From contig OZ237753.1 in assembly GCA_965178125.1 (NCBI GenBank), positions 310,001 through 374,000 on the forward strand: a stretch of DNA of 64,000 nt. Direction: 5' to 3'. This DNA is from Bilabrum cf. latius. Taxonomy: Eukaryota. A model generated the notes under the pieces. It had not been told where the DNA came from, did no database searches, and worked only from the letters and a program-made list of their open reading frames with translations. This document shows, piece by piece, positions 1-64,000 of the stretch. The number at the start of each line of letters is the position of its first letter. Position 1 is the first letter of the stretch. Position numbers and translations under genes: made by a program.

Positions 1-3000
1 CTGCCAGCAGAACATTAAAGATGCGAAGCAACCTTGACACCATTTGGTCCTGTCGCATGTCTTCGTTCGGGCCTTTGTGCACCGCGCGATGCTTCATGCC
101 ATCGGTGCCGAACAGTGTTACGGTCCTCGGGCGTGAAGCGCCGCTCCCTTCAATCTTCACTTTCGCAATCATCTGAATAACTCCAATCCTCGGCCGGATT
201 TCCAGTAGATCGCTTGGAGCGCCGTCAGCGGTGCCACCAAAGGAGACTCGACAGTCGAAGCCTTCCCGTTCGGCTACGGCTACAGCGGCTGAATTGTCGC
301 TGGGCCAACCACTGGTCACGTACCCGGCACTCTCGATTCCAATACCAGCCCCTGTGCTTGGATCTGCAGAGCGGCTGTCTCTGCTGTGCTCATCGACAGC
401 GGTCAAGAAGCTGCTGAGCGCCACTGAGTTCACCCCGTCAGCATCCATCTCTGCAGTCGCAGTGAACACGGGCAGATGCCTCAGCAGGTCTCTGCCTCGC
501 AATTCTTCCATCAGTACGAAAACAGATCGCATGCCGCCCGAGGAGAGCCCAGCGCTGGCGCGAGTCGGCTTCCGGCCAGAGCGCGACGACTGCCCTTTGC
601 CAGTGCCACGCGGGTCAATTGCATTCGTAAAGTCGCCCCCGTCAACGTCACAGAGGACCTCTTGCTTGGATAAATCTAGCATCGAGCTCCGGGGATCGAT
701 CTTTTTCTGGTCGCGCAGAGCGATGGCAATCGACGCTGCCCAGCCAAGTCTAGCAACTGCAATGCCACGTGTGACGGATGCTGACCCGCGGCTTGCACCA
801 GTAATGATGTCCCGACTTCTTCTTTCCGCAACAAGCATGTCTGACGTCACATCACTCTCCTTCATCCCTGCTGTTGCGAACGCGTGCTACAGAAGTGCCG
901 GCAACGTGCCGTACGTCCTTCGCACCAACATCTTCGTCAGAAGCCCGGGGATAAGCCGCTGGATAAACTCGCTCCTCTGCCGGTCCATCGCGGCAAGCTG
1001 TTCTGCTGGCAGGGGCACGTACTTATCGGAGGCTGCGTCGGCAAAGAGCCTCACAGCTATCTAGTTCGCTGCCGGCAGCATGATGCGTACCGGCAAATGC
1101 CGCAGCGCAGACGCGGCTTCTTTCGCGACGCCAGCGTAGCCTCCAAGCTCAAACACAATCTGCAAGAGACAGAAGAGGCTACCGAGCTCTACAGCCGCCA
1201 CTGGGGCCCCCTCCATAGCACGGACATGTTCCGAAGACAGAAGCGGAGTCGATCCTGCCATGCTGGAGCTTGGCTGATTATCTGCCAAGTGAGCGGAATG
1301 CCGAGGTTGCAGGGGCAAGACACTCGGAGTCTACAAGGCAAGAAAGCGCCCGTAGCTACTCACAGCAATTAAGGCTGCCTCCTTGTGCTATCGCATCAGT
1401 CCGCCTAGCCTGGTGCTGAACTGGGTGACGAGAGTTCTCAAGTTGCCCATGGACCGGTAGACGTCGTTGTAGTGCATGTCAGGCATGACCTGCTAGAGCC
1501 TCTCGACCATCGCGTCTCTCGACTATTTCCATGCCACTTGTGCCTCGTCTATGAGCTGGTTGAGACTCTTGTCCGAACCCCTTTGCCTGTTGCGCTGCTC
1601 CAGCAAAGCTTTCTTTCTCAAGTTCAGGTCATCGAACTCCCTTTTCATTGTATACAGGTTGTTCCGCAGCAACGTATCGTGCACAGAACGCTATTTCTCG
1701 TACAATTGGTGCTACCCTTGGAAAGACGAACTAGCGAATACAGACTCAATCCTAATTCGACATGCGTCTGCGAATTGTGCGGCGTGCAAGTGCCCCACGG
1801 CCTGCATCGCACGCCACCAACCGGCTTCTGCAGCCATGCTGGCACTCTCCCTCGATTGGCTGCAGGGTGTTGACTCCGCAGGAGTGTCCTGCCTTACCTT
1901 GCCCAAAGCACGCAGAGCTCTGGTTGCAGCCGACAGAAGCTCGCGCGCCTCATCTGCAACGGATTGCCCTGCATCGCCTATGCTAGTAGCACCATGACCC
2001 TAGTAGCCCTCTGCGGTACCTGGAGCAGGCGGCTAGTTGGCTAGACACCGTAGTCTGTGCAACTTAGAGACGTGAGATTCAACCTCCAGGGGCTTAGACG
2101 TTGAAAAGTGCGAGTCTGCGAATCGCGTCGCTGCGCCCGTGTCACCGGCTCCAACCACCTGTGATACAGCTAGAATACCGTCGTGGGCTCTGAGCAGGCG
2201 AGCTGCTGATTCCGCAAGCTTAGCCTGCCTCGCAACGTACATAGGGCTTTGCCTCGCCCGTAAGTAGCCTCCGGGCAGCAGCGCCTGAGCTGTGGCAGCA
2301 AAGGATGCCATGGCACTGCTTCGAGTCAGCAACCTCGCCGTCTTGTGAGCTGCGGCCGATGACCCCCTTGGATTGAGCAGATAGAGGCTTGCAGCTCCTG
2401 CGCTCGAGTTTACTGAAGCCTAGCATGCAGTCTGAAAGGCAACAGGCAGTTCAAAAGTCTCGCGCTTGCCGCCATTTTGTGAGCTGCGGCTCCACCACCG
2501 CAGCCCAGATGTGCTTCCCACCTCGGCGTTGACAATGGAACCAACGCCCATACTAGACCCTGAATCGCGAGCAGGTGCAACGATTCCAGCCACGGGGAAT
2601 CGAGCAGCCGAGCAAGACGTTCTAAGTGAGTCCAAAAGCATCAAACGCGATGCATTGGGTTGGCTTGTAATGCAGTTCAGCAGTTCGAATGTAGACCCCG
2701 AATCGCTGAGGGCAGTCAACGCCACGGAATCCCAACGATTATGGGCATGGCCAGTGCCGTAGGTTCCACCCTATTGCCCTGAGGGGAGTACACTGACTCC
2801 ATGGGAACCACCTGGCGATGCAATCGCCCCTTTAGGCTACGTCCACTGGCCTAGGGCTCGCAGTGACTGACCAACGCGAGCTGCGTCGCTGCCGTCCAGA
2901 AGCGAAGAAGTCGATCGAACTCCAAAATCGATGAGGTCACTGCTTCCAGATACACCAGGAGAAGTCTTTGCTAGAGCATTCGCAGCGAAAAGCTCGTGCT

Positions 3001-6000
3001 CGTCGCCGACTGCAGCACCGCGGTACTGCATATCTGCAGAGGATCGGCCTTTGGATCCAAGCGCATCCAGCATTGCAAGGTCGTGTATGCCTAGAGCAGC
3101 AGAGCTCATGCACTAGAGAAACGTGCGCGACCCAGACTCGATGCCTTGGAATCGGCTGCGGGACAATGCCGTCGTCCCTCTGTTGCCTGACAAAATGCTC
3201 TGTGTTGCTTTAACACCGTCAACGCATCGCATCGCCGCGTCATGCAACAGTGCAACTGCTGTCTTCTTCGACTTGGATTTAAGTTTGCTATGCTGGACGG
3301 ACCAAGCTGGCAGGATATGCTGGAGCATAGCAATGGCAGGGAGCAACTGCCTTCCACCTCCCTACTCGCTTGTCATAGATTGCTGCACCTGCTGCAGAGG
3401 CGATCGCCCAGATACGTCAAAGGAGGTTACCGCAGCTACTTCCTGCTCCATCTGCTGAAGATCAACCGAAGCATGCACTGAATCACTGAGCCCACGCGTC
3501 GCTGTGGTCACGTCCAGGTGCAGCCTGTGTGCCGTCCCACAAACAAGGCCTGTGAAACTGTCTCCCGCATAAACTGCGCACCTCTAGGAAAACCTGAGCA
3601 GCTCCGAAGCCTGCTTCACTGCTCGAATCGGTAGCGTGAAACCTGATCTCGCGCTTTGGTGTGCCCAGTGGATGCAAGCGCGCGATTCGAGTGAACGAAG
3701 GGCAAGGCTAGGCACCAGCTGCCCGCGCAGGGCACCCGCCATCTTGATTCCGATAGCATCGGCGTAGGCAAAGTTTCCACCATCAACTTTGCGACTACTC
3801 AGCTTTGACTGCCATTGCGATTGCCCCAGGGCACTTCCAGATGCAAGCCCACCTCTAACATCGTTAAATGCCGCCATCGGTTCATGCGACCAGCTGCCTC
3901 GCTGCACGGATGCAATTGAGTAGCCTTTGGGGCACAAGACCGGGCTGATTGGAGCACTTGCTACTGATACCCCGGCCTCTGGATCTATTAACTCGCTCCT
4001 CTCTCCGCATGAAACGTGCGCGTCGACGCACCAAAGCAGCAAGCTGAGCGCTTGCCCTCGCATGCAGCACCCCCATGGACTCCTGCCGAACAACGAAGCC
4101 CCATCAAACACAAGCATGTCTCTGGTAGCCTTGACAGCATCTCGTACCTCTGCGCGGAGCTTGCTGGGGTCATCAGGCGGATAGTAAGGGTTGCCCTCTC
4201 TGTCCATCTGTGGCAACCAGTCACCGCTGGAACGCAGCCGCAGCACCGCTCTCGCTGACGCTGCAGATGTGAAGCTGTCCTTGTCATCCAAGCACTGTGG
4301 GCGCAAATGCACGGGAAGAAGCCTAGCGACCCAATACAGGACACTGGGCAGGTAGTCCACGTCTAATGGCTTCGTTGACCACCCACCAAGCGTCTTGAGG
4401 ATCAGCAGAAGAGGAGGAGAGGAGTCAATCGGCTGTACAACTGGAGGGACAAACAGCATGGATGATCTGGATGATCCTAGAGCCATCGGCGTGTCGTGCT
4501 ACTCTCCAATGATCGCCACATCAGCTACAGCGAATGTAGCGATACTCTCAGTAGATAGTACACTGTTGCAGTCGCGATGAGTGGCGACCTAGGGGACGGC
4601 ACTGAGCATGTGCAGAGTTGGCTCGGCACAGTGTGCAAGCAACATCCCCGAGACGCTTCCGCCGAGCGAAGCGCCCGTCGCTGATACCATCAATTCTGAC
4701 GTGATGAAACCAGGCCTGAGCACAGACGTCTGCAAAGCAGTCATCGTGCCGTTTGCTGCTGTAAATGGCACAGTGCTGCCAGCCCGTGCAGAGCCGCACA
4801 ACGGGAGCTGCAGATCGGGGAATTTCTTGTCAAAGCTCTGAAGATCGACATCGGTGGCAGCCAGTGCCTGTCTATAACGCCGGCAACTGGTGTTCAAAAT
4901 GATGCTCCTGCACTACTGGAACCTGACAAGCTGCATGATAGCAGACTTGGCCGCTGCAAAGCTTTCATTGCCCCCCAGCTCCCTGAACGGCATCGCCAGG
5001 TCTAGCCTCAACTAGAGCTCAGCCAAGACACAAGATCGTGGGGCGGCTGGCCACTATCCAAATGAAGCTGACCCGGCCGCAGAGCGGGACTCGGCCGTTG
5101 ACATGCGTCGCTGTAGCACGGGCTGGTCTGTTGTTTGAGCTGACACGGCCCGCGACGTTGCCTTGACCGGCACGTTGACGTGGTCAAGAATTCCAGTTCG
5201 CACGAAGTTCTCATCTTGCCTGCCTACCATTCCAGAGAACGCATAAATCATGCCCACAGCTGTGATGGACTGGGTCGAGGTGCTCTCAAAGTATCTCACG
5301 GACCAGCCGGCCTGCACGACAGGAGTAAGGGTCGACGGCCGGCACGTGTACCCGGCGGGACCATCCGATTCCAAGAGCGTCCCACCTGCGATTGCACCCA
5401 CTGACAAGACACCAGCCTCCTGCCGAAACGCAGCAAAACTAGATGTGCGACTGGCCACGTCGTACAGTCCCCAGCTGACCAGCTCCGAAGCGCCCCTTCC
5501 GTTCGCGAGAATGTCCGACCGGCTTGACGCGATTCGAAATGCTGCAGCGATCGTACCCTGCATATCAAATGTGTCAGCCGTAGTTGAAGCCCTGTGATTA
5601 GGTCTATCTCCATCCATTGGTATATGGACTCCAGTCACGATGCCTTGACGCCTACCTGAGCTCTTTTGCCGCGACCCAGATCCTTGCGACGCCAGGCCTA
5701 CTGAGCGGCTGGGGGTGCTGCCCCTAGACCGACGCAGCACCGGTGATCGCTCTTCCTCATCGATATCATCGTGCTGCTTGGCAAGAACCTCAACTTCACT
5801 ATCGTCCTCAACTTCGTCTTCGTCTTCGTCGTCATCGCTTATGCTTGAGTACGTGTTTGCTATCTCAACGGAGCGTAGGGATGCCAGTGCATACGCTTCC
5901 TGAAGGTTAGAGGCCTGTGCAAGAGATAAGTTTCCACCCATATCACTGTTGTGAAAGTCTCCATCAGGGCCGCATAGCGAGGAGTCTACTGCTTTCTAGA

Positions 6001-9000
6001 GCCAATCGGGCAGAAGCCTTGCGCCCGCAAGGCCGATGAGCGAGCCTAAAGCATCGGTCGAGGCACGTAGAGCCGCCAAGCCTTGCTCACCGAGGCAGGT
6101 TCCCCACTTGTCGGCGGCGCCAACAATTCGCGACAAAGAAGCACACCCTCTTTGCACCGCTGCAATGTGCGCCTTGACCGGTGACGTGGCATCAGCGACA
6201 ATGTCGGTCGGCACGACCACTCGCCGCAGGCAATCTTGCATGCTCGCCGGGTCATCCGTCAACACCAGGGACACGACCGAACCGTGAGTGGGATTTTGAA
6301 GCAACTTTCGAATTGTGTCTGACACGACGCAGCTAAACATGCGGATCAAGGTGCAGCTGTTGATCGGATCGCGGTGGGCCTCGGGCACCCACTGGAGCTC
6401 TCGGCGTTGGCTAGAATTATTCGGAGCTAACGATCCAGCAGACTCGAGTCGAAGGGCTGAGAACGACGCTCTCTCCGCGACGCTAGAAAAAGCCATCAGT
6501 GCTCTTGCCAGCACATGGCATGGCAGCGAGCGGCACATAGTCCACTCCCCTTTGATTTCTGCAGCCAAGTCCTTACTGATCCAGCCACCCTCCGCAGCAC
6601 TGGCAGAAGCACCAGCGCCTGACATGGGCTCTTGACCTTCACTGCGTTGACTATGACGAGACCGTTCCGTATCTTTCGTACTCAATAGCTCCTAGGCTAG
6701 TGCAACGACTGTAGATCTGGGGACGCAACCGTCGGGGTCGCACAGGAACTGCGACGCAGCATCTGTACCTCTCCGGCTGTGGACGACCTTCTGCACGCAC
6801 TACAGGCGTTGACCAGCCGTAGACCCCACGGGAGTATCCACTGCCGTGCAGTATAAACGCTTGGGACGCAGCTACCACGCTGCAGCTCGCATTGCAATGC
6901 TTTGGATTGCGCTGGAGAACTACGAACACCGGTTTCTTGCCAAGCTGTTGTGAATTTCAACGTCGTCATCGCTCAAGTCTTGCAGTGGCGCAATGAAAAA
7001 AGCCGAAGAGACAGTGGACAGCAAGTGTATGCATGTGGACATAGTTTCGCCGCCTGCGACAGCTGCCTCCTGACCTGAACTGGATTCTCGACTGCGTACC
7101 AGCTTTCCCGCCGATCCAATGAGCGCTCCTGCGTCCGCCAAACCTCGCAAAAGCTGCTCAATTAGAGTGGCTGCAGGTTCAATGCAGCCCTTGACGAACG
7201 GATCCGAGGCTATCTGGATGCCATCGGAATTACAAACCGGCTAGCAATTTAGAGTGGCCCCGGCATGCGAGACCGCGCTGAGCAGGGAAGCAAGCAAACT
7301 AGGAGCTACACGCTCTAGAGCAACGTAACTGCCAAGCAAAGCAGCTACATCCATTCGATCTTGACTCGGGACGGCCGAACCCGATCGTTTCAGCTACTTT
7401 TCAGCTGTAGCTTTGCCACTTCCGTCGCTGCGATTATTTGGACGAACCAGGCCGCAACTAGCCAGCTTGTCTTGCAGCAGCATTGAGCACGCACCCAGCG
7501 ACTCTACAATTCGGGTTGTCGCTCCAATCGACACTACAAGCGAGCCAAGCTGCATCGCTGAGTACTAAGAGTGCGCGGTGGCTGACGTAGCCAGACCAAT
7601 CAGCCTCACTGCCCTGAATAATGCGGACTCAAACTGCAAGGGATACATGCCGAGCTTGCCCGAGTGCGCGACAAATAGGTCAAACGGAACAGAAGGAGAA
7701 CTCAGAGCATGCGACAGCTTGTTAGCGTGAAATATTCGCTGCCCACAGTATGCTGACTCGGCATTGCGACTGGATAGCACCTCCGCAATGGCCTCAGTCT
7801 GCTGAGACGCAAGTGTCAGATTGCAGGATACTCCCAGTGTACCATTCGTAGAATCGTGCTGCAAAATAGCCTGCATTAGTTGCCTGGTAGAGTCCTTGGC
7901 TGATCCAGAGCCAGGATCCATCGATACCTGCGGCCCAGCATCTGTAAGCCCCGCGCAAACGTCGGCAAACGTCTAGCCAAACGGTAGCTGCGGCTGTCCA
8001 GGCGAAAACAGAGTTATTTCGGCCTATCCAAAGGCTAGGCAATGGGCCAAGTCGCCCCGTGCGAGGAGAGAACAAATATCTCTGACCAGCTTGCTGCGAT
8101 GCAGCTTCAGGCTCGGCAGCATTGGGATATCTCGCCATGCTACACCGGTCCCAATGGATTCCGGGGATTGGTGGCCGGCCCGCACAAGCATAGCAGCAGT
8201 AGTCTCTGCAATGCCTCGGCGGAGCAAGCGCGCCTGCGGTGTCGATCCAACCGCGGCAAGCAAGACTGCTCCCTGTCGTACAACGCTCGTTCTCAACAGA
8301 GCTCCTGCTTCTTCTTTTACGGAGCCCTCGCGCGACGCATCTTTAGGGGCAACTGCATTTACTTGCAGAAGCTCTACGCCAGTCTGCAGCTGCTGAGCAT
8401 CGCCCCAAAGCGATTTTGCTACTCCGGATGAAGCTGGCACAGGAATGGCTGAGGCGCAAGCCATTTGTCGCATTGACAAAAAGGCTTCATCACACTCATC
8501 AGACAAGGTTGTAGTTGACTTCATGTCATCCCATACTCGCTAGATTCTCTTCAATGGCGCATTGAAGTGTCCTGATGAGTCAATCTGGCCAACAACCGGC
8601 TCTGCTTTGCGGACTAACTGAGGGTGACACGGCTTCTACTCGACCAAAAGCTGCTTTGACCAGCCTTTCTCTACCAACGAGTCCTATGCGGGCTGGCTGG
8701 CTCTTGACCCGCGACCGCCTGTGATTGTAGCCTCAACGATGGCTCGAATCGCAGAGCTGCACGCTGATGCGGTCCTTAAGCTTTCTAGCAAAATGATAAG
8801 GATTCGATTTGCAGCCTGAGTGCCCCAGATGCTGATGATCACGGTGGAAAGAGGTCGATACGGGTCTAGCAGGATAGGTACGAGGATAGAATCCAGCTCA
8901 GCAGGCACTAGCGCGTTGATCTGATCCAGATGTGGCTACGTCGTGGCTGCAGACACATGATTTCGAACTGGGTGCGATACCAGCGTGACCAACCTCCGAG

Positions 9001-12000
9001 CCTCTGCACCACCGTGGCAATTTGTAGCGGCTAAACGGTATAGTTCCCTGCGGGCCTTAAGTCTCATGCTTCCTGTGCCTTGGATCGAAAGCGCCGCGAG
9101 TGCGCCCAGCCGTGCCTCCATCACGCAGGCATGGACACCGTCAGTGACGGCCAGCTTGTGCATCACGGCTCGATTCAGGACACCATCTTCCTCCTTGCAT
9201 GGCTTTAGGGTCTCATTGTCTTGCATGGTCCACGCAGTATCCACGTACTCCAAGCTTCGGTCCAAGCAGCTTGACCAGGGCGAGTCCTCCGAAGCTGAAT
9301 AGAAAGCATAGGCTGAGGCCTCGCTGAGCGCATCCGTTCCTGGGCGCGGCAACAGGGGCATGCCCGTTTCTGCTGAGCTAGGCATGACGAAGGAGGCCCG
9401 AAAAGAGCTAGAGCTCGCCTCGAGGACCTTGCCCTCCTCTGACACTTTGACCATAGGCAGCGCCACTGCAGATGTTTTGATCCTCCAGCTTTGCTTCAGG
9501 GCTGGTACTCCGAAACAAGAGCATTCTTCCGCTGTTGGAACGTCCCACCCGACTTGCATGACCGCGGCAAGAGATGGAATCATGCGAGCTATCGAGCACA
9601 CCACGACCCGGCTGCATGTAGGTGCGTCTTTTAGTGCTGCAACTGATTCGTCATCAAGAAACCCACCGACATGTCGCATACGATCTACGTTCTCCTTGGC
9701 AAACTAGATCACTCTCACAGCGTCATCCCATGTGGAGCCTGACGCCTCCATGGCCGCAGCTCCAATCAGCGACGCGTACACCGCATGAGCTGCGGGGCTT
9801 CTAGAGATCAGCACAATTTGCTGATGCAAAACTGCACAACTGAGCTTCACTCTCAGAATCAAAGTTTTGGCGAGTGAGTACTTCGGGTGGTGCTCGCCCT
9901 CAATGGTGTACTTGACAGGGTCGGCCGGTGCATTTGCCATGATCGCCTGGGCTACTGGGGGGATACCATCGAATCCCAAACTGCACGCGAATGCAGCAGA
10001 CGCTGCAGCTGAGGCCGTTGCAGGGAGGCAAACGACCGCAGGTTCTTCAATGATCTCCCTGCAGAGGTCTTGAAGGCACTTACCAGCGGTGCTAACCCAC
10101 TTTGCCGCCGAATCCTTGTGCTTGGACAATAGGCTCGCTTGACTTTGGGTAGAGGCTGCTTTGACCGCATGCTTTGCGCCCAAGTAGAGACAGGAGCTCC
10201 CAGATACGCCCAAAACTGACGCAATTGCAGCACCGAGTGTGTCACTGGCGTAGTCTGTTGCTTTTAGAAACCTGCACCCAGCCAGACTCACCGCGTTCGC
10301 AAGCCCGGTGCACAGCAGTCGATTCTCCTCAGGACCGCAGAACTGGATGGATCCAAGCAAAAAACCAACACAGTAAACGCCAGCAGCAATTCGCTCGCTA
10401 TTCTAGTGCTCGTTCTACCCACCTGCATCGATCTATGTTGGATCTGATCCGCTGTCCTTCCTTGCTTTCTTGGGGGGCCTCCCGCCGGCCAAGGGTGCCT
10501 GCGGCTGTGCCGCGAATGCAACTGAGCGGCCGCGCTTTTGACCACTCGCAGCTCCGCTTGCCTTGGAGTCAATGCCATCAATACCGAGCGCAAACATGTC
10601 GTCACCATCGTCCAAGGGAGCGAAGCTACTCGGAGCCGTGGGTGCCTGCGACGCAAGAGTCCCTAGACCTGGCGTCTCGGCTGAAGAAGCCGATTGGGTG
10701 GGTTGCCTATCAAGCTGGCCAGACGTGGGCCGTCTCACGACACTGACACCACGGCGCCCTCGTACAGCACCTGATGCAGCGCCCTCTACAGACCTGCCAA
10801 AACCAGCATCATCGTCCTCCTCATCATCGTCCTCGTCCTCGTCCTCGTCGGTATCGTCTGTAGTACGGCCAGCAGCCACACCTTTCCCTACGCTATCAGC
10901 CCGAGCTCCGGTTCTCCGGACTGCAATACTTACGCCGCGGCGAGCTATTGACCTTACGGGCAGAGAATCCGGCATTTCACTCGAGGCATCACCGCCCGAA
11001 CGGCGCGAACTCCAGCTCAGCGAGCTTGGGTCTGCAAGCTTACAGCCCTTGGCCAATCCAAATTCCAACCGGATCTCTGCAAGAACTTCCGCGCCGCAGG
11101 CGTCGTTCTTTCTGGACCATGCTTCGAGCGTTGAGGTGCTCGATGATAGATGCTCCCGAGCTTGCTTAATGCAGCGGCGGGCCCTGGCAGGAACGGCAGC
11201 CGTCGCCCTGCCTTTCGAAGCATCCAACTCGTTCGCCAACTATAGCGTGTTGCTTGCAAAGGAGATGGCACAGCAGGCTGCCATCTTCTGGATGACATCC
11301 ATAAGGCCAATAATCTTATCAAGTACTGCATCCGATTGCCCGACGCTGTTGGATTGACGATACTGACCACACAGATCAAGAAATCTAGCCGAGGATGCCA
11401 ATTTAACAACACAGCTGCATGCCAGAAAAGCCTCCGTTTCGGATGTCTGGCGGCCTTGAAGGCCTAGAACCACGGCTGGCCATAGGGCAACTAGGCGGGC
11501 GAGCAATGCCTCCATGCTTCCAATGGCAGCCCTGTCAACAGGGTGCAGCATACATCCTAAAGCCTGTCCAACAATCGAAGACACTTGCAGTAGAGTACCA
11601 GCAACCACGCTCGCCTCCTTGCATGGCTGCGACGGCGACGCTGTGACAATGACTGCTTGCTCCCCGGCTGGCATAGTTCCGCCCAAAGTTGCCTGCGTCC
11701 CGTCTGGCCCAGCGCCATATATGCTCGATATCCAGCTGGGCGAAGCACCGACAGTGTCCCGAACAGTGCGAATCGCCCAAGCAGACACTAAAGATCCAAT
11801 CGATGCAATGGATACTGCTTGGCTCAGACTCTCCCGCGGCTTTGCACTATTTTCTGAAGGAAGAGCCACCGGAGATGCATCTGCAAGCAGCTACGAGACC
11901 GCGGCAAAGTGAGCTCCAAGCCCTCCGCTGGCCAATTGTCTGCCGAGGGCTGTCGCTGCTGACGAGGGCATTTCCGCACTGATGAGGGGCTGCAACCGTG

Positions 12001-15000
12001 GATCGATGCTGTACATTGCCTGGTTGGCCAGCCGCCAGTCAATTTCTGCTGCCTGAACTGATGCATGGCCAGATCTACCATTGCCCAAGGCTGATAAACC
12101 AAGCAGTCCTGAAACAGGAGCAGTCGCCCAATGACTCAGAGCTCGATTCGCTACCCCTTCTGGCAGCGACAGCAAGTTGCGAGCAGCTATGCACTGCTAG
12201 AGGGGCTCCACGTCCACCTGAAGCACTGCTTGCCCACTAGCACTGTCATGCAATGCATGATCATGGCATGAAGCACCCCGCAACTCGTGCGCAAGCAGCC
12301 ACGCCAGCCCGGTCGAATCACATCTCTGCTGCGGCTGCATAGATCGCATGACCCGCAACGCATTGGGAGCGCCTCCTGAGAGCCACGGCTCCCAGATGGA
12401 TAGAAGACTCTTTGGAATACCAGTCTAGTCTGCTCTCTTCTCCAAGCAAGCGACGGCTTCGATCATAAAGCCATCGGCATGCTGTGCAAGTGCCTCCTCC
12501 TGCGATGATAGCTAGCCTACCACGGAACCGATTGTTGACCGAACGGCGCACATTGAATACATAAAGCACCCTGCTGGCCCACCCAGTGCGCTTGGCAGAC
12601 ATTGCAGGCCGTCGCGCGGTGCGGTCGGAAGTGGTCCCGAACCGCACGTGCGGTGGGAAGCGGCTACATCCGGGAGCGCATGATGCGTCCACCTGCCGAG
12701 CGTGCGAGGCGGTAGCGACGCAGAATCGAAGAAACTGTACGGACCATACGGTCTTGTGTAGTCTGCATTGCAGTTTGCCTGTGCCTACTTCAGAACTTGG
12801 AGCGTGCGCTCCATGGAAGCCATAAATTGTTCGCTGCTGAACGCGTGGGTCTCTGGCGACACCGCTACGGTGCACTTGCCCGACAGCGTGGCAATCTGAG
12901 GACACAGCTCCACTGGCATGCGTGCAAGTGCAGCAGCGAGCAGCAGCCAAGTCGATGATACCGAATGCATCGACAAAAGCACGTCCTCTTTGCTGTCTGT
13001 CCTGACCTAGCCAGCTGCAGCCCCGATGGATTTCACAGACCGCCTCGTGCTCGACGCGGCAGCACGCACGGCCTGCGGGAAGACTGACCTGGAAACAACA
13101 GAAGCTATCTCGTCCCATAGTTCCGTTTCTAGGCCTAAAATTGCTGCCTTCCTGTGTCTTGCCTTAGCTAGTCGCACAGTAGCAGCTCCAATTAAGCCTT
13201 GCAGTGTGCGCGTGACTGCAGCCTCCAGCGGACTTGCAATGGTGAGATGCGGCTGACCCACCTGCCATGAACTCACCCTCCCAAGGCCGTGGGCCCCAAG
13301 CGGGTGATCTGGGTCTGTCGGATCACCGTATTCCTCCTCCTCCTCCTCCTCCTCACCGTGGTCATGACCTCTAGACCGCTTGCTTCCCCTCCCTCCGCCA
13401 TGCATTGCTGCCTTCCATGCCTTCACTGGATCCGCCGATGCTGCACCGTCCTCCTCGCCTGCCACGCGGTTATATAGCCATTTCTTGGGAGCCTTTGACA
13501 GCAGGAATCCACGAAACCGGCGCAGCATATCGGCTGCTACCTCATCGGAAAACGATGCGGCAGATTCAAAAACAGGCGGTGACAGCCACCACGCTACAGC
13601 TGCATCGCTCGAGAATGGGTCGGCAGTGGCACCACCACTGGGACTGGGGCTAGCACTGGCGGATCCTGCTGCTGCTGCTGCTGCTGCCGATGATGATGAT
13701 GATGATGATGACCCAGCTCCCGATGCAGGCCCAGCCTCGGACGTGCCTGCGTAGTCGCTGCTTGCGGACCCACCGCCGGACAGATAGATAGGAATCTATG
13801 ACCAGAAAGATGCAACGGATGGTGCAAGACGAGCCTCTTCCCCGATCGCATGGGGGGCCCCTCTCGAGGCAACGCTTCGAGGCGTATCCACAGAGGCTGG
13901 TACCTTCCAAGGAGCGCAAGCTAGGGCGAGGAGCAATTCCAGTGTGACGAGTACTCTCTGCCGGCGGGTCCAAGTTCTCGAGATGCCTGCGCGCTCGCCC
14001 TGCCGAAGTACTGCTAGGCACAGCCGAAGCATGGCCACGCGCGTCTCGGCGGTGCGAGCCAGAGTGGAATCAGGGTGCAGCCTGACAATCGCTTCGAGGA
14101 GGGTAAGGTCCGTCAGGCAGCGTTCCTGCCAGCCATAGTCCTTATGCTCGAGGCTCTGTGCGTGTCCGGCGTCTTCTGCCTCCAGCTGCTTCAGGAGCGA
14201 TACCTGTGGGGCACGTGCAGGGCCCGTCGTTTCAGCCGCCGGGCGGTCCTCCATGGGCGCGGAGCCCCGGCTGGCTGCGCCCGCCGACGAACCTGTGACC
14301 CCACCTGCTTGCGCAACGGGCTGGGAGCTTTCTCTACCATCCAAGGGGCCAGACGTGGCACCGATGGCTTCCACCTATTCTTCCGCAATTCGCTCGAGGA
14401 GCTCTGGTGCAGGTATCCAGCGGCACAGTACTTCCGATAGGTCCCAAGTTCCCCTTGCTGCAGCACCAGAGGCCATACCTACGTCGGAAGCGGCTCGAAC
14501 AGCAGCAGAGGTCGAGTCGTCCGGAGCAGATATGGGCACTCCATCCCCCATCCACAGCTCTTTTACCATGCTGTGCCCATCATCGGCCTTCGCGGCCGTT
14601 TCTCGAATTTGCTCGCGGCTCATGGACACGATCGATCGCATGCGCGGACTGACGGGGCAAGCCACGGCCGCAGTTGCGGCTGCTGCTAGCCACGTGGATG
14701 GGGACGAGGCAGCTGCGGATTTCGAGAGGACGGGTGAAGCGCCCAAGCTGCCCCCGCCGATGATCGTATCAGATCCATGCCTATGAAACAGGGCAACCTC
14801 CCCGGGATGCAGCGCTGTCCCGGAGCGAATCTGCTGGGAGAAGCGAGATGCTGCTCCCATCTCGATAGAGCCGTTCGCATCCCCACCATACGGCGCACCG
14901 GCCCGGCTGCCAGCAAGAAACGCTTCGTGGCCTGCCGCAAGCTCCCATCCTGCAAGTGGATGCATCGCCTGGTTGTGCTACTGGCCTGCCTCCTCCAGGT

Positions 15001-16689
15001 TTGGCATGCTGTCCAGACGAAGCAGCCTGCGGGGGTGCAGCGCACCAGCACCGAGTTCTTCCTCCAGAATAACCGAGCCCAGAGGGTCCCCCGGTGCAAG
15101 TGATTGTCCGCACAACAGCTGGGCAGCTCTAAGGCGCTTCCTCTGCCAATATCCAGGAGCTATCGAATGGAGAATCCGACGAGCATCGGCGTCAGGGTCT
15201 GGGATTGGCACTTGCAAGCCTAGCATTTCCTGCTGGTAGGCCGGCGAGGAAAAGGATCGCATGGGCTACCCGTTCATTGTCCACCGCACCTCGCTACCGA
15301 GCGGGGAGGAAGACGCTGCCGCCGAGCTGTGTTTGCCGGATTTGACCACGACGATCTGAGTCGACAGAGCTCTCTCGCACAGCGTGTACTCTACTGGGAC
15401 GGGGTCGAGACAGCGGTACGATGACGAGACAAGCGGTGGCCTGCCGACGTGTGACGCAGCGCGACTCAACTGCAGCCGAAGCAGCACGTACTGCGAGGCC
15501 TGCTCCCGAAAGAAGGCCATCGAGGTCTGACTGGCGTCCAAGCGAGGCCACAGCTCAGACAGCAGGCATGCGAGGCCAGTGCCGCACTCTAGGAGCGGGC
15601 CCAGAGAGGCATAACCCCTGGCTCTGATCGCGAGGCAGAGCCCCCGCAAGATGTGCCCGCCCACCGCCAGGTCCTGCTCATCGCCCTCTCCCAAGCCCCC
15701 GCCGCCATGCCGACCACGGCCACGACCAGTGCCGTTCCCGCGACCTGCTCCCGATGCTGCTGCCCGTGTTGCCTTTGAGCCATCGCCATGCATGCTATCA
15801 AACGCCTGGTACACTGGCTCCAGGAAAGTCTGCAGCGATTCGAGCATGTCGCCAAGGTTGACGAGCGGAGTATCCAGGTCCACGTTCAGCCTGAGCTTGG
15901 TGGAGGGGTCCGCGGCAGATGCGGCGCTCGGCTTGCGGGCTCTCACTAGCATGCCCCCTGCAGTGGCAAGCAATTCTGCCAGGCTTTGCGCGCTGCGGAT
16001 CCGAACGCTGTAGGGGATGTCTCGCCTGGTGGCTGCATCGGACGATTTCGCACCGCTCATTGCGGTCTGTTCCAGCACCCGTGCCAGCTTCTGGACCAGA
16101 GTTGGTCTGCACGCCCTGATGTACTCAGCAGAAGAAAGAATATTCGACTCTCGCAGTATAACGATGGCCTCGAGTGCTAAAGGAGGGTCGGCCACTGCTT
16201 TGCTTGACGAGGAGCTCGCCTTCTTCGCGGCTGCTTTTGAAATGTACGGATGCGGGTGCTGCTGCAGCAGCGACGTACCTGTGAAACCAGAATTTACAAC
16301 AAGCAACACAAATAAGAACCCATGATGACACTTTTCGCCGAATGATGAGCTCAGCCTCTCAGCAACTCACAAAATTGGGCAATCGTGAGGACCTTCGGCA
16401 GCAGCGATGGACCTGGCGTCGTAGAAGCATGAGAGATAGCAGACCGGATGCAGTCAAATATGATGCGCAGTTGTCTATACTGTGGGAGCTTGACTACTAC
16501 TAGCTGGCAATGAGATATCAGGGCACTGCACACCCGCGACCATGTGCAGGAGGGATCTTGAACTGCCTGACCACAAATCAGCCTCAGCTGTCTCGCCGAT
16601 CCCAAGGAAATCGAACGGGTCAAGTCTTTTCTTGAGTCAAGTAAAGCCTAAATTCCTGCGAAACGATGTCGGGCATCAGCTGGCGCCAT
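1..16689 (-). CDS. ATM: ATM/Tel1-like PIKK serine/threonine kinase, 3' partial (exon 1 16371-16689, intron 16279-16370, exon 2 16278 to <1), >5,500 codons with TAG read as Gln
   Basis: 25 ORF fragments from 1061 to 15266 share one minus-strand frame, and each ends in TAG. The window-edge sequence reads SGASRPRTVTLFGTDGMKHRAVHKGPNEDMRQDQMVSRLLRIFNVLLA, the start of a PIKK kinase domain (cf. ATM GSDG..LVKG.DDLRQD). Exon 1 has LDSRKDLTRSISL, resembling the ATM TAN motif LxxxKxx(E/D)RxxxL. A phase-compatible GTGAG...CAG intron joins the two frames. Confidence 0.75.
13667..13711. repeat. Compound (GCT)n(GAT)n microsatellite encoding poly-Ser/poly-Ala within the ATM-like CDS
   Basis: tgctgctgct...gccgatgatgat... 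is directly visible and reads as TCA/GCA runs in the coding frame. Confidence 0.8.
16279..16370 (-). other. Spliceosomal intron (92 bp, GT-AG) in the ATM-like gene
   Basis: GTGAG donor and TTTCACAG acceptor. Removing it joins exon 1 to the long frame (T+GT = Cys). Confidence 0.75.
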
Positions 16690-16958
16690 GGGCTGATCCT
16701 ACGCAAACTCAAGCGGAGATGGTCTGATCCTACGCAGGTCTCCTTAACTCACGAGTAAGTGCGCGCTCTCTATCTTTCGCTGCCGTTGCACTTTCGAGCA
16801 AATTAAGCTACTCAACCAGGTCACCGGACTGCATTTCAAACGAAAATTGCTGAAGCAAGTGCTCCATGGCCACTTGATTCGACGGCGGTGCAAGGAAGGT
16901 TCCTTTGAAGTCTAATGAAGGGCGCATTCGGCCTACTTATGGGACGGATTTCGTGAGA

Positions 16959-18698
16959 ATGGACAACTACTATGAAAGGACTTATCAGGACATACAGCAC
17001 CTGATCGATGGACAGAGGAGGCTCGAAGAGTTCTTTGCCCAGATCGTTGCGGGACATCCAATCCAGTCTCCTGGACGGCCATCGCTAGCAACTTTGGTTG
17101 GGTACCGTTGTGGAAGAAAGCTAAAAGCTATTCTACGCGAATCCAATGGCAGCAGGAGGAGATTGGTAGCGCTTATGTGCCAGAAGTATAGTCCTGACGA
17201 GCTCGGCATTTCTGATTGTAAAGCCCAAGAACTACGAGTTGTGCACAGAATAGACCACATTCTAAAGTACAGACGTGCGTGCCGCGTTCAATTCGATGGA
17301 GGCAGGGTTTACCGCGCCGCGCAAGAGGGAAGACCGCTTGAACTGCAAAAGAGGCTCCGGTTGGGAGTCTTGGCAGGGGCCCTGTTCTCGCATCCAGTGG
17401 GGGAAACTAAAGAGCCGGGTGGTGCCACCAGGCCAATTTCAGCTGCATCAGAACCAGATTCAAGCCACAAGTCTCCCGCGCGGGGTAGACCTGAGTACCC
17501 GGCCCGTCCAGCCGCAGCTGCTTGCCTTGGATCCCACGCTGCATGCCTGCAGGTGCTCCTGGACGCTGCCCGGAGCACTTGCGCGGCGGCCCCCCACACC
17601 GCAGCCGTGGCCATGCTCGCTCAGCCAGCGGGTCCTAGCCAGGACTCTGCCATCGGCGCTGCTCTTAGAGGCAAGTGCTCTGGCGAAACCGCGCTTGTGG
17701 TCGCCACGGCGCTGGAAGCTGCGGCAGAGTCCGCGGCAAACAATCTCACACCCCACCAGCTGTGCACGGGCATGCGATGGCTGGCCCGACGCAAGAAGAA
17801 GCTCTAGCATTGGCAGCAGTCCTTGAGGCAGGGCAAGCGAGATCTGCGTGAGGAAATCGATAGAAAGGAACGGATCGAGGCGCATGCCTTCTGGGGGGAG
17901 TGGAGGAGGAGGTTGGATTTTCCAGAAAGGTTCGGGCATCCCACACCAGAGCTATGCGCAGAGTACAGATCAACAGTCAGCTAGATGCGGGACTACCGCA
18001 AGTCACGAAATCCGCTGAGGTCAATGCGCGGAAGGGTGAACACAGCACTCGCGCACGTGCAAGGAATGACGAGTGCCGTGAGCCGGAAGTAGGCTGCCTT
18101 GCGAACCACCGTGCTCGCAGGATTCGGCGCGGCTGCCGCCCTTATAGGCACTCGTCACACGGGCGCAGCAGTCCGGACCCCAGCGCTGCCCTGGCACGAC
18201 GGCCCATCCGACGTGCTTGCGGCCATGGACGCAGCCAGTGCCAGTGCAAGAGGCTGCGGTGGAGGGCCCACGGCTGGCCTGCTTGACGAGCGCGACCATC
18301 ATGATGAGGCTTGTTTGATCAGGCTGTGGACTCCCTGCGATGATCAAATGCGTGTGACGAGTGCGGACGAGGCGGTCGTGGCGGAGATTCACGAGCCACG
18401 GCATGGGTACTGGGTCGGGCTCTGCAATGCGCAGGCGACCGCGACGAGATCGCTTGTTGCGGTGGCAAGCGCCGTGCGGGCGGTCCACGGGCTGCCTGAG
18501 AGCCGTATTAAGGTGGGTACTGAGCTACCAGTAGCTAAGGGCGTAACGAGCGGTGGGCTTGGCGAGGTAGCCGCACTGGGAGGCAGGGCTGGGCTGGCAA
18601 GGGGGTCCGCACGGACCGCCTTGTTGCGCGAGCTTGACTGGATGATGAGGTGCGACAGCGTGCTTGGTGTTTGTATAGGAATACGTAAGCCTTTATGA
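16959..18698 (+). CDS. Hypothetical protein with degenerate ankyrin-like repeats (~579 aa, TAG read-through)
   Basis: ORFs 16905-17807 and 18099-18698 are in one frame, linked through three TAGs, and end in TGA. Ankyrin-like segments VYRAAQEGRPLEL and PAAAACLGSHAACLQVLLDA. The start ATG is inferred. Confidence 0.6.
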
Positions 18699-18857
18699 GT
18701 CGGTATACCATGGACTTCTTCTCTGCCAAGCGTTGCATGCGTGGCACGAGATCCCCACGTCAAGAACGGCGAAATTGTTTTGTTGAGTGATATTTCAGCG
18801 CAGCGCATTCTTATTTATTAGTCTTGATCCAAGCAAAAGCCATCCCATCCGAGCATA

Positions 18858-21800
18858 ATGGATGCCACAGCTGCATTATGCAGCTATGCTTTCATACAGG
18901 AGAATTTCCGTAGCACTGTTCAACAACTTGATGCATACGCCAAGAAGAACGTGAGCATCGCCCAGCTGTCCCAACCCTGAGCGCCTACAGTCTCCAACTA
19001 CCTCGGAAGTTAGCTGAAGTTGTAGCAGGTCGAAGTCTGTATTTCTCTTTCTCGACGTTTGCAGGATTGGGTGGACATCCGGGTACAGCTGAACAGGGCT
19101 CTCGCTACTTTTGCACTCTCCGGTGGTTCAGACCACGCTAGGCTTTTGCACGAAATCACTAGGCTAGAGGAGCAAGCAAACCAGGTACATTAGCAAAGAA
19201 TTAAGGCAGCGTGAGTCCATTGCTGACCAAGCCTTGGCCTCGAAGCAGCGCTGCTGTTCTGGACGCTCGCATGCTTCCGATCCCTACCTCACCTACGATA
19301 CTTCTCAAGCAGCAAGGAATAGGAAGGTTGCGACGATTTATCGCCCAAGCAACAAGCAGAATTGACAGCAATCGCAGCATCAGAGCGCGGTGCGATGCGC
19401 TACAACCAGGCAGTCCTGCTGTTTGCTCTGCAGCGACAGGCGACCGCGGGGCACGTCCTCGAGGTGCTCTTCCAGCTCTCTGACCCGGTGGACGACTGGG
19501 TTGCGATGAGATCTGGTTTCTTGCTGCTTGAAATTTGCGTCCACGCGTACAGAGTGAGGTGTCCGGGTTGCTCACGACATCCACGGGATGGTATTGCTAC
19601 AGACCACTGGTGCCGCTAGCTGCTGGCTGGTTGACTGGCCCAGCTGTCAACCAGCCCAGCTGGCCCAGATAAAGCACCCCCAAATGCATGAGCAGAAGCA
19701 CCTTGATTCCAAGCTATAATGCAGCGCGTGTCGCTGACGACCCTAAATCACTCGCTTCGCTCTCGCTCTCGCGCAGGGCTTCGCCCCGGGCGACACCGTC
19801 GCACTTCCGGTTTTGCAGAGCGCACACCGCATCCTCGACTACCTCCGGGGTCAGAAACCATTCAATGACCCCGCCGCCATCGCGGCAGCCCTTGCGGCTG
19901 GGGAGGCGGGTGGCAGCCCCGAGGTCAAGACAGCGGCTGCGGCTGACGGCAACCCAAAGCACGACGTCACTGCCCAGGAGGCGGTTGCAACCGCAGCGCA
20001 GCCCAAGTCCAGGCACCGCGCCCGGGCTGAGCGTCTGGTGGGCCGTTTTTGGCTCCGGACGTGCGGGTACAGCGCGGAGTTTGCGCTCGTGGGCGGGTCT
20101 CCGGCAGAGGCACGCAGGTACGTGCAGCAGGCCCTGCAGCTGCACGCCAAGCACACCGCCAATGCAGCTGCCATGGATGAAGAAGAGGCCCACGGCAGCA
20201 CGATGCCTCTGTCCGCCATCCCGGAATACGGTTCGAGGAGGGACAGGGAGCTGGATCATTCCGGCTCCGGATCTTCCGGGGGTGGGCGGGCCGGTGACGG
20301 CAAGGGTCGGGGCTCGGGGGGATTAGCCGGGGAACACAACGAGGAGGAGGACCATGACCCGGTCACGGAGGGTTCTTTGCACCTGGCGTCCCTTTCAGAC
20401 CGAGTCTCCACTCTGCTGCTGCGGTCTAGGATCGAAGCGGCTCGGGGCCAGAGGGTGAGGTCCCTCCGTCTTCTCGAGCTCGCTAGGCTCTCGCAGGAGG
20501 GCAGGGGGCCGTTTCGATCCAAGGCGCACGAGTAGGCCGGCCTCGGCTCCAAGTCTCTCGGGGAGGAGCCGAAAATGGAGGGGCAGGCATTCCTCAGCGG
20601 CGGGTCTGCAGAGTCGGCTGCTGTGGGCGGTGATGTCACTACGGGTGCGTCAGACGATGGCGCGGGAGGCCACGCGGTGCTCCGTGACTCGCTCCACGGA
20701 GCCAGGCTGGCCACGCAGGAGGCACAGAGACTCAACGACATGGGCGTGCTGATGGCGCAGGACGGCAGGCACCATAGCGCCATGCTCTTGCTCAGGAAGG
20801 CTCTGGAGTCGTGCCAGGCTGCAGAGGGCGCCACCGCGCGAGCCATCCGGTGCGGCTCCGCGGTCATCGTTTCCAGGGAACAAGGGGCCGACCTGGGCAG
20901 CAAGGCAGACGCGCTGATCGAGGGCCCTGGGTCCACGGCCCTCGCTACCGGCTCTTTGGCCACAAGCTCCTCTGTGGGCGAGGGGCTGCTGCCAACCATC
21001 GGGCCGCCGAGGTGCGAGATCCTTTTTAACGCCGGGCTCACTGCACTGCGGTGCAGACGGCCAGTGAGGGCCTACCGCTACCTCAGGAGGGCAGCTCTCC
21101 AGTTCCGGCAGCGGCCTCGGCTGTGGCTCCGCCTGGCAGAGTGCGCCCTGATTCTGCACGAGCAGGCCAGCGGACAGAGGCCCGAAGCTGCCTCTCCCAA
21201 CGTGCTGGGCGAGCCGGCGCTCCCCATGGAGTCGCACCCCCACGTGATTGGCCAGCCCAGCATCGAAGCCATCAAGGAAGAGATCGCGGCGCGGCGGGAG
21301 CGGAAGGACGCCGCGGCCCCTGCAGAGGGCAGCAAAGACAAGGGGGATGCTTCGTCGTCTTCCGCGGCTGCATCGGGACAGGGCGGCGAGGACGAGGACC
21401 CTACCGTGGAGGAGGTGCTCAGCGCCATGTCCGGCGCCGCCCTTCCGAGCGGGGCATGGGAGGCGGCCTGGAGCTCCTCCGGACTGGTCAAGGGGCGGGC
21501 GGGTGAGGGAACAACGCAGAGGCTCGTGCTAGAGGAAGCACCCGCCACGTGCCCGCCGGATCCGGTGGACAGGCTGGTGAAGCTGGCGGAGCAGGCTGCG
21601 GGGGAGCACGGCGTGGACGAGTCTGCCGAAGAATCGAAAAAAGAGGAGGCAGCTCCAGGTGCCGGCACCGCGGATTCCGGTCCCGGGAAGGAAGCGGCTC
21701 CGGATGCGGAGTGGCCCGCGCTCCCGACACTGAGCTTCGCGCGCGTGTGCTTGCAGAACTGCCTGGCCCTGGTGCCGCAAGCGTCGCAGTTCCAGGTGCC

Positions 21801-22566
21801 AGACCCACCGGCCCCGGGCAACCCTGATGCGCAGACGCTCGCCACGCAGCGCGCAGCCGCCATGCGCGCCGCGCTGGGGCGGTGCAGGCTGCGCCGCGCG
21901 GCCCTTGCAAAGCTCAGCTACATTTGCCTGCTGCAGAGAGACCCCTCAGCCGCCCTCTCCCACGCCATGGACCTGATCCAGGACCCGGAGCCCGTGGCGC
22001 CGCCCCAGGGAACAGACGCGGCGGCCTTCGCGGCCCAGCTGGGCCCCTGGTCCTACTTGGGCAGCATATACGCGAGCGAGGCCCTGTGCCTGCTGGGCCG
22101 GCCCGGCGAAGCCGCGGGCCTGGTGACCCCTGCCGTGCTCGAGGCAGCCACGGGCCGCGCTGCCTTCGACGCGCACGAGACCGCCACTGCCACCTTCGGC
22201 GCAGCAGGCCCGTCGGCCAGGCAGAGGGCGGTCAAGCAACAGTTTGCCCCGCCGCGGGCCGCGGGCAGTGCCCTGTACACCAACCTTGGGGTGGCCTACG
22301 CCCTGAGCGGTGACCTAGCCCTTGCCCAGCAGTATGCGAGCAAGGCGCTGACTGTGGAGCCGCTGGCCAGGGAGGCAAGGACGCTGACGGCTTTCCTCTC
22401 TGCTGCCTCGGGGCGGGCGGCAGAGGGCAAGGACCTCGTCACCCGAGGCGTGGCGCCGGTGACGACCAATTAGCAGCAGTAGCAGTAGCAGCAGCAGCAG
22501 CAAGCTCAGTAGCAGCAGGCGCAAGCTGGGCCCGGACAGGCGGGGCAGGCTCCAGCTGCTCAGTGA
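18858..22566 (+). CDS. CNOT10: CCR4-NOT complex subunit 10-like TPR protein (exons 18858-18950, 19065-19210, 19310/19313-19553, 19777-22566)
   Basis: Motifs YNQAVLLF, EILFNAGL..L....P..A, RPRLWLRLAECA, AKLSYICL...DP..AL and IYASEALCLLGR match CNOT10. Three phase-compatible GT-AG introns. In-frame TAGs include a terminal TAG/CAG poly-Q tract, and the gene ends in TGA at 22564-22566. Confidence 0.85.
22471..22518 (+). repeat. Mixed TAG/CAG/CAA trinucleotide tract encoding poly-Gln at the CNOT10 C-terminus
   Basis: In-frame TAG CAG CAG TAG CAG TAG CAG CAG CAG CAG CAA GCT CAG TAG CAG CAG. Confidence 0.9.
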
Positions 22567-22751
22567 ACAGAGGTGCGCCTATACAGAGAAAGGGGGGCAT
22601 CAACGAAAGGCTGCTTTGCTCTACTTGCGCAGAGTCAGCTCGTAGACTGATCCAGATCTCGAGCCGAAGTTGCTCCCAAATTCGCATGGGTTCAAGATTG
22701 TTTACGTCATTGACAACTTACTTTTGAATCAACCATATTAAAAGCAGATCT

Positions 22752-24245
22752 TCACCACTTGCACCCAGTGAGCCCCGCCTCCGGGTACTCGACCAGCATG
22801 GCGCTCAGAGGGGGCAGCTCGATCGGCTTGGACACGTCCCCGCTCGCTGGAGGCATCGCGGGCACCTCGCCGGAGGCAGACAGGGCCAGCACGTGCCCGT
22901 TCAAGGTCATGTTCGGGCTCGTGTACACCCCGTCAAGTCCCTGCAGCAGGTACTCGTTCCTCACGCTCCCGGGATTGAACCCCGTTGCAGTCACCTCGGC
23001 CGTGCTGTTGAGCAGGTTCATGGTGGTCAGCACCACGGTGCCGTCCATGCGACTCCCGCAGTAGGCGTACGTGCGGATGTACTGCTCCGCCTGCTCCTGG
23101 TCCTTCACGCCCAGCACCGCCTGGCCCACCAGCCGCTTCCACAGAACCGCCGTGTAGTAGTCGGGGTTGGGCACGGCCTCCGGTGTGACGAGCTCGTAGG
23201 CCCCACCGGTGAAGGTCTGCCGGATGACGGCCTTGTGGCCTTTGTATGAGGCATAGCCCAGCTGATCCAACCACCAGAACGTGGAAGCAAACCTGTCACT
23301 GACCCCGTACGTGCCCCCGTCATACGCCGAGGAGGACTCCCCCAGGATGGGCTCCACGTTGGGGAGATACTTGGCCTTGATCTGCTGCACCTGATCGATA
23401 TCAGAGCGAATACTGTCAAGCACCTTAGGCTCGATGAACTGGTACGCCTGGGAGGTGTGTCCGTTTTCATAGTAATGGTGCCAGGTGAGCGCGCCGAGGA
23501 TGTCGCCCTTCCCGCTCTTGGCCAGAGACTCGGCAAACTGCTACAGGAAAGAAATCTGAAACGCAACGTCGCACCCCACAATGCTAGGGGCATCGTACGA
23601 GTCGTTGTTTATTTTGCCGGGTCCATAAATGTCAGACAGCACGCCTGCCAGCGCGATGAAATCCTTGGCCACCGTCTGCGGGTCCATGTCGAACGTAGTC
23701 TTGTTCTTGCTAGCAGAAAGGTCCATCTCGTTGCCCAGCTCCCACCCCACGACTTGCTGGTTCTCCTTGGCGTGCCGGATCAGGCCCTCTGCGTTGTTGG
23801 GGTTCCACTTGCCGCCAGGAGTGCCGTCGCCGGTGCGGTTGAGCTCGCTCAGCCCAAAGACGAGCTTCCATCCGACCTCCTTTGCGAAGTTGGCGAGAGC
23901 ATCGAATGAGGACACATTCACTGGTTGCAACGGCCGCCCTATACTGACAGATGCAGGCCCGTCCTCGCCTTCACTGGCGAATCCTTGATAATAAAGGAAG
24001 TCTGCATCAGTGCCTCCCACCCTAAGCCAGGCTGGACCGAGAGTTTTCGCGAGGCCGATTACCACTTGGTTGTGGTACTAGAATCGGCTACCAAATCCTC
24101 TGTACATTTCGCTGGCATCGATGGTTACGCTGAGAAACTTGGGGTTAATATACTGAGCCACTCCTTGTACTTCTACCGCATGCGAAACAGTCTAATCGCA
24201 GAGAGCTGACCAGGCAACGCTCGCAATTATTATGAACTTAAGCAT
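22752..24245 (-). CDS. Glycoside hydrolase family 79 (heparanase/beta-glucuronidase-like), secreted, copy A
   Basis: Signal-peptide-like MLKFIIIASVAWSALC. Motifs FLSVTID, LRVGGTDAD, WELGNE (acid/base), LGESSSAY (nucleophile), FWWLDQLG, IRQT and PNPDYY. Three in-frame TAGs (24192, 24078, 23541) and a TGA stop. Confidence 0.9.
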
Positions 24246-24406
24246 GCCCAACGAGGTAAAATGCTTCAATATCGTCCCTGAGTGCCTGTATGCAACGGCT
24301 AGCGCGCACGCCGGCGGCTGCTCCGGATGGATCCATGGCATCCCTGCTCGCTGCATGAACCGAAGGCATCAGTACGGTGACGCAATTCTGACAAGTAACA
24401 AACAAA
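24246..24406. promoter_or_regulatory. Probable shared bidirectional promoter between the two GH79 genes
   Basis: 161-bp spacer between divergent ATGs. Function is inferred from position only. Confidence 0.45.
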
Positions 24407-25906
24407 ATGCGTCTAACAGTGCTCGCCCTTGCAGCAATTAAGTTGCTCCAGACGGCCTCTGCCACGAGCAAAACGGTGCAAGTGGAGGGGATCGCGCAGC
24501 TGATCAACCCCAAGTTCCTTAGTATCACCCTTGATGCCAGCGAGCTCTTTCACGGATTTGGCAGCCAGTTTCAGTACTAGAACAAAGTGGTTGTCGGTCT
24601 CGCGAAAACCCTCGGGCCGTCTTGGCTCAGGGTGGGAGGCACTGATGCAGACTTCCTCTGGTATCAAGGATTCGCCAGTGAAGGCGAGGACGGGCCTGCA
24701 TACACAGCTGTACAGTTGGGGCATGCTGTACAACCAGTGAATGTGTCCTCATTCGATGCTCTCGCCAACTTCGCAAAGGAGGTCGGATGGAAGCTCGTCT
24801 TTGGGCTGAGCGAGCTCAACCGTACCAGCGACGGCACTCCTGGCGGCAAGTGGAACCCCAGCAACGCAGAGGGCCTGATCAGGCACGCCAAGGAGAACCA
24901 GCAAGTCGTGGGGTGGGAGCTGGGCAACGAGATGGACCAGTCCACCAAGCATAACAAGACTACGTTCGACATGGACCCGCAGACGGTGGCCAAGGATTTC
25001 ATCGCGCTGGCAGGCGTGCTGTCTGACATTTATGGACCCGGCAAAATAAACAACGACTCGTACGATGCCCCTAGCATTGTGGGGTGCGATGTTGCGGGAA
25101 GTCTGGATTATTTAGAGCAGTTTGCCGAGTCTCTGGCCAAGAGCGGGAAGGGCGACATCCTCGGCGCGCTCACCTGGCACCATTACTATGAAAATGGACA
25201 CACCTCCCATGCATACCAGTTCATCGAGCCTAAGGTGCTTGACAAGGTCAGGTCCGGCATCGATCAGGTGCAGCAGATTAAGGCCAAGTATCTCCCCAAC
25301 GTGGAGCCCATCCTGGGAGAGTCCTCCTCGGCGTATGACGGGGGCACGTACGGGGTCAGTGACAGGTTTGCTTCCACGTTCTGGTGGTTGGATCAGCTGG
25401 GCTATGCCTCATACAAAGGCCACAAGGCCGTCATCCGGCAGACCTTCACGGGTGGGGCCTACGAGCTCGTCACACCGGAGGCCGTGCCCAACCCCGACTA
25501 CTACACGGCGGTTCTGTGGAAGCGGCTGGTGGGCCAGGCGGTGCTGGGCGTGAAGGACCAGGAGCAGGCGGAGCAGTACATCCGCACGTACGCCTACTGC
25601 GGGAGTCGCATGGACGGCACCGTGGTGCTGACCACCATGAACCTGCTCAACAGCACGGCCGAGGTGACTGCAACGGGGTTCAATCCCGGGAGCGTGAGGA
25701 ACGAGTACCTGCTGCAGGGACTTGACGGGGTGTACACGAGCCCGAACATGACCTTGAACGGACACGTGCTGGCCCTGTCTGCCTCCGGCGAGGTGCCCGC
25801 GATGCCTCCAGCGAGCGGGGACGTGTCCAAGCCGATCGAGCTGCCCCCTCTGAGCGCCATGCTGGTCGAGTACCCGGAGGCGGGGCTAATCTGGTGCAAG
25901 ATTTGA
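24407..25906 (+). CDS. Glycoside hydrolase family 79 (heparanase/beta-glucuronidase-like), secreted, copy B
   Basis: Signal-peptide-like MRLTVLALAAIKLLQTASA and the same catalytic motifs as copy A. One in-frame TAG (24578-24580) and a TGA stop. Confidence 0.9.
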
Positions 25907-26018
25907 GCGGGATTAGCCCCATTTCTTGATCAGTTTTCTTGGTTGATTCTTATTCTCGTGTGTAATAAATCATGCAGACTCTTGCATCGCAGAGCCTTTC
26001 GATCAACCTCTCCCATGG

Positions 26019-26372
26019 TCAGCGGAGGGGTGTCTCCTCCACCCACACCCCCCTCATGCTCAGTGGAGGGGTGTCTCCTCCACCCACACCCCCCTCATGC
26101 TCAGTGGAGGGGTGTCTCCTCCACCCACACCCCCCTCATGCTCAGCGGAGGGGTGTCTCCTCCACCCACACCCCCCTCATGCTCAGCGGAGGGGTGTCTC
26201 CTCCACCCACACCCCCCTCATGCTCAGTGGAGGGGTGTCTCCTCCACCCACACCCCCCTCATGCTCAGTGGAGGGGTGTCTCCTCCACCCACACCCCCCT
26301 CATGCTCAGTGGAGGGGTGTCTCCTCCACCCACACCCCCCTCATGCTCAGCGGAGGGGTGTCTCCTCCACCC
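26019..26372. repeat. 41-bp tandem minisatellite, 8 full copies plus a partial copy (TCAG[C/T]GGAGGGGTGTCTCCTCCACCCACACCCCCCTCATGC)
   Basis: Units start at 26019, 26060, 26101, 26142, 26183, 26224, 26265, 26306 and 26347. Only a C/T variant distinguishes the units. Confidence 0.95.
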
Positions 26373-28375
26373 CCCTCTCCTTGCGCTTGGCCGCAACCTG
26401 CAGCTCAAGCTACCGCATCGCCGCCTCCATCCGATTCGTGATGCCAGCATACAGCCGCAACCGGGCGTAGTGCTCCCCTTTCCTCTCCGCCTCCGACAGG
26501 TCCTCGTCATCCACGGGTAGCAGTCGCGACTCTGCCGCGACGTATGGGGGAACGTTCCTTCCTGACGGCAGGGTTCGCCCGGGGTACCGCATCAGACGCC
26601 TGCCGTCAAGCTGCGCCGATTTCAGGTGCTCGAACTCCTCCGGGGGAACAACTGTTCCCCTGGGCTCGTCCTCCAAGTAGGTGGGAGCGATGGAATCGAG
26701 TCCGTCATAGCCCACAGTGGATGACTTGATGCTGCCTGGGGGTGCGTACGCTCCCGCCGCAGGGCACCGAATCTTGGCGGCGTCGATGTCCGCTGCGTCA
26801 GTTCCTGTCGGCTCCTTGCCCGTGTCTTCCGGTGCGGGCGACAATGATGATGACGGCGACACGTTGGACCCCTAGCTTGCCTCGATTTGCTCTATCCTGG
26901 CCAGCATCCTCTGCATGCTCCTTGCGTCCCTCCTCTGTTCGTAGCCCCTGATGAGGTCTGTGTAGGGCACAGGATCGCCGATGGCTATGTCTATGGTAGA
27001 CCCAGGGGTAGGGAACAGGTGCATGACGTCGTTGTTGCTGTTTTGCGGCAGGACCTTGTCCATGCCCTGGTGGTAGATGGGCACGAGCAATGCCTCCGTG
27101 TCGGACTCGCTCATGGCGCGAGCCAAGCCCCACTTGAATGGGCCCAATCTGCTTCCGGGCTGCGTGCATCTCCCGTTCCAGTGGCACCACCTGCCCTGCT
27201 CGTTCCGCAGGGGTATGCCGCCCTCCTGCCAGGTCCGGGCCTCTGGGAATGCGTGCACCCACTCGCCACCCTGGATCTTCCTCCTCATCATCTCAACTGG
27301 CCCCTGGTATATGCTCGCCCCACGGAGGATAGGGACTACTTTTCCTAGGCCAACGTAGGTCCCCATTGCTTCGTTCGGAAAGCACTGCTCCTCCGTGCAG
27401 AAGTGCCACATGGACTTGTGGTTGTCGACCCAGGTCTCAACGGGCATGATGCTGCGAGCGGGGATGGAGGATGGGGGATGGGGGATGAGCATGAAGTGCG
27501 ATGCTATTTCGTGCAGTCTAGGCTAGTTTATCAGTCAGCTGGTATGATTGCTTTGTCATCCTTCGATATCAGTACGAAAGAGTGCAGCCAAAGCCGGTTC
27601 GAGGAGCCGAGAACGAGAAGGGTAGGACGACCATCCGTGCCATGCCGCGAGGGATAAGGCAACGATTTTGCTTAGTTTCCACCATCATTTTGTTGTATTT
27701 AGCAATAAAACAGTACTGAGACGCGGTTCCATGGCATTGTACGACCAAAAAGTTGAGATTTACTCACAGAGTCGACAAGAATGGATCGTCGATGCAAGAG
27801 TGGTGATTAGCGAATGAAACCATAGCTTTGTCTTTCCTACTGCGAGTATCGACACAAGTAAAACTAATTGGGCTCGAGTAGGATGGCACACGCTGTTTCA
27901 TTGCGTATGAACCCCGGTGAACTCACTCAAGTATATACTTCCGAAGCTTGTCCTATCCGTAGACCTTGTGGTCCTGTGTCAGCCTCATGTAGCAATACAG
28001 CGTGACACCTGCTTAATAAGTAAATATGCTGTCATCCGGTCTAATTCGAACTAGAGTTCTCGCGCGTGCTGAAAGGAAACTGCCACTTACTTGTTGAAGC
28101 TATCATGATACGAGATCCTAGGTCATACAGGCCTTTTTCGATCCAAGAGCTCGGCTCGGGAGGGATTCCTAACTGCACCAGTGCATTCAAGGGGATTGAC
28201 TTGGAGAGCGGTTCGAACAGGGCAGGTAGCAATGCTCGAGTGAGGTATACTGCTGCCGCACATGTTTTTCAAAGAATTCAAGGTCGTTGTTTCGCCTTGG
28301 GCGGTACTTATGGGACACAAACGCAACACCTGTACCTAATGCACCAAGTCCTGCAACTGCTAGTCGTCGATACAT
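26347..28375 (-). CDS. TAZ: Tafazzin-family phospholipid (cardiolipin) transacylase, exons 28262-28375, 28091-28172, 27927-28008, 27768-27839, 26347-27451
   Basis: NHHSCIDDP acyltransferase motif, GKVVPILRG.SIYQ, WVHAFPE, PFKWGLAR and PIYHQGMDKVLP. Four phase-compatible GT-AG introns, in-frame TAGs at 27953, 26872 and 26410, and a TGA stop. Confidence 0.88.
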
Positions 28376-28530
28376 CGTGATTTTTGTGAGTGATGTGATG
28401 CAAGCGGGAACGGCCCAACTCTAGTGATGACAAGCGTGCACTGCAGTTGCGGACGAAAACGTCAGCTGAACCCTGTCAGATCAGCCAATACAGTACCAGT
28501 AGCCAGTCAGTTAATGCACACTAGAAGCCC

Positions 28531-29223
28531 TTAACCCTTTCGCGCCGGCTTCTTCACGCCAGGCCAAACTCTCTCCTCGGTTGGATCCCACTAGATCTAT
28601 CCGACAGCCTTCTCAAACGATCTCATCGCGGCTGAGCTGCCTTCCATCATTCGCACTGGCCTGTGAGGAACGCTTCGATACAAAGATAATGCTTGCTTCC
28701 TGCGCAGTGGCACAGCACCAGATCGCATGGCGCTGCTGTGGTCAGCTAGCTTGAGCGAGCGCGCGAGTGTCCTGGCGGAGCTCAGCAAATCGGTCTTTTC
28801 ATCATCCGACATAGCAGCAGCCCTATTTGTTGATGCATTGCTGTATTTCTATTTTGGTGTGCGCTTTGGTTTGCTTGCTGCGCCGCTTGGCTGGACGTTG
28901 CCGCCGACCAGGGTCCTGCTCGCTCGAATATCCCCAGGCGGCCCGAAGTCGATCTGCAGCGAACCGAAAAGCTCCGACTGCATGAACTCGCTCTGCATCC
29001 CTTTCATCTATGTATTTTTCTAGCTTTCTACTGGTTTCGGATGAATTGGGCTCATTGCCAGCGCCGGAATCGGAAGGTTGGGCGAGCCCACTTGCTCGGT
29101 CGCTTTCACTTCTTCTTGGTCTCGCAGCTCCTATTGCAAGCATTCCATGAATCTTCCAGCGCACTCTTTCTCAAACAAACGAGGATCTTCATAAATTCCG
29201 TCCACACCGAGCATCGCGTCCAT
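28531..29223 (-). CDS. Hypothetical protein (~230 aa), ending in TAA
   Basis: ORFs 29131-29343 and 28597-28812 are in one frame, linked only by TAGs (MDAMLGVDGIYEDPRLFEKE...WPGVKKPARKG). The first non-TAG stop is TAA at 28531-28533. No family recognised. Confidence 0.5.
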
Positions 29224-29728
29224 TGTAGCAGTTGTTGTTTTGTGAGCGGGCGTGCAGCGACACGCTCGGACGAAACCGAATCGGAAGCAACTACTTGATC
29301 CGATCTTAGCAACCAGCCGCAAGAGTGTGGCGGAGACTCGCACGAACTATCACAAAGAATGGGACCTCCTCATCTGTACGTTTGTACGTTTTGTACTGAA
29401 ATGAATCAGAGTGAACCGCTCCGCCGCAGGCTGCCTTGCGGGAGCGGCAGAGCTTTGCACTGGCAACTCGAAGTCCATTCAGAGGGACGGCAGTCATACT
29501 GCATGCGATCCCACGAGACAGTTGTACTTATGTGGACAATCAAGCAATGCTTCCGTCTCGTTTGATCAACCATTCGGGTCCACAGACCGCGATTTGTGTT
29601 GTGTTCTCGGTGTAAAATTGTAAGGTGCCATTTATGCGACAAACCGCACATATGCAGTGCAGCCTACCAGGGCAGAAGCTTATTCAGCAGTGCGATTGCT
29701 GTCCCTTCATTAACTTCATATTCTAAGA

Positions 29729-30622
29729 ATGCGCGTCTCGGCTCGAGCTGCAAGGCGAATTGTTTCGGAATCGACCCTAGCTGCTGGGTCTTGTGCCGCA
29801 AGGCATGCCTCGTCGCTTGCTCTACCTTCCGATGTGGGGGTAGCAGTATGCACTCCTCGTCAATAGGATAATTGTTGGGGAAGCAAGAGATCAGGAGGAG
29901 TTTGGCGCCAGTAGCGTGCAGGAATGGCAATGATGTAGCCCAAGAAGAAGGCTGGGGAAGGTGGGCCTGTGATGCACGTCGACCCCAGGCTTTCGGATTT
30001 GTTGAAGAGAATGGCCCTTCCAGACTTTACTCCGTAAGTATATATAGTGTCCATACGAGCATGTCGCGCGCTTCTCGTCCTGGGATGGTTCGATATGATG
30101 CTCCGCCCAATCAACCCAATCAACCAACGCAGACCAGAGAGGACGAAGGAGGACTTGGAGCTCGGATATAAGCTCGGTAGAAGGTATAATAGATGGTGCT
30201 AGAGGCGCCATAACGCTTAGAACAAAGACATGTCAACGAAGATGAAGCACCGGTACGAGGCCCTCCACGCGCTGTCCGACGACCCGACCTTGCAAGCCGA
30301 GGTGCTCGTTCACAAGTTCGAGACGATCGAACCACTGGGCAGGATGCGCCAAATCGACTCTCGACCCCCGATCATGGGCTGGCACAGGGAGCAGGACGAC
30401 GAAGAAGAGGAAGAAGAGGTGGATGAGGAGGCGAGGGCCAGCGGCCGAGCCAAGCGGGTGCAGCGCGGTGCTGCCAGCCAGGCCCTCTTCGGGGAGGCCG
30501 TCGATCTGGACGAGGACGAGGACGAGGACATGGATGCAGAGGCGCTGCTGAAGAAGAGGCGCGCGGCTGCCAGGGCGAAGGCGAAGGCCAGGGCAGCACG
30601 CCGGAACAAGAAGAGAAAGTGA
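29729..30622 (+). CDS. Probable mitochondrial ribosomal protein mL40 (MRP-L28 family)-like, exons 29729-30033 and 30133-30622
   Basis: Arg/Ser/Ala-rich presequence-like N-terminus (MRVSARAARRIV...WRQQRAGM) and a GTAAGT...CAG intron. The helical core LGRRYNRWCQRRHNAQNKDMSTKMKHRYEALHALSDDPTL resembles mL40. Five in-frame TAGs and a TGA stop. Confidence 0.55.
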
Positions 30623-30950
30623 GGCGGCGAAGGTGCGGTCGTTGGTGCCATCGCCATGTAGCAGCTTTTGAATTGGATTGGTACAGATGCCTTCAACAAC
30701 TTATGCAAATGTTACAATTTCAATGACGATGGCGCACTTACGGTCAATTGTGATTGTACTGGATCCACCGTGGCTGGAACTGGATAGTCTAACGAATGTG
30801 CACTGCTTGCCTCACGCATTGCCTCGAACGAACGTTGAACCAATCAAAATCACGGCACTACCCTCACACTGGAGAGACCCGCATCCACAAAACAGCCTCA
30901 GCCTCTGCCCATCCACCCCCCCCCCTTTCGCATCATCCCAGGTGGCGCTC

Positions 30951-32446
30951 TCACAGGTAGAGCCCCTCCGGGATGTTGCCCTTCTTCTTGTACAGGGCCT
31001 TCTCCTTGGCTTGCCTGAAGTCCTCCTGAGTCACCTTCATCCTCCTCTCGCGGAGGGCCAGCAGACCGGCCTCCGTGCAAACCGCCTTGATATCGGCTCC
31101 GGACAGCTCGTCCTTGGCCATGACGAACTCCTCCAGGTCGACATCGTCCGCGAGGTTCATCTTGCCCGTGTGGATGTTGAAGATCCGGCGCTTGGTCTTC
31201 TGGTCGGGCAGGGGGAACTCGATCTTGCGGTCGATCCGGCCGGGCCTGATGAGAGCGGGGTCCAGGGAATCTATCCTGTTGGTCGCCATGAGCACCTTGA
31301 CGTCGGAGCGCTCGTCGAAGCCGTCGAGCTGGTTGAGCAGCTCCAGCATTGTTCTCTGGATCTCCCTCTCTCCGCCGCTGTTGCTGTCGTACCTCTTGGT
31401 ACCCACGGCATCGATCTCGTCGATGAACACGATGGAGGGCGCGTTCTCCTCTGCCACCTTGAAGAGCTCCCTCACCAGCTTGGGGCCGTCGCCCAGGTAC
31501 TTCTGGATCAGCTCGCTGCCGACCATGCGGAGGAATGTCGCGGAGGTCTCGTTGGCAACTGCCTTGGCCAGGAGGGTCTTGCCGGTGCCCGGCTCCCCGT
31601 ACAGGATGACCCCTTTCGGGGGCTTGATGCCGATGTCCTCGTAGAGCTCGGGGTTGGTGAGCGGGAGCTCCACGGCCTCCTTGATCTCCTGGATCTGCTT
31701 GTCCAGGCCACCGATGTCCGCGTAGCTTTCCAACGGGGCCTTGTCCACCTTCATCATGTTAACAGAGGCGTCGGAATCGTCCGCCAGAATGCCAACGACG
31801 CTCGACGTCCGGTTGTGCAGCAGGATGGAGCAACCGGGCTCCAGCTGGTCCTGATCCACGAACGAGCAAATCGTGACGTACATCTCCGGGCCGCCACCAG
31901 AACTAATAATGCAATGAGTATCGTCAATAATTTCCTCTAGCGTGCCGACGCTGAGCGGGGAGCCCCGCACGTCATCCAGCTTTTCCTAATCCTCCTTATC
32001 CGTCTTCTCCTTCGGGTTCAAGGCGTCCTAGTTTCGGATGAACTCCTCTTCCATCAACAAGTAGTCCTTCACTCGATTCAACTTCAACATGCGGAGCTTG
32101 CACTTTGTTGTGGGAAACACTTTCGGCATTTTGCTGGAGGCGCTTGCCCCCTTGTGACGTCGTTTCTTGCCAACTCGCCCGGGTGGCTTGATGTCTGCGA
32201 GACATTAGGGGTAAATCATCCAAATCAAATGCATCGCTGGACATACTCCTGGAAGGGAGCGACAGGGCGCCGAATATCAACGGATCGACGTCTCTTACCA
32301 AACCTCTTGCGCTTGGCCTTCTCTTGCTCCTTTTTCTTCTTCTTAGCCGCATCGCTGCCACCAAACCCGCCTGGCCCGTCATCTGGAGGAGGCGCGCCCC
32401 CTCCAAATCCTCCCATTCCAAAAGGTGGTCCGCCGCCGCCGTCCAT
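30951..32446 (-). CDS. PSMC1: 26S proteasome regulatory ATPase subunit Rpt2 (exons 32299-32446 and 30951-32194)
   Basis: Walker A GEPGTGKT, Walker [23 protein letters not shown]-terminal GLYL and N-terminal [13 protein letters not shown]. Intron 32195-32298, two in-frame TAGs (32028, 31986) and a TGA stop. Confidence 0.96.
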
Positions 32447-32588
32447 GACTGTCCAAGAATGCCGACCACGCTCGCTCAAATCTCAAAACCGGTTGCAACC
32501 TTTTTTAAAGGCGCGGCGCCTCGCATTCGGTTCCGCAATTCAACCGTTGCACTAACTCGGTCTTTGAATACGTGATAGGTCAACCAAC

Positions 32589-35500
32589 ATGGATGACCAT
32601 CCGGGGTCATTCGAAGAGTGGTATGAGAGAAAGGTAGAGCAGGAAGAAGAAGAGCGAGAATCCCGGAGACGGGATCCAGAGGCGGAGCGAGAGGAACGCG
32701 AGATCGCGGAATAGAAGGCAAGAGAGGCTTACGAGGGTTGGATCTTGAACAAAGAGAATCGTGAACGTGCTATAGCTTCTTTGTGGAAACTGGATACTTC
32801 CAGGGCGTCAGACGAATCGTCCTGGAGAGAAGTTGGGCGTGCTCTGGCAGCCGTGGACGTCTCCCTCGGGATTCCCTGCCCGGAAAAGATGCCACACCTC
32901 GGCCCAGTGCAATCTGCTCGGCCGGAATAGCGCTCCCTATTCGTAGATTTCGTGCGCTGGAGCCGGGAGCACCACGCATTCGACGATGCCGTGTTCCCGA
33001 AACGGCTCGAGGATCGGCTCACCAGGGGGTTTCGGCAGCAGCTGGACGAGGACCCGGAAACCGGAAAGCTCAAAATGAGCGGATTGCGCTTTGAGGAGCC
33101 CCCGGAGGTTCCTGCGGGGCAGGTGCCCCGCCCCCTGACGCTCGACGACAAGATCAGGAACCGCCTCTTCCACCTCCTGTGCCTGCGTGCGTGGAAAGGA
33201 GAGTACAGGGAGGCGGAAGCGGAAATCGAGCCTCAAATCGAAGAGGAGAAGCAAAAAGCAAGAGACTCGATCGAGAAAGCCAGAGAGCAGGCGGCCAGGG
33301 AAGGCAGGGAGATGGGTGGTGCCGCAAGTGGGGGCAAGAGGGGTGCCGCTGGCAGCAAGGCAGAGGCAGAGGGGGAGGACGAGGACGGGATGTCTCCTTG
33401 GGAAAACGAAGATGCCATGAGAAGAGCCGCCATACGGGCCCTGGGGGTGGGCAAACTGGCGCGGTGGGCGGGAGACGATGCCAGGAGGCGCAAGAAGAGG
33501 GAGAGGATTGAGAGGGACGACAAGCGGGCAGAGGCAGATGCCACGCACCGGAGGTGGGTGGAGAGAAAGCAGCGCACTGCAGTGAGGCTGCCTCCCGAGG
33601 GCCATCCCGCTGCGGAACCAACCGGCGGTGGTGCGATCTCCAGACGTGAGAGGCTGGCACACCCAGGAAGGCCCCAGCGGTTCGACTTCACATTCCGAAC
33701 CAAGTCGCACCGGAGGCCCCCGCCCGCGCCCACCGCCACCGCTGTGGATTCTGCCCTGCGTTGCAGGCTGCCGGGCCAGAGGTACGTCCACACGGGCCAC
33801 TGGCACGCGCCTCCCGACGGTCAGGTGGATGACAGCGACCTGGGTCGGTCGAGGCGCGCGCTCCTTGAGCGCGGTTTCGTGCACAAGGAGAACTTCAAAG
33901 ATCCCGAGGTGGGTGACGTCGACGAGGAGGGACTGGAGAAATACAGGGAAGAGAAAGAAACGAACCCGGTGCTGCAGGCGCAGCAGAGGGAGAAGGAGCA
34001 GGGCAGGCGAGAGAAGCTGCTGGGATACGCCCGGTGGAGGGGCCGCACCACCAGCAGGCAGCTGGCCATGAGGCTCCTGGCCTGTGTTCCCCGAGGAACA
34101 AGACCACCCATGGTAGATCAGGTCGTCCCCGCCCTCCTTCGTAAGGCAGAGGGCGGGTCCATGCGGCGGGGACGGGACGATGGTGCAGAGGGCGCCGCGC
34201 ACACATCTGCGGAACTTGAAGACGCGGCCCTCCGAGCCGTAGGTGCGATCACAGACGGAAAAGTGCACGGTATCATTGACTTGGAGGCGGGTGACGTGGA
34301 ACGACTCAGCGGCTCGATGACCGCCGCTGACTTTGTGGCGAGGAGGGGCGTGGGCGCCGGAGAGGGCAAGGATGCCGACTCTGACGACGACTATGAGGAT
34401 GAGGGTGAGGGTGATTTCGATGAACGCGGGCATGGGGGTGGTGCCGGCTCGATGGACGACTATGATTCTGACGGTGGAGTGGGGGATCCGCTGTTCCAGG
34501 AGGAGGGCGCGAGGAGAAGGGGAAGGAAAAAGAGCAAGCGTCGCCGCGGCTCGCGGACTCGGAAGGGCAGCGGTCAGGATGACGATGGCGATGGCGATGA
34601 CGACGATAGCTACAGTGACGATCACGAAGATGATGAGGATGACGATAAGTATAGCAGCGACGGAAGCAGCCGATCAGGCGGAAGCAGTAGGAACGGCAGC
34701 GACGAAGATGATGACGAGGAGGAGCGGGCAAGGAGCCGAGTCGCCCGCCAGTTGCGCGAGATGGGCGTCGATGAGGACGCTGAGGCAGAGGCGAGACGAA
34801 TCGCCGAGAACGCTGATGTGAAGGCAGACACGGCGGGGCGATTGCTGTGGCTTGCGGTGGGTCAGAGTCTCAAGCGGATCGACGGTACGCTGCAGGTGCC
34901 GTTCACGCGATGGGCGAGGCCGGTGGCAACCCCGTCGGATTGCGAGAAGGCGTGGGGCAGGATGGAGCGGGGTGGGGGCGGCGGCGGGGGCATGCTGGCG
35001 GCAGGAGCCGCCGGTGGTGCGGGCGACGGGATCGGTGGCAGAGGGTTCGTCAGTCCAGAGCAGGAGGAGGCCGTTGCTTTCCTTAAGCAGGTGTCGAGGC
35101 AGGGCCGGAGGTCGTTGCGGCTTGGGGTCAGAGCAGTGGTTGCGAGGCCGCCGGCTGCTCCGATCCTTCGAAGGGTGGCCAAACTGGAGCCTCCCCCTTT
35201 GCCCATGGCCATGGCCGTAGGGCGCGGATGGGCCCGCGGGCCTCCTCTTGTTCCCTGGCTGGAGGGGCTGTCCCGGGAAGCGCGCAAAGACATGTCCGTG
35301 GCGGGGGAGCTTGGCCTCCTACCGTCGTACGGTGCCAGCTTGCACCTGGCGTGGGGACTGCCGCCAGGGTCGCCGCCCGAGAGTTTCTACGTGCTGGAAT
35401 GCTGCGGCTCCACGGGCTCGAGGCAGCAGCGCAAGGCTGACTGGCGGGCCGTGATCACGGACCCGCCCTCGGCCAGGGGTTGGGGCAAGGGCAGAGACGG

Positions 35501-38500
35501 CTCGCCCTCGCCAGCGAGGGGCCTCCCTGCTGGGGGGGTGGTGCTCCGTGGGCTTCCTCCGGGCCGTGAATTTCACTTTCGGCTCCGGGCGCTGAATGTT
35601 CACGGTGCCTCGCCCTACCACGCCATCGTGGCCTCCACGTGTCCGGTGCCAGCGCCCCGCCCGCTGGCTGCAAAGGTCGGCAGCAAGTCCATCCGACTGG
35701 AGTGGGGCATCTCCGCGGCACAACGTGCTGTGACGAGTGCGCTGCGCGGCTTGTGGGTGCGCGAAGCCAAGGCGTGGAGGGCTATCAGGGAACAAATGCT
35801 TGAGGGAACAGCGACTGCTCCGGGCCGCAGGCTCATGCTTGAAGACGGGTACGAGGACGATGACTATACCCGGGGCCAGTTCGGTGGCGTGGGTGCTGGC
35901 AGCACGGCTGTTGGAGCGCATGCCCCTTTGCTGCCATCGTTACCGCTAGCGGAGGGCAGGCAGGGCGAGACGATGATCCTTGCGGGCGGGTTGGCAGCGG
36001 TTCCTGGGAACGGCAATGGCGAGTCAGAGGACGCGGCGGAAGATAGCGGCGCCAGCCCGGACATTCCGGCGAGTAGGATCCTGCAAGCAATCGCTAGTGA
36101 TCAGCACCTGCACGCTGACTGCGCCGCACTGGCCTCCATGCTGCCGGGCGTGCAGGAGGCGGGGCTGGCAGCTGCAGCGGCAGAGGAATCGCTCGGGTAG
36201 GGCGATGGGTGCGGCTTTGTGGCCATAGCGAAGCGCTGCATGCCAGTGGTGGGCTGGAACGAGCTGCCTTGGTCCAACACGGCGCGCGCCCTGGCCGTGA
36301 CGGGCGGTGACGGCCCGGAAGAAGTCGCGCTTGGCGCTCGGCGCTCTTTCGTCCGTAAGGCAGGTCCTGGGCTGGGCGCACTCGCGGGGTGGCTGGACCA
36401 GATGAGCGGGGACGGTGATGGCGTGCAGAGCAGGAGGCGCCGAAGATCGAGGCAGCGATCGGCAAGCAGCAGCGCCGCCAGCGAAGGTGCGAAGGATGGC
36501 GGCGACTCTGGACCGGACGGTGGCAAGGCCTAGGATACAGAGACGGGCAACAAGGAAGGCGCTGATTCCGACAGCGATCGCGACGGGTACAGCGACGATG
36601 GTGACGACCTGGACGCTGAGGAGCAAGGCGCTCGCGTAAGCTGGCAGCAGTTCGCGCAGCACGCCGCCTTTCTGATCGGGCTGCCACTGGAGGAGCTTCT
36701 CCCGGCGGGAGCGTCTCCTGTGATGAGTGCGACCGGCCTTGTCACTGTAGGATCTGGCATGCTTGGGCCCTCTGCGGCGGCAATGTCTGCACGAGGCGTG
36801 TCAGGCGCTGGCGCTATCGTCCCGATGGCTGGGAGCGAGATGCCACACGACGGCGGAGGACCACTCCGGGGAGCGATCCCGGGAGAGTTAAGCCTCAGCC
36901 AGTCGTCTTAGTCCACGGCTGGAGTGCACAGTGCCAGGCGCCCGGTCTCAGCGCGCTCCAGGGCGGGCCGCCAGGGAACAATGCAGGGAGCGAGCGGGCG
37001 CCCCGGTGGGGTGAGGGCCTCGCTCAGCCGTGGGGCTGCACCGCTGCGGCGCAGCGCCAGCGGTGTGATGAGTGGTTCCCCCCGGGGAAGAGAGTCGAAC
37101 GCGCTGGCGATTGCAACCCCAAGGTCTCCGCGGCGGGGCTCGCAGGAAGTTGCGGTGGGTATGACGGCGGGAGCCGCCTCAATCGCCCGCGCGCGCGCGA
37201 GCGGCGGATCCACCGGTGGGTTGGGAGGCACTGCCCGCTACGGTTCGTCCGCTGCCGCCGCAGCTGCCTCGGCCCTGCCTCCTGGGTTCCGGTACGTTCT
37301 GGAGCAGAGCGTTTCGGACCCACCGGCAGGTGCGGAGAGCAGGAGGAGGAACAAGGGACGGGGCGGCAAGAGGGGCGGAAAGGGCCAGCGCAGGAGCTGG
37401 AAGGTGCTGTACCAAGGCAGGAGCCCATGGAGGGAGATAGAGGGCCTAAACTCCGGCTGTGCGTACGCCTTCCGGGTCAGTGTGACGAGTGAGGATGGTC
37501 AGGTGGTCAGCCGGCCGTCCCCAGTGCGGATCGTCACGACGGCCCTGCCTCGACCGGAGACCCCTGCGGTCACTGGCGGAAGCAGCGGAGGAATGGGAGC
37601 GAACGCTCGCCAGGCTGTCTCAAGTTTGCCCACCGAGGTGTCGATCCGGCTGCCTCCGCCAAGCGGCGCAGTGCCTGCCTCCACGGAGGCCGTCAGGGCG
37701 GCTGCTCGTAGGACTCAAGGCGGCGGAGACGAAGACAGCGACAGCGGAGGTGCTAGACCTTCGACTGCTGCGGGCGGTTCCGCAGCGCAGGTGTTGCGCG
37801 GCGCCGAAGGGGGCGGTGCGAGCACCACTCCGGACGACTAGGTCATCGCGCTGATCGGCACTTGGACGGGGGACGACGATGAAGGCGGCGCTATACTGGG
37901 CAGCAAGTCCAAGGGCAGCGGCAAGACCAACGGCTCGAATGGGAGCGCAGGCGATGCCGGGCCCGGAGTCGATTTAGCCAGGGTGTGGGCAGCTGAAGAC
38001 AGGGCAGGTGAGGGAGTGCTTCCCCTAAGCTGCCTCCCTGCCGTGCTGCGCCGTCTTGGCGCGCCAGCCTGGAGAGATGCCTGGCAGCTGCGGGCTGCCG
38101 GTGCTGCGCTGGATCCGCTGGGCAGCGGTAGCGTGCGGTTTGCGCGATTCAGGGCTTGGTGGCGCGGCGAGGCGCTGTTGTCAGCAAAGCAGTGGCAGCA
38201 AGCCAGAGAGCAAATGGTCATGGAACAAGAGAAAGGAGAGGCCGGGAGGGGAGCAGGCGCCGCTGGCCTGCTGGCTCTGTCAGACGATGCCAGTGCCGGG
38301 CAGCCCGCTGGAGATGCGAGCGCAGTTGCAGGCTTGGCCACCCGCGCCGCCCCAGCTGGGCTGTCCGCGCCCGGGCCCGAGGCACCTGCGGTCTGGGAAG
38401 TAATTGTGTAGGGGCTACCTGCGACAGGAGCAAGGTTGCCCACGGGATGGACCAACGGTGATCCCGCTAAGGCGGCTACCATGGCTGCGCTGCGCACCAC

Positions 38501-39959
38501 TGTTGCTTTGGCGAGCGGGATCGGTGCGCTACAGGGCGGCAATGCGACCCGTGGTCGTGATTTTGGGGGCCTGGATGAAACGGGCGTCACCGCAGGGGCT
38601 TCAATGGACGCGGGGCGAGGTCGCCCTGGCTCGCCCGGAGCCGCGCCGGCAGTGGTAGTGTACCGCGGCCTGGGCGCAGTATCCGAGGGCGGTCAGCGCT
38701 CCGTGTCTATATCCGGCTTGAATCCGAACGGCAGGTATGCGATTCGCCTGCGGAGGGTGGGTCGCGCTGCGTGCTCTGCCCCGAGCCCGGCTCTGATCGT
38801 AACCACACCGCCCATGCCGCCGCTGGCCCCAGCAGTATGCGAGGCGTTCCCTCAGGGTGCTGTGCTGCGATGGCACCCTGCGGAGGGTGGAGCTCAGGGG
38901 TACGTAGTGGAAGCTGCCATCGTTGAGGCGCTCCCGAGGGGAAGGAAGGGGAGGAGGTAGCAGGTTTCTGGGCAGCTCGACGACGGCGATGGCGGGGTCA
39001 GGGCGCTGGGTGGTGCTGCTGGTGCCACCGCCGCGGGGCGTGAGGGTGTCGCCACCAGTGCGGGGATTCCATCATGGCAGCTCGTCTGGACAGAGTTGAC
39101 TCAGACGTCCATTCCGTGCGCTACTGTCGGCGGGCTGTCGCCGTCTGCGGTGTATCGGGTGCGTGTGCGAGCGGTTGGGCCAGAAGGTGGGGCATCGTCC
39201 AGCCCGTCGCCGGAGACTGCGCTCGTCACGCCTGAGCCCAGCGATTGGAAGTTCCCTGGGCCAAATCGAGCAGCGGACGAATTCGTGATTGATTGTGAAT
39301 CGGACTCCGTGCTCGGAGACGCGATTCTATTCACGGAGCAGGTTCCTTTGGATGGACGCCCGGCGCTTCCAGGCGTGCGCATGGGTGCTGGTCTGTCAGC
39401 CGAATTGAACGAGGCAGGGAGACGAAAGTGGCTGCGAGCCCGGGAGAAGTTGTCTGAGCTTGGCGACTAGACTGGCGCGACTAGCGGTGGCGATGATCTT
39501 GCTATTGAGAAGTAGCGGCTCGAGCGGTTGCTCGGGCGAGTTTCTGGCGTTGGTGAGAGGACAATTGCTGCTCGCGTAGTCAGCGTACATTGGCCGGGCG
39601 CCGATCGTGCGGCCAGGCTTGCAGACAAGCTGAAATCGCGACGGGAGGAAGCAGAGGGCGCGTCGGGGGATGGCGAAGGTGGAGCTCTGCGAGATGCGGG
39701 CGAACTTGTCCGTGTCATGACAAGGGAGCGGCGGGTCACGTTGCAGGTCGTCTGGAGCAGGGGCCTGGGGCCCGGCGGAGACAGAGACAGTGGGAGGGAC
39801 TTGCAGCTAGACAAAGGCTGTCTTGTGGAGCGGAAAGGCTGGGAGCTCGATATCGCCGGGGTGCATCGCCTCCCCTGGCTTGAGGAAGACGGACGGTGGT
39901 CTGCTGCAGAGGAAGCTGCCAGGCTGCTGCGCGACTGGGCTGGGGTGTTCTTGGATTGA
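32589..39959 (+). CDS. Large (2,456 aa) protein with two PriCT-2-like segments, acidic low-complexity tracts, about 4 fibronectin type III domains and an EF-hand-like motif
   Basis: Fragments at 32745, 32952, 36219, 36720, 36924, 37983, 38436, 39096 and 39528 share one frame, broken only by TAG. FN3 signatures GLPPGREFHFRLRALN, GLNSGCAYAFRV, GLNPNGRYAIRL and GLSPSAVYRVRVRAV. EF-like LDPLGSGSVRFARFRAWW. TGA stop. Confidence 0.75.
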
Positions 39960-40086
39960 CATGGTTCAAGGGATTAAATTTGCAGAACAATCGATTCGAT
40001 ACGCAAAGACTTTCATCGAATGTCATCGAAAAAAAGGTTGATAATATAAAATTGTACAACTTGCTAACAACTCTCAAGTAGCTCAA

Positions 40087-43000
40087 TCAAGCCAGTCTTT
40101 CCCTGAGGATCAAATCCTCCAACGAGACCGGCCCCTTCTTACTTTTCCTGGTCTTGCCCATCCCATTTTCTCTCGAAGAACCGCGCGCCTGGACCTCGGA
40201 TTCCCCAGGTGCAGCCGATCCGCTGGGAGAGATGCGCCTAGAAGATGTTGTTCTACCAGACTCCCGGCTGGCAGCACGCCGCAGGGAGCTTGGTCTGGCG
40301 CGCTCACCCCCGTCAGCCTCAGTTGCGTCTACTCCGGCCCGTGCCGCCACCGATGCGACCACGATGGCCCTTGCAGAGTCGCTGCCTAGCTTCCACAGGA
40401 AGAGCACGATCACCTTGCCCAGCTGCACCAAGGGCTCCTGGAGCACGATGTCCAGTGCAAACGAGACCAGGCTAGCGATGACCCACGCCCTCGCCTGCTC
40501 GGGGGTGAACAGTATCCCGTACAGGCAGCACAGGTAAAACATGAAGCCCACCACCACGAGCAGCACGCCGTACACCAGCCCGATCATCAGGCTCCTGTCC
40601 CACCAAGCCTGCTCCCAGTCCTGCACCTGCTGCTGCCTCCTCCTCTTAATCACCGCCCTCCTTCTCTTGAGCAGCTTCACGATTCTCAGCGCAGATGCAT
40701 GGAAAGTTGGATTGTTGCCCATGGCCTGTGCCAGCTCCGTGCGGATCCGAACTTGCTCCGTACCTTTGTCATGCAATGCACCCCTGAAGCACTCGAAGAT
40801 AAAGTACCCAGCCAGGATGAACAGGGCAGGCAGCACCTGCAAGCCAAAGACAGCACCGGCTGCCTCTTCAGCAAACGGCAGTGACAACACGCCCATGAGT
40901 ACACCGCCAATCATCTGCAGCAAGATGGCAGGCACCAGCGCATATAGCGCGTTGTAGACCCAGCCTCTCCTCGACTGAATGAACGACACAGTTCCCAGCA
41001 CCATCATGCACAGGCCAATTCCGGCCAGGATAACGATCGAACCAGCCGCTCCATCTTGCTCCGCCCACACCTCTGCGCTCAACAGGTACAGCCCAAGCAG
41101 CATGCCCACGAAGCCCGCCCACACCCACACCATGGACACAATGCCTAGGGCATTCAGCCAGGGCCGGAGCCATTTGGCCGGCAGAGGTGCCTTCACCCTC
41201 AACTGAGCTCTTGCGCCAGTGCTCGTAGTCTCTTCGGCAGCACCAGCCAGCCGCATGCTGCGCACGATGCGGCGACAGGTCGCATCGAACTCGCTCTCAA
41301 GCACGGCCCAGTTCTCTCTCGCGTCCTCGATACGTGCCCCATCTGAAGACGAAGACAAGCCGTTTGTACCGGACCCTGCAGGTGATTTCTGTCCCGCCAT
41401 CTCCACTTTCCTTGACTCTCGTCGCGGGCGGATTACTCCTGCATCACTACTGCTGTTGCTATCATGCTTGCCACCCGACGAAATTGCTGCAACAGGCAGC
41501 ATCTCCGACTCGGCGTGCACTCGCATGGCCAGCGCAGCAACGAGCGACGCGATCAACTCAGTGTGTCTCCTAGAAGCCTCATCGCCGGCACTTTCAGCGG
41601 TTGCATCGCCAAATCCAGCGGCGGCAGCCGCGCCATGTCTCTACACGGGACGAGGCATGCTGCCAAGACACGCAAGTCCGAGCGTGCGCATATGTTCTCT
41701 CTATCGCAATTCACCTGCCGAGAGCTCGCTTGGATTGCGCATCAGGTCGGGCCTTGCCACTACGTGCAGCAGGATGCTACGCACCTCGTTGAGTGACAGG
41801 ATACCACGAGAGTCTGAAACCGCTCTCCTCTTGTATACAAACCACTCAACGGCCGCATCCATGTCTGCAAGCGCTCCTATAACCGCGCGAGATACGCGTG
41901 TGGCCTCGTCAGGGTCGGTGAATGCCTCAGCCGAGTCAGGAGCATCGATCGTGGGGTCCTCCGGTTCTGGCATGCCGGCGCTGCGAGCAACGCGCCTGGT
42001 AGCACTGAGTACAGCTTCGAGCGGGACCACATGGTCTGTTGGGTCACCACCGATCGCACTTCCAGCGTCCGATGCAGCTGAGGAGCTGCCTGGCCCAGTC
42101 ATGCGAGCGCGAGTATGCGATTGCTTAGCTGCACCCGCAGCATCTATACCCCACGTTCCCTCAGTAGCTTCATTCGGGGGGTCAGCGTCTGCCTCACTAT
42201 ACGAACTTACAGAGGCTGCACTGGTCTATCCTGCCCCGGTGATCGCGGCCTGACCGCCTCTCGCAGAGATGCCGTCTTCTTGGGCGCCGCTCCCTTGCTC
42301 CTTGTCCTGCGATTTCCGGACAGCGGCAGCGGCTTGCTATCCAGCATCTTCGTCATCAAAGTCGCTATCATCACCGGCATCTTCGCCAGCTGCGGTAGTG
42401 ATGAACGATGGCGCCCTTGCGAGAACTCCGCGCTGGCCAGACTCCTGCAATGCAGCCAGAGCTTCGGCCTTGCGATCCGCTAGCTCCTTGGATCGCTGTT
42501 GCCTGACGCTGTAAGAAACGTCTAGACTGGCGGCACGGAACGTGTTGATAAAGGCGAAAAGGAACGGAGACAGTCGCTTCACTGGAATCATCGAGGCCGC
42601 CGAGATGGCGGCGGAGACGAACCTTGCAGAAACTCGCTCAGCATCGCTCCCAAAGAAAATGGCGTTGATAGCCATCGAGGTCAGGCAGGTGGCCGTCAGG
42701 ATCAGCAGCCGCTAGGGCCGGGTCACCACCAGCAGGTCCTCTTTTGGAGTAAAGAAGATGCTGCCCCACATGTGTCCTCTCCTTAAGCCGTCAAGCCATT
42801 GCTGGGTCAGGTAGGCCACTACTAACCAGAGCGTGCCTCGCTGTCGAAGGTCCATCCACTCATGCCTGGCGTCTTCCTTGTCCTGTCGAATTGCCTCCAG
42901 CTGCGCCCGGAGTCCCTCTTCCTCTCCACGCACGGCGGCTTCAATCTGCTACAGGTCAACGTAGGGCGGGTACACGGCGTACAGTTCCTCCTCTAGCGCC

Positions 43001-46000
43001 CCAGTCGCGCTCGCCAAGCGACTGTCACTCGCCGTTGACCTTACATCTCTTCCAGTCTTGTCTGACTCCTTGGCGATCAAAGAGACGCCTGACATGGCAT
43101 GCAGTGCTCGGGAAGCATGCACGCCGTCCGAGCCCCCGCTAGCCAGAAGATCATCGCGAGCCTAGCTTTGACCTGCTGCGCGAGGTGTTCCACCTCCGTG
43201 ACCGGTCGCTAGGTCGAGCTGTTGCGCACTCACGGCCACGCCGGTTGACGGCGATTCAATGCCCGGTTGCTGCTCGGAGCCATGGCTGGATGTGGAGACG
43301 GCATACCTCTTGCTCGGAGTGCCCTGCGAACCAGCACTGCCACTCGCAGCTATCTCGTCTCCGTTGAAGGTATGCTTTGCCTGTCGTCTCCTCTTCTACT
43401 CCTCGACGATTCCTCTCCTGTGCCTTTGCAGCACCTTGAGGTACACCTCCAGCTGGTCCTCGACGTGCAGCTGCTCCATGCCGACGGCCCGCTGGATGTG
43501 TCCGAATCGAAGCATGTGGGCCTGCCTCAGCTTCCTGAGCTCGGGCCTGCGCCAGCCCTCCACGATAGCAGAGGTGACCCAAGCGAGTACAAATGCCAGG
43601 AGCAGCACACCAAGCACAATCACTGGAAACAGGTTCTCGGGTCTAAGGTAGTTTCTCAACAGCCCAGCATCTCCCACAGGATCCACACGATTCACCGTGG
43701 GTAAGTCTCTCCGGACAACCGCCGTGAAATCGGACAGGTGTGTGGTGGCGCACACGGCAACCCGCGCCCCTGTCGCCGGGTTGATCTCCACGCGAATGAG
43801 CACCAGGCCGCTCGTCGATTCATCGGCATAACTGGCACCATCCAGCCCAGTGCACACGAAGTCATGATCGATGCTAGCAGCATCCATGGGCATGCGCATA
43901 GTCACAGGACAAATCAACTCGTCCACAGTTCGCTCCTGTGCAGAGCCTGCGTCGGCAAGAGTCAAACTAATGAAGCCTGTAGGCCGTTGCTCCCGCTCAG
44001 CGGAGGGTACGAGCGCATCCACAGGGGCCTGCGGTGACGTCTGCCATTGTACCAGTCGAACATCAGTGTCTTCACTCCCTGCAGCGCCCGCGGCATCTAC
44101 CGACGCACCACCCTCCCTAGAGGCATCGATCGCAAGTCCAGCGCCGCCAGCCACTCTCCTGATGGATACATCGGCTGTGCCGGGCATGGATAGCACCAGA
44201 GGAGCCTCTCCGGGCACGACGTCGATCGCAGCGCTAGCCGCCAGCCGCTGCATGGTACCGTCCGTAGAGGCCCTGTAGTCCTGCAGCATCTGGTCTACGC
44301 CAGCACCAGCGCCCTGCAGCCGCCTACTACTGGACCCCGGTTGGCCTAGAATCTGCTAAAGTAGGCCTTGCACCTCGCGACCGATCGATTCAATCGAAGC
44401 TACTGCAGATCGAGAACCAAGGGACAGCGAACTAGACCCTCCAAAGCCCGCCAGCAGCTCTTCAATGCCGTCTTGTTGCGCCTCACCGTCATCAGCGCTG
44501 TTTGACAGCTGCGCATTGTCAATCAACTTGTCCAACAGACTCTGCAGAATCGTCTGCAGGAGCTGGCGAGATGAAGGCGGCAGCTCCCCTGGGTCTCTAA
44601 AGATGCCTGCGATCACGCTGAGGGCCTGGTCTGCCTCCTCAGGAGTGGCAGTGTCTAGCTGCTCCAGAGAGGAACGCATCACATCAACGGCCAAATCACG
44701 CACCGCCCACACTGCCTCCAATATCCCGTCGCTCACGTCACAGCCCCGGCCGAACCAATCGTCATCGCACATGCACACCGCGGTGCAGCCGCCAATGTCG
44801 CCCTGCTTACACTGAGCCGATGGGAACCTGGCGCAGGAGCCATGGCCACTGCACTGCACTACGGCACTTTCCCTTGATTGATCGTAAATACCGACCGATG
44901 AACCCGGGCACAACACCGGCTACGATTCATCCGCGGGCGGAGGCGGAAATCCCACCACGCACTCGCCTAAGAAGCACCGTGCGATCTACCCCTCACTAGC
45001 CACGCAACCAGTGGCATTGCAGCCAGGCCCACCAGTGGATCCCCTAGCAGATCGCACCAGCGCGCCAGCCTGGTCCGAGATGGTCTGCAGCACAGACAGC
45101 ACCTCGTCGACGGCTCTGTACTCCGTTTCATTGCCGAGGCTGCCCACACTCTCTGCCAAATTGTCCAGCCGCCCCTCGGCCACTGCGGTGGCGTTCTCAG
45201 TGGACACCGCTCGCTCCTCGCCGAGTACGCGGACCACGAGAGGCTACCCGTCTGCACCGTACAGCGACTCAACCGTCGCTCCCAGCTGGTCTCTGACCCT
45301 CACGCTCAGCACCACGGCCTGTGCCACTCCAGCAGAGGCTGCCAAGGCATCCCTAGCAGACTCGCTTGGACTGACCACCACGCTGGCCAACTCAGGAGAC
45401 TGTGTGAATCCCCTATGCAGGGGAACGTACTCGGCTGTGTCTGCCTGCGACAGGATTAGAGCAACCTGTGCATCGGTCAGCTCTCCAGAAGCGATCTGCT
45501 GGGACACCTGCGCCTCCGTGCGATAGTAACCGAAGCGATACAGCAGCGGCAGGTGGCTGGCCTCGTCCGTCCAGCCAATTGCCTGAAGGGTCAAGCCATC
45601 ATCCTGTGACAGCAGCCGAACGGACACATCACTGGACTGAAGGTATCCTGAGGATGGCGGTGCGTTCGTTTCGATAGACACAGTGGCCGAAATACTCCAT
45701 CCGGCTGACGATGACGACAGCACGACCTGCACGATGTACGACGCCCCGTCCTCCAAGGCTCCAGCTCTCACAATGGCCTTGGAAACTGTGGGCTGTCCGC
45801 TAAACACAGGGTCAGACAACGCACCGGCACCGGGTCGTTGAACCTCGTACAAGGCCCGCAGATCCGACGGAAATCTAGATGCCACTAAGGGCTCGCCGGA
45901 GTCCTGATCGAACAGAGCAGTCCGCAGGATGAGCGTTCTAGCTGCATTGATCAATGCGTCACCTGAATCCGACTGTGTGCCTGCCAGCAGAGAAGTGGGG

Positions 46001-49000
46001 TCCACAGATAGCTGCACCCGTGGTGGAAGCGCCTCTGCGGATGCAGGTGCCACGCCCACGACAGCGTACGACCTCTAGGATAGTGGCGCCAGGGGGTACA
46101 CAGCCTGTGCAGACCCGGGGTTACGAGTCACCGTAACTGACAGAACGGCGATGGCACCGGCAGGGATTGCACCGGCGGGTAGCCGCAGCAAGGCACCCCG
46201 CTAGTTTGCCTGGCCCTGATTGTCTCCTCGGAGGACCAGGGGCACTGGCACGGTCGGCAGGTACAGCTGTTCGTCGGTGAGGTTCAGTCCGCACGGCGTA
46301 CCGCTGGAGAAGGCGTCAAAGGCTGATAGAATAGACTGAACGGCCTCGTTGATTGCAGAACCGTCGACAAAACCAGACTGAGCAATTCTGCACTGCCAAG
46401 AAAGCTACAACGGGCGCGCTGACACGTCCAAATCGGCAGATCCGCGCGCGTCAAGTGTGATGTCAGCCTCCGCAGCAGCAAGGCGTCGAGCCCCGCCCTC
46501 TATTCGTGCCACCACACCAGACGGGCGCATGACCAGCCGCACATCCGAAAAGGCTGACACACTCTCTATGATGCCATCAAAGCGCAGCTACTGCTGCACC
46601 ATTGCACGGAGCGTGTAGGTCCTCCCAGCCCGTAGCGCCCCGGCGGGTATCTCAAGAAGACGGCCTCTCTGCCTGGCAAAGCCAGCAAGCTGCTGCTCCG
46701 TGAGCTGGCGCACGGCTAGACTAGGGTCTGAGACTCCTTGCGTTGGCACCGCTGCGACCATGGTCCACTGCACTGGCTACTGCTGAACCGACGCGTCGAT
46801 GCACGGAGACGCGAGCACGCGAGTCTGCAGTCGGGTGGGCCTGAGAGGCGAGCCTTCCACCAGTTCCCCTCCCAGCATCGTGATGGATGGGATAGCTGCA
46901 ATGCTCCGCGAAATCAAAACGTCGGCCGTGCCCGTGCTCGTCGCAAGGAAGTTCGCCACGGTCACCCGGAGGGTCGCGTTGGTGGCCTGGGCGGCTGCCC
47001 TCTCAGGCAGACGGACGCTGGCCAGCCGACCACTTGGCCCTGCCAAATATTGCCTCACTTCGTCACGGTCAGCACTCGTCACACCAGATCCTACCATGCT
47101 GACAAGCGACCACTGGAACTGCAGCGGCCTGCCCAGGTTGCCGTAGGATGAACCAGCCGAAGCCGAAACGGCATCGCACGGTCCGATAACGCTTGCAGCG
47201 CTGATCACTGGAACAGGCGGCTGGACGCTGACCCTCGGCGGCTCAACATTGAGGCAAGTTGCTGGCATTGACGCTCGGGAGAATCGAGTGGTCTTGAATA
47301 CGCCACCGCGCAGCTGAACCTAGGACAGGCTAGACACGGCCGCAGAGCACTGGGTGATGCCGCTCCAGGGCCGAAGTGGCACAACGCCGGCACCGGGCCC
47401 GAGATACACGTCAAGCTGCCTGGGCGACCGGAATGCGCACCATGCCGTCTAGCCCTGCGCACCTGTCGCCTGCGCTGCAAGGACACCGGCCACGTTGGAA
47501 ATGACCTCACTGCAAGCACCTGCAGACAGGCCTGTCGACCCGACGGTTGGGTTTACATCTCCCCTAAAGCGCACTGCAATGCGCGCACCGGAAGCGTCGA
47601 ACGACGCTGCTTCCACAATTGGAGGCAGCAACCGACCAGCCAGCGACAAGGCTCCAGCAGAGAACCGGAACTCTGCCTATTGCGTGGACGGATCGCTCAA
47701 TCGTGCGTTTGCTGCCCTTAAAATCCCAGCAGCAAGCTGCACTGACGCACCTGCTTCCAGAGCGTGCCCCTCAGGAGGTACAACGAGCAGACGGCGGGCC
47801 GAGTGCCAGGCGCACATCGCAACGGAGGATGCAGGAGCGGACGATCCAGCCGTGGTATCATCGCCGAAGGCATCCTTCAATGAATCCGTCGATAGTACTG
47901 CGCTGCCAGGCTCTGTGCAGCGGAAACCCAGTTCACGAACAGCAGTCACAAGGCCGTCATAGGCCTCCTTGCCCGCGAGATCCTACGGCAAAGCTGTCAC
48001 GACCCCCTAGCCTGGGGTGTTCGAATCAACATCAAACTGCAACACCGCAGCCTCTGCGGCTTCAAGGATCCTAGCATCGGTGAGCTCCGGGGCCGGCACC
48101 AGAACGGTTTCAACGGTGCGTGCTAGGGGCTCGATGATCTCGCGGAAGGACACCTGCGTTCTGGCCGGATCAGCAAGCGGGTTGGTGGACCCGTTGATGC
48201 CCACCTACGTGACTGAGTTGTAGTCTGGGTCCGAGCTCGTCATTACTAGCTGTGCCTCCCTGTCGAGCACCAGTGTATCAACCTGACTAGCCGGCAGCTG
48301 CCCGTCCGGTCGGCTCCTCACTGTGAACACCATAGGACTGTCCCAGGAGCTCGGGAAGATGAGCGAGTTTTGCACCTACCTCGTGTACAAAAACCCGTCG
48401 ATGGGACCCTCGGCGGATCTGAACTGCAGCGAGGCTTGCACGCTGCTCGTTGGCCTGCTTGTGAGCCTCATGGTGATGGTAGCATCCTGGTAGCCGAACG
48501 TGCTGGTATCTGTCTGCGTGGCAATCACGAGGGCCTGCTTTGGCTCGATTGAGAAACCGATTTGATCCACGTCCCGAAGAGGCACGACCGCCTGCACCAT
48601 GGGTGTAGACATGCTCGACCCTAGCGTGGCATAGGTCGAATCAGTAGTCCCGAACGTGCTGATTGAAATCTGCATCTCAATGGAGCGACCAGACGGCGAA
48701 ACAATTCCATCTGATTGCGAGATCACCCGCACTGCCTTGGGCACATTCCAGTCGCTTGCATCGAAAGTCACACTGGGCACAGTCACGTTGGCGCGGCCAC
48801 TGGACGGCACTCCAGCCTCGGACGCTTGGATACGCAGCTGAACATCGTCAGTTGGCTATGAACCGAGCGACACCGCAATGAAGAAATCGTCACCTTCAGA
48901 CAGTAGCGGGGCCATGGAACGATCACCAGGCAGCAAGGTCACGGTACCGTTCGGGAGGCGCGAGTCGGCGCGCAGCTGCAGGCCCAGGGGGAGGCCAAGG

Positions 49001-52000
49001 GAGTCAAAACCAACGCCAGAACGAGTCCCAAACACGACAAAGCCAGGTACATCGTCGTCCTAAATGCCCAGCGTGACAAATGCTGATGCCAAAAACTCGC
49101 CACTGTCTGGCGTCTCCAGTCGTAACTCGAGCTCGATAGGCGGACAGCTGCCCGCGCCGCTGGCTTGGTCATTGGGCAGAGCAATAGAGAGCTCAACAGC
49201 AGCATTACCAGCAGCATTATCGCCGATAGTCGTGATGGTCTCTCCGTTTTCGATCATGTCCCGGAAGTCTTGGCCACGGAAGCCAAGAGGCAGCTGCACA
49301 AGACTTGCGCACTGCACATCACTTCCTGGAGGTGCTGCCCCCTCTGGCTTTGCAAGGATCACGCGCGCTCCTCGCGCAGCAGCCCCCTAGGACACACCGA
49401 TTGCGAGCTGCACAGTGCTTCCTTCTTCTGCTAGCATGACAGCCGTGGAGTTTAGGTAGTTTCGGCCGTCTGCACCCATTTGAAGCGTGCTGTCCGGCTC
49501 AAACTCAAACGAGAGAACGCCAAGCGGCCAACTGCCACCGGGAGGCACAGCACCAGTCGCTCGTACCTGCAGGAAAGCGGGCCGCAACGCAGCGGGTGAG
49601 GCACTGGGCGAAGGGGTGCTGCTTGGCTGCACATCGGGCGATTGCGATGGCGCGGCAGGACTGACAGACGCAACCGGCGCACCCACCGAAGGAGAAGCGG
49701 AAGGACTGGCGGTCGCGCTTGCAGATGACGATGACGAAGGGGACGGACCCGGACCACCCATTATAAGCACGTACACAGCCCCATTTCCAGAAAAGCGCTG
49801 ACGCACGACAAGATCACGCCTGCCGTCCCCGTTGATGTCGCCGATTGCGTCACCAGCGGAAAGCCAACCGCCTGTGGTAGCCCCAGAAAGACCAGGCGTG
49901 AGATAGGTGATCTTATCGAACCCTTTCACAAGTGTGCTAGCGTTGAGGTCATTCATGTACAGAATGTACACGGCCCCCGTGTTGGCGGCACCGGTGCTGT
50001 CCAGCCGCGCCCCGACCAGCAAATCAGCATAACCATCTCCGTCCATGTCGCCAGCGTTGGCCACGTGGTATCCAAAATTGGAGCCGGTCTGGATCGTGGT
50101 TTCCGGAAGTCCACCGGCTCCGTTCCCAATGATGTCGTAGGCATCTCCCATAACCTCACCAGCTCGACCTAAATCAAACACGAGGAGCTCGTTCTGAGTG
50201 AATGTCGCCGCAACCACGGTGGCAACAGACCCTGCAGCACGCGGAGGTAATCTTGTCATGCTGAAGGCAAACGAGTTGCCGCTGTATCCAAACAGCCCTT
50301 CGCCGCCAGCACGGCTAATGCGGGCGGTCCGCTTAACAGTGTCATCTCCTCGCATGAACAGGGTATAGATCGTGCCCGAATTACTCCCAACGGACTGCTA
50401 GGGTGCGCTCACGAGCAGATCGTTGAAGCCGTCACCATCCACGTCCCCCACATCGCCAACTATCGCAGACCCGAATTGATCGTCGCTGCTACTCGTGCCT
50501 GCGGGCAGGCCATTCACGCCATTCTCAAGAATGGTTGTATGTGCAACGGTGGCATTCGGATGAAGGCGCATTACAAACACTCGACCGATTCGAGTTGTTC
50601 CTGTCAAAGCGTATCGGCTCTGGCCTGCCACTAGCCGGGGCATGTGGCCATCTGCGCCCGCCGGCTGATCGAATCGCACTGAACTTGTCCCAAAGTAGCT
50701 GTGGTGCGCAGACTGGAGGCCAGTCACGTTGCCTGCCGAGATCGAAAGCTCCTGGCTCCTGGCAACAGTTCCATCCGAATTCAAAAAGAGAATGTGAAGC
50801 GCGCCAGCTGCGTCGATGTGGCCGTCATCGTCAGAAATGGCGTGCACCGCAACCTCTTCTCGGCCGTCTCCGTCAAGGTCGCCGATAGAAAATGCAGCCG
50901 CTCCAAACTGATCGCCTGAATTTAGCGCTGCAGCCGGTAAACCATTCAAGCCGTTCGATATTCTTACCGTCGTGACGATCTCACCCACAGCAGCAGGGGA
51001 TGGCGACGGAGTGGCCGAAGGCACGACTCCCCCCAAGAATGATACTGTCACCTGGCCAAAGGCAGTGCTCATCCGTGGTGGAGCTGCCCCGGCGTGGCCC
51101 GTGACCAGGTCCCTGCGGCCATCCCCGTTAATGTCATCGACGATCGCGATGTGAGACATGAGCTGCCTCCAGCCGCCGAGCCCGGGCGTGGCTTTCGTAA
51201 GCCGATCGAACGATCGCACGACATTCGACTGCAAGCTAGGGTTCAGGTACAGCAGGTAGATTGCTCCAGCGTCAAAGTCTTCGCCAAGAGCCGCCACAGC
51301 CAGATCATCGTTCCCGTCATTATCAAGATCTCCAGCAGCAGAAACCTGGCCGAATTGCGCGCCAGAACGGATCGTGCCGCTTGGAATGCCATTCTGGCCA
51401 TCTGAGATCACCTCTAGCACTCCTATCAAATCACCATTCAATCCAAGCGAAGCAATTGCAATGCCGTTGCTGGATGGCATTCCAACTATCAGGTCTAAAA
51501 TTGCCCCACTTGATCGATTGCGGGGAGGCAGAGCGGCTAGACTCTCGCCCAAACCCGTCCAAGACGTCGGCAAACCCTAAAATGCACCGCCACTCTTCCT
51601 ATCTAGAACGCGAACGCTGCCCACAAAATCACTATTTGTCATCATTAGCAGGAAGACGGCGCCGCTGTCTGCTTGCGGCTACTCATACCCGGGCGCTCCG
51701 ACAGCAATGTCGTTGTACTCGTCTGCATTCAGATCGCCAATGGTGCAATCCAGGTCTGCTCCAAATCGAGAATCGAGTTTGTATAAATTGCTCGGAATGC
51801 CCCCTACTCCCAGTCGCAAGGCCTGACGACCCTACGCCGCGCCATTAGACCGACGCACGTACTGCACCGCGAGGCCAGGTCCCGCGCCGCTGCTGCCGGT
51901 ATGCCCGATGACCACACGAGCTAGTGTAGAATCTTGGTTGCCGTTCGGTTGCTCTAGCCTCCCGACAGAATAAAGTGATGTGCCTACCGCGAAAGGAAAC

Positions 52001-55000
52001 CATCCAGTCGAGCTGGTCCCCTTGATGTGGCTCTTCACGGTCCCGTCAGAATTCATCATCAGCAAGAACACAGACCCAGTGTTTGAATTAAGTTCGTCGT
52101 CGCCCGGCGCCGTCACTGCCAAGTCAGGGATGTCATCGCTGTTCAAGTCGCCGACGCCCGCGACACGACGCCCGAAGCCGTCGCCGTCGGAGAGCGTAAA
52201 CTACGGCAGCCCGCCAGTCGCATCGGTAATCACCTGGGACTCAATGACCGCGCCGTAGGGCTGGGGCGATGCGCTTGGCGTCATTGATGGTGTAACATAT
52301 GGACTTACGGAGCTGCTAGGCGTCACAGACGGTGTAGGAGAAAAGCTCGGGGATGCGAGAGGCGCGGAACCGCCCATAAATGCAATGTACACCTCCCCCT
52401 TACCGCTGTCGACGCTGCTTGCGAGGACGAGTAGGTCCACAGTACCGTCCCCGTTGATGTCAGCAAGCGTGTTGCCGATCATTGCCCTGGTACCGAATTG
52501 GATCCGGTCAAAGTTGGCAGAGGAGATTGTCATAACATCGCGCACAGCATCGGCAGCTGTGGACGGGTTCATGAAGAGAACGTACAAGGCCCCAGTGTTG
52601 GACTGCTGTGCCCCGACCTGCGGCAGACTATCGTGGTACTCGGCACTCACCACGAGGTCCTCCACTCGATCGCCGTCCGCGTCGCCTAGAGATGCAACGA
52701 AGCGCCCGAAATAGTCTCCACCTGCTGTTGAACCTGTAGGCAGCGTGCCAGCAGGGACACCCTCTTCACCGTCCTTGATGACTGACACTGGGGCAGTCAC
52801 AGTGCCATTAATAGACAGAGGCGCGATGACTACAGTTTGAGAGTGGCGGGTTCCAATCACGATGTCAATAGGGTTACCTTGCTGCCTCGGTTTGATAAAG
52901 GTAAACGAGTCGCCAATTAAGTACAGCAAAGGCGAACCTAACGACGAAAGGGAAGCAGCATCTACCGTGGCATAGCTTGCCACTGTGTCGTCGACTGCCA
53001 TCATGAAGATGAAAATGCGGCCTTGATTGCCATTCCAGCCGAACTCGCCCACAGCCAGGTCATTCAAGCCGTCCAGGTCAACGTCACCGATCTCTGATGA
53101 CATGCAGTGCCCAAACTAATCGCTCGATGCTATTGTACTGGCTGGGATCCCCCCGATGCCGTTCTCGATAGGCTGCACCGACTTGGCAGTACCGTTCGAG
53201 TGCATCCTCATGATCAAGATTTTATCTCGGCTACGGAAACCGACGACAAGACGCATGAAGTGCGGATCGTCTCCATTGGGCTGCCTGAATGCCTGCGGAG
53301 ACATGCCGAATCCTCGCCTTGAATCCAAGCTTAAGTCAACCCCGCCGGACGTTGCACTAATCTTCTGGTGTTCCCTGATGGTGCCATTGGGGTGCATGAA
53401 TAGGATGTACAGCGCCCCTGTGTCAGTAGTGTCCACTGTTGGACTATCGTCGTCAAATACTGCGGATACTGCAATATCTACGATGCCGTCTCCATCCAGA
53501 TCTCCAATCGTACTTGCATACTGACCAAACACGTCAAAGTCGTCCAGAGAACCGCGTGGCAGGCCGCCCTTGCCGTCTCCAAGCACAGTCGAGGATACGA
53601 TGATGCCAGGCGGCTCGGGCGTGGTGCTCGGTGATGACGAAACGCTGGGAGTGATGCTCGGAGATGGGGAAGTGCTGGGGGTGGTACTCGGAGATGGGGA
53701 AACGCTGGGGGTGGTACTCGGAGATGGGGAAGTGCTAGGCGAGGGACTCGGGGGAATACCCCCGAGGAAGATCACAAAGGCCGCATCGCTGTCGAGGGCG
53801 CCCACCACGAGGCTGGTCCTCCCGTCTGATCCGAGCCCGCGGATACCTGTAGCCGGCCCGAACTTACTTCCTCCAGCTACAAGTCCGCTCAGCCCTGTCG
53901 TCAATCTCGTCAGCTTGACATGACTCTTAACAGGTACCGCATGCGTGCCGGGATTGAGGTACAGGATGTACAGAGCCCCCGAGTTCGGCCCGGCGCCATT
54001 GTCCGATTTTGCTCCTACCAGCAGGTCCTCAACACCATCCCCATTGAGATCTCCGCACTTGCCCAGCTGACCAAACTCAGAACCTGTCCCGATGCTTCCG
54101 GATGGCATTCCTCCGGCTCCATCTGCAATCAGCTCCACTGTGCCCGGCTCGACGCGTCCGTTGGGTGCGAGGACGAAAAGGACAACCCTGTCTGGGTTCT
54201 GTGCACGTACTGCTAATGTGCTCGCGTTTCCTTCGCTGCGCGGGCTAAGTACAACAATACCGGATCCAAATTGAGTCGTTCCAACAGACATGTCCACTAC
54301 TGAGAGAGGCGAACCGAGGCTGCTGGGTACAAGTTTCGTCAGCGATCTGACCGTATCATCCCCTTGCATGAAGAGCACATACACAGCCCCGTCATTGGTA
54401 CCTGGTGAGTGGCTCTGATGAGCTGCAACGACCATGTCGTTGAGTCCGTCGCCGTCAAGATCCCCCAAGCTGCCATGAAGTTCAGTTCCGAAACGATCAC
54501 CGTTAGCGATTGTGCCGGCTGGTATACCATTCTGCCCATCTTTGATCTGGACCGTGTGAACGACCGTGGCATTTGGCAGCACCCGCATCACATTTACCGC
54601 TTGCAAGTTTCTAAAGCCTCCCAGAAGCCGGGGTAGATGCCCTTGGTCACCGTTCGGCTGATCCAGCCGACCGGGCGACCCAAACCATGAGCCGGAAGGG
54701 AAGCTAGGAATGCCACCGCGAGTCGCCGATATCTTCTGATAGGTGCGCACAGTTCCGTTGGAATGCAAGAAGAGCACGTACAGTGCGCCAGCAGAAGAAC
54801 CACCGTCATTATCGTGCCTAGCCTGGACAGCCACTTCGTCGATACCGTCGCCGTCTAGGTCACCAACATTAGCGACGCGCCCACCGAACTGATCGCCGTT
54901 GTCAAGCTCCCCGGAGGGGAACCCTCCTACTCCGCTTGCGATCTTCAGCGCCGACCGCACCGTTCCAACGGAGGCAGGTGAGGGTGAGGGCGTGGGCGAA

Positions 55001-58000
55001 GGAGTCGCGCTGGGCGAAGGGGTCGGGCTCGGCACCATGCCCCCCATGAAGGCAATGTACGTCGCCCCGCGGTCTATGCCACCAGTGTCGTCCATCCTTC
55101 CAGCGAGAGCAAGATCTATGCGACCGTCGCCGTCAAGGTCTCCGATTGGCAAACAGTTCGACAAGACAGCACCACCAGCCTGCACAACGCCATTCAGTCC
55201 TGGAGATAGGTGCGTAAGCTTTATGAAGCTCTTGACCGGATCAGCTGAGCCGCCTGGGTTGAGGAACAGGATAAACACAGCACCAGAATCCGACTAACCA
55301 GAGCTACTGTCCCGTGCTGCCGTGATGCTCAGGTCAACATGCCCATCGCCATCGAGATCTCCGAGGGCGGATGGCACTGCGCCAAACTTGGATCCTGGCT
55401 GAATGACGCCGTTCGGAATGCCACCTTTGCCGGACTCGATCAGCTCTACCGACCCAGTTATCACAGTCCCGTTCACAGAAAGCCTCGCGATTGCGGCAGA
55501 ATCGGATGCAAGCGACGAGACCACCAGATCGACAGGATTGCCAGGCTGCCGCGGAGAAATCGCCCCAAAGCTCCAACCGAAGCCCGGATTTGATAAAACC
55601 CACCCGAGCTAGCTCAGGCCTCCAAATGCCACGTTAGTCAATATGTTAAAGTCTCGCACCGTATCATTGGCGTGCATGAAGAATATGAATATAGCACCGC
55701 CGTTCGGCTGGGGCTCGTCCCAGCCAGGCGAACTTACAGCTAAATCGTTGAGGCTATCGCTGTCAACGTCGCCGAGATTGCCAGCAACTCCCGATCCAAA
55801 GGCACTGTGCGTGGTCAGAACAGTATCTGGCATACCACCATTTCCGCTATAGATCGCCTGCGTGTGAGCCACAGTGCCGTTGGGGCGCATGCGGAGCACG
55901 TATGCGCGACCGCTGGACGTCGTGACGTCGTCAGCACCATACTGTCCGCAGACCAATCTGGGCATATGACCGTCGTCTCCGTATGGCTGGTCAAAACGAG
56001 CGCACCCGCCAAAGTACGACTCGTTGAACTTGGCGATGTCAGCCCCACCTTCCGACGCGGATATGACCTGGAAGCGCTTTACCGTTCCGTTCCGGTTGAG
56101 GAACAGTACGTAGGCGGCTCCGTTATTGGTCGTATCCGGCTCGTCATGCAAGGCCGCATGGACGACGATGTCAGGAATGCCGTCGTCGTCCAGATCACCG
56201 ATCGGGCTGGCTCTGCCAAACTCGTCGTCATCCGAAAGGGTGTCGTTTGGGATACCCCCGAATCCATCGGCGATCTTGACCGCTGAGACCACGGTGCCAA
56301 CCGGAGCAGGTGAGGGCGAGGGCGTGGGGGTGGGGCTAGGCGTAGCGCTCGGGACGGCACCGCCAATGAAGATCAAGTGCACAGCTCCGCTCTGGAAATA
56401 ACCAACGCCACTAAGCCAGCCACCTGCTGCAATTGTAGCCCTACCGAAGCTGTCCAGTCCCAATATGGTCGTGGGAAAACTTACGCCTGACCCCGCAACC
56501 CAGCTCCCGCTCAGCACCGGGTCCAGCCTTGTGATCTTCGTGTAGTCCCTCACCGGGTCAGTCGACCCTCCCGGGTTGAGATACAGGATATAGATGGCTC
56601 CCGATTCTGTCCCTCCCGTACCGTCTGATCTAGCACCCACAAGCAGGTCCTCCACACCGTCTCCGTCTAGATCACCGCATTTGCCCACTTGGCCGAAGCT
56701 GGACCCGGCCTGCACGCTCCCATCCGGCAAGCCCCCTGCATCGTTGCCCACAGTCTCTAGTGAGCCGAATATCACTCTCCCGTCGCTACCAAGCCGGAAC
56801 AGTGCAATGGACGACAAGCTGGTATCAACTGCCACATCGACCGGATTTCCTTGAGCACGGGGACTCAATGGTGCTATATAGCCGCCAATCGATGTGCTTG
56901 ATGCCACGGGCAGCGCTCCTCCATGTAGCCCACCCCCGGGCGCCGTCGACAGCACGGTATAGTTTTTCACCGTGTCGTTCCCATGCATAAACAGCACGTA
57001 CAGAGCGCCGGCATCGGTGCCTGCCCGGTCGTCCATAGGTGCCCCAACAATGACGTCGCTGTAGCCGTCGCCATCCACGTCGCCCAAGCCGCCACTTAGT
57101 CCCACACCCCACAGGCTGCCAGCCTGAATGGACCCAGCGGGCATGCCCCCTTCTCCGTTCGTAATCTTCTGCGTGTGCAACACTGTTGCATTCGGCAGCA
57201 CCCGCATCACATACAGTGTAACGTGCGTCCTTGCGCCTCCTAGCAGCCGAGGCAGGTGCCCATCGTCTCCGAGGGGCTGATCAAGCCGACCGGGGATCCC
57301 GAATCTGTTGTCTGTCATGATGCTTACATCAGCACCACCCTCCGTCGCGGAGATTTTCTAGAAGTCTCTCACAGTGCCGTTGGGGTGCAGGAAAAGCACA
57401 TACATGGCACCATTGTCTGTGCCACCATCGTCATCACCTTGGGCATGCACAGCTATTTCATCTATTCCGTCGTGGTCCAGGTCACCCACGTTCACCACAC
57501 GGTGCCCAAATTGGTCAACTGCGCCCAACTCTCCGCTAGGAAACCCTCCTATTCCGCTCGCCACCTTCACCGTCGACACCACCGCACCATGTGCGGCAGG
57601 CGACGGTGTGGATGAAGGCGAGGAAGTCGCGGATACTGATGGTGTTGGAGAGGCCGATGCTGTGGGTGTAGGAGACTGTGTCGGAGAGGGGCTCGGGACA
57701 GATCCGCCGAGAGTGACTACGTACACTGCTCCACCCTGTGGGCCTATTGTGTCGTCTGCGGGAGCCCCAAAGACGATGTCCGTCCTCCCGTCCCCATCCA
57801 CATCACCCAAACCAGCAACCGGACCAATCCAGGAGCCAAGTGGTACCACCCCAGCAATTCTAGGCGTCAGCACAGTGATAACGGTATAATTCCTGACTGG
57901 ATCAGTTGATCCACCGGGGTTCATGTACAGAACGTACACAGCTCCCGAGTCAGCACCCCCTGTGTCGTCCAGAAGCGCACCCACCAGCAGGTCCTGGATT

Positions 58001-61000
58001 CCGTCCCCGTCCAAGTCACCGCATGGTCCAATCTGCCCAAACCCTGAGCCCGCTTGAACGCTGCCCGTCGGCATTCCTCCAATCCCATTGCCAATCAGCT
58101 GTACCGACCCTGGGATGGCCGTCCCATTCGCTGCGAGCCGAAACAATGCAATCGTGTTGTTGAACCCCGTACGGAGCGCTACATCCACAGGGTTGCCGGG
58201 CAAACGAGGGGTCAGCGCCTCTACTCCCCATGAGAAAGCAAACGGCCCAGCGCCGCCCAGTGCGCCATCAAATGATCCTCCCGGACCGGGCTGCAGCAAC
58301 GTGTAATCTCTCACCGTGTCGTTCCCACGCATGAATAGCACGAACAGTGCACCTGAGGTGCCGTAGCCCGGAGCACTCACGATGATATCATTTCGCCTGT
58401 CCCCGTCCACGTCACCTAGCTAGTGGCTGCTGATGGCACCCGTGAATAACGCCCCTGCCGGTATAGATCCGGTTGGCATCCCCCCTATACCGTCTGCAAT
58501 CCTTTGCGTGTGTACAATAGTGGCATTCGGCAGCACCCGCATCACGTACAACGCGTTGGGCCCCTCAGTCCCCGCAAGCAGCCGGGGCATGTGCCCGTCG
58601 TCGCCTAGAGGCTGGTCCAGGCGTCCAGGGATACCAAAGTAAATGTTTCCCGTGTACTCCTGAGTGGCATTTGCATCCACGGCCGTAATCTTGTTAAAAT
58701 CCCTCACTGTACCATTTGAGGACAGAAATAGTACGTATATTGCACCGGCATTGATCCGCCCAGTGCTATCGCCAATGGCCTGCACCAGCACCTCATCGAT
58801 ACCGTCTCCATCGATGTCTCCTCCACTTGCCACTCGGTGACCGAAGCGGCTTTGTCCGTGAGAAAGACCCGCCGGCAGACCCCCGAGGCCTTCGCTGATT
58901 GCTGTCACGGATAGCACTGATCCGGGCTCGCCGGGAGCCAGGGCTGTGGGAGATGCTGATGGCGTGGGTGAAGGCGTGGGCGAGCTGCTGGGAGTAGGGC
59001 TTGGGCTTGGTGACGCGAAAAAGGCCGGCCCTACGCGGATCTGGAATATGTACACGGCACCCGCCCTGTATGCACCGGTGCTATCGAACCATGCGGCCGC
59101 AGCCACGCTGAGAGACTGACCATCCCCATCCATGTCCCCCATTACCGCTAGCGCAACGCCTAGGCGGGAGTCATTCATCGTCAAGCTGTTAAGTGCTGGT
59201 ACAGTTGTTGATGAGATCTCCTGCAGTCCAACCGCCAAGCCGTCTGATCTACGCAGCTGCATGATGTACATGGCACCTCGCTTCGAGCCGCCGTTATCTG
59301 CGGTAGACGCGCTGACAACGATCTCAACCAGATCATCGCGTTCCAGGTCACCAAGAACAGCGATCCCTGCACCGAGGCCGCCGTTCGCGTTGAACGTGCT
59401 CGGTCCATACCCCCCGTTCGAGTTCGAATAGAGAGTCGAATTTCGGACGTACAGGCTACCGTTCGAGTGCCTGCCAAATCTCACCAGAAGCACACCTCCT
59501 GTTGGAGTGCCGCTGATTGTGGTGGCAGGCGAGCCCAGCATCAGGTCCGGAACGCCGCCATAGTCTAGCGCCGGCATGCTGACAGGACTCCTGAAATAGT
59601 CTAGTGTGGTCCACCGCTCTAGCCCGCCCCCTGTGGCGGAGCTGATCGTGGTCACCATCCGAACGGTATCATTGGGCGCCAAGTGCAAAATGTAAGCCGT
59701 TGGGGAACCAACTAGAGTAGTTGTGACCACATCCAGCAGCCCATCACCATCCATGTCGTCTACACCGCCTATAGCAAAGCCAAGCAAGCCCTGCGATGGA
59801 ATTAATCCAGATGGCAAGCCGTTGACACCGCTCGAGATGCGCAGGTGAGAGTGCACCAGGCCGGACGAATTGAGCCGCAGCACGTGCAAGGCCCCTTCGT
59901 TGGAATTGAATGCACGCTCACCAACGAACAGCCTCGGCATGCTGGGGTCATCTCCGAGAGGCTGGCCGCTGGGCAAGCTGCCCATGCCTATCCCGAGATT
60001 ACCGGCAAAATCTGTATCAAAGCCGCTGTTGGCATCGGTGCTAGTTGCAGTATCCTTGGCAATGACGCTGTAACTCATGACACTCCCGGATGAGTCCATG
60101 AAGCAGACATAGATCCTGCTTAGACCCGATAATACAACAGCCCCCACGGCCAGATCGTCAATGCCGTTGCCATCCAGGTCGCCCACGTTCGCGATCTCCC
60201 GTCCGAAGCGATACTCACTACCCAGCAGTCCGGAAGGCAGCCCGCCTTCGTTGTTCCGGATAGCAGTTAACCCCATGACAGCCCCGTGGGCAGCAGGGGA
60301 AGGTGAGGGGCTAGCAGTTGTCGATGGAGAGATGCTGGGTGTTGGGCTGGGCGTTGGGCTAGGACTCGGGCTCGGCACCACCCCCTTGATGAAAATGACG
60401 TGGACTGCCCCCCGGTGCGTCCCGCCGGTGCTGTCTTCGTGGGCACCCGCAACAAGGCTGGTCGTGTTCAGACCCCCTAGGCCGCGCACGCCAGCAGCTG
60501 GGCCCATATGAGTCTGGTCGTCCAAGGTCGGGCTTAACACTAGATTCAATTTTGAGAGCTTCACGAAGCGCTTCACCGGATCTACTGACCCGCCTGAAGT
60601 GAGGTACACGACGTAAACTGCGCCTGCGTTAGTGCCACCGCTGTCGTCCCAAGGAGCACCGATCAGAATGTCCTCCACCCCGTCTCCGTCCAAGTCACCG
60701 CACTTGCCAACGGAGGTGATGCCAGCCATCTGGCCGCTCGGTACGCCTCCCAGACCTTCCCCAATGAACTCAAAGGAGCCGGGAATGGCGGAACCATTGC
60801 GGGCCAGCCGAAATAGCACCACCTGATTGATGGTTAGATCTGCGAGCAGAGCAATGTCCACCGGATTCCCAGGCAATCTAGGGCTTAACGCCATCACGGA
60901 AGTTGACAACCGGTTTCCGGAATCGGCCCAGGTGCCCACAAGGCTACCACCATTGCCACCATGCAGCACAGTGAAATTCTTCACCGTGTCATTCGCGCGC

Positions 61001-64000
61001 ATCATGAGGACGTATAGGGCACCCGAGTCCAAACCTGCCTGATCGTCTAGGGTGGCGCTGACCATGATGTCATTAAAACCATCCTCATCGATGTCGCCGA
61101 GATCCCCCGAAATGGCCACGCCGAACCGAGTGTTGAACAGGGAGTTTCCAGCCGGCATCCCCCCCTCCCCGTCGGCAATCCTCTGCGTGTGCACCACCGT
61201 GGCATTCGGAAGCACCCGCATCACGTACAGCACTCCACCGTCTTCATACCCCCCAAGCAGCCTGGGCAAGTGGCCTTGGTCCCCTCGAGGCTGATCGAGA
61301 CGACCAGGGGTACCAAAGCGCGGTTCCAAGTCGTCAATCTCGGCCCCTCCCTCAGAGTACGATATCTTCTGAAAGTCTCGTACCGTACCGTTGGATCGTA
61401 GGAAAAGCACGTACATTGCGCCCGCATTGGTAAGCGAAGGGTCGTCACTCATCGTCGCCTTGACAGCCACTTCATCTATTCCGTCGTGGTCCAGGTCGCC
61501 CACGTTCACCACGAGGTCTCCAAACCTGTCTCCATCGCTCAGCTCTCCAGACGGAAATCCGTTCAGCCCGCTGGCGATCTTTACCGTGGAGAGCACGGTC
61601 CCGAGGTCAGGCGAGGGACTGGCCGATGGCGTCGGGGTAGCAGAAGTGCTCGGAGTTGCGGAGGGGCTTGGGGTGCTGGACGCGCTTGGGGTCGGGCTCG
61701 GGGTAATGCTTGGAACGGGCCCGCCGCCCATCATCATCACGAAGCCCCTTCCCGCGCGTTTTGAAGTTCCAAACGATTCCGGTGCACCCACGAATAGGTC
61801 TGTCGTGAGGTCCCCATTGACGTCACCGAGTGCTGCGATGCTACTGCCAAAGAAGTCGTTCTATGCGAGCGACCCATCTAGCTCGCCGCCAGAGCCAGTC
61901 TGTAAAAGTGGATGGGTCTCCACGGCATGTCCAGTGCTGTTGATGCGAATCATAAAAATACCGCCCACGTCAGCCTATCCGGGGGCATCTCTGTTGGGCG
62001 CCCCCACAGCGATCCATGAGTCAAAGGAACCGTCTAAGTGGCCCAAGTGCTCGACGCTGGAGCCAAAGTAATCGAAACCATTCAAATCAAACGAGAAACC
62101 ACCGCTTTGTTCTGCGATCAAGGTGAAGTGAGACACACCCACAGTGGTGTCGGATGCAAAGGCGATCACCACACCCCCGTTCCAAATGTCACCATTGCTG
62201 CTAGTATACGATGCCCCTGCAGCGAAATCGTCCCTTCCGTTCCCGTCCAGGTCGCCCAGCCCAGCTAGTGCGGTGCCCAGGCGATGCACAGGTTCAGGGA
62301 GACCGCTTCCGCCGCTAGTGTTGAAGCTGTGGTGGTCGAGCTCGATGGTCCTGTTGACGGTGTCCGTGTTTGCGTTCATGAGCAGCAAGACAATGTTGCC
62401 TTCGAAGCTATCAGCGCCGGGTGTACCACCCGCGATGTCGGTCACGCCGTCCCCGTTGAAGTCGCCGATGGACGCGACCGACCACCCAAATCCGCTCGGC
62501 AGCGCGCCCACCCCCGCGTTGTTGCTCCTGAGCACGGTGAAAGAGGAAGCCTCACCCGAGCTCTCGTTCATGCGCACGAGGTACGACCTCGATGCGGAGT
62601 TAGCGGATAGGATGACACGAAGGGGCATATTCTAGTCTTCCGCCCAGCCGGGCCGAATCACATCCAGGTCGACCGCGAGATGGTAGCTGCCACCTATCGC
62701 TGTATGCATGGGGTTGTCCGTAGGTACCACTGGTGTGGCAGATTTGACCGTACCGTTGCGGTGCAGCAGCACCGTCCAGGCCTGACCTCTGCTGCTGACA
62801 GCTCCGACGTCGGCAAAAGGCGCTCCGATCATGACGTCAGGGACCCCATCACCATCAATATCTCCGATGGGTGCCGCACCCGTCGCATAAGAGTCATTGA
62901 GCCCGAGCACTACATCATCGGGCCATCCGCCGCGGCCCAATCTACCAATCTCAACGATCTCAGATACGCTGCCAATCGGGGCCGCAGCAGCGGAGGGAGA
63001 AGCAGAGGGCGTTGGGGAAGGACTGGGGCTAGGCAGGGCGGCGGCGCCTCCCACGCTGATGATCGCAGCGCCTCCGTAGTTAGTGCCACCGTAGTCTGCC
63101 TGGGGTAAACCAGCGAGGATCTCCCTCCGCCCGTCTCCGTCAAGATCCGCGACGGTGTCCAGCGGCACCATGCGGGCTCCAGCGGGGAGAGTGGACAGAG
63201 CGGGAATACTTCTGTCCAGTTGGTCCACGCTCTTCACCGGGTCTGTCTCATTCCCAGGGTTCATGTACAGAATGTAGATTGCCCCGCTGCTCGAAGCATA
63301 GCCGTCCGCGCTCGCGAGCAAGTCAGCCACGCCGTCTCCGTCCATGTCTCCGGCTAGGCAAAGGGACTCACCGAACCGATCGCCGAGTGAGTAGTCAGTG
63401 TTCAAGATGCCACCGACCCCTCGATGAGCCACTTGGACGGCAGAGCCAGGCACGACGCCACCGTCGTAGCCCAGTCGGAACACAGCGATAATGCCGTCGT
63501 CTATCTAGACCCTGTAGAAGACAGCGACGTCCACGGGATTGCCTTCCTGCCTCGGGGGCATGGCGGCGATGGCGGCGCCAAGGTCTTCCCTGTCAGCACC
63601 CGGGAGGGAGCTGAGGCCCTCGCCCGCCAGCATGCTCAGCCTGCGAGCGCTCTTGACCGTGTCGTTGCCGTGCATGAACAGGACGAACAGGGCACCATCG
63701 TCCGTGCCGTTCATGTCCGCCTTGGGGGCACCGACGAGCAGATCGACGAAGCCGTCTCCGTCCACGTCTCCAATGCCCGCCTCAACTGCGGAACCGAACT
63801 CGTCACCCGGTGCTATGGTGCCTGCCGGAAGGCCGCTCACATTGTTCTGCAGGATGGTGCGGTTCATCATCGTGCCGTTCGGCCAGAGGCGAAGGACCTG
63901 CACTCGGCCAGACAGTCTGCCGTTTGCGTCAGAGCCATCCTCTCCGACTGCAAGGCGCAGCAGCTCAGGACTCTCGCCGTTTGACTGTCGGAAGGCAGTA
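40087..64000 (-). CDS. Giant FG-GAP (integrin-alpha-like propeller) repeat / REJ / EGF / GPS multi-pass membrane protein, polycystin-1-like, 5' partial, >7,900 aa
   Basis: 27 ORF fragments from 40087 to 63505 share one frame. Every internal stop I checked is TAG, and the final stop is TGA. Many FG..GDxDGDGxxD..VGA repeats, REJ-type motifs (LDARGSAD..WQC, NAPPSSG..GWTD..PLLYRF), EGF CSGHGSC..CMCDDDWFGRGC, GPS CATTHLSDF, and several hydrophobic TM segments at 40400-43640. Confidence 0.85.

Follow-up and report, generated by a model that had tools for sequence, protein, structure and literature searches.

Genes and Open Frames at the Locus

Our evidence comes from a 64-kb window (the whole stretch of DNA that was analyzed, with a GC content of 55–67% per 4-kb bin) together with 16.6 kb of sequence from relatives. 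At the left-hand end of the window lies an open frame of 5,455 codons (2..16366, minus strand) that carries 50 TAG, contains neither TAA nor TGA, and extends beyond the left end of the window. A Pfam search with this frame gave no family, a PDB search with its last 2000 aa gave no match, and homologues of 3000–9547 aa were sought and none found; its last residues may resemble the opening part of a PI3K-type kinase domain. Beside it is a putative gene of 606 codons (16878..18698, plus strand; three TAG, TGA end), for which a family search returned no match, followed by a gene for a CNOT10-like TPR protein (19747..22566, plus strand; five TAG, TGA end; human CNOT10 8fy3_B, E 2.6e-12).

Two heparanase-like GH79 genes are arranged head-to-head: copy a (22752..24368, minus strand) contains three TAG and matches PF03662 with E 2.9e-28 and heparanase with E 3e-51; copy b (24392..25906, plus strand) contains one TAG and matches PF03662 with E 8.1e-30. 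Both end in TGA. The locus that the preliminary description had called tafazzin is a real gene, an acyltransferase as judged by PF01553 (E 1.6e-6): it occupies 26347..28386 on the minus strand, ends in TGA and comprises five exons (28262–28386, 28089–28172, 27927–28006, 27768–27839 and a last one up to 27451), with in-frame TAG at 27953–27955, 26872–26874 and 26410–26412. A small spliced gene without a Pfam family (29690..30717, plus strand; intron 30034–30132, GT..AG; TGA end) has three in-frame TAG, at 29936, 30200 and 30218.

Rpt2, an ATPase of the 26S proteasome (30951..32445, minus strand; PDB 8amz_I, E 1.2e-212), is encoded by two exons with an intron at 32195–32298 and two in-frame TAG (32028–32030 and 31986–31988). 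The right-hand part of the window holds two long frames. The first (32568..39959, plus strand) encodes a protein of 2,463 codons with fibronectin type III domains (PF00041, E 3.1e-11), contains 10 TAG and ends in TGA. The second (40087..63999, minus strand) has 7,970 codons and 41 TAG, ends in TGA and extends beyond the right end of the window: it encodes 11 FG-GAP propeller modules with Pro/Ser linkers between them (PF01839, E 5.4e-131), then a REJ domain (PF02010, E 5e-18) and a polycystin-like membrane part, with one TAG (42712–42714) inside a conserved TRPQR motif.

In-Frame TAG and the Codons That End Genes

Under table 11 the longest stop-to-stop frame in the window is 1146 aa; with TAG read as sense, three giant frames of 5455, 7970 and 2463 aa appear. 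The eight coding segments (18,648 codons) contain 114 in-frame TAG, 0 TAA and 0 TGA, whereas their two alternative frames on the coding strand, 37,296 codons in all, contain 337 TAG, 147 TAA and 770 TGA. At the off-frame rate the log10 probability of finding zero TAA and TGA is −201.6, and the longest run free of both has 7970 codons, a length that none of 20 mononucleotide shuffles approaches (maximum 787). TAG lies in frame within otherwise intact genes, conserved ones included, as expected of a UAG=Gln code. The preliminary description had reported TAG within every gene of the window, conserved genes among them, and a like pattern in the 24-kb and 7.4-kb frames; our counts bear this out (41 and 10 TAG in those two frames, with Rpt2 and CNOT10 as the conserved cases), although its figure of 25 fragment ends in the 16-kb minus-strand frame was an undercount, the number of TAG there being 50. 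Four JGI metagenome contigs from relatives show the same pattern: their five open frames (5,492 codons) contain 57 TAG, 0 TAA and 0 TGA.

Eight identified genes have their 3′ end within the window, and all eight terminate in TGA, as do both complete frames in one relative's locus (L003). A leaky or ambiguous TAG, acting as a stop at gene ends and read through inside genes in a context-dependent manner (as in Condylostoma and Blastocrithidia), would be hard to see at first sight, given that a gene truly ending in TAG would look like a frame continuing to the next TGA. In Rpt2, the only gene here whose C-terminus is conserved, TGA nonetheless stands directly after that terminus, exactly where homologues also end. 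Together with TGA at every one of the eight ends and 50 TAG in one frame – a number implying that translation is near complete at each TAG – this makes a leaky TAG quite improbable. Use of TGA or TAA as sense codons, again of the Condylostoma/Blastocrithidia type, was seen 0 times for each in 18,648 codons.

If TAA had the same meaning as TAG, the CAA:CAG ratio predicts that the window should contain 36 in-frame TAA and the relatives 38.7; both observed counts are zero. TAA therefore lacks the reassignment of TAG, a pattern that matches the table-15 type. A code of the table-6 type, in which TAG and TAA both encode glutamine and TAA is scarce merely through high GC, could draw on the fact that all observed ends are TGA, so that no verified gene of the window shows TAA terminating it (the only frame ending in TAA, 28531–29349, is a doubtful one of 272 codons). 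Set against the missing in-frame TAA, and the 147 TAA that the off-frames nonetheless contain, such a code is exceedingly unlikely. TAA is not a sense codon here, which leaves two options, a stop in rare use or an unassigned codon.

The Residue Encoded by TAG

The most direct indication of the residue is a poly-Gln run of CAG and CAA codons in the CNOT10-like gene (22471–22512), which contains four TAG (TAG CAG CAG TAG CAG TAG CAG ...). Two TAG fall on near-invariant glutamine columns: that of the first Rpt2 TAG, with Q in 110 of 120 listed homologues, and that of the TRPQR motif, where 75 of the 84 stretches aligned from the 150 matches listed have Q. A relative of the acyltransferase (P0138, 89% identical) has Q opposite TAG at 'AAMRxLELQ', and the three GH79 paralogue pairs show TAG/CAG, TAG/CAC (His) and TAG/GAG (Glu) once each. 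The poly-Q tract, a TAG/CAG paralogue pair, an NQ in Rpt2 and a PKD1-type TRxQR had been the four pointers to glutamine in the preliminary description, and each of them stands.

Other residues have some points in their favor. TAG encodes Glu, Lys or Tyr in some ciliates, and Ser and Leu are further candidates. The TAG columns in our alignments are for the most part variable. Among the FG-GAP modules the commonest residue opposite TAG is Gly, with Q in five of nine at one module column. At the second Rpt2 TAG, 98 of 120 listed homologues have R and just three have Q, and two orthologues have TGG (Trp) opposite one TAG in a relative (L002). Scoring with the Pfam REJ profile does little to discriminate among the 10 residues tried (Q 41.8, S 41.4 and E 40.8 bits), placing Ser a mere 0.4 bit under Gln. 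Summed over 27 columns, the log2 odds are +3.3 for Q, −19.2 for G, −28.0 for S, −28.3 for L, −36.0 for E and −63.4 for Y, which puts Q ahead of the runner-up by 22 bits. Orthologues on four metagenome contigs offer 50 well-aligned partners of TAG that are not TAG themselves; 25 of these are CAG or CAA, and the log2 profile likelihoods are −158.4 for Q, −203.3 for K, −224.5 for E and −310.1 for S. These values, the TAG-bearing CAG run and the two near-invariant Q columns make Ser, Leu, Glu, Lys or Tyr very unlikely. Glutamine ranks first in homologue, paralogue and orthologue comparisons alike, and sequence comparison supports it as the very probable meaning of TAG.

TAG in Spliced Contigs

Contigs matching the window were available from runs of four studies (X3, X5, X7 and X8). 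Run types are automated guesses, and the label of X5 reads 'RNA? (probably DNA)'; from their splicing and uneven depth we infer that the contigs of X5 and X7 derive from RNA. These contigs skip six introns of 82–316 nt with GT..AG ends (CT..AC where the gene is on the minus strand), among them the four of the acyltransferase gene and the one in the small spliced gene; the X3 contigs contain none of the intron-skipping joints. The listed X5 and X7 pieces have zero differing letters over Rpt2 (two TAG) and the small spliced gene (three TAG), and in X7 only, the same holds for the last acyltransferase exon (two TAG). Introns have been removed yet TAG is unchanged, which argues that TAG is neither edited nor spliced out. 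The preliminary description had named retention of TAG in RNA as a check; in the spliced contigs TAG is kept. Identical DNA also occurs in runs that carry the labels of several different organisms.

Could the TAG be an artefact or a sign of decay? Candidate sources would be a systematic C-to-T error in the consensus, pseudogenes, and editing or splicing that takes the codons out. The best DNA match, X3, may be the window's own source sample and so would not be independent. Of the 32 in-frame TAG compared, listed zero-difference pieces cover 30 in X3, 20 in X5, 16 in X7 and 20 in X8, such that contigs without differences come from all four studies. Decay should moreover add TGA, TAA and frameshifts, of which there are 0 in 18,648 codons; TAG survives in spliced contigs; and the JGI contigs of relatives, which are independent, bear their own TAG at other positions. 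At the level of contigs, an artefact is scarcely credible.

Relatives and Lineage

Because relatives' contigs show the same stop pattern, the code is common to a small clade. Rpt2 groups with stramenopile-type sequences: the closest among the matches listed has 83% identity, and it clusters with Cafeteria proteins. No ciliate protein is found among the named ones of the 120 Rpt2 matches listed, most of which are nameless. The earlier impression that the genome is not ciliate-like is borne out by a GC content of 55–67%, by GT..AG introns of 82–316 nt and by the Cafeteria-containing Rpt2 cluster. In the protein collections, the relatives found here are present mostly as short pieces.

Comparison with Known Code Changes

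A close parallel is the fornicate Iotanema spirale, in which UAG is described as encoding Gln while UAA and UGA act as stops (Panek et al. 2017, PMC5304391). There, as here, UAG alone is reassigned, to glutamine, UAA has no sense use, and the predicted mechanism is a tRNA-Gln(CUA) together with an altered eRF1; a T32G change in eRF1 is reported for Iotanema. Iotanema differs in its main stop, given as UAA (PMC5304391), whereas every end seen here is UGA; it is moreover an anaerobic metamonad known from its transcriptome, whereas Rpt2 in the window groups with stramenopile-type sequences. Ciliates listed as UAG-only=Gln are Protocruzia tuzeti and two phyllopharyngean lineages (McGowan et al. 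2024, PMC11687900). They share the code table (NCBI table 15 type), but the phyllopharyngeans have a reported GC content of 27.4–53.6% with UAA as top stop (PMC11687900), as against 55–67% per 4-kb bin and UGA in the window.

Codes in which both UAR codons are Gln (table 6) are listed for many ciliates, hexamitin diplomonads, Streblomastix, some Ulvophyceae and Amoeboaphelidium (PMC11687900). These likewise turn a stop into glutamine, presumably via a mutated tRNA-Gln anticodon, but differ from the present case, where in-frame TAA numbers 0 in 18,648 + 5,492 codons with 36 expected in the window alone. Other UAG-only changes described are those of the rhizarian exLh (Leu) and of Scotinosphaera (Ser) (PMC5304391; PMC11687900): in both, as here, UAG and UAA are uncoupled in meaning in a nuclear genome, but the residue differs, Leu and Ser each lying 31 bits under Gln in our 27 columns.

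Interpretation and Significance

Together the above analyses make it very probable that TAG is read as Gln in a nuclear genome in which TGA ends every gene seen and TAA is without sense use. The central claim of the preliminary description, that TAG is a sense codon for Gln, is confirmed as an observation and supported as an interpretation. On this reading, the window is nuclear DNA, and the eukaryote it belongs to, rich in GC and poor in introns, decodes UAG as glutamine on its cytoplasmic ribosomes. By analogy with other UAG=Gln lineages for which such a mechanism is proposed (PMC5304391), UAG but not UAA would be decoded by a tRNA-Gln(CUA), itself derived from tRNA-Gln(CUG), and recognition of UAG by eRF1 would have been lost or weakened. 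There are no tRNA genes in the window or in the relatives' loci L001–L004, an Rfam search gave zero matches, and the window does not contain eRF1.

The type of code is already known (UAG=Gln, table 15); the lineage that carries it is new. We know of no reported nuclear code change in stramenopiles, and a literature search, with subscription journals outside its scope, did not find such a code reported for this kind of organism. It is possible, if still rather doubtful, that we are dealing with an independent, clade-wide and undescribed change of UAG to Gln in GC-rich heterotrophs near the bicosoecid stramenopiles, with UGA perhaps the sole working stop and UAA perhaps unassigned. If true, the change would have arisen where TAG is not a rare codon, and codon capture driven by AT pressure would explain it poorly.

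Reassignment of stop codons in nuclear genomes is scarce outside ciliates, and change of UAG without UAA is scarcer still, the cases listed being Iotanema, exLh, Scotinosphaera and a few ciliates (PMC11687900). Unusual features of the present case are the high GC, UGA as the only stop seen, several environmental relatives that share the code, and the ample coding sequence, in which individual frames reach 5,455 and 7,970 codons. Standard-code gene callers would fragment nearly all proteins of this organism and its relatives. A further independent case would bear on the uncoupling of UAG from UAA, on the role of GC, and on the changes that are required in eRF1 and tRNA-Gln.

In-frame TAG codons in the window

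The preliminary description had held that genes throughout the window carry TAG in frame, and this observation is confirmed. Eight coding segments, 18,648 codons in all, contain 114 in-frame TAG and neither a TAA nor a TGA; on the same strand the remaining two frames show 337 TAG, 147 TAA and 770 TGA, and at this off-frame rate the absence of both TAA and TGA has a log10 probability of −201.6. With standard stops there are 120 stop-to-stop frames of at least 150 aa, none longer than 1146 aa. Reading through TAG yields giant frames of 5455 codons with 50 TAG (2..16366, minus strand), 7970 codons with 41 TAG (40087..63999, minus strand) and 2463 codons with 10 TAG (32568..39959, plus strand). 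The longest run free of TAA and TGA thus reaches 7970 codons; in 20 mononucleotide shuffles none exceeded 787. Given these frame statistics, decay or chance cannot be the source of the in-frame TAGs. At the 3′ end of the genes the picture is uniform: all eight identified genes whose 3′ end falls within the window finish in TGA.

Two conserved genes named in the preliminary description as carriers of TAG are what they were taken to be. The proteasome subunit Rpt2 matches its spinach and human counterparts (E 1.2e-212 and 4.9e-206) and has its TGA directly after the conserved C-terminus; the TPR protein matches human CNOT10 (E 2.6e-12). A third gene, labelled tafazzin in that description, is an acyltransferase (PF01553, E 1.6e-6). 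Two head-to-head copies of a GH79 gene both match PF03662, copy a matching human heparanase as well. The 2463-codon protein contains fn3 domains, and the 7970-codon protein combines 11 FG-GAP modules (PF01839, E 5.4e-131) with a REJ domain (PF02010, E 5e-18). A Pfam search with a small spliced gene on the plus strand returned no family.

A further frame of 272 codons (28531-29349, minus strand) contains 7 TAG (2.6% of codons) and ends in TAA. Its TAG rate is several times that of the verified genes, the RNA-like runs cover it thinly, and it is probably not a gene.

TAG in DNA and in transcripts

Editing of the transcript, splicing-out of the codon, or a consensus error confined to one assembly could each make TAG appear in frame without its being translated. 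Contigs from four sequencing runs (X3, X5, X7 and X8, each from a different study) bear on all three. Between 26330 and 46300, contigs of X5 and X7 lack six introns bounded by GT..AG, of which four lie in the acyltransferase gene, one in Rpt2 and one in the small plus-strand gene. X3 provides a single unspliced piece over 26343-40381 with no intron joint, and its depth is flat (∼36–40 in most bins); that of X5 ranges from 4 to 337. From the spliced contigs we infer that X5 and X7 are RNA-derived, the run types themselves being guesses (X5 is labelled ‘RNA? (probably DNA)’). No run containing the stretch 22700-32300 is on record as RNA.

The spliced pieces listed show no differing letter over seven TAGs: two in Rpt2, three in the small gene and two in the last acyltransferase exon (the last in X7 only). 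To the extent that splicing identifies RNA, TAG is therefore retained in transcripts. The stretch 26330-46300 contains 32 in-frame TAGs, and zero-difference pieces cover at least 30 of them in X3, at least 20 in X5, at least 16 in X7 and at least 20 in X8, all lower bounds drawn from the 32 of 688 pieces that were listed. With zero-difference contigs from four studies, and spliced ones in X5 and X7, editing, splicing-out and a one-assembly error are ruled out within the limits of contig evidence.

TAG is read as glutamine

The reading of TAG as glutamine had been built on a poly-Gln tract, a TAG/CAG paralogue pair, an Rpt2 site and a PKD1-type TRxQR motif, and each of these does point to glutamine. 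Four of the five TAGs in CNOT10 lie within a run of CAG (TAG CAG CAG TAG CAG TAG CAG ...). One GH79 TAG faces CAG in the paralogue, and two more pair with CAC and GAG. In Rpt2, 110 of 120 homologues have Q in the first TAG column; in the second, 98 of them have R and three have Q. The polycystin-like region of the 7970-codon protein gave 170 matches in a full HMMER search; among the 150 listed, 75 of 84 aligned stretches have Q in the TAG column of ‘VVTRPxRLL’ (the TRPQR motif), the others having E (4), L (2), R (2) and F (1).

Other comparisons vary in strength. The acyltransferase relative P0138 (89% identical) has Q at the TAG position of ‘AAMRxLELQ’; a second TAG lies opposite G in an indel region. 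Among the 11 FG-GAP modules one TAG column is Q in five of nine and the remaining TAG columns are variable, with partner-profile likelihoods of −5.1 for Q, −10.6 for E, −11.0 for S, −84.3 for Y and −93.6 for L. Log2 odds summed over 27 columns, omitting the CNOT10 poly-Gln run, are +3.3 for Q, followed by G (−19.2), R (−23.6), S (−28.0), L (−28.3) and E (−36.0). Pfam REJ scores for ten trial residues had little power (Q 41.8, S 41.4, E 40.8). The rate of Gln neighbours is 13.0% for TAG, 11.6% for Q, 8.4% for E and 4.9% for S, a rough hint, since this count took two of its eight genes in the wrong frame. Overall, the evidence supports TAG as glutamine.

Relatives with the same code

A scan of JGI metagenomes with the polycystin-like region identified four contigs (L001–L004) whose best segments are 75–82% identical. 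L001 and L002 are near-identical in the aligned part, so that the contigs represent about three further taxa. Their five open frames contain 57 TAG, no TAA and no TGA in 5,492 codons, and in L003 both complete gene ends are TGA. Several columns of the five-way orthologue alignment are Q in all sequences except one, which has TAG; in the TRPQR motif TAG is found in the window, L001 and L002, and CAG in L003 and L004. In columns with at least five of eight identical flanking residues, and with the L001–L002 pair left out, Gln codons make up 25 of the 50 partners of TAG that are not TAG themselves. Conservation of Gln itself stands at 0.66, and the rate at which other residues lie opposite Gln is 0.00–0.17; the profile likelihood is −158.4 for Q, −203.3 for K and −224.5 for E. 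One TAG of L002 stands opposite TGG in two orthologues. The code variant reaches a small environmental clade.

L003 also carries a 1548-codon frame (5784-10427, minus strand) with 17 TAG and a TGA end, convergent with the polycystin-like gene. A Pfam search with it returned no family, and it was rejected as an orthologue of the neighbouring fn3 gene of the window; gene order is therefore not conserved there.

TAA and the decoding of UAG

Had TAA shared the meaning of TAG, the window should hold 36 in-frame TAA and the relatives 38.7, as scaled from the CAA:CAG ratio; neither has a single one. No verified gene ends in TAA, which may be a stop or may be unassigned.

UAG is read as Gln, with an efficiency that allows frames containing 50 such codons. 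By analogy with the same kind of code as described in PMC5304391, UAG would be read by a tRNA-Gln(CUA) unable to pair with UAA, and eRF1 would have a weakened recognition of UAG. A search for tRNA genes and RNA families returned none in the window or in L001–L004.

Giant proteins and a GH79 duplication

The protein encoded at 40087-63999 exceeds 7970 aa and has an unusual architecture, in which 11 diverged integrin-like FG-GAP propeller modules (∼440 aa each, with Pro/Ser/Thr linkers between them) precede the REJ domain, a GPS-like ‘HLSDFT’ site and a polycystin-like membrane part. The last carries the TRPQR motif, which is kept in the homologues (mostly metagenomic, among the 150 of 170 matches listed). 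The final 2637 aa have no PDB match, and the polycystin-like region has no relative among GTDB genome contigs.

The 5455-codon frame matches no Pfam family, its last 2000 aa match nothing in the PDB, its last 600 aa match nothing in the JGI metagenomes, and no homologue of 3000–9547 aa was found. Because homologues are wanting, its TAGs are uninformative on the residue. We take its end (2-140) to resemble the start of a PI3K/PIKK kinase domain, and the gene may encode a PIKK of very large size.

The GH79 pair (22758-25900) is an inverted, head-to-head duplicate with 97% complementarity between its 785-nt arms (22758-23542 and 25116-25900). The proteins are identical over about their last third; the 5′ parts, at 79% over 228 nt, have diverged far more. 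The pattern points to a recent gene conversion that affected the 3′ parts. A tandem array (26014-26372; 41-nt unit, 8.8 copies, 98% matches) separates GH79 copy b from the acyltransferase gene at their 3′ ends and overlaps the region of the acyltransferase stop codon.

Placement of the organism and of its code

Rpt2 homologues are at most 83% identical, the best among the matches listed being P0101, a cluster that includes proteins of Cafeteria roenbergensis/burkhardae. FastTree joins the Rpt2 of the window to P0101 and to a protein whose record gives Symbiodinium sp. KB8 as its source (support 0.64). IQ-TREE recovers the same trio, nested in a clade of 10 mostly unnamed sequences (aLRT 94.8) that lies within a clade of 89 (aLRT 96.8), with an oomycete among the 30 members listed. 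On this single gene the organism falls near the bicosoecid stramenopiles, a lead rather than a placement. Close relatives of the other proteins are all metagenomic, one being an ocean-sampling record.

The Symbiodinium protein (P0019, filed as RPT2B) groups with the Cafeteria-containing cluster and the Rpt2 of the window, and with no named alveolate; it may be a contaminant of the Symbiodinium sp. KB8 assembly. The stretch 22700-32300 is itself present under several organism labels and studies: zero-difference contigs occur in runs of at least four labels from four studies, with small shares also in ‘algae metagenome’ and ‘protist metagenome’. The organism could be a heterotroph that entered the data sets of other organisms through co-culture or contamination.

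UAG alone encodes Gln in Iotanema, Protocruzia tuzeti and two phyllopharyngean lineages, and other residues in the rhizarian exLh (Leu), Scotinosphaera (Ser) and a ciliate (Glu), according to PMC11687900; the code itself, on that account, is known. Among open-access papers and bioRxiv preprints, a literature search turned up no stramenopile or bicosoecid reported to have a UAG=Gln nuclear code, although sequencing runs dated 2025 suggest that the organism is under study. New here, it appears, are the lineage itself, a genome rich in GC, and UGA as the codon at each gene end. UAG=Gln in this organism adds a further lineage to a code variant already known.

Follow-up and report, generated by a model that had tools for sequence, protein, structure and literature searches.

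According to PMC5304391, the first genetic codes in which UAG is uncoupled from UAA were reported in 2017: that of the rhizarian exLh, in which UAG encodes leucine, and that of Iotanema spirale, in which it encodes glutamine. Iotanema spirale belongs to the Fornicata, and its primary terminator is given as UAA (Panek et al. 2017, PMC5304391). The later UAG-only cases named by McGowan et al. (2024, PMC11687900) are Scotinosphaera, where UAG is serine, Protocruzia tuzeti, where it is glutamine, and the phyllopharyngean ciliates, where the change to glutamine is described as having occurred twice. Such reassignments are a rare natural proof that the ribosome, the tRNAs and the release factor eRF1 can separate UAG from UAA, and this separation bears both on how stop codons are captured and on engineered amber suppression in eukaryotes. 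A preliminary description of the DNA analysed here presented the uncoupling of the two codons as nearly unheard of. That assessment was too strong, since the same arrangement is NCBI table 15 and is known from several eukaryotes (PMC5304391, PMC11687900). The code described below is probably of this already known type, with the DNA representing a further lineage that uses it, possibly one that has been described before.

The window, by which we mean the whole stretch of 64,000 nucleotides analysed, has a GC content of 0.59, which ranges from 0.55 to 0.67 per 4-kb step. Pfam matches were found to FG-GAP and REJ, fn3, two GH79, acyltransferase, TPR repeat and proteasome AAA-ATPase families, and the ATPase is most similar, at 78–83% identity, to Rpt2 proteins of eukaryotes in the database. 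It is concluded from the ATPase relatives and the Pfam domains that the window is eukaryotic nuclear DNA, of a GC-rich and gene-dense protist.

The three giant genes of the window (at least 5455, 2463 and at least 7970 codons) are intronless, while four of the small genes between them have one to four GT-AG introns each, of 82–316 bases. The first giant ORF occupies 2..16366 on the minus strand (5455 codons, its end lying beyond the window) and contains 50 TAG, no TAA and no TGA in frame. It had no match in Pfam; its last residues resemble those with which a PI3K-related kinase domain begins, as we presume from the motif. It is followed by a 606-codon ORF on the plus strand (16878..18698, three TAG, ending with TGA at 18696–18698), for which Pfam likewise gave no match, and by the TPR-repeat gene (18858..22566, plus strand), which has seven TAG, four of them within its C-terminal polyglutamine tract, and a TGA end at 22564–22566. 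The TPR gene has three GT..AG introns on the plus strand, at 18951–19064, 19211–19312 and 19554–19776. Two GH79 (heparanase-like) paralogues, 91% identical, then lie head to head: paralogue a at 22752..24245 on the minus strand, with three TAG and a TGA end at 22752–22754, and paralogue b at 24407..25906 on the plus strand, with one TAG and a TGA end at 25904–25906. The acyltransferase gene (PF01553; 26347..28375, minus strand) has three TAG, a TGA end at 26347–26349, and four introns on the same strand, at 27452–27767, 27840–27926, 28007–28088 and 28173–28261.

Beyond it on the minus strand is an orphan ORF designated orf272 (28534..29223, 230 codons from the first ATG, six TAG), to which we return below. 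A small gene on the plus strand (29729..30622) contains one intron (30034–30132), five TAG and a TGA end at 30620–30622, and the gene for the proteasome ATPase Rpt2 (30951..32446, minus strand) contains one intron (32195–32298), two TAG and a TGA end at 30951–30953. The remainder of the window is occupied by the other two giant genes, namely the fn3-domain gene on the plus strand (32589..39959, in an ORF of 2463 codons at 32568..39959), with ten TAG and a TGA end at 39957–39959, and the FG-GAP/REJ gene on the minus strand (40087..63999, 7970 codons, its start lying beyond the window), with 41 TAG and a TGA end at 40087–40089.

When the three standard stops are applied, the longest ORF in the window has 1146 codons, and when TAG is read as a sense codon this rises to 7970 codons, followed by ORFs of 5455 and 2463 codons. 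The standard code therefore shatters the genes of the window, and their annotation needs the right table. Reading TAA as sense in addition does not extend any of the three giant ORFs. Ten gene models were counted, including the four that are spliced according to the joints in the RNA-like contigs described below. Together they have 19,789 codons, among which there are 125 TAG, no TAA and no TGA in frame. The observation in the preliminary description that in-frame TAA is absent where TAG is frequent was thus borne out. The TAA triplet itself is not rare: out of frame, these genes contain 163 TAA in 39,558 triplets, and the two strands of the entire window together contain 433.

This absence bears directly on the possibility that the code is that of table 6, in which UAA and UAG both encode glutamine and UGA is the sole stop, with TAA being hidden by GC bias. 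The genome is indeed GC-rich, and all of the supported gene ends are TGA (see below), as table 6 would have it. Against it, codons ending in A are not rare in these genes: CAA makes up 0.249 of CAA plus CAG, and the corresponding shares of GAA and AAA are 0.275 and 0.249. If TAA were synonymous with TAG, about 41 in-frame TAA would be expected from the CAA share, and the probability of observing none is P = 3e-16; it is still 1.8e-10 if the strongest avoidance of A in any two-fold box is used instead (a TTA share of 0.164). The relatives described below similarly have no TAA as against 27 TAG. UAG and UAA are therefore uncoupled, in agreement with the preliminary description, and table 6 is rejected as a highly improbable reading. 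It follows with a good deal of confidence that UAA is not a glutamine codon here.

Contigs from four (X1, X5, X6 and X7) of the 22 public runs listed for the window were compared with the window over positions 16000–35999. The contigs of X5, X6 and X7, which come from two studies, join across nine stretches of 82–316 bases that have GT..AG ends (CT..AC where the gene is on the minus strand), while none of these stretches is joined in X1, which is DNA. The depth of X5–X7 is very uneven and that of X1 is flat. Because of the joints missing in X1 and this difference in depth, we infer that X5–X7 are derived from RNA; the run records are silent on the point, and an automated guess for X5 was 'probably DNA'. 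The joints yield coherent spliced frames in every case, with three introns in the TPR gene, four in the acyltransferase gene, and one each in the small gene and in Rpt2. The 606-codon ORF is covered by an unspliced X5 contig spanning 16939–18701. The six smaller genes have 21 TAGs between them, 19 of which lie within pieces of the X5–X7 contigs that show no difference from the window, with no variant letter at any TAG. Taking X5–X7 as RNA on the strength of their joints, it is concluded that the mature mRNA retains TAG, without editing or removal by splicing.

These contigs also bear on the suggestion that the TAGs are never translated, and reflect pseudogenes, assembly errors, RNA editing or unnoticed introns, a suggestion in favour of which we saw no evidence. 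The letters are identical in the contigs of four runs, no variants occur at the TAGs, and spliced contigs retain them. Furthermore, the 125 TAGs occur in ORFs that run for up to 7970 codons free of TGA and TAA, some of them fall at conserved glutamine columns, and independent relatives have the same pattern (the last two points are documented below). An explanation of this kind is consequently so improbable that it can hardly be entertained.

Several other features of the contigs were noted in passing. GH79b and the acyltransferase gene converge, and between their 3′ ends is a tandem repeat at 26014–26372, composed of 8.8 copies of a 41-base unit with 98% matches, at which the contigs of X1, X5, X6 and X7 all break. 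Over GH79a (22670–24003) the depth of the X1 DNA is 2.8–4.8, compared to 22–46 elsewhere, which could reflect strain or copy-number variation, or else an effect of near-identical copies on the assembly. Within the small gene at 29729–30622, positions 30395–30530 are an acidic low-complexity stretch of Asp and Glu codon repeats, where many contigs, from each of the four runs, end loosely or join oddly. This stretch is probably one reason why unrelated runs show small word shares. Finally, contigs at least 99% identical to the window over 16000–35999, spliced ones included, are found in runs from two studies that are labelled as coming from coded organisms B and C, so the organism from which the window comes may be an associate or inhabitant of other organisms, or a contaminant of their samples.

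Relatives of the window were sought by scanning a metagenome with GH79b, which gave three loci. L001 encodes a GH79 protein with 72% identity and has the same arrangement of a TPR and a GH79 gene as the window, and L002 encodes a GH79 protein with 58% identity. The third, L003, was dropped as a relative: its GC content is 0.41, its identity is 23%, and it looks bacterial. L001 and L002 together contain 27 in-frame TAG and no TAA in 2,857 codons, the zero for TAA being partly by construction since the ORFs at these loci were delimited by TAA or TGA, and all four of their gene ends are TGA. The use of TAG as a sense codon is thus common to at least two related organisms of one metagenome. L002 also has an open-ended ORF of 1237 codons with nine in-frame TAG (3249–6959), which ends at the contig edge in a repeat of the GA-dinucleotide type (Gly-Ala). 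Scans with GH79b of genome contigs and of viral contigs gave no match, and a scan of the genome contigs with Rpt2 gave 80 loci, all of them archaeal or bacterial AAA ATPases with 40–50% identity and none eukaryotic. Outside the lineage, homologues of the GH79 proteins have at most 38% identity. A search with the acyltransferase returned one fragment, which is 97% identical.

The meaning of TAG was assessed from conserved columns in alignments. In Rpt2, the TAG at 32028..32030 (minus strand) falls at a column occupied by Q in 111 of 120 homologues and by H in the other nine, and it lies inside zero-difference contig pieces of X5, X6 and X7. The second TAG of Rpt2 is at a variable column, where 97 of the 120 homologues have R. 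The GH79 alignment consisted of four proteins of the lineage and 97 of the 109 database homologues, omitting the 11 weakest matches and P0122, a database protein of 313 aa from a contig of 3809 bases, which is a piece of a GH79 protein of about 500 aa and a further example of the shattering of such genes under the standard code. In this alignment, one TAG of the L001 gene faces Q in all 97 homologues, and another faces Q in 57 of the 97 and also in all three relatives from the lineage. The remaining 14 of the 16 GH79 columns with TAG are variable and uninformative; in some of them another residue prevails, such as D (58 of 97) or G (56 of 97).

The codons that stand opposite TAG when the window, L001, L002 and the paralogues are compared with each other are CAG in 12 of 29 pairings, GAG in four, CAA and TAG in one each, and others in 11, these pairings not being independent of one another. 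At the C-terminus of the TPR gene, TAG is found among CAG and CAA codons in a polyglutamine tract, both in the window (22466–22515) and in L001 (2503–2620), and one TAG is common to the two. Leucine or serine as the meaning of TAG is unsupported by these aligned sequences, and glutamine is supported. We consider it as good as certain that UAG encodes glutamine, in which case TAG makes up about 15% of the glutamine codons in the gene models (125 TAG, 517 CAG and 171 CAA).

The polyglutamine tract is informative in another respect. UAG could be ambiguous, meaning glutamine inside genes and acting as a terminator near the ends of mRNAs, as in Condylostoma and the karyorelict ciliates. Such codes are known to exist, and this is what speaks for the idea, no observation in the window being directly in its favour. 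Against it, the four TAGs of the tract lie 18–31 codons upstream of the TGA stop of the TPR gene, and are read as sense both in the window and in L001. In Rpt2 the TGA comes directly after the C-terminal residues ...EGLYL. All ten ORFs reach a TGA or TAA, and none of the ten gene ends in the window or the four in the relatives needs TAG, although this sample is too small to be decisive. Ambiguity of UAG is on this evidence very unlikely.

The ten gene ends in the window consist of nine TGA and one TAA. The preliminary description had arrived at the same count for the same ten ends, with its single TAA following ...KKPARKG, and had characterized TAA as a rare stop and TGA as the dominant one. 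Its second part stands, since the supported ends, nine in the window and four in L001 and L002, are TGA in 13 of 13 cases. Its first part does not find support in these genes: TAA is found at none of the 13 ends, and the sole TAA gene end in the window is that of an orphan ORF, where a TGA follows eight codons later. No special cause has to be invoked for the prevalence of TGA, since base composition roughly predicts it; TAA/(TAA + TGA) is 0.195 over all triplets of the window, and the probability of finding no TAA among 13 ends is P = 0.06.

The TAA in question is at 28531..28533 on the minus strand (reading TTA on the plus strand), and is a candidate stop situated directly after ...KKPARKG in the ORF 28531..29349 of the minus strand, that is orf272. 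The in-frame TGA is at 28507..28509 (minus strand), and would be the end of the protein, ...KKPARKG*GLLVCIN*, if the TAA were read through. Because of this TGA, termination at the TAA and read-through look the same at orf272, and under table 6 the TAA could equally be an internal glutamine codon. Whether orf272 is a real gene is a matter of roughly even odds. It has 272 codons from stop to stop, with seven TAG, and this density of TAG is unusually high, since only two of 113 windows of equal size in the giant genes have six or more. It belongs to no Pfam family, and a search of 1.84 billion representative proteins gave it no match at E ≤ 0.001. Its frame is the best of the six (mean codon score 0.062), it fills a gap of 1.27 kb in a gene-dense region, and when that gap was Markov-shuffled 1000 times, 1.5% of the shuffles contained an ORF of at least 272 codons. 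The depth over the region in the RNA-like runs is 10.3 for X5, 6.2 for X6 and 0 for X7.

These results also have to be weighed against the idea that termination occurs at UGA alone and that UAA has no assignment, being neither decoded by a tRNA nor recognized by eRF1, and has been selected out of both reading frames and gene ends. Such a code would account for the 13 TGA ends and for the absence of TAA from 19,789 codons, and the single TAA end is on an orphan ORF that has a TGA shortly after it. The composition of the window, however, predicts only about 20% TAA among the TAA and TGA ends, so the shortfall from 13 ends is not significant, and recognition of UAA by eRF1 is ancestral. According to the literature cited above, the exLh rhizarian and Iotanema (PMC5304391) and Scotinosphaera (PMC11687900) have all retained UAA as a stop. 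If orf272 is real, a TAA closes it or lies within it, and neither would be expected of an unassigned codon. An unassigned UAA is accordingly unlikely, though less so than table 6 or an ambiguous UAG. Were it true, the clade comprising the window organism, L001 and L002 would use 62 codons as sense and one as a stop, leaving one empty, and would form a 'frozen intermediate' between the standard code and table 6 that is held in place because only a suppressor tRNA with C34 (CUA) exists.

The explanation that we prefer is a code of the table 15 type, in which UAG is glutamine, UGA is the working terminator, and UAA is kept out of reading frames because it has remained a stop. This is the simplest account of why UAA is absent from the frames, and is in our view the likely one; that UAA really does terminate is likewise probable.

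In terms of mechanism, a tRNA-Gln with the anticodon CUA, which is one anticodon change from tRNA-Gln(CUG), would account for the capture of UAG without UAA. The C34 of a CUA anticodon pairs only with G, so UAA would be left unread. The release factor eRF1 would no longer end translation efficiently at UAG, and would still read UGA and UAA; as an alternative to such a change in specificity, eRF1 may simply be out-competed at UAG. A tRNA scan of the window and of L001 and L002 found no tRNA genes, and the window contains no eRF1 gene.

The placement of the lineage was examined using Rpt2. A tree was made with 36 rows, consisting of the query, 20 named sequences and the top 15 unnamed ones from 120 matches, with no metamonad sequence included. 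The query falls in a supported clade of seven rows (97/87), together with a row labelled Symbiodinium and unnamed marine rows, one of which is in the same 90% cluster as Cafeteria proteins. The larger group around the query contains oomycete, diatom, brown-alga and other ochrophyte rows, and fungi, animals, plants and green algae lie opposite. From this position in a single-protein tree, the lineage probably belongs within SAR, and the placement holds to the level of SAR only. A literature search of incomplete coverage found no report of UAG as glutamine in stramenopiles or in alveolates other than ciliates. Amoebophrya sp. ex K. veneficum was considered as an instance of the same code and rejected, because it is described as AT-rich, with all three stops contextual (PMC12005148). 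As a further lineage, the window would add to the known cases an independent replicate for the comparison of eRF1 and tRNA-Gln changes, one with a high GC content, TGA as its usual stop, and three or more members whose GH79 identity is 58–72%.

How this code compares with the described ones can be set out as follows. NCBI table 15 ('Blepharisma nuclei; some phages') has the same assignments, with TAG as glutamine and TAA and TGA as stops, and under it all of the gene models in the window are open and end in TGA or TAA. The difference is that the table asserts termination at TAA, which here is probable; and the window, whose 64 kb of contiguous genes are rich in GC, need not come from a ciliate. 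Ciliate genomes are as a rule AT-rich. Table 6, that of ciliates, dasycladaceans and hexamitids, also has TAG as glutamine and TGA as terminator, and differs in that the window lacks the in-frame TAA that this table would lead one to expect (none in 19,789 codons, as against about 41). Phages that use code 15, crAss-like and others, are reported to have the same codon table (PMC9523058); the window instead has spliceosomal introns, a proteasome ATPase and other eukaryotic genes.

Among the eukaryotes, exLh and Scotinosphaera, in which UAA remains a stop, resemble the window in having UAG uncoupled from UAA, and differ in the amino acid, which is leucine and serine respectively and glutamine here (PMC5304391, PMC11687900). 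The phyllopharyngeans and Protocruzia tuzeti share the change of UAG, but not of UAA, to glutamine, which is described as having several independent origins (PMC11687900). They are ciliates, whereas the window is long gene-dense DNA with giant genes and a GC content of 0.59. Iotanema spirale has the same nuclear reassignment of UAG alone to glutamine, and the mechanism proposed for it, a tRNA specific for UAG together with an eRF1 still able to read UAA and UGA, is alike in outline to the one suggested here (PMC5304391). It differs in that its main stop is given as UAA, while the lineage of the window has TGA at 13 of 13 supported ends, and in that the Rpt2 of the window groups with SAR-type sequences, in a tree without metamonads.
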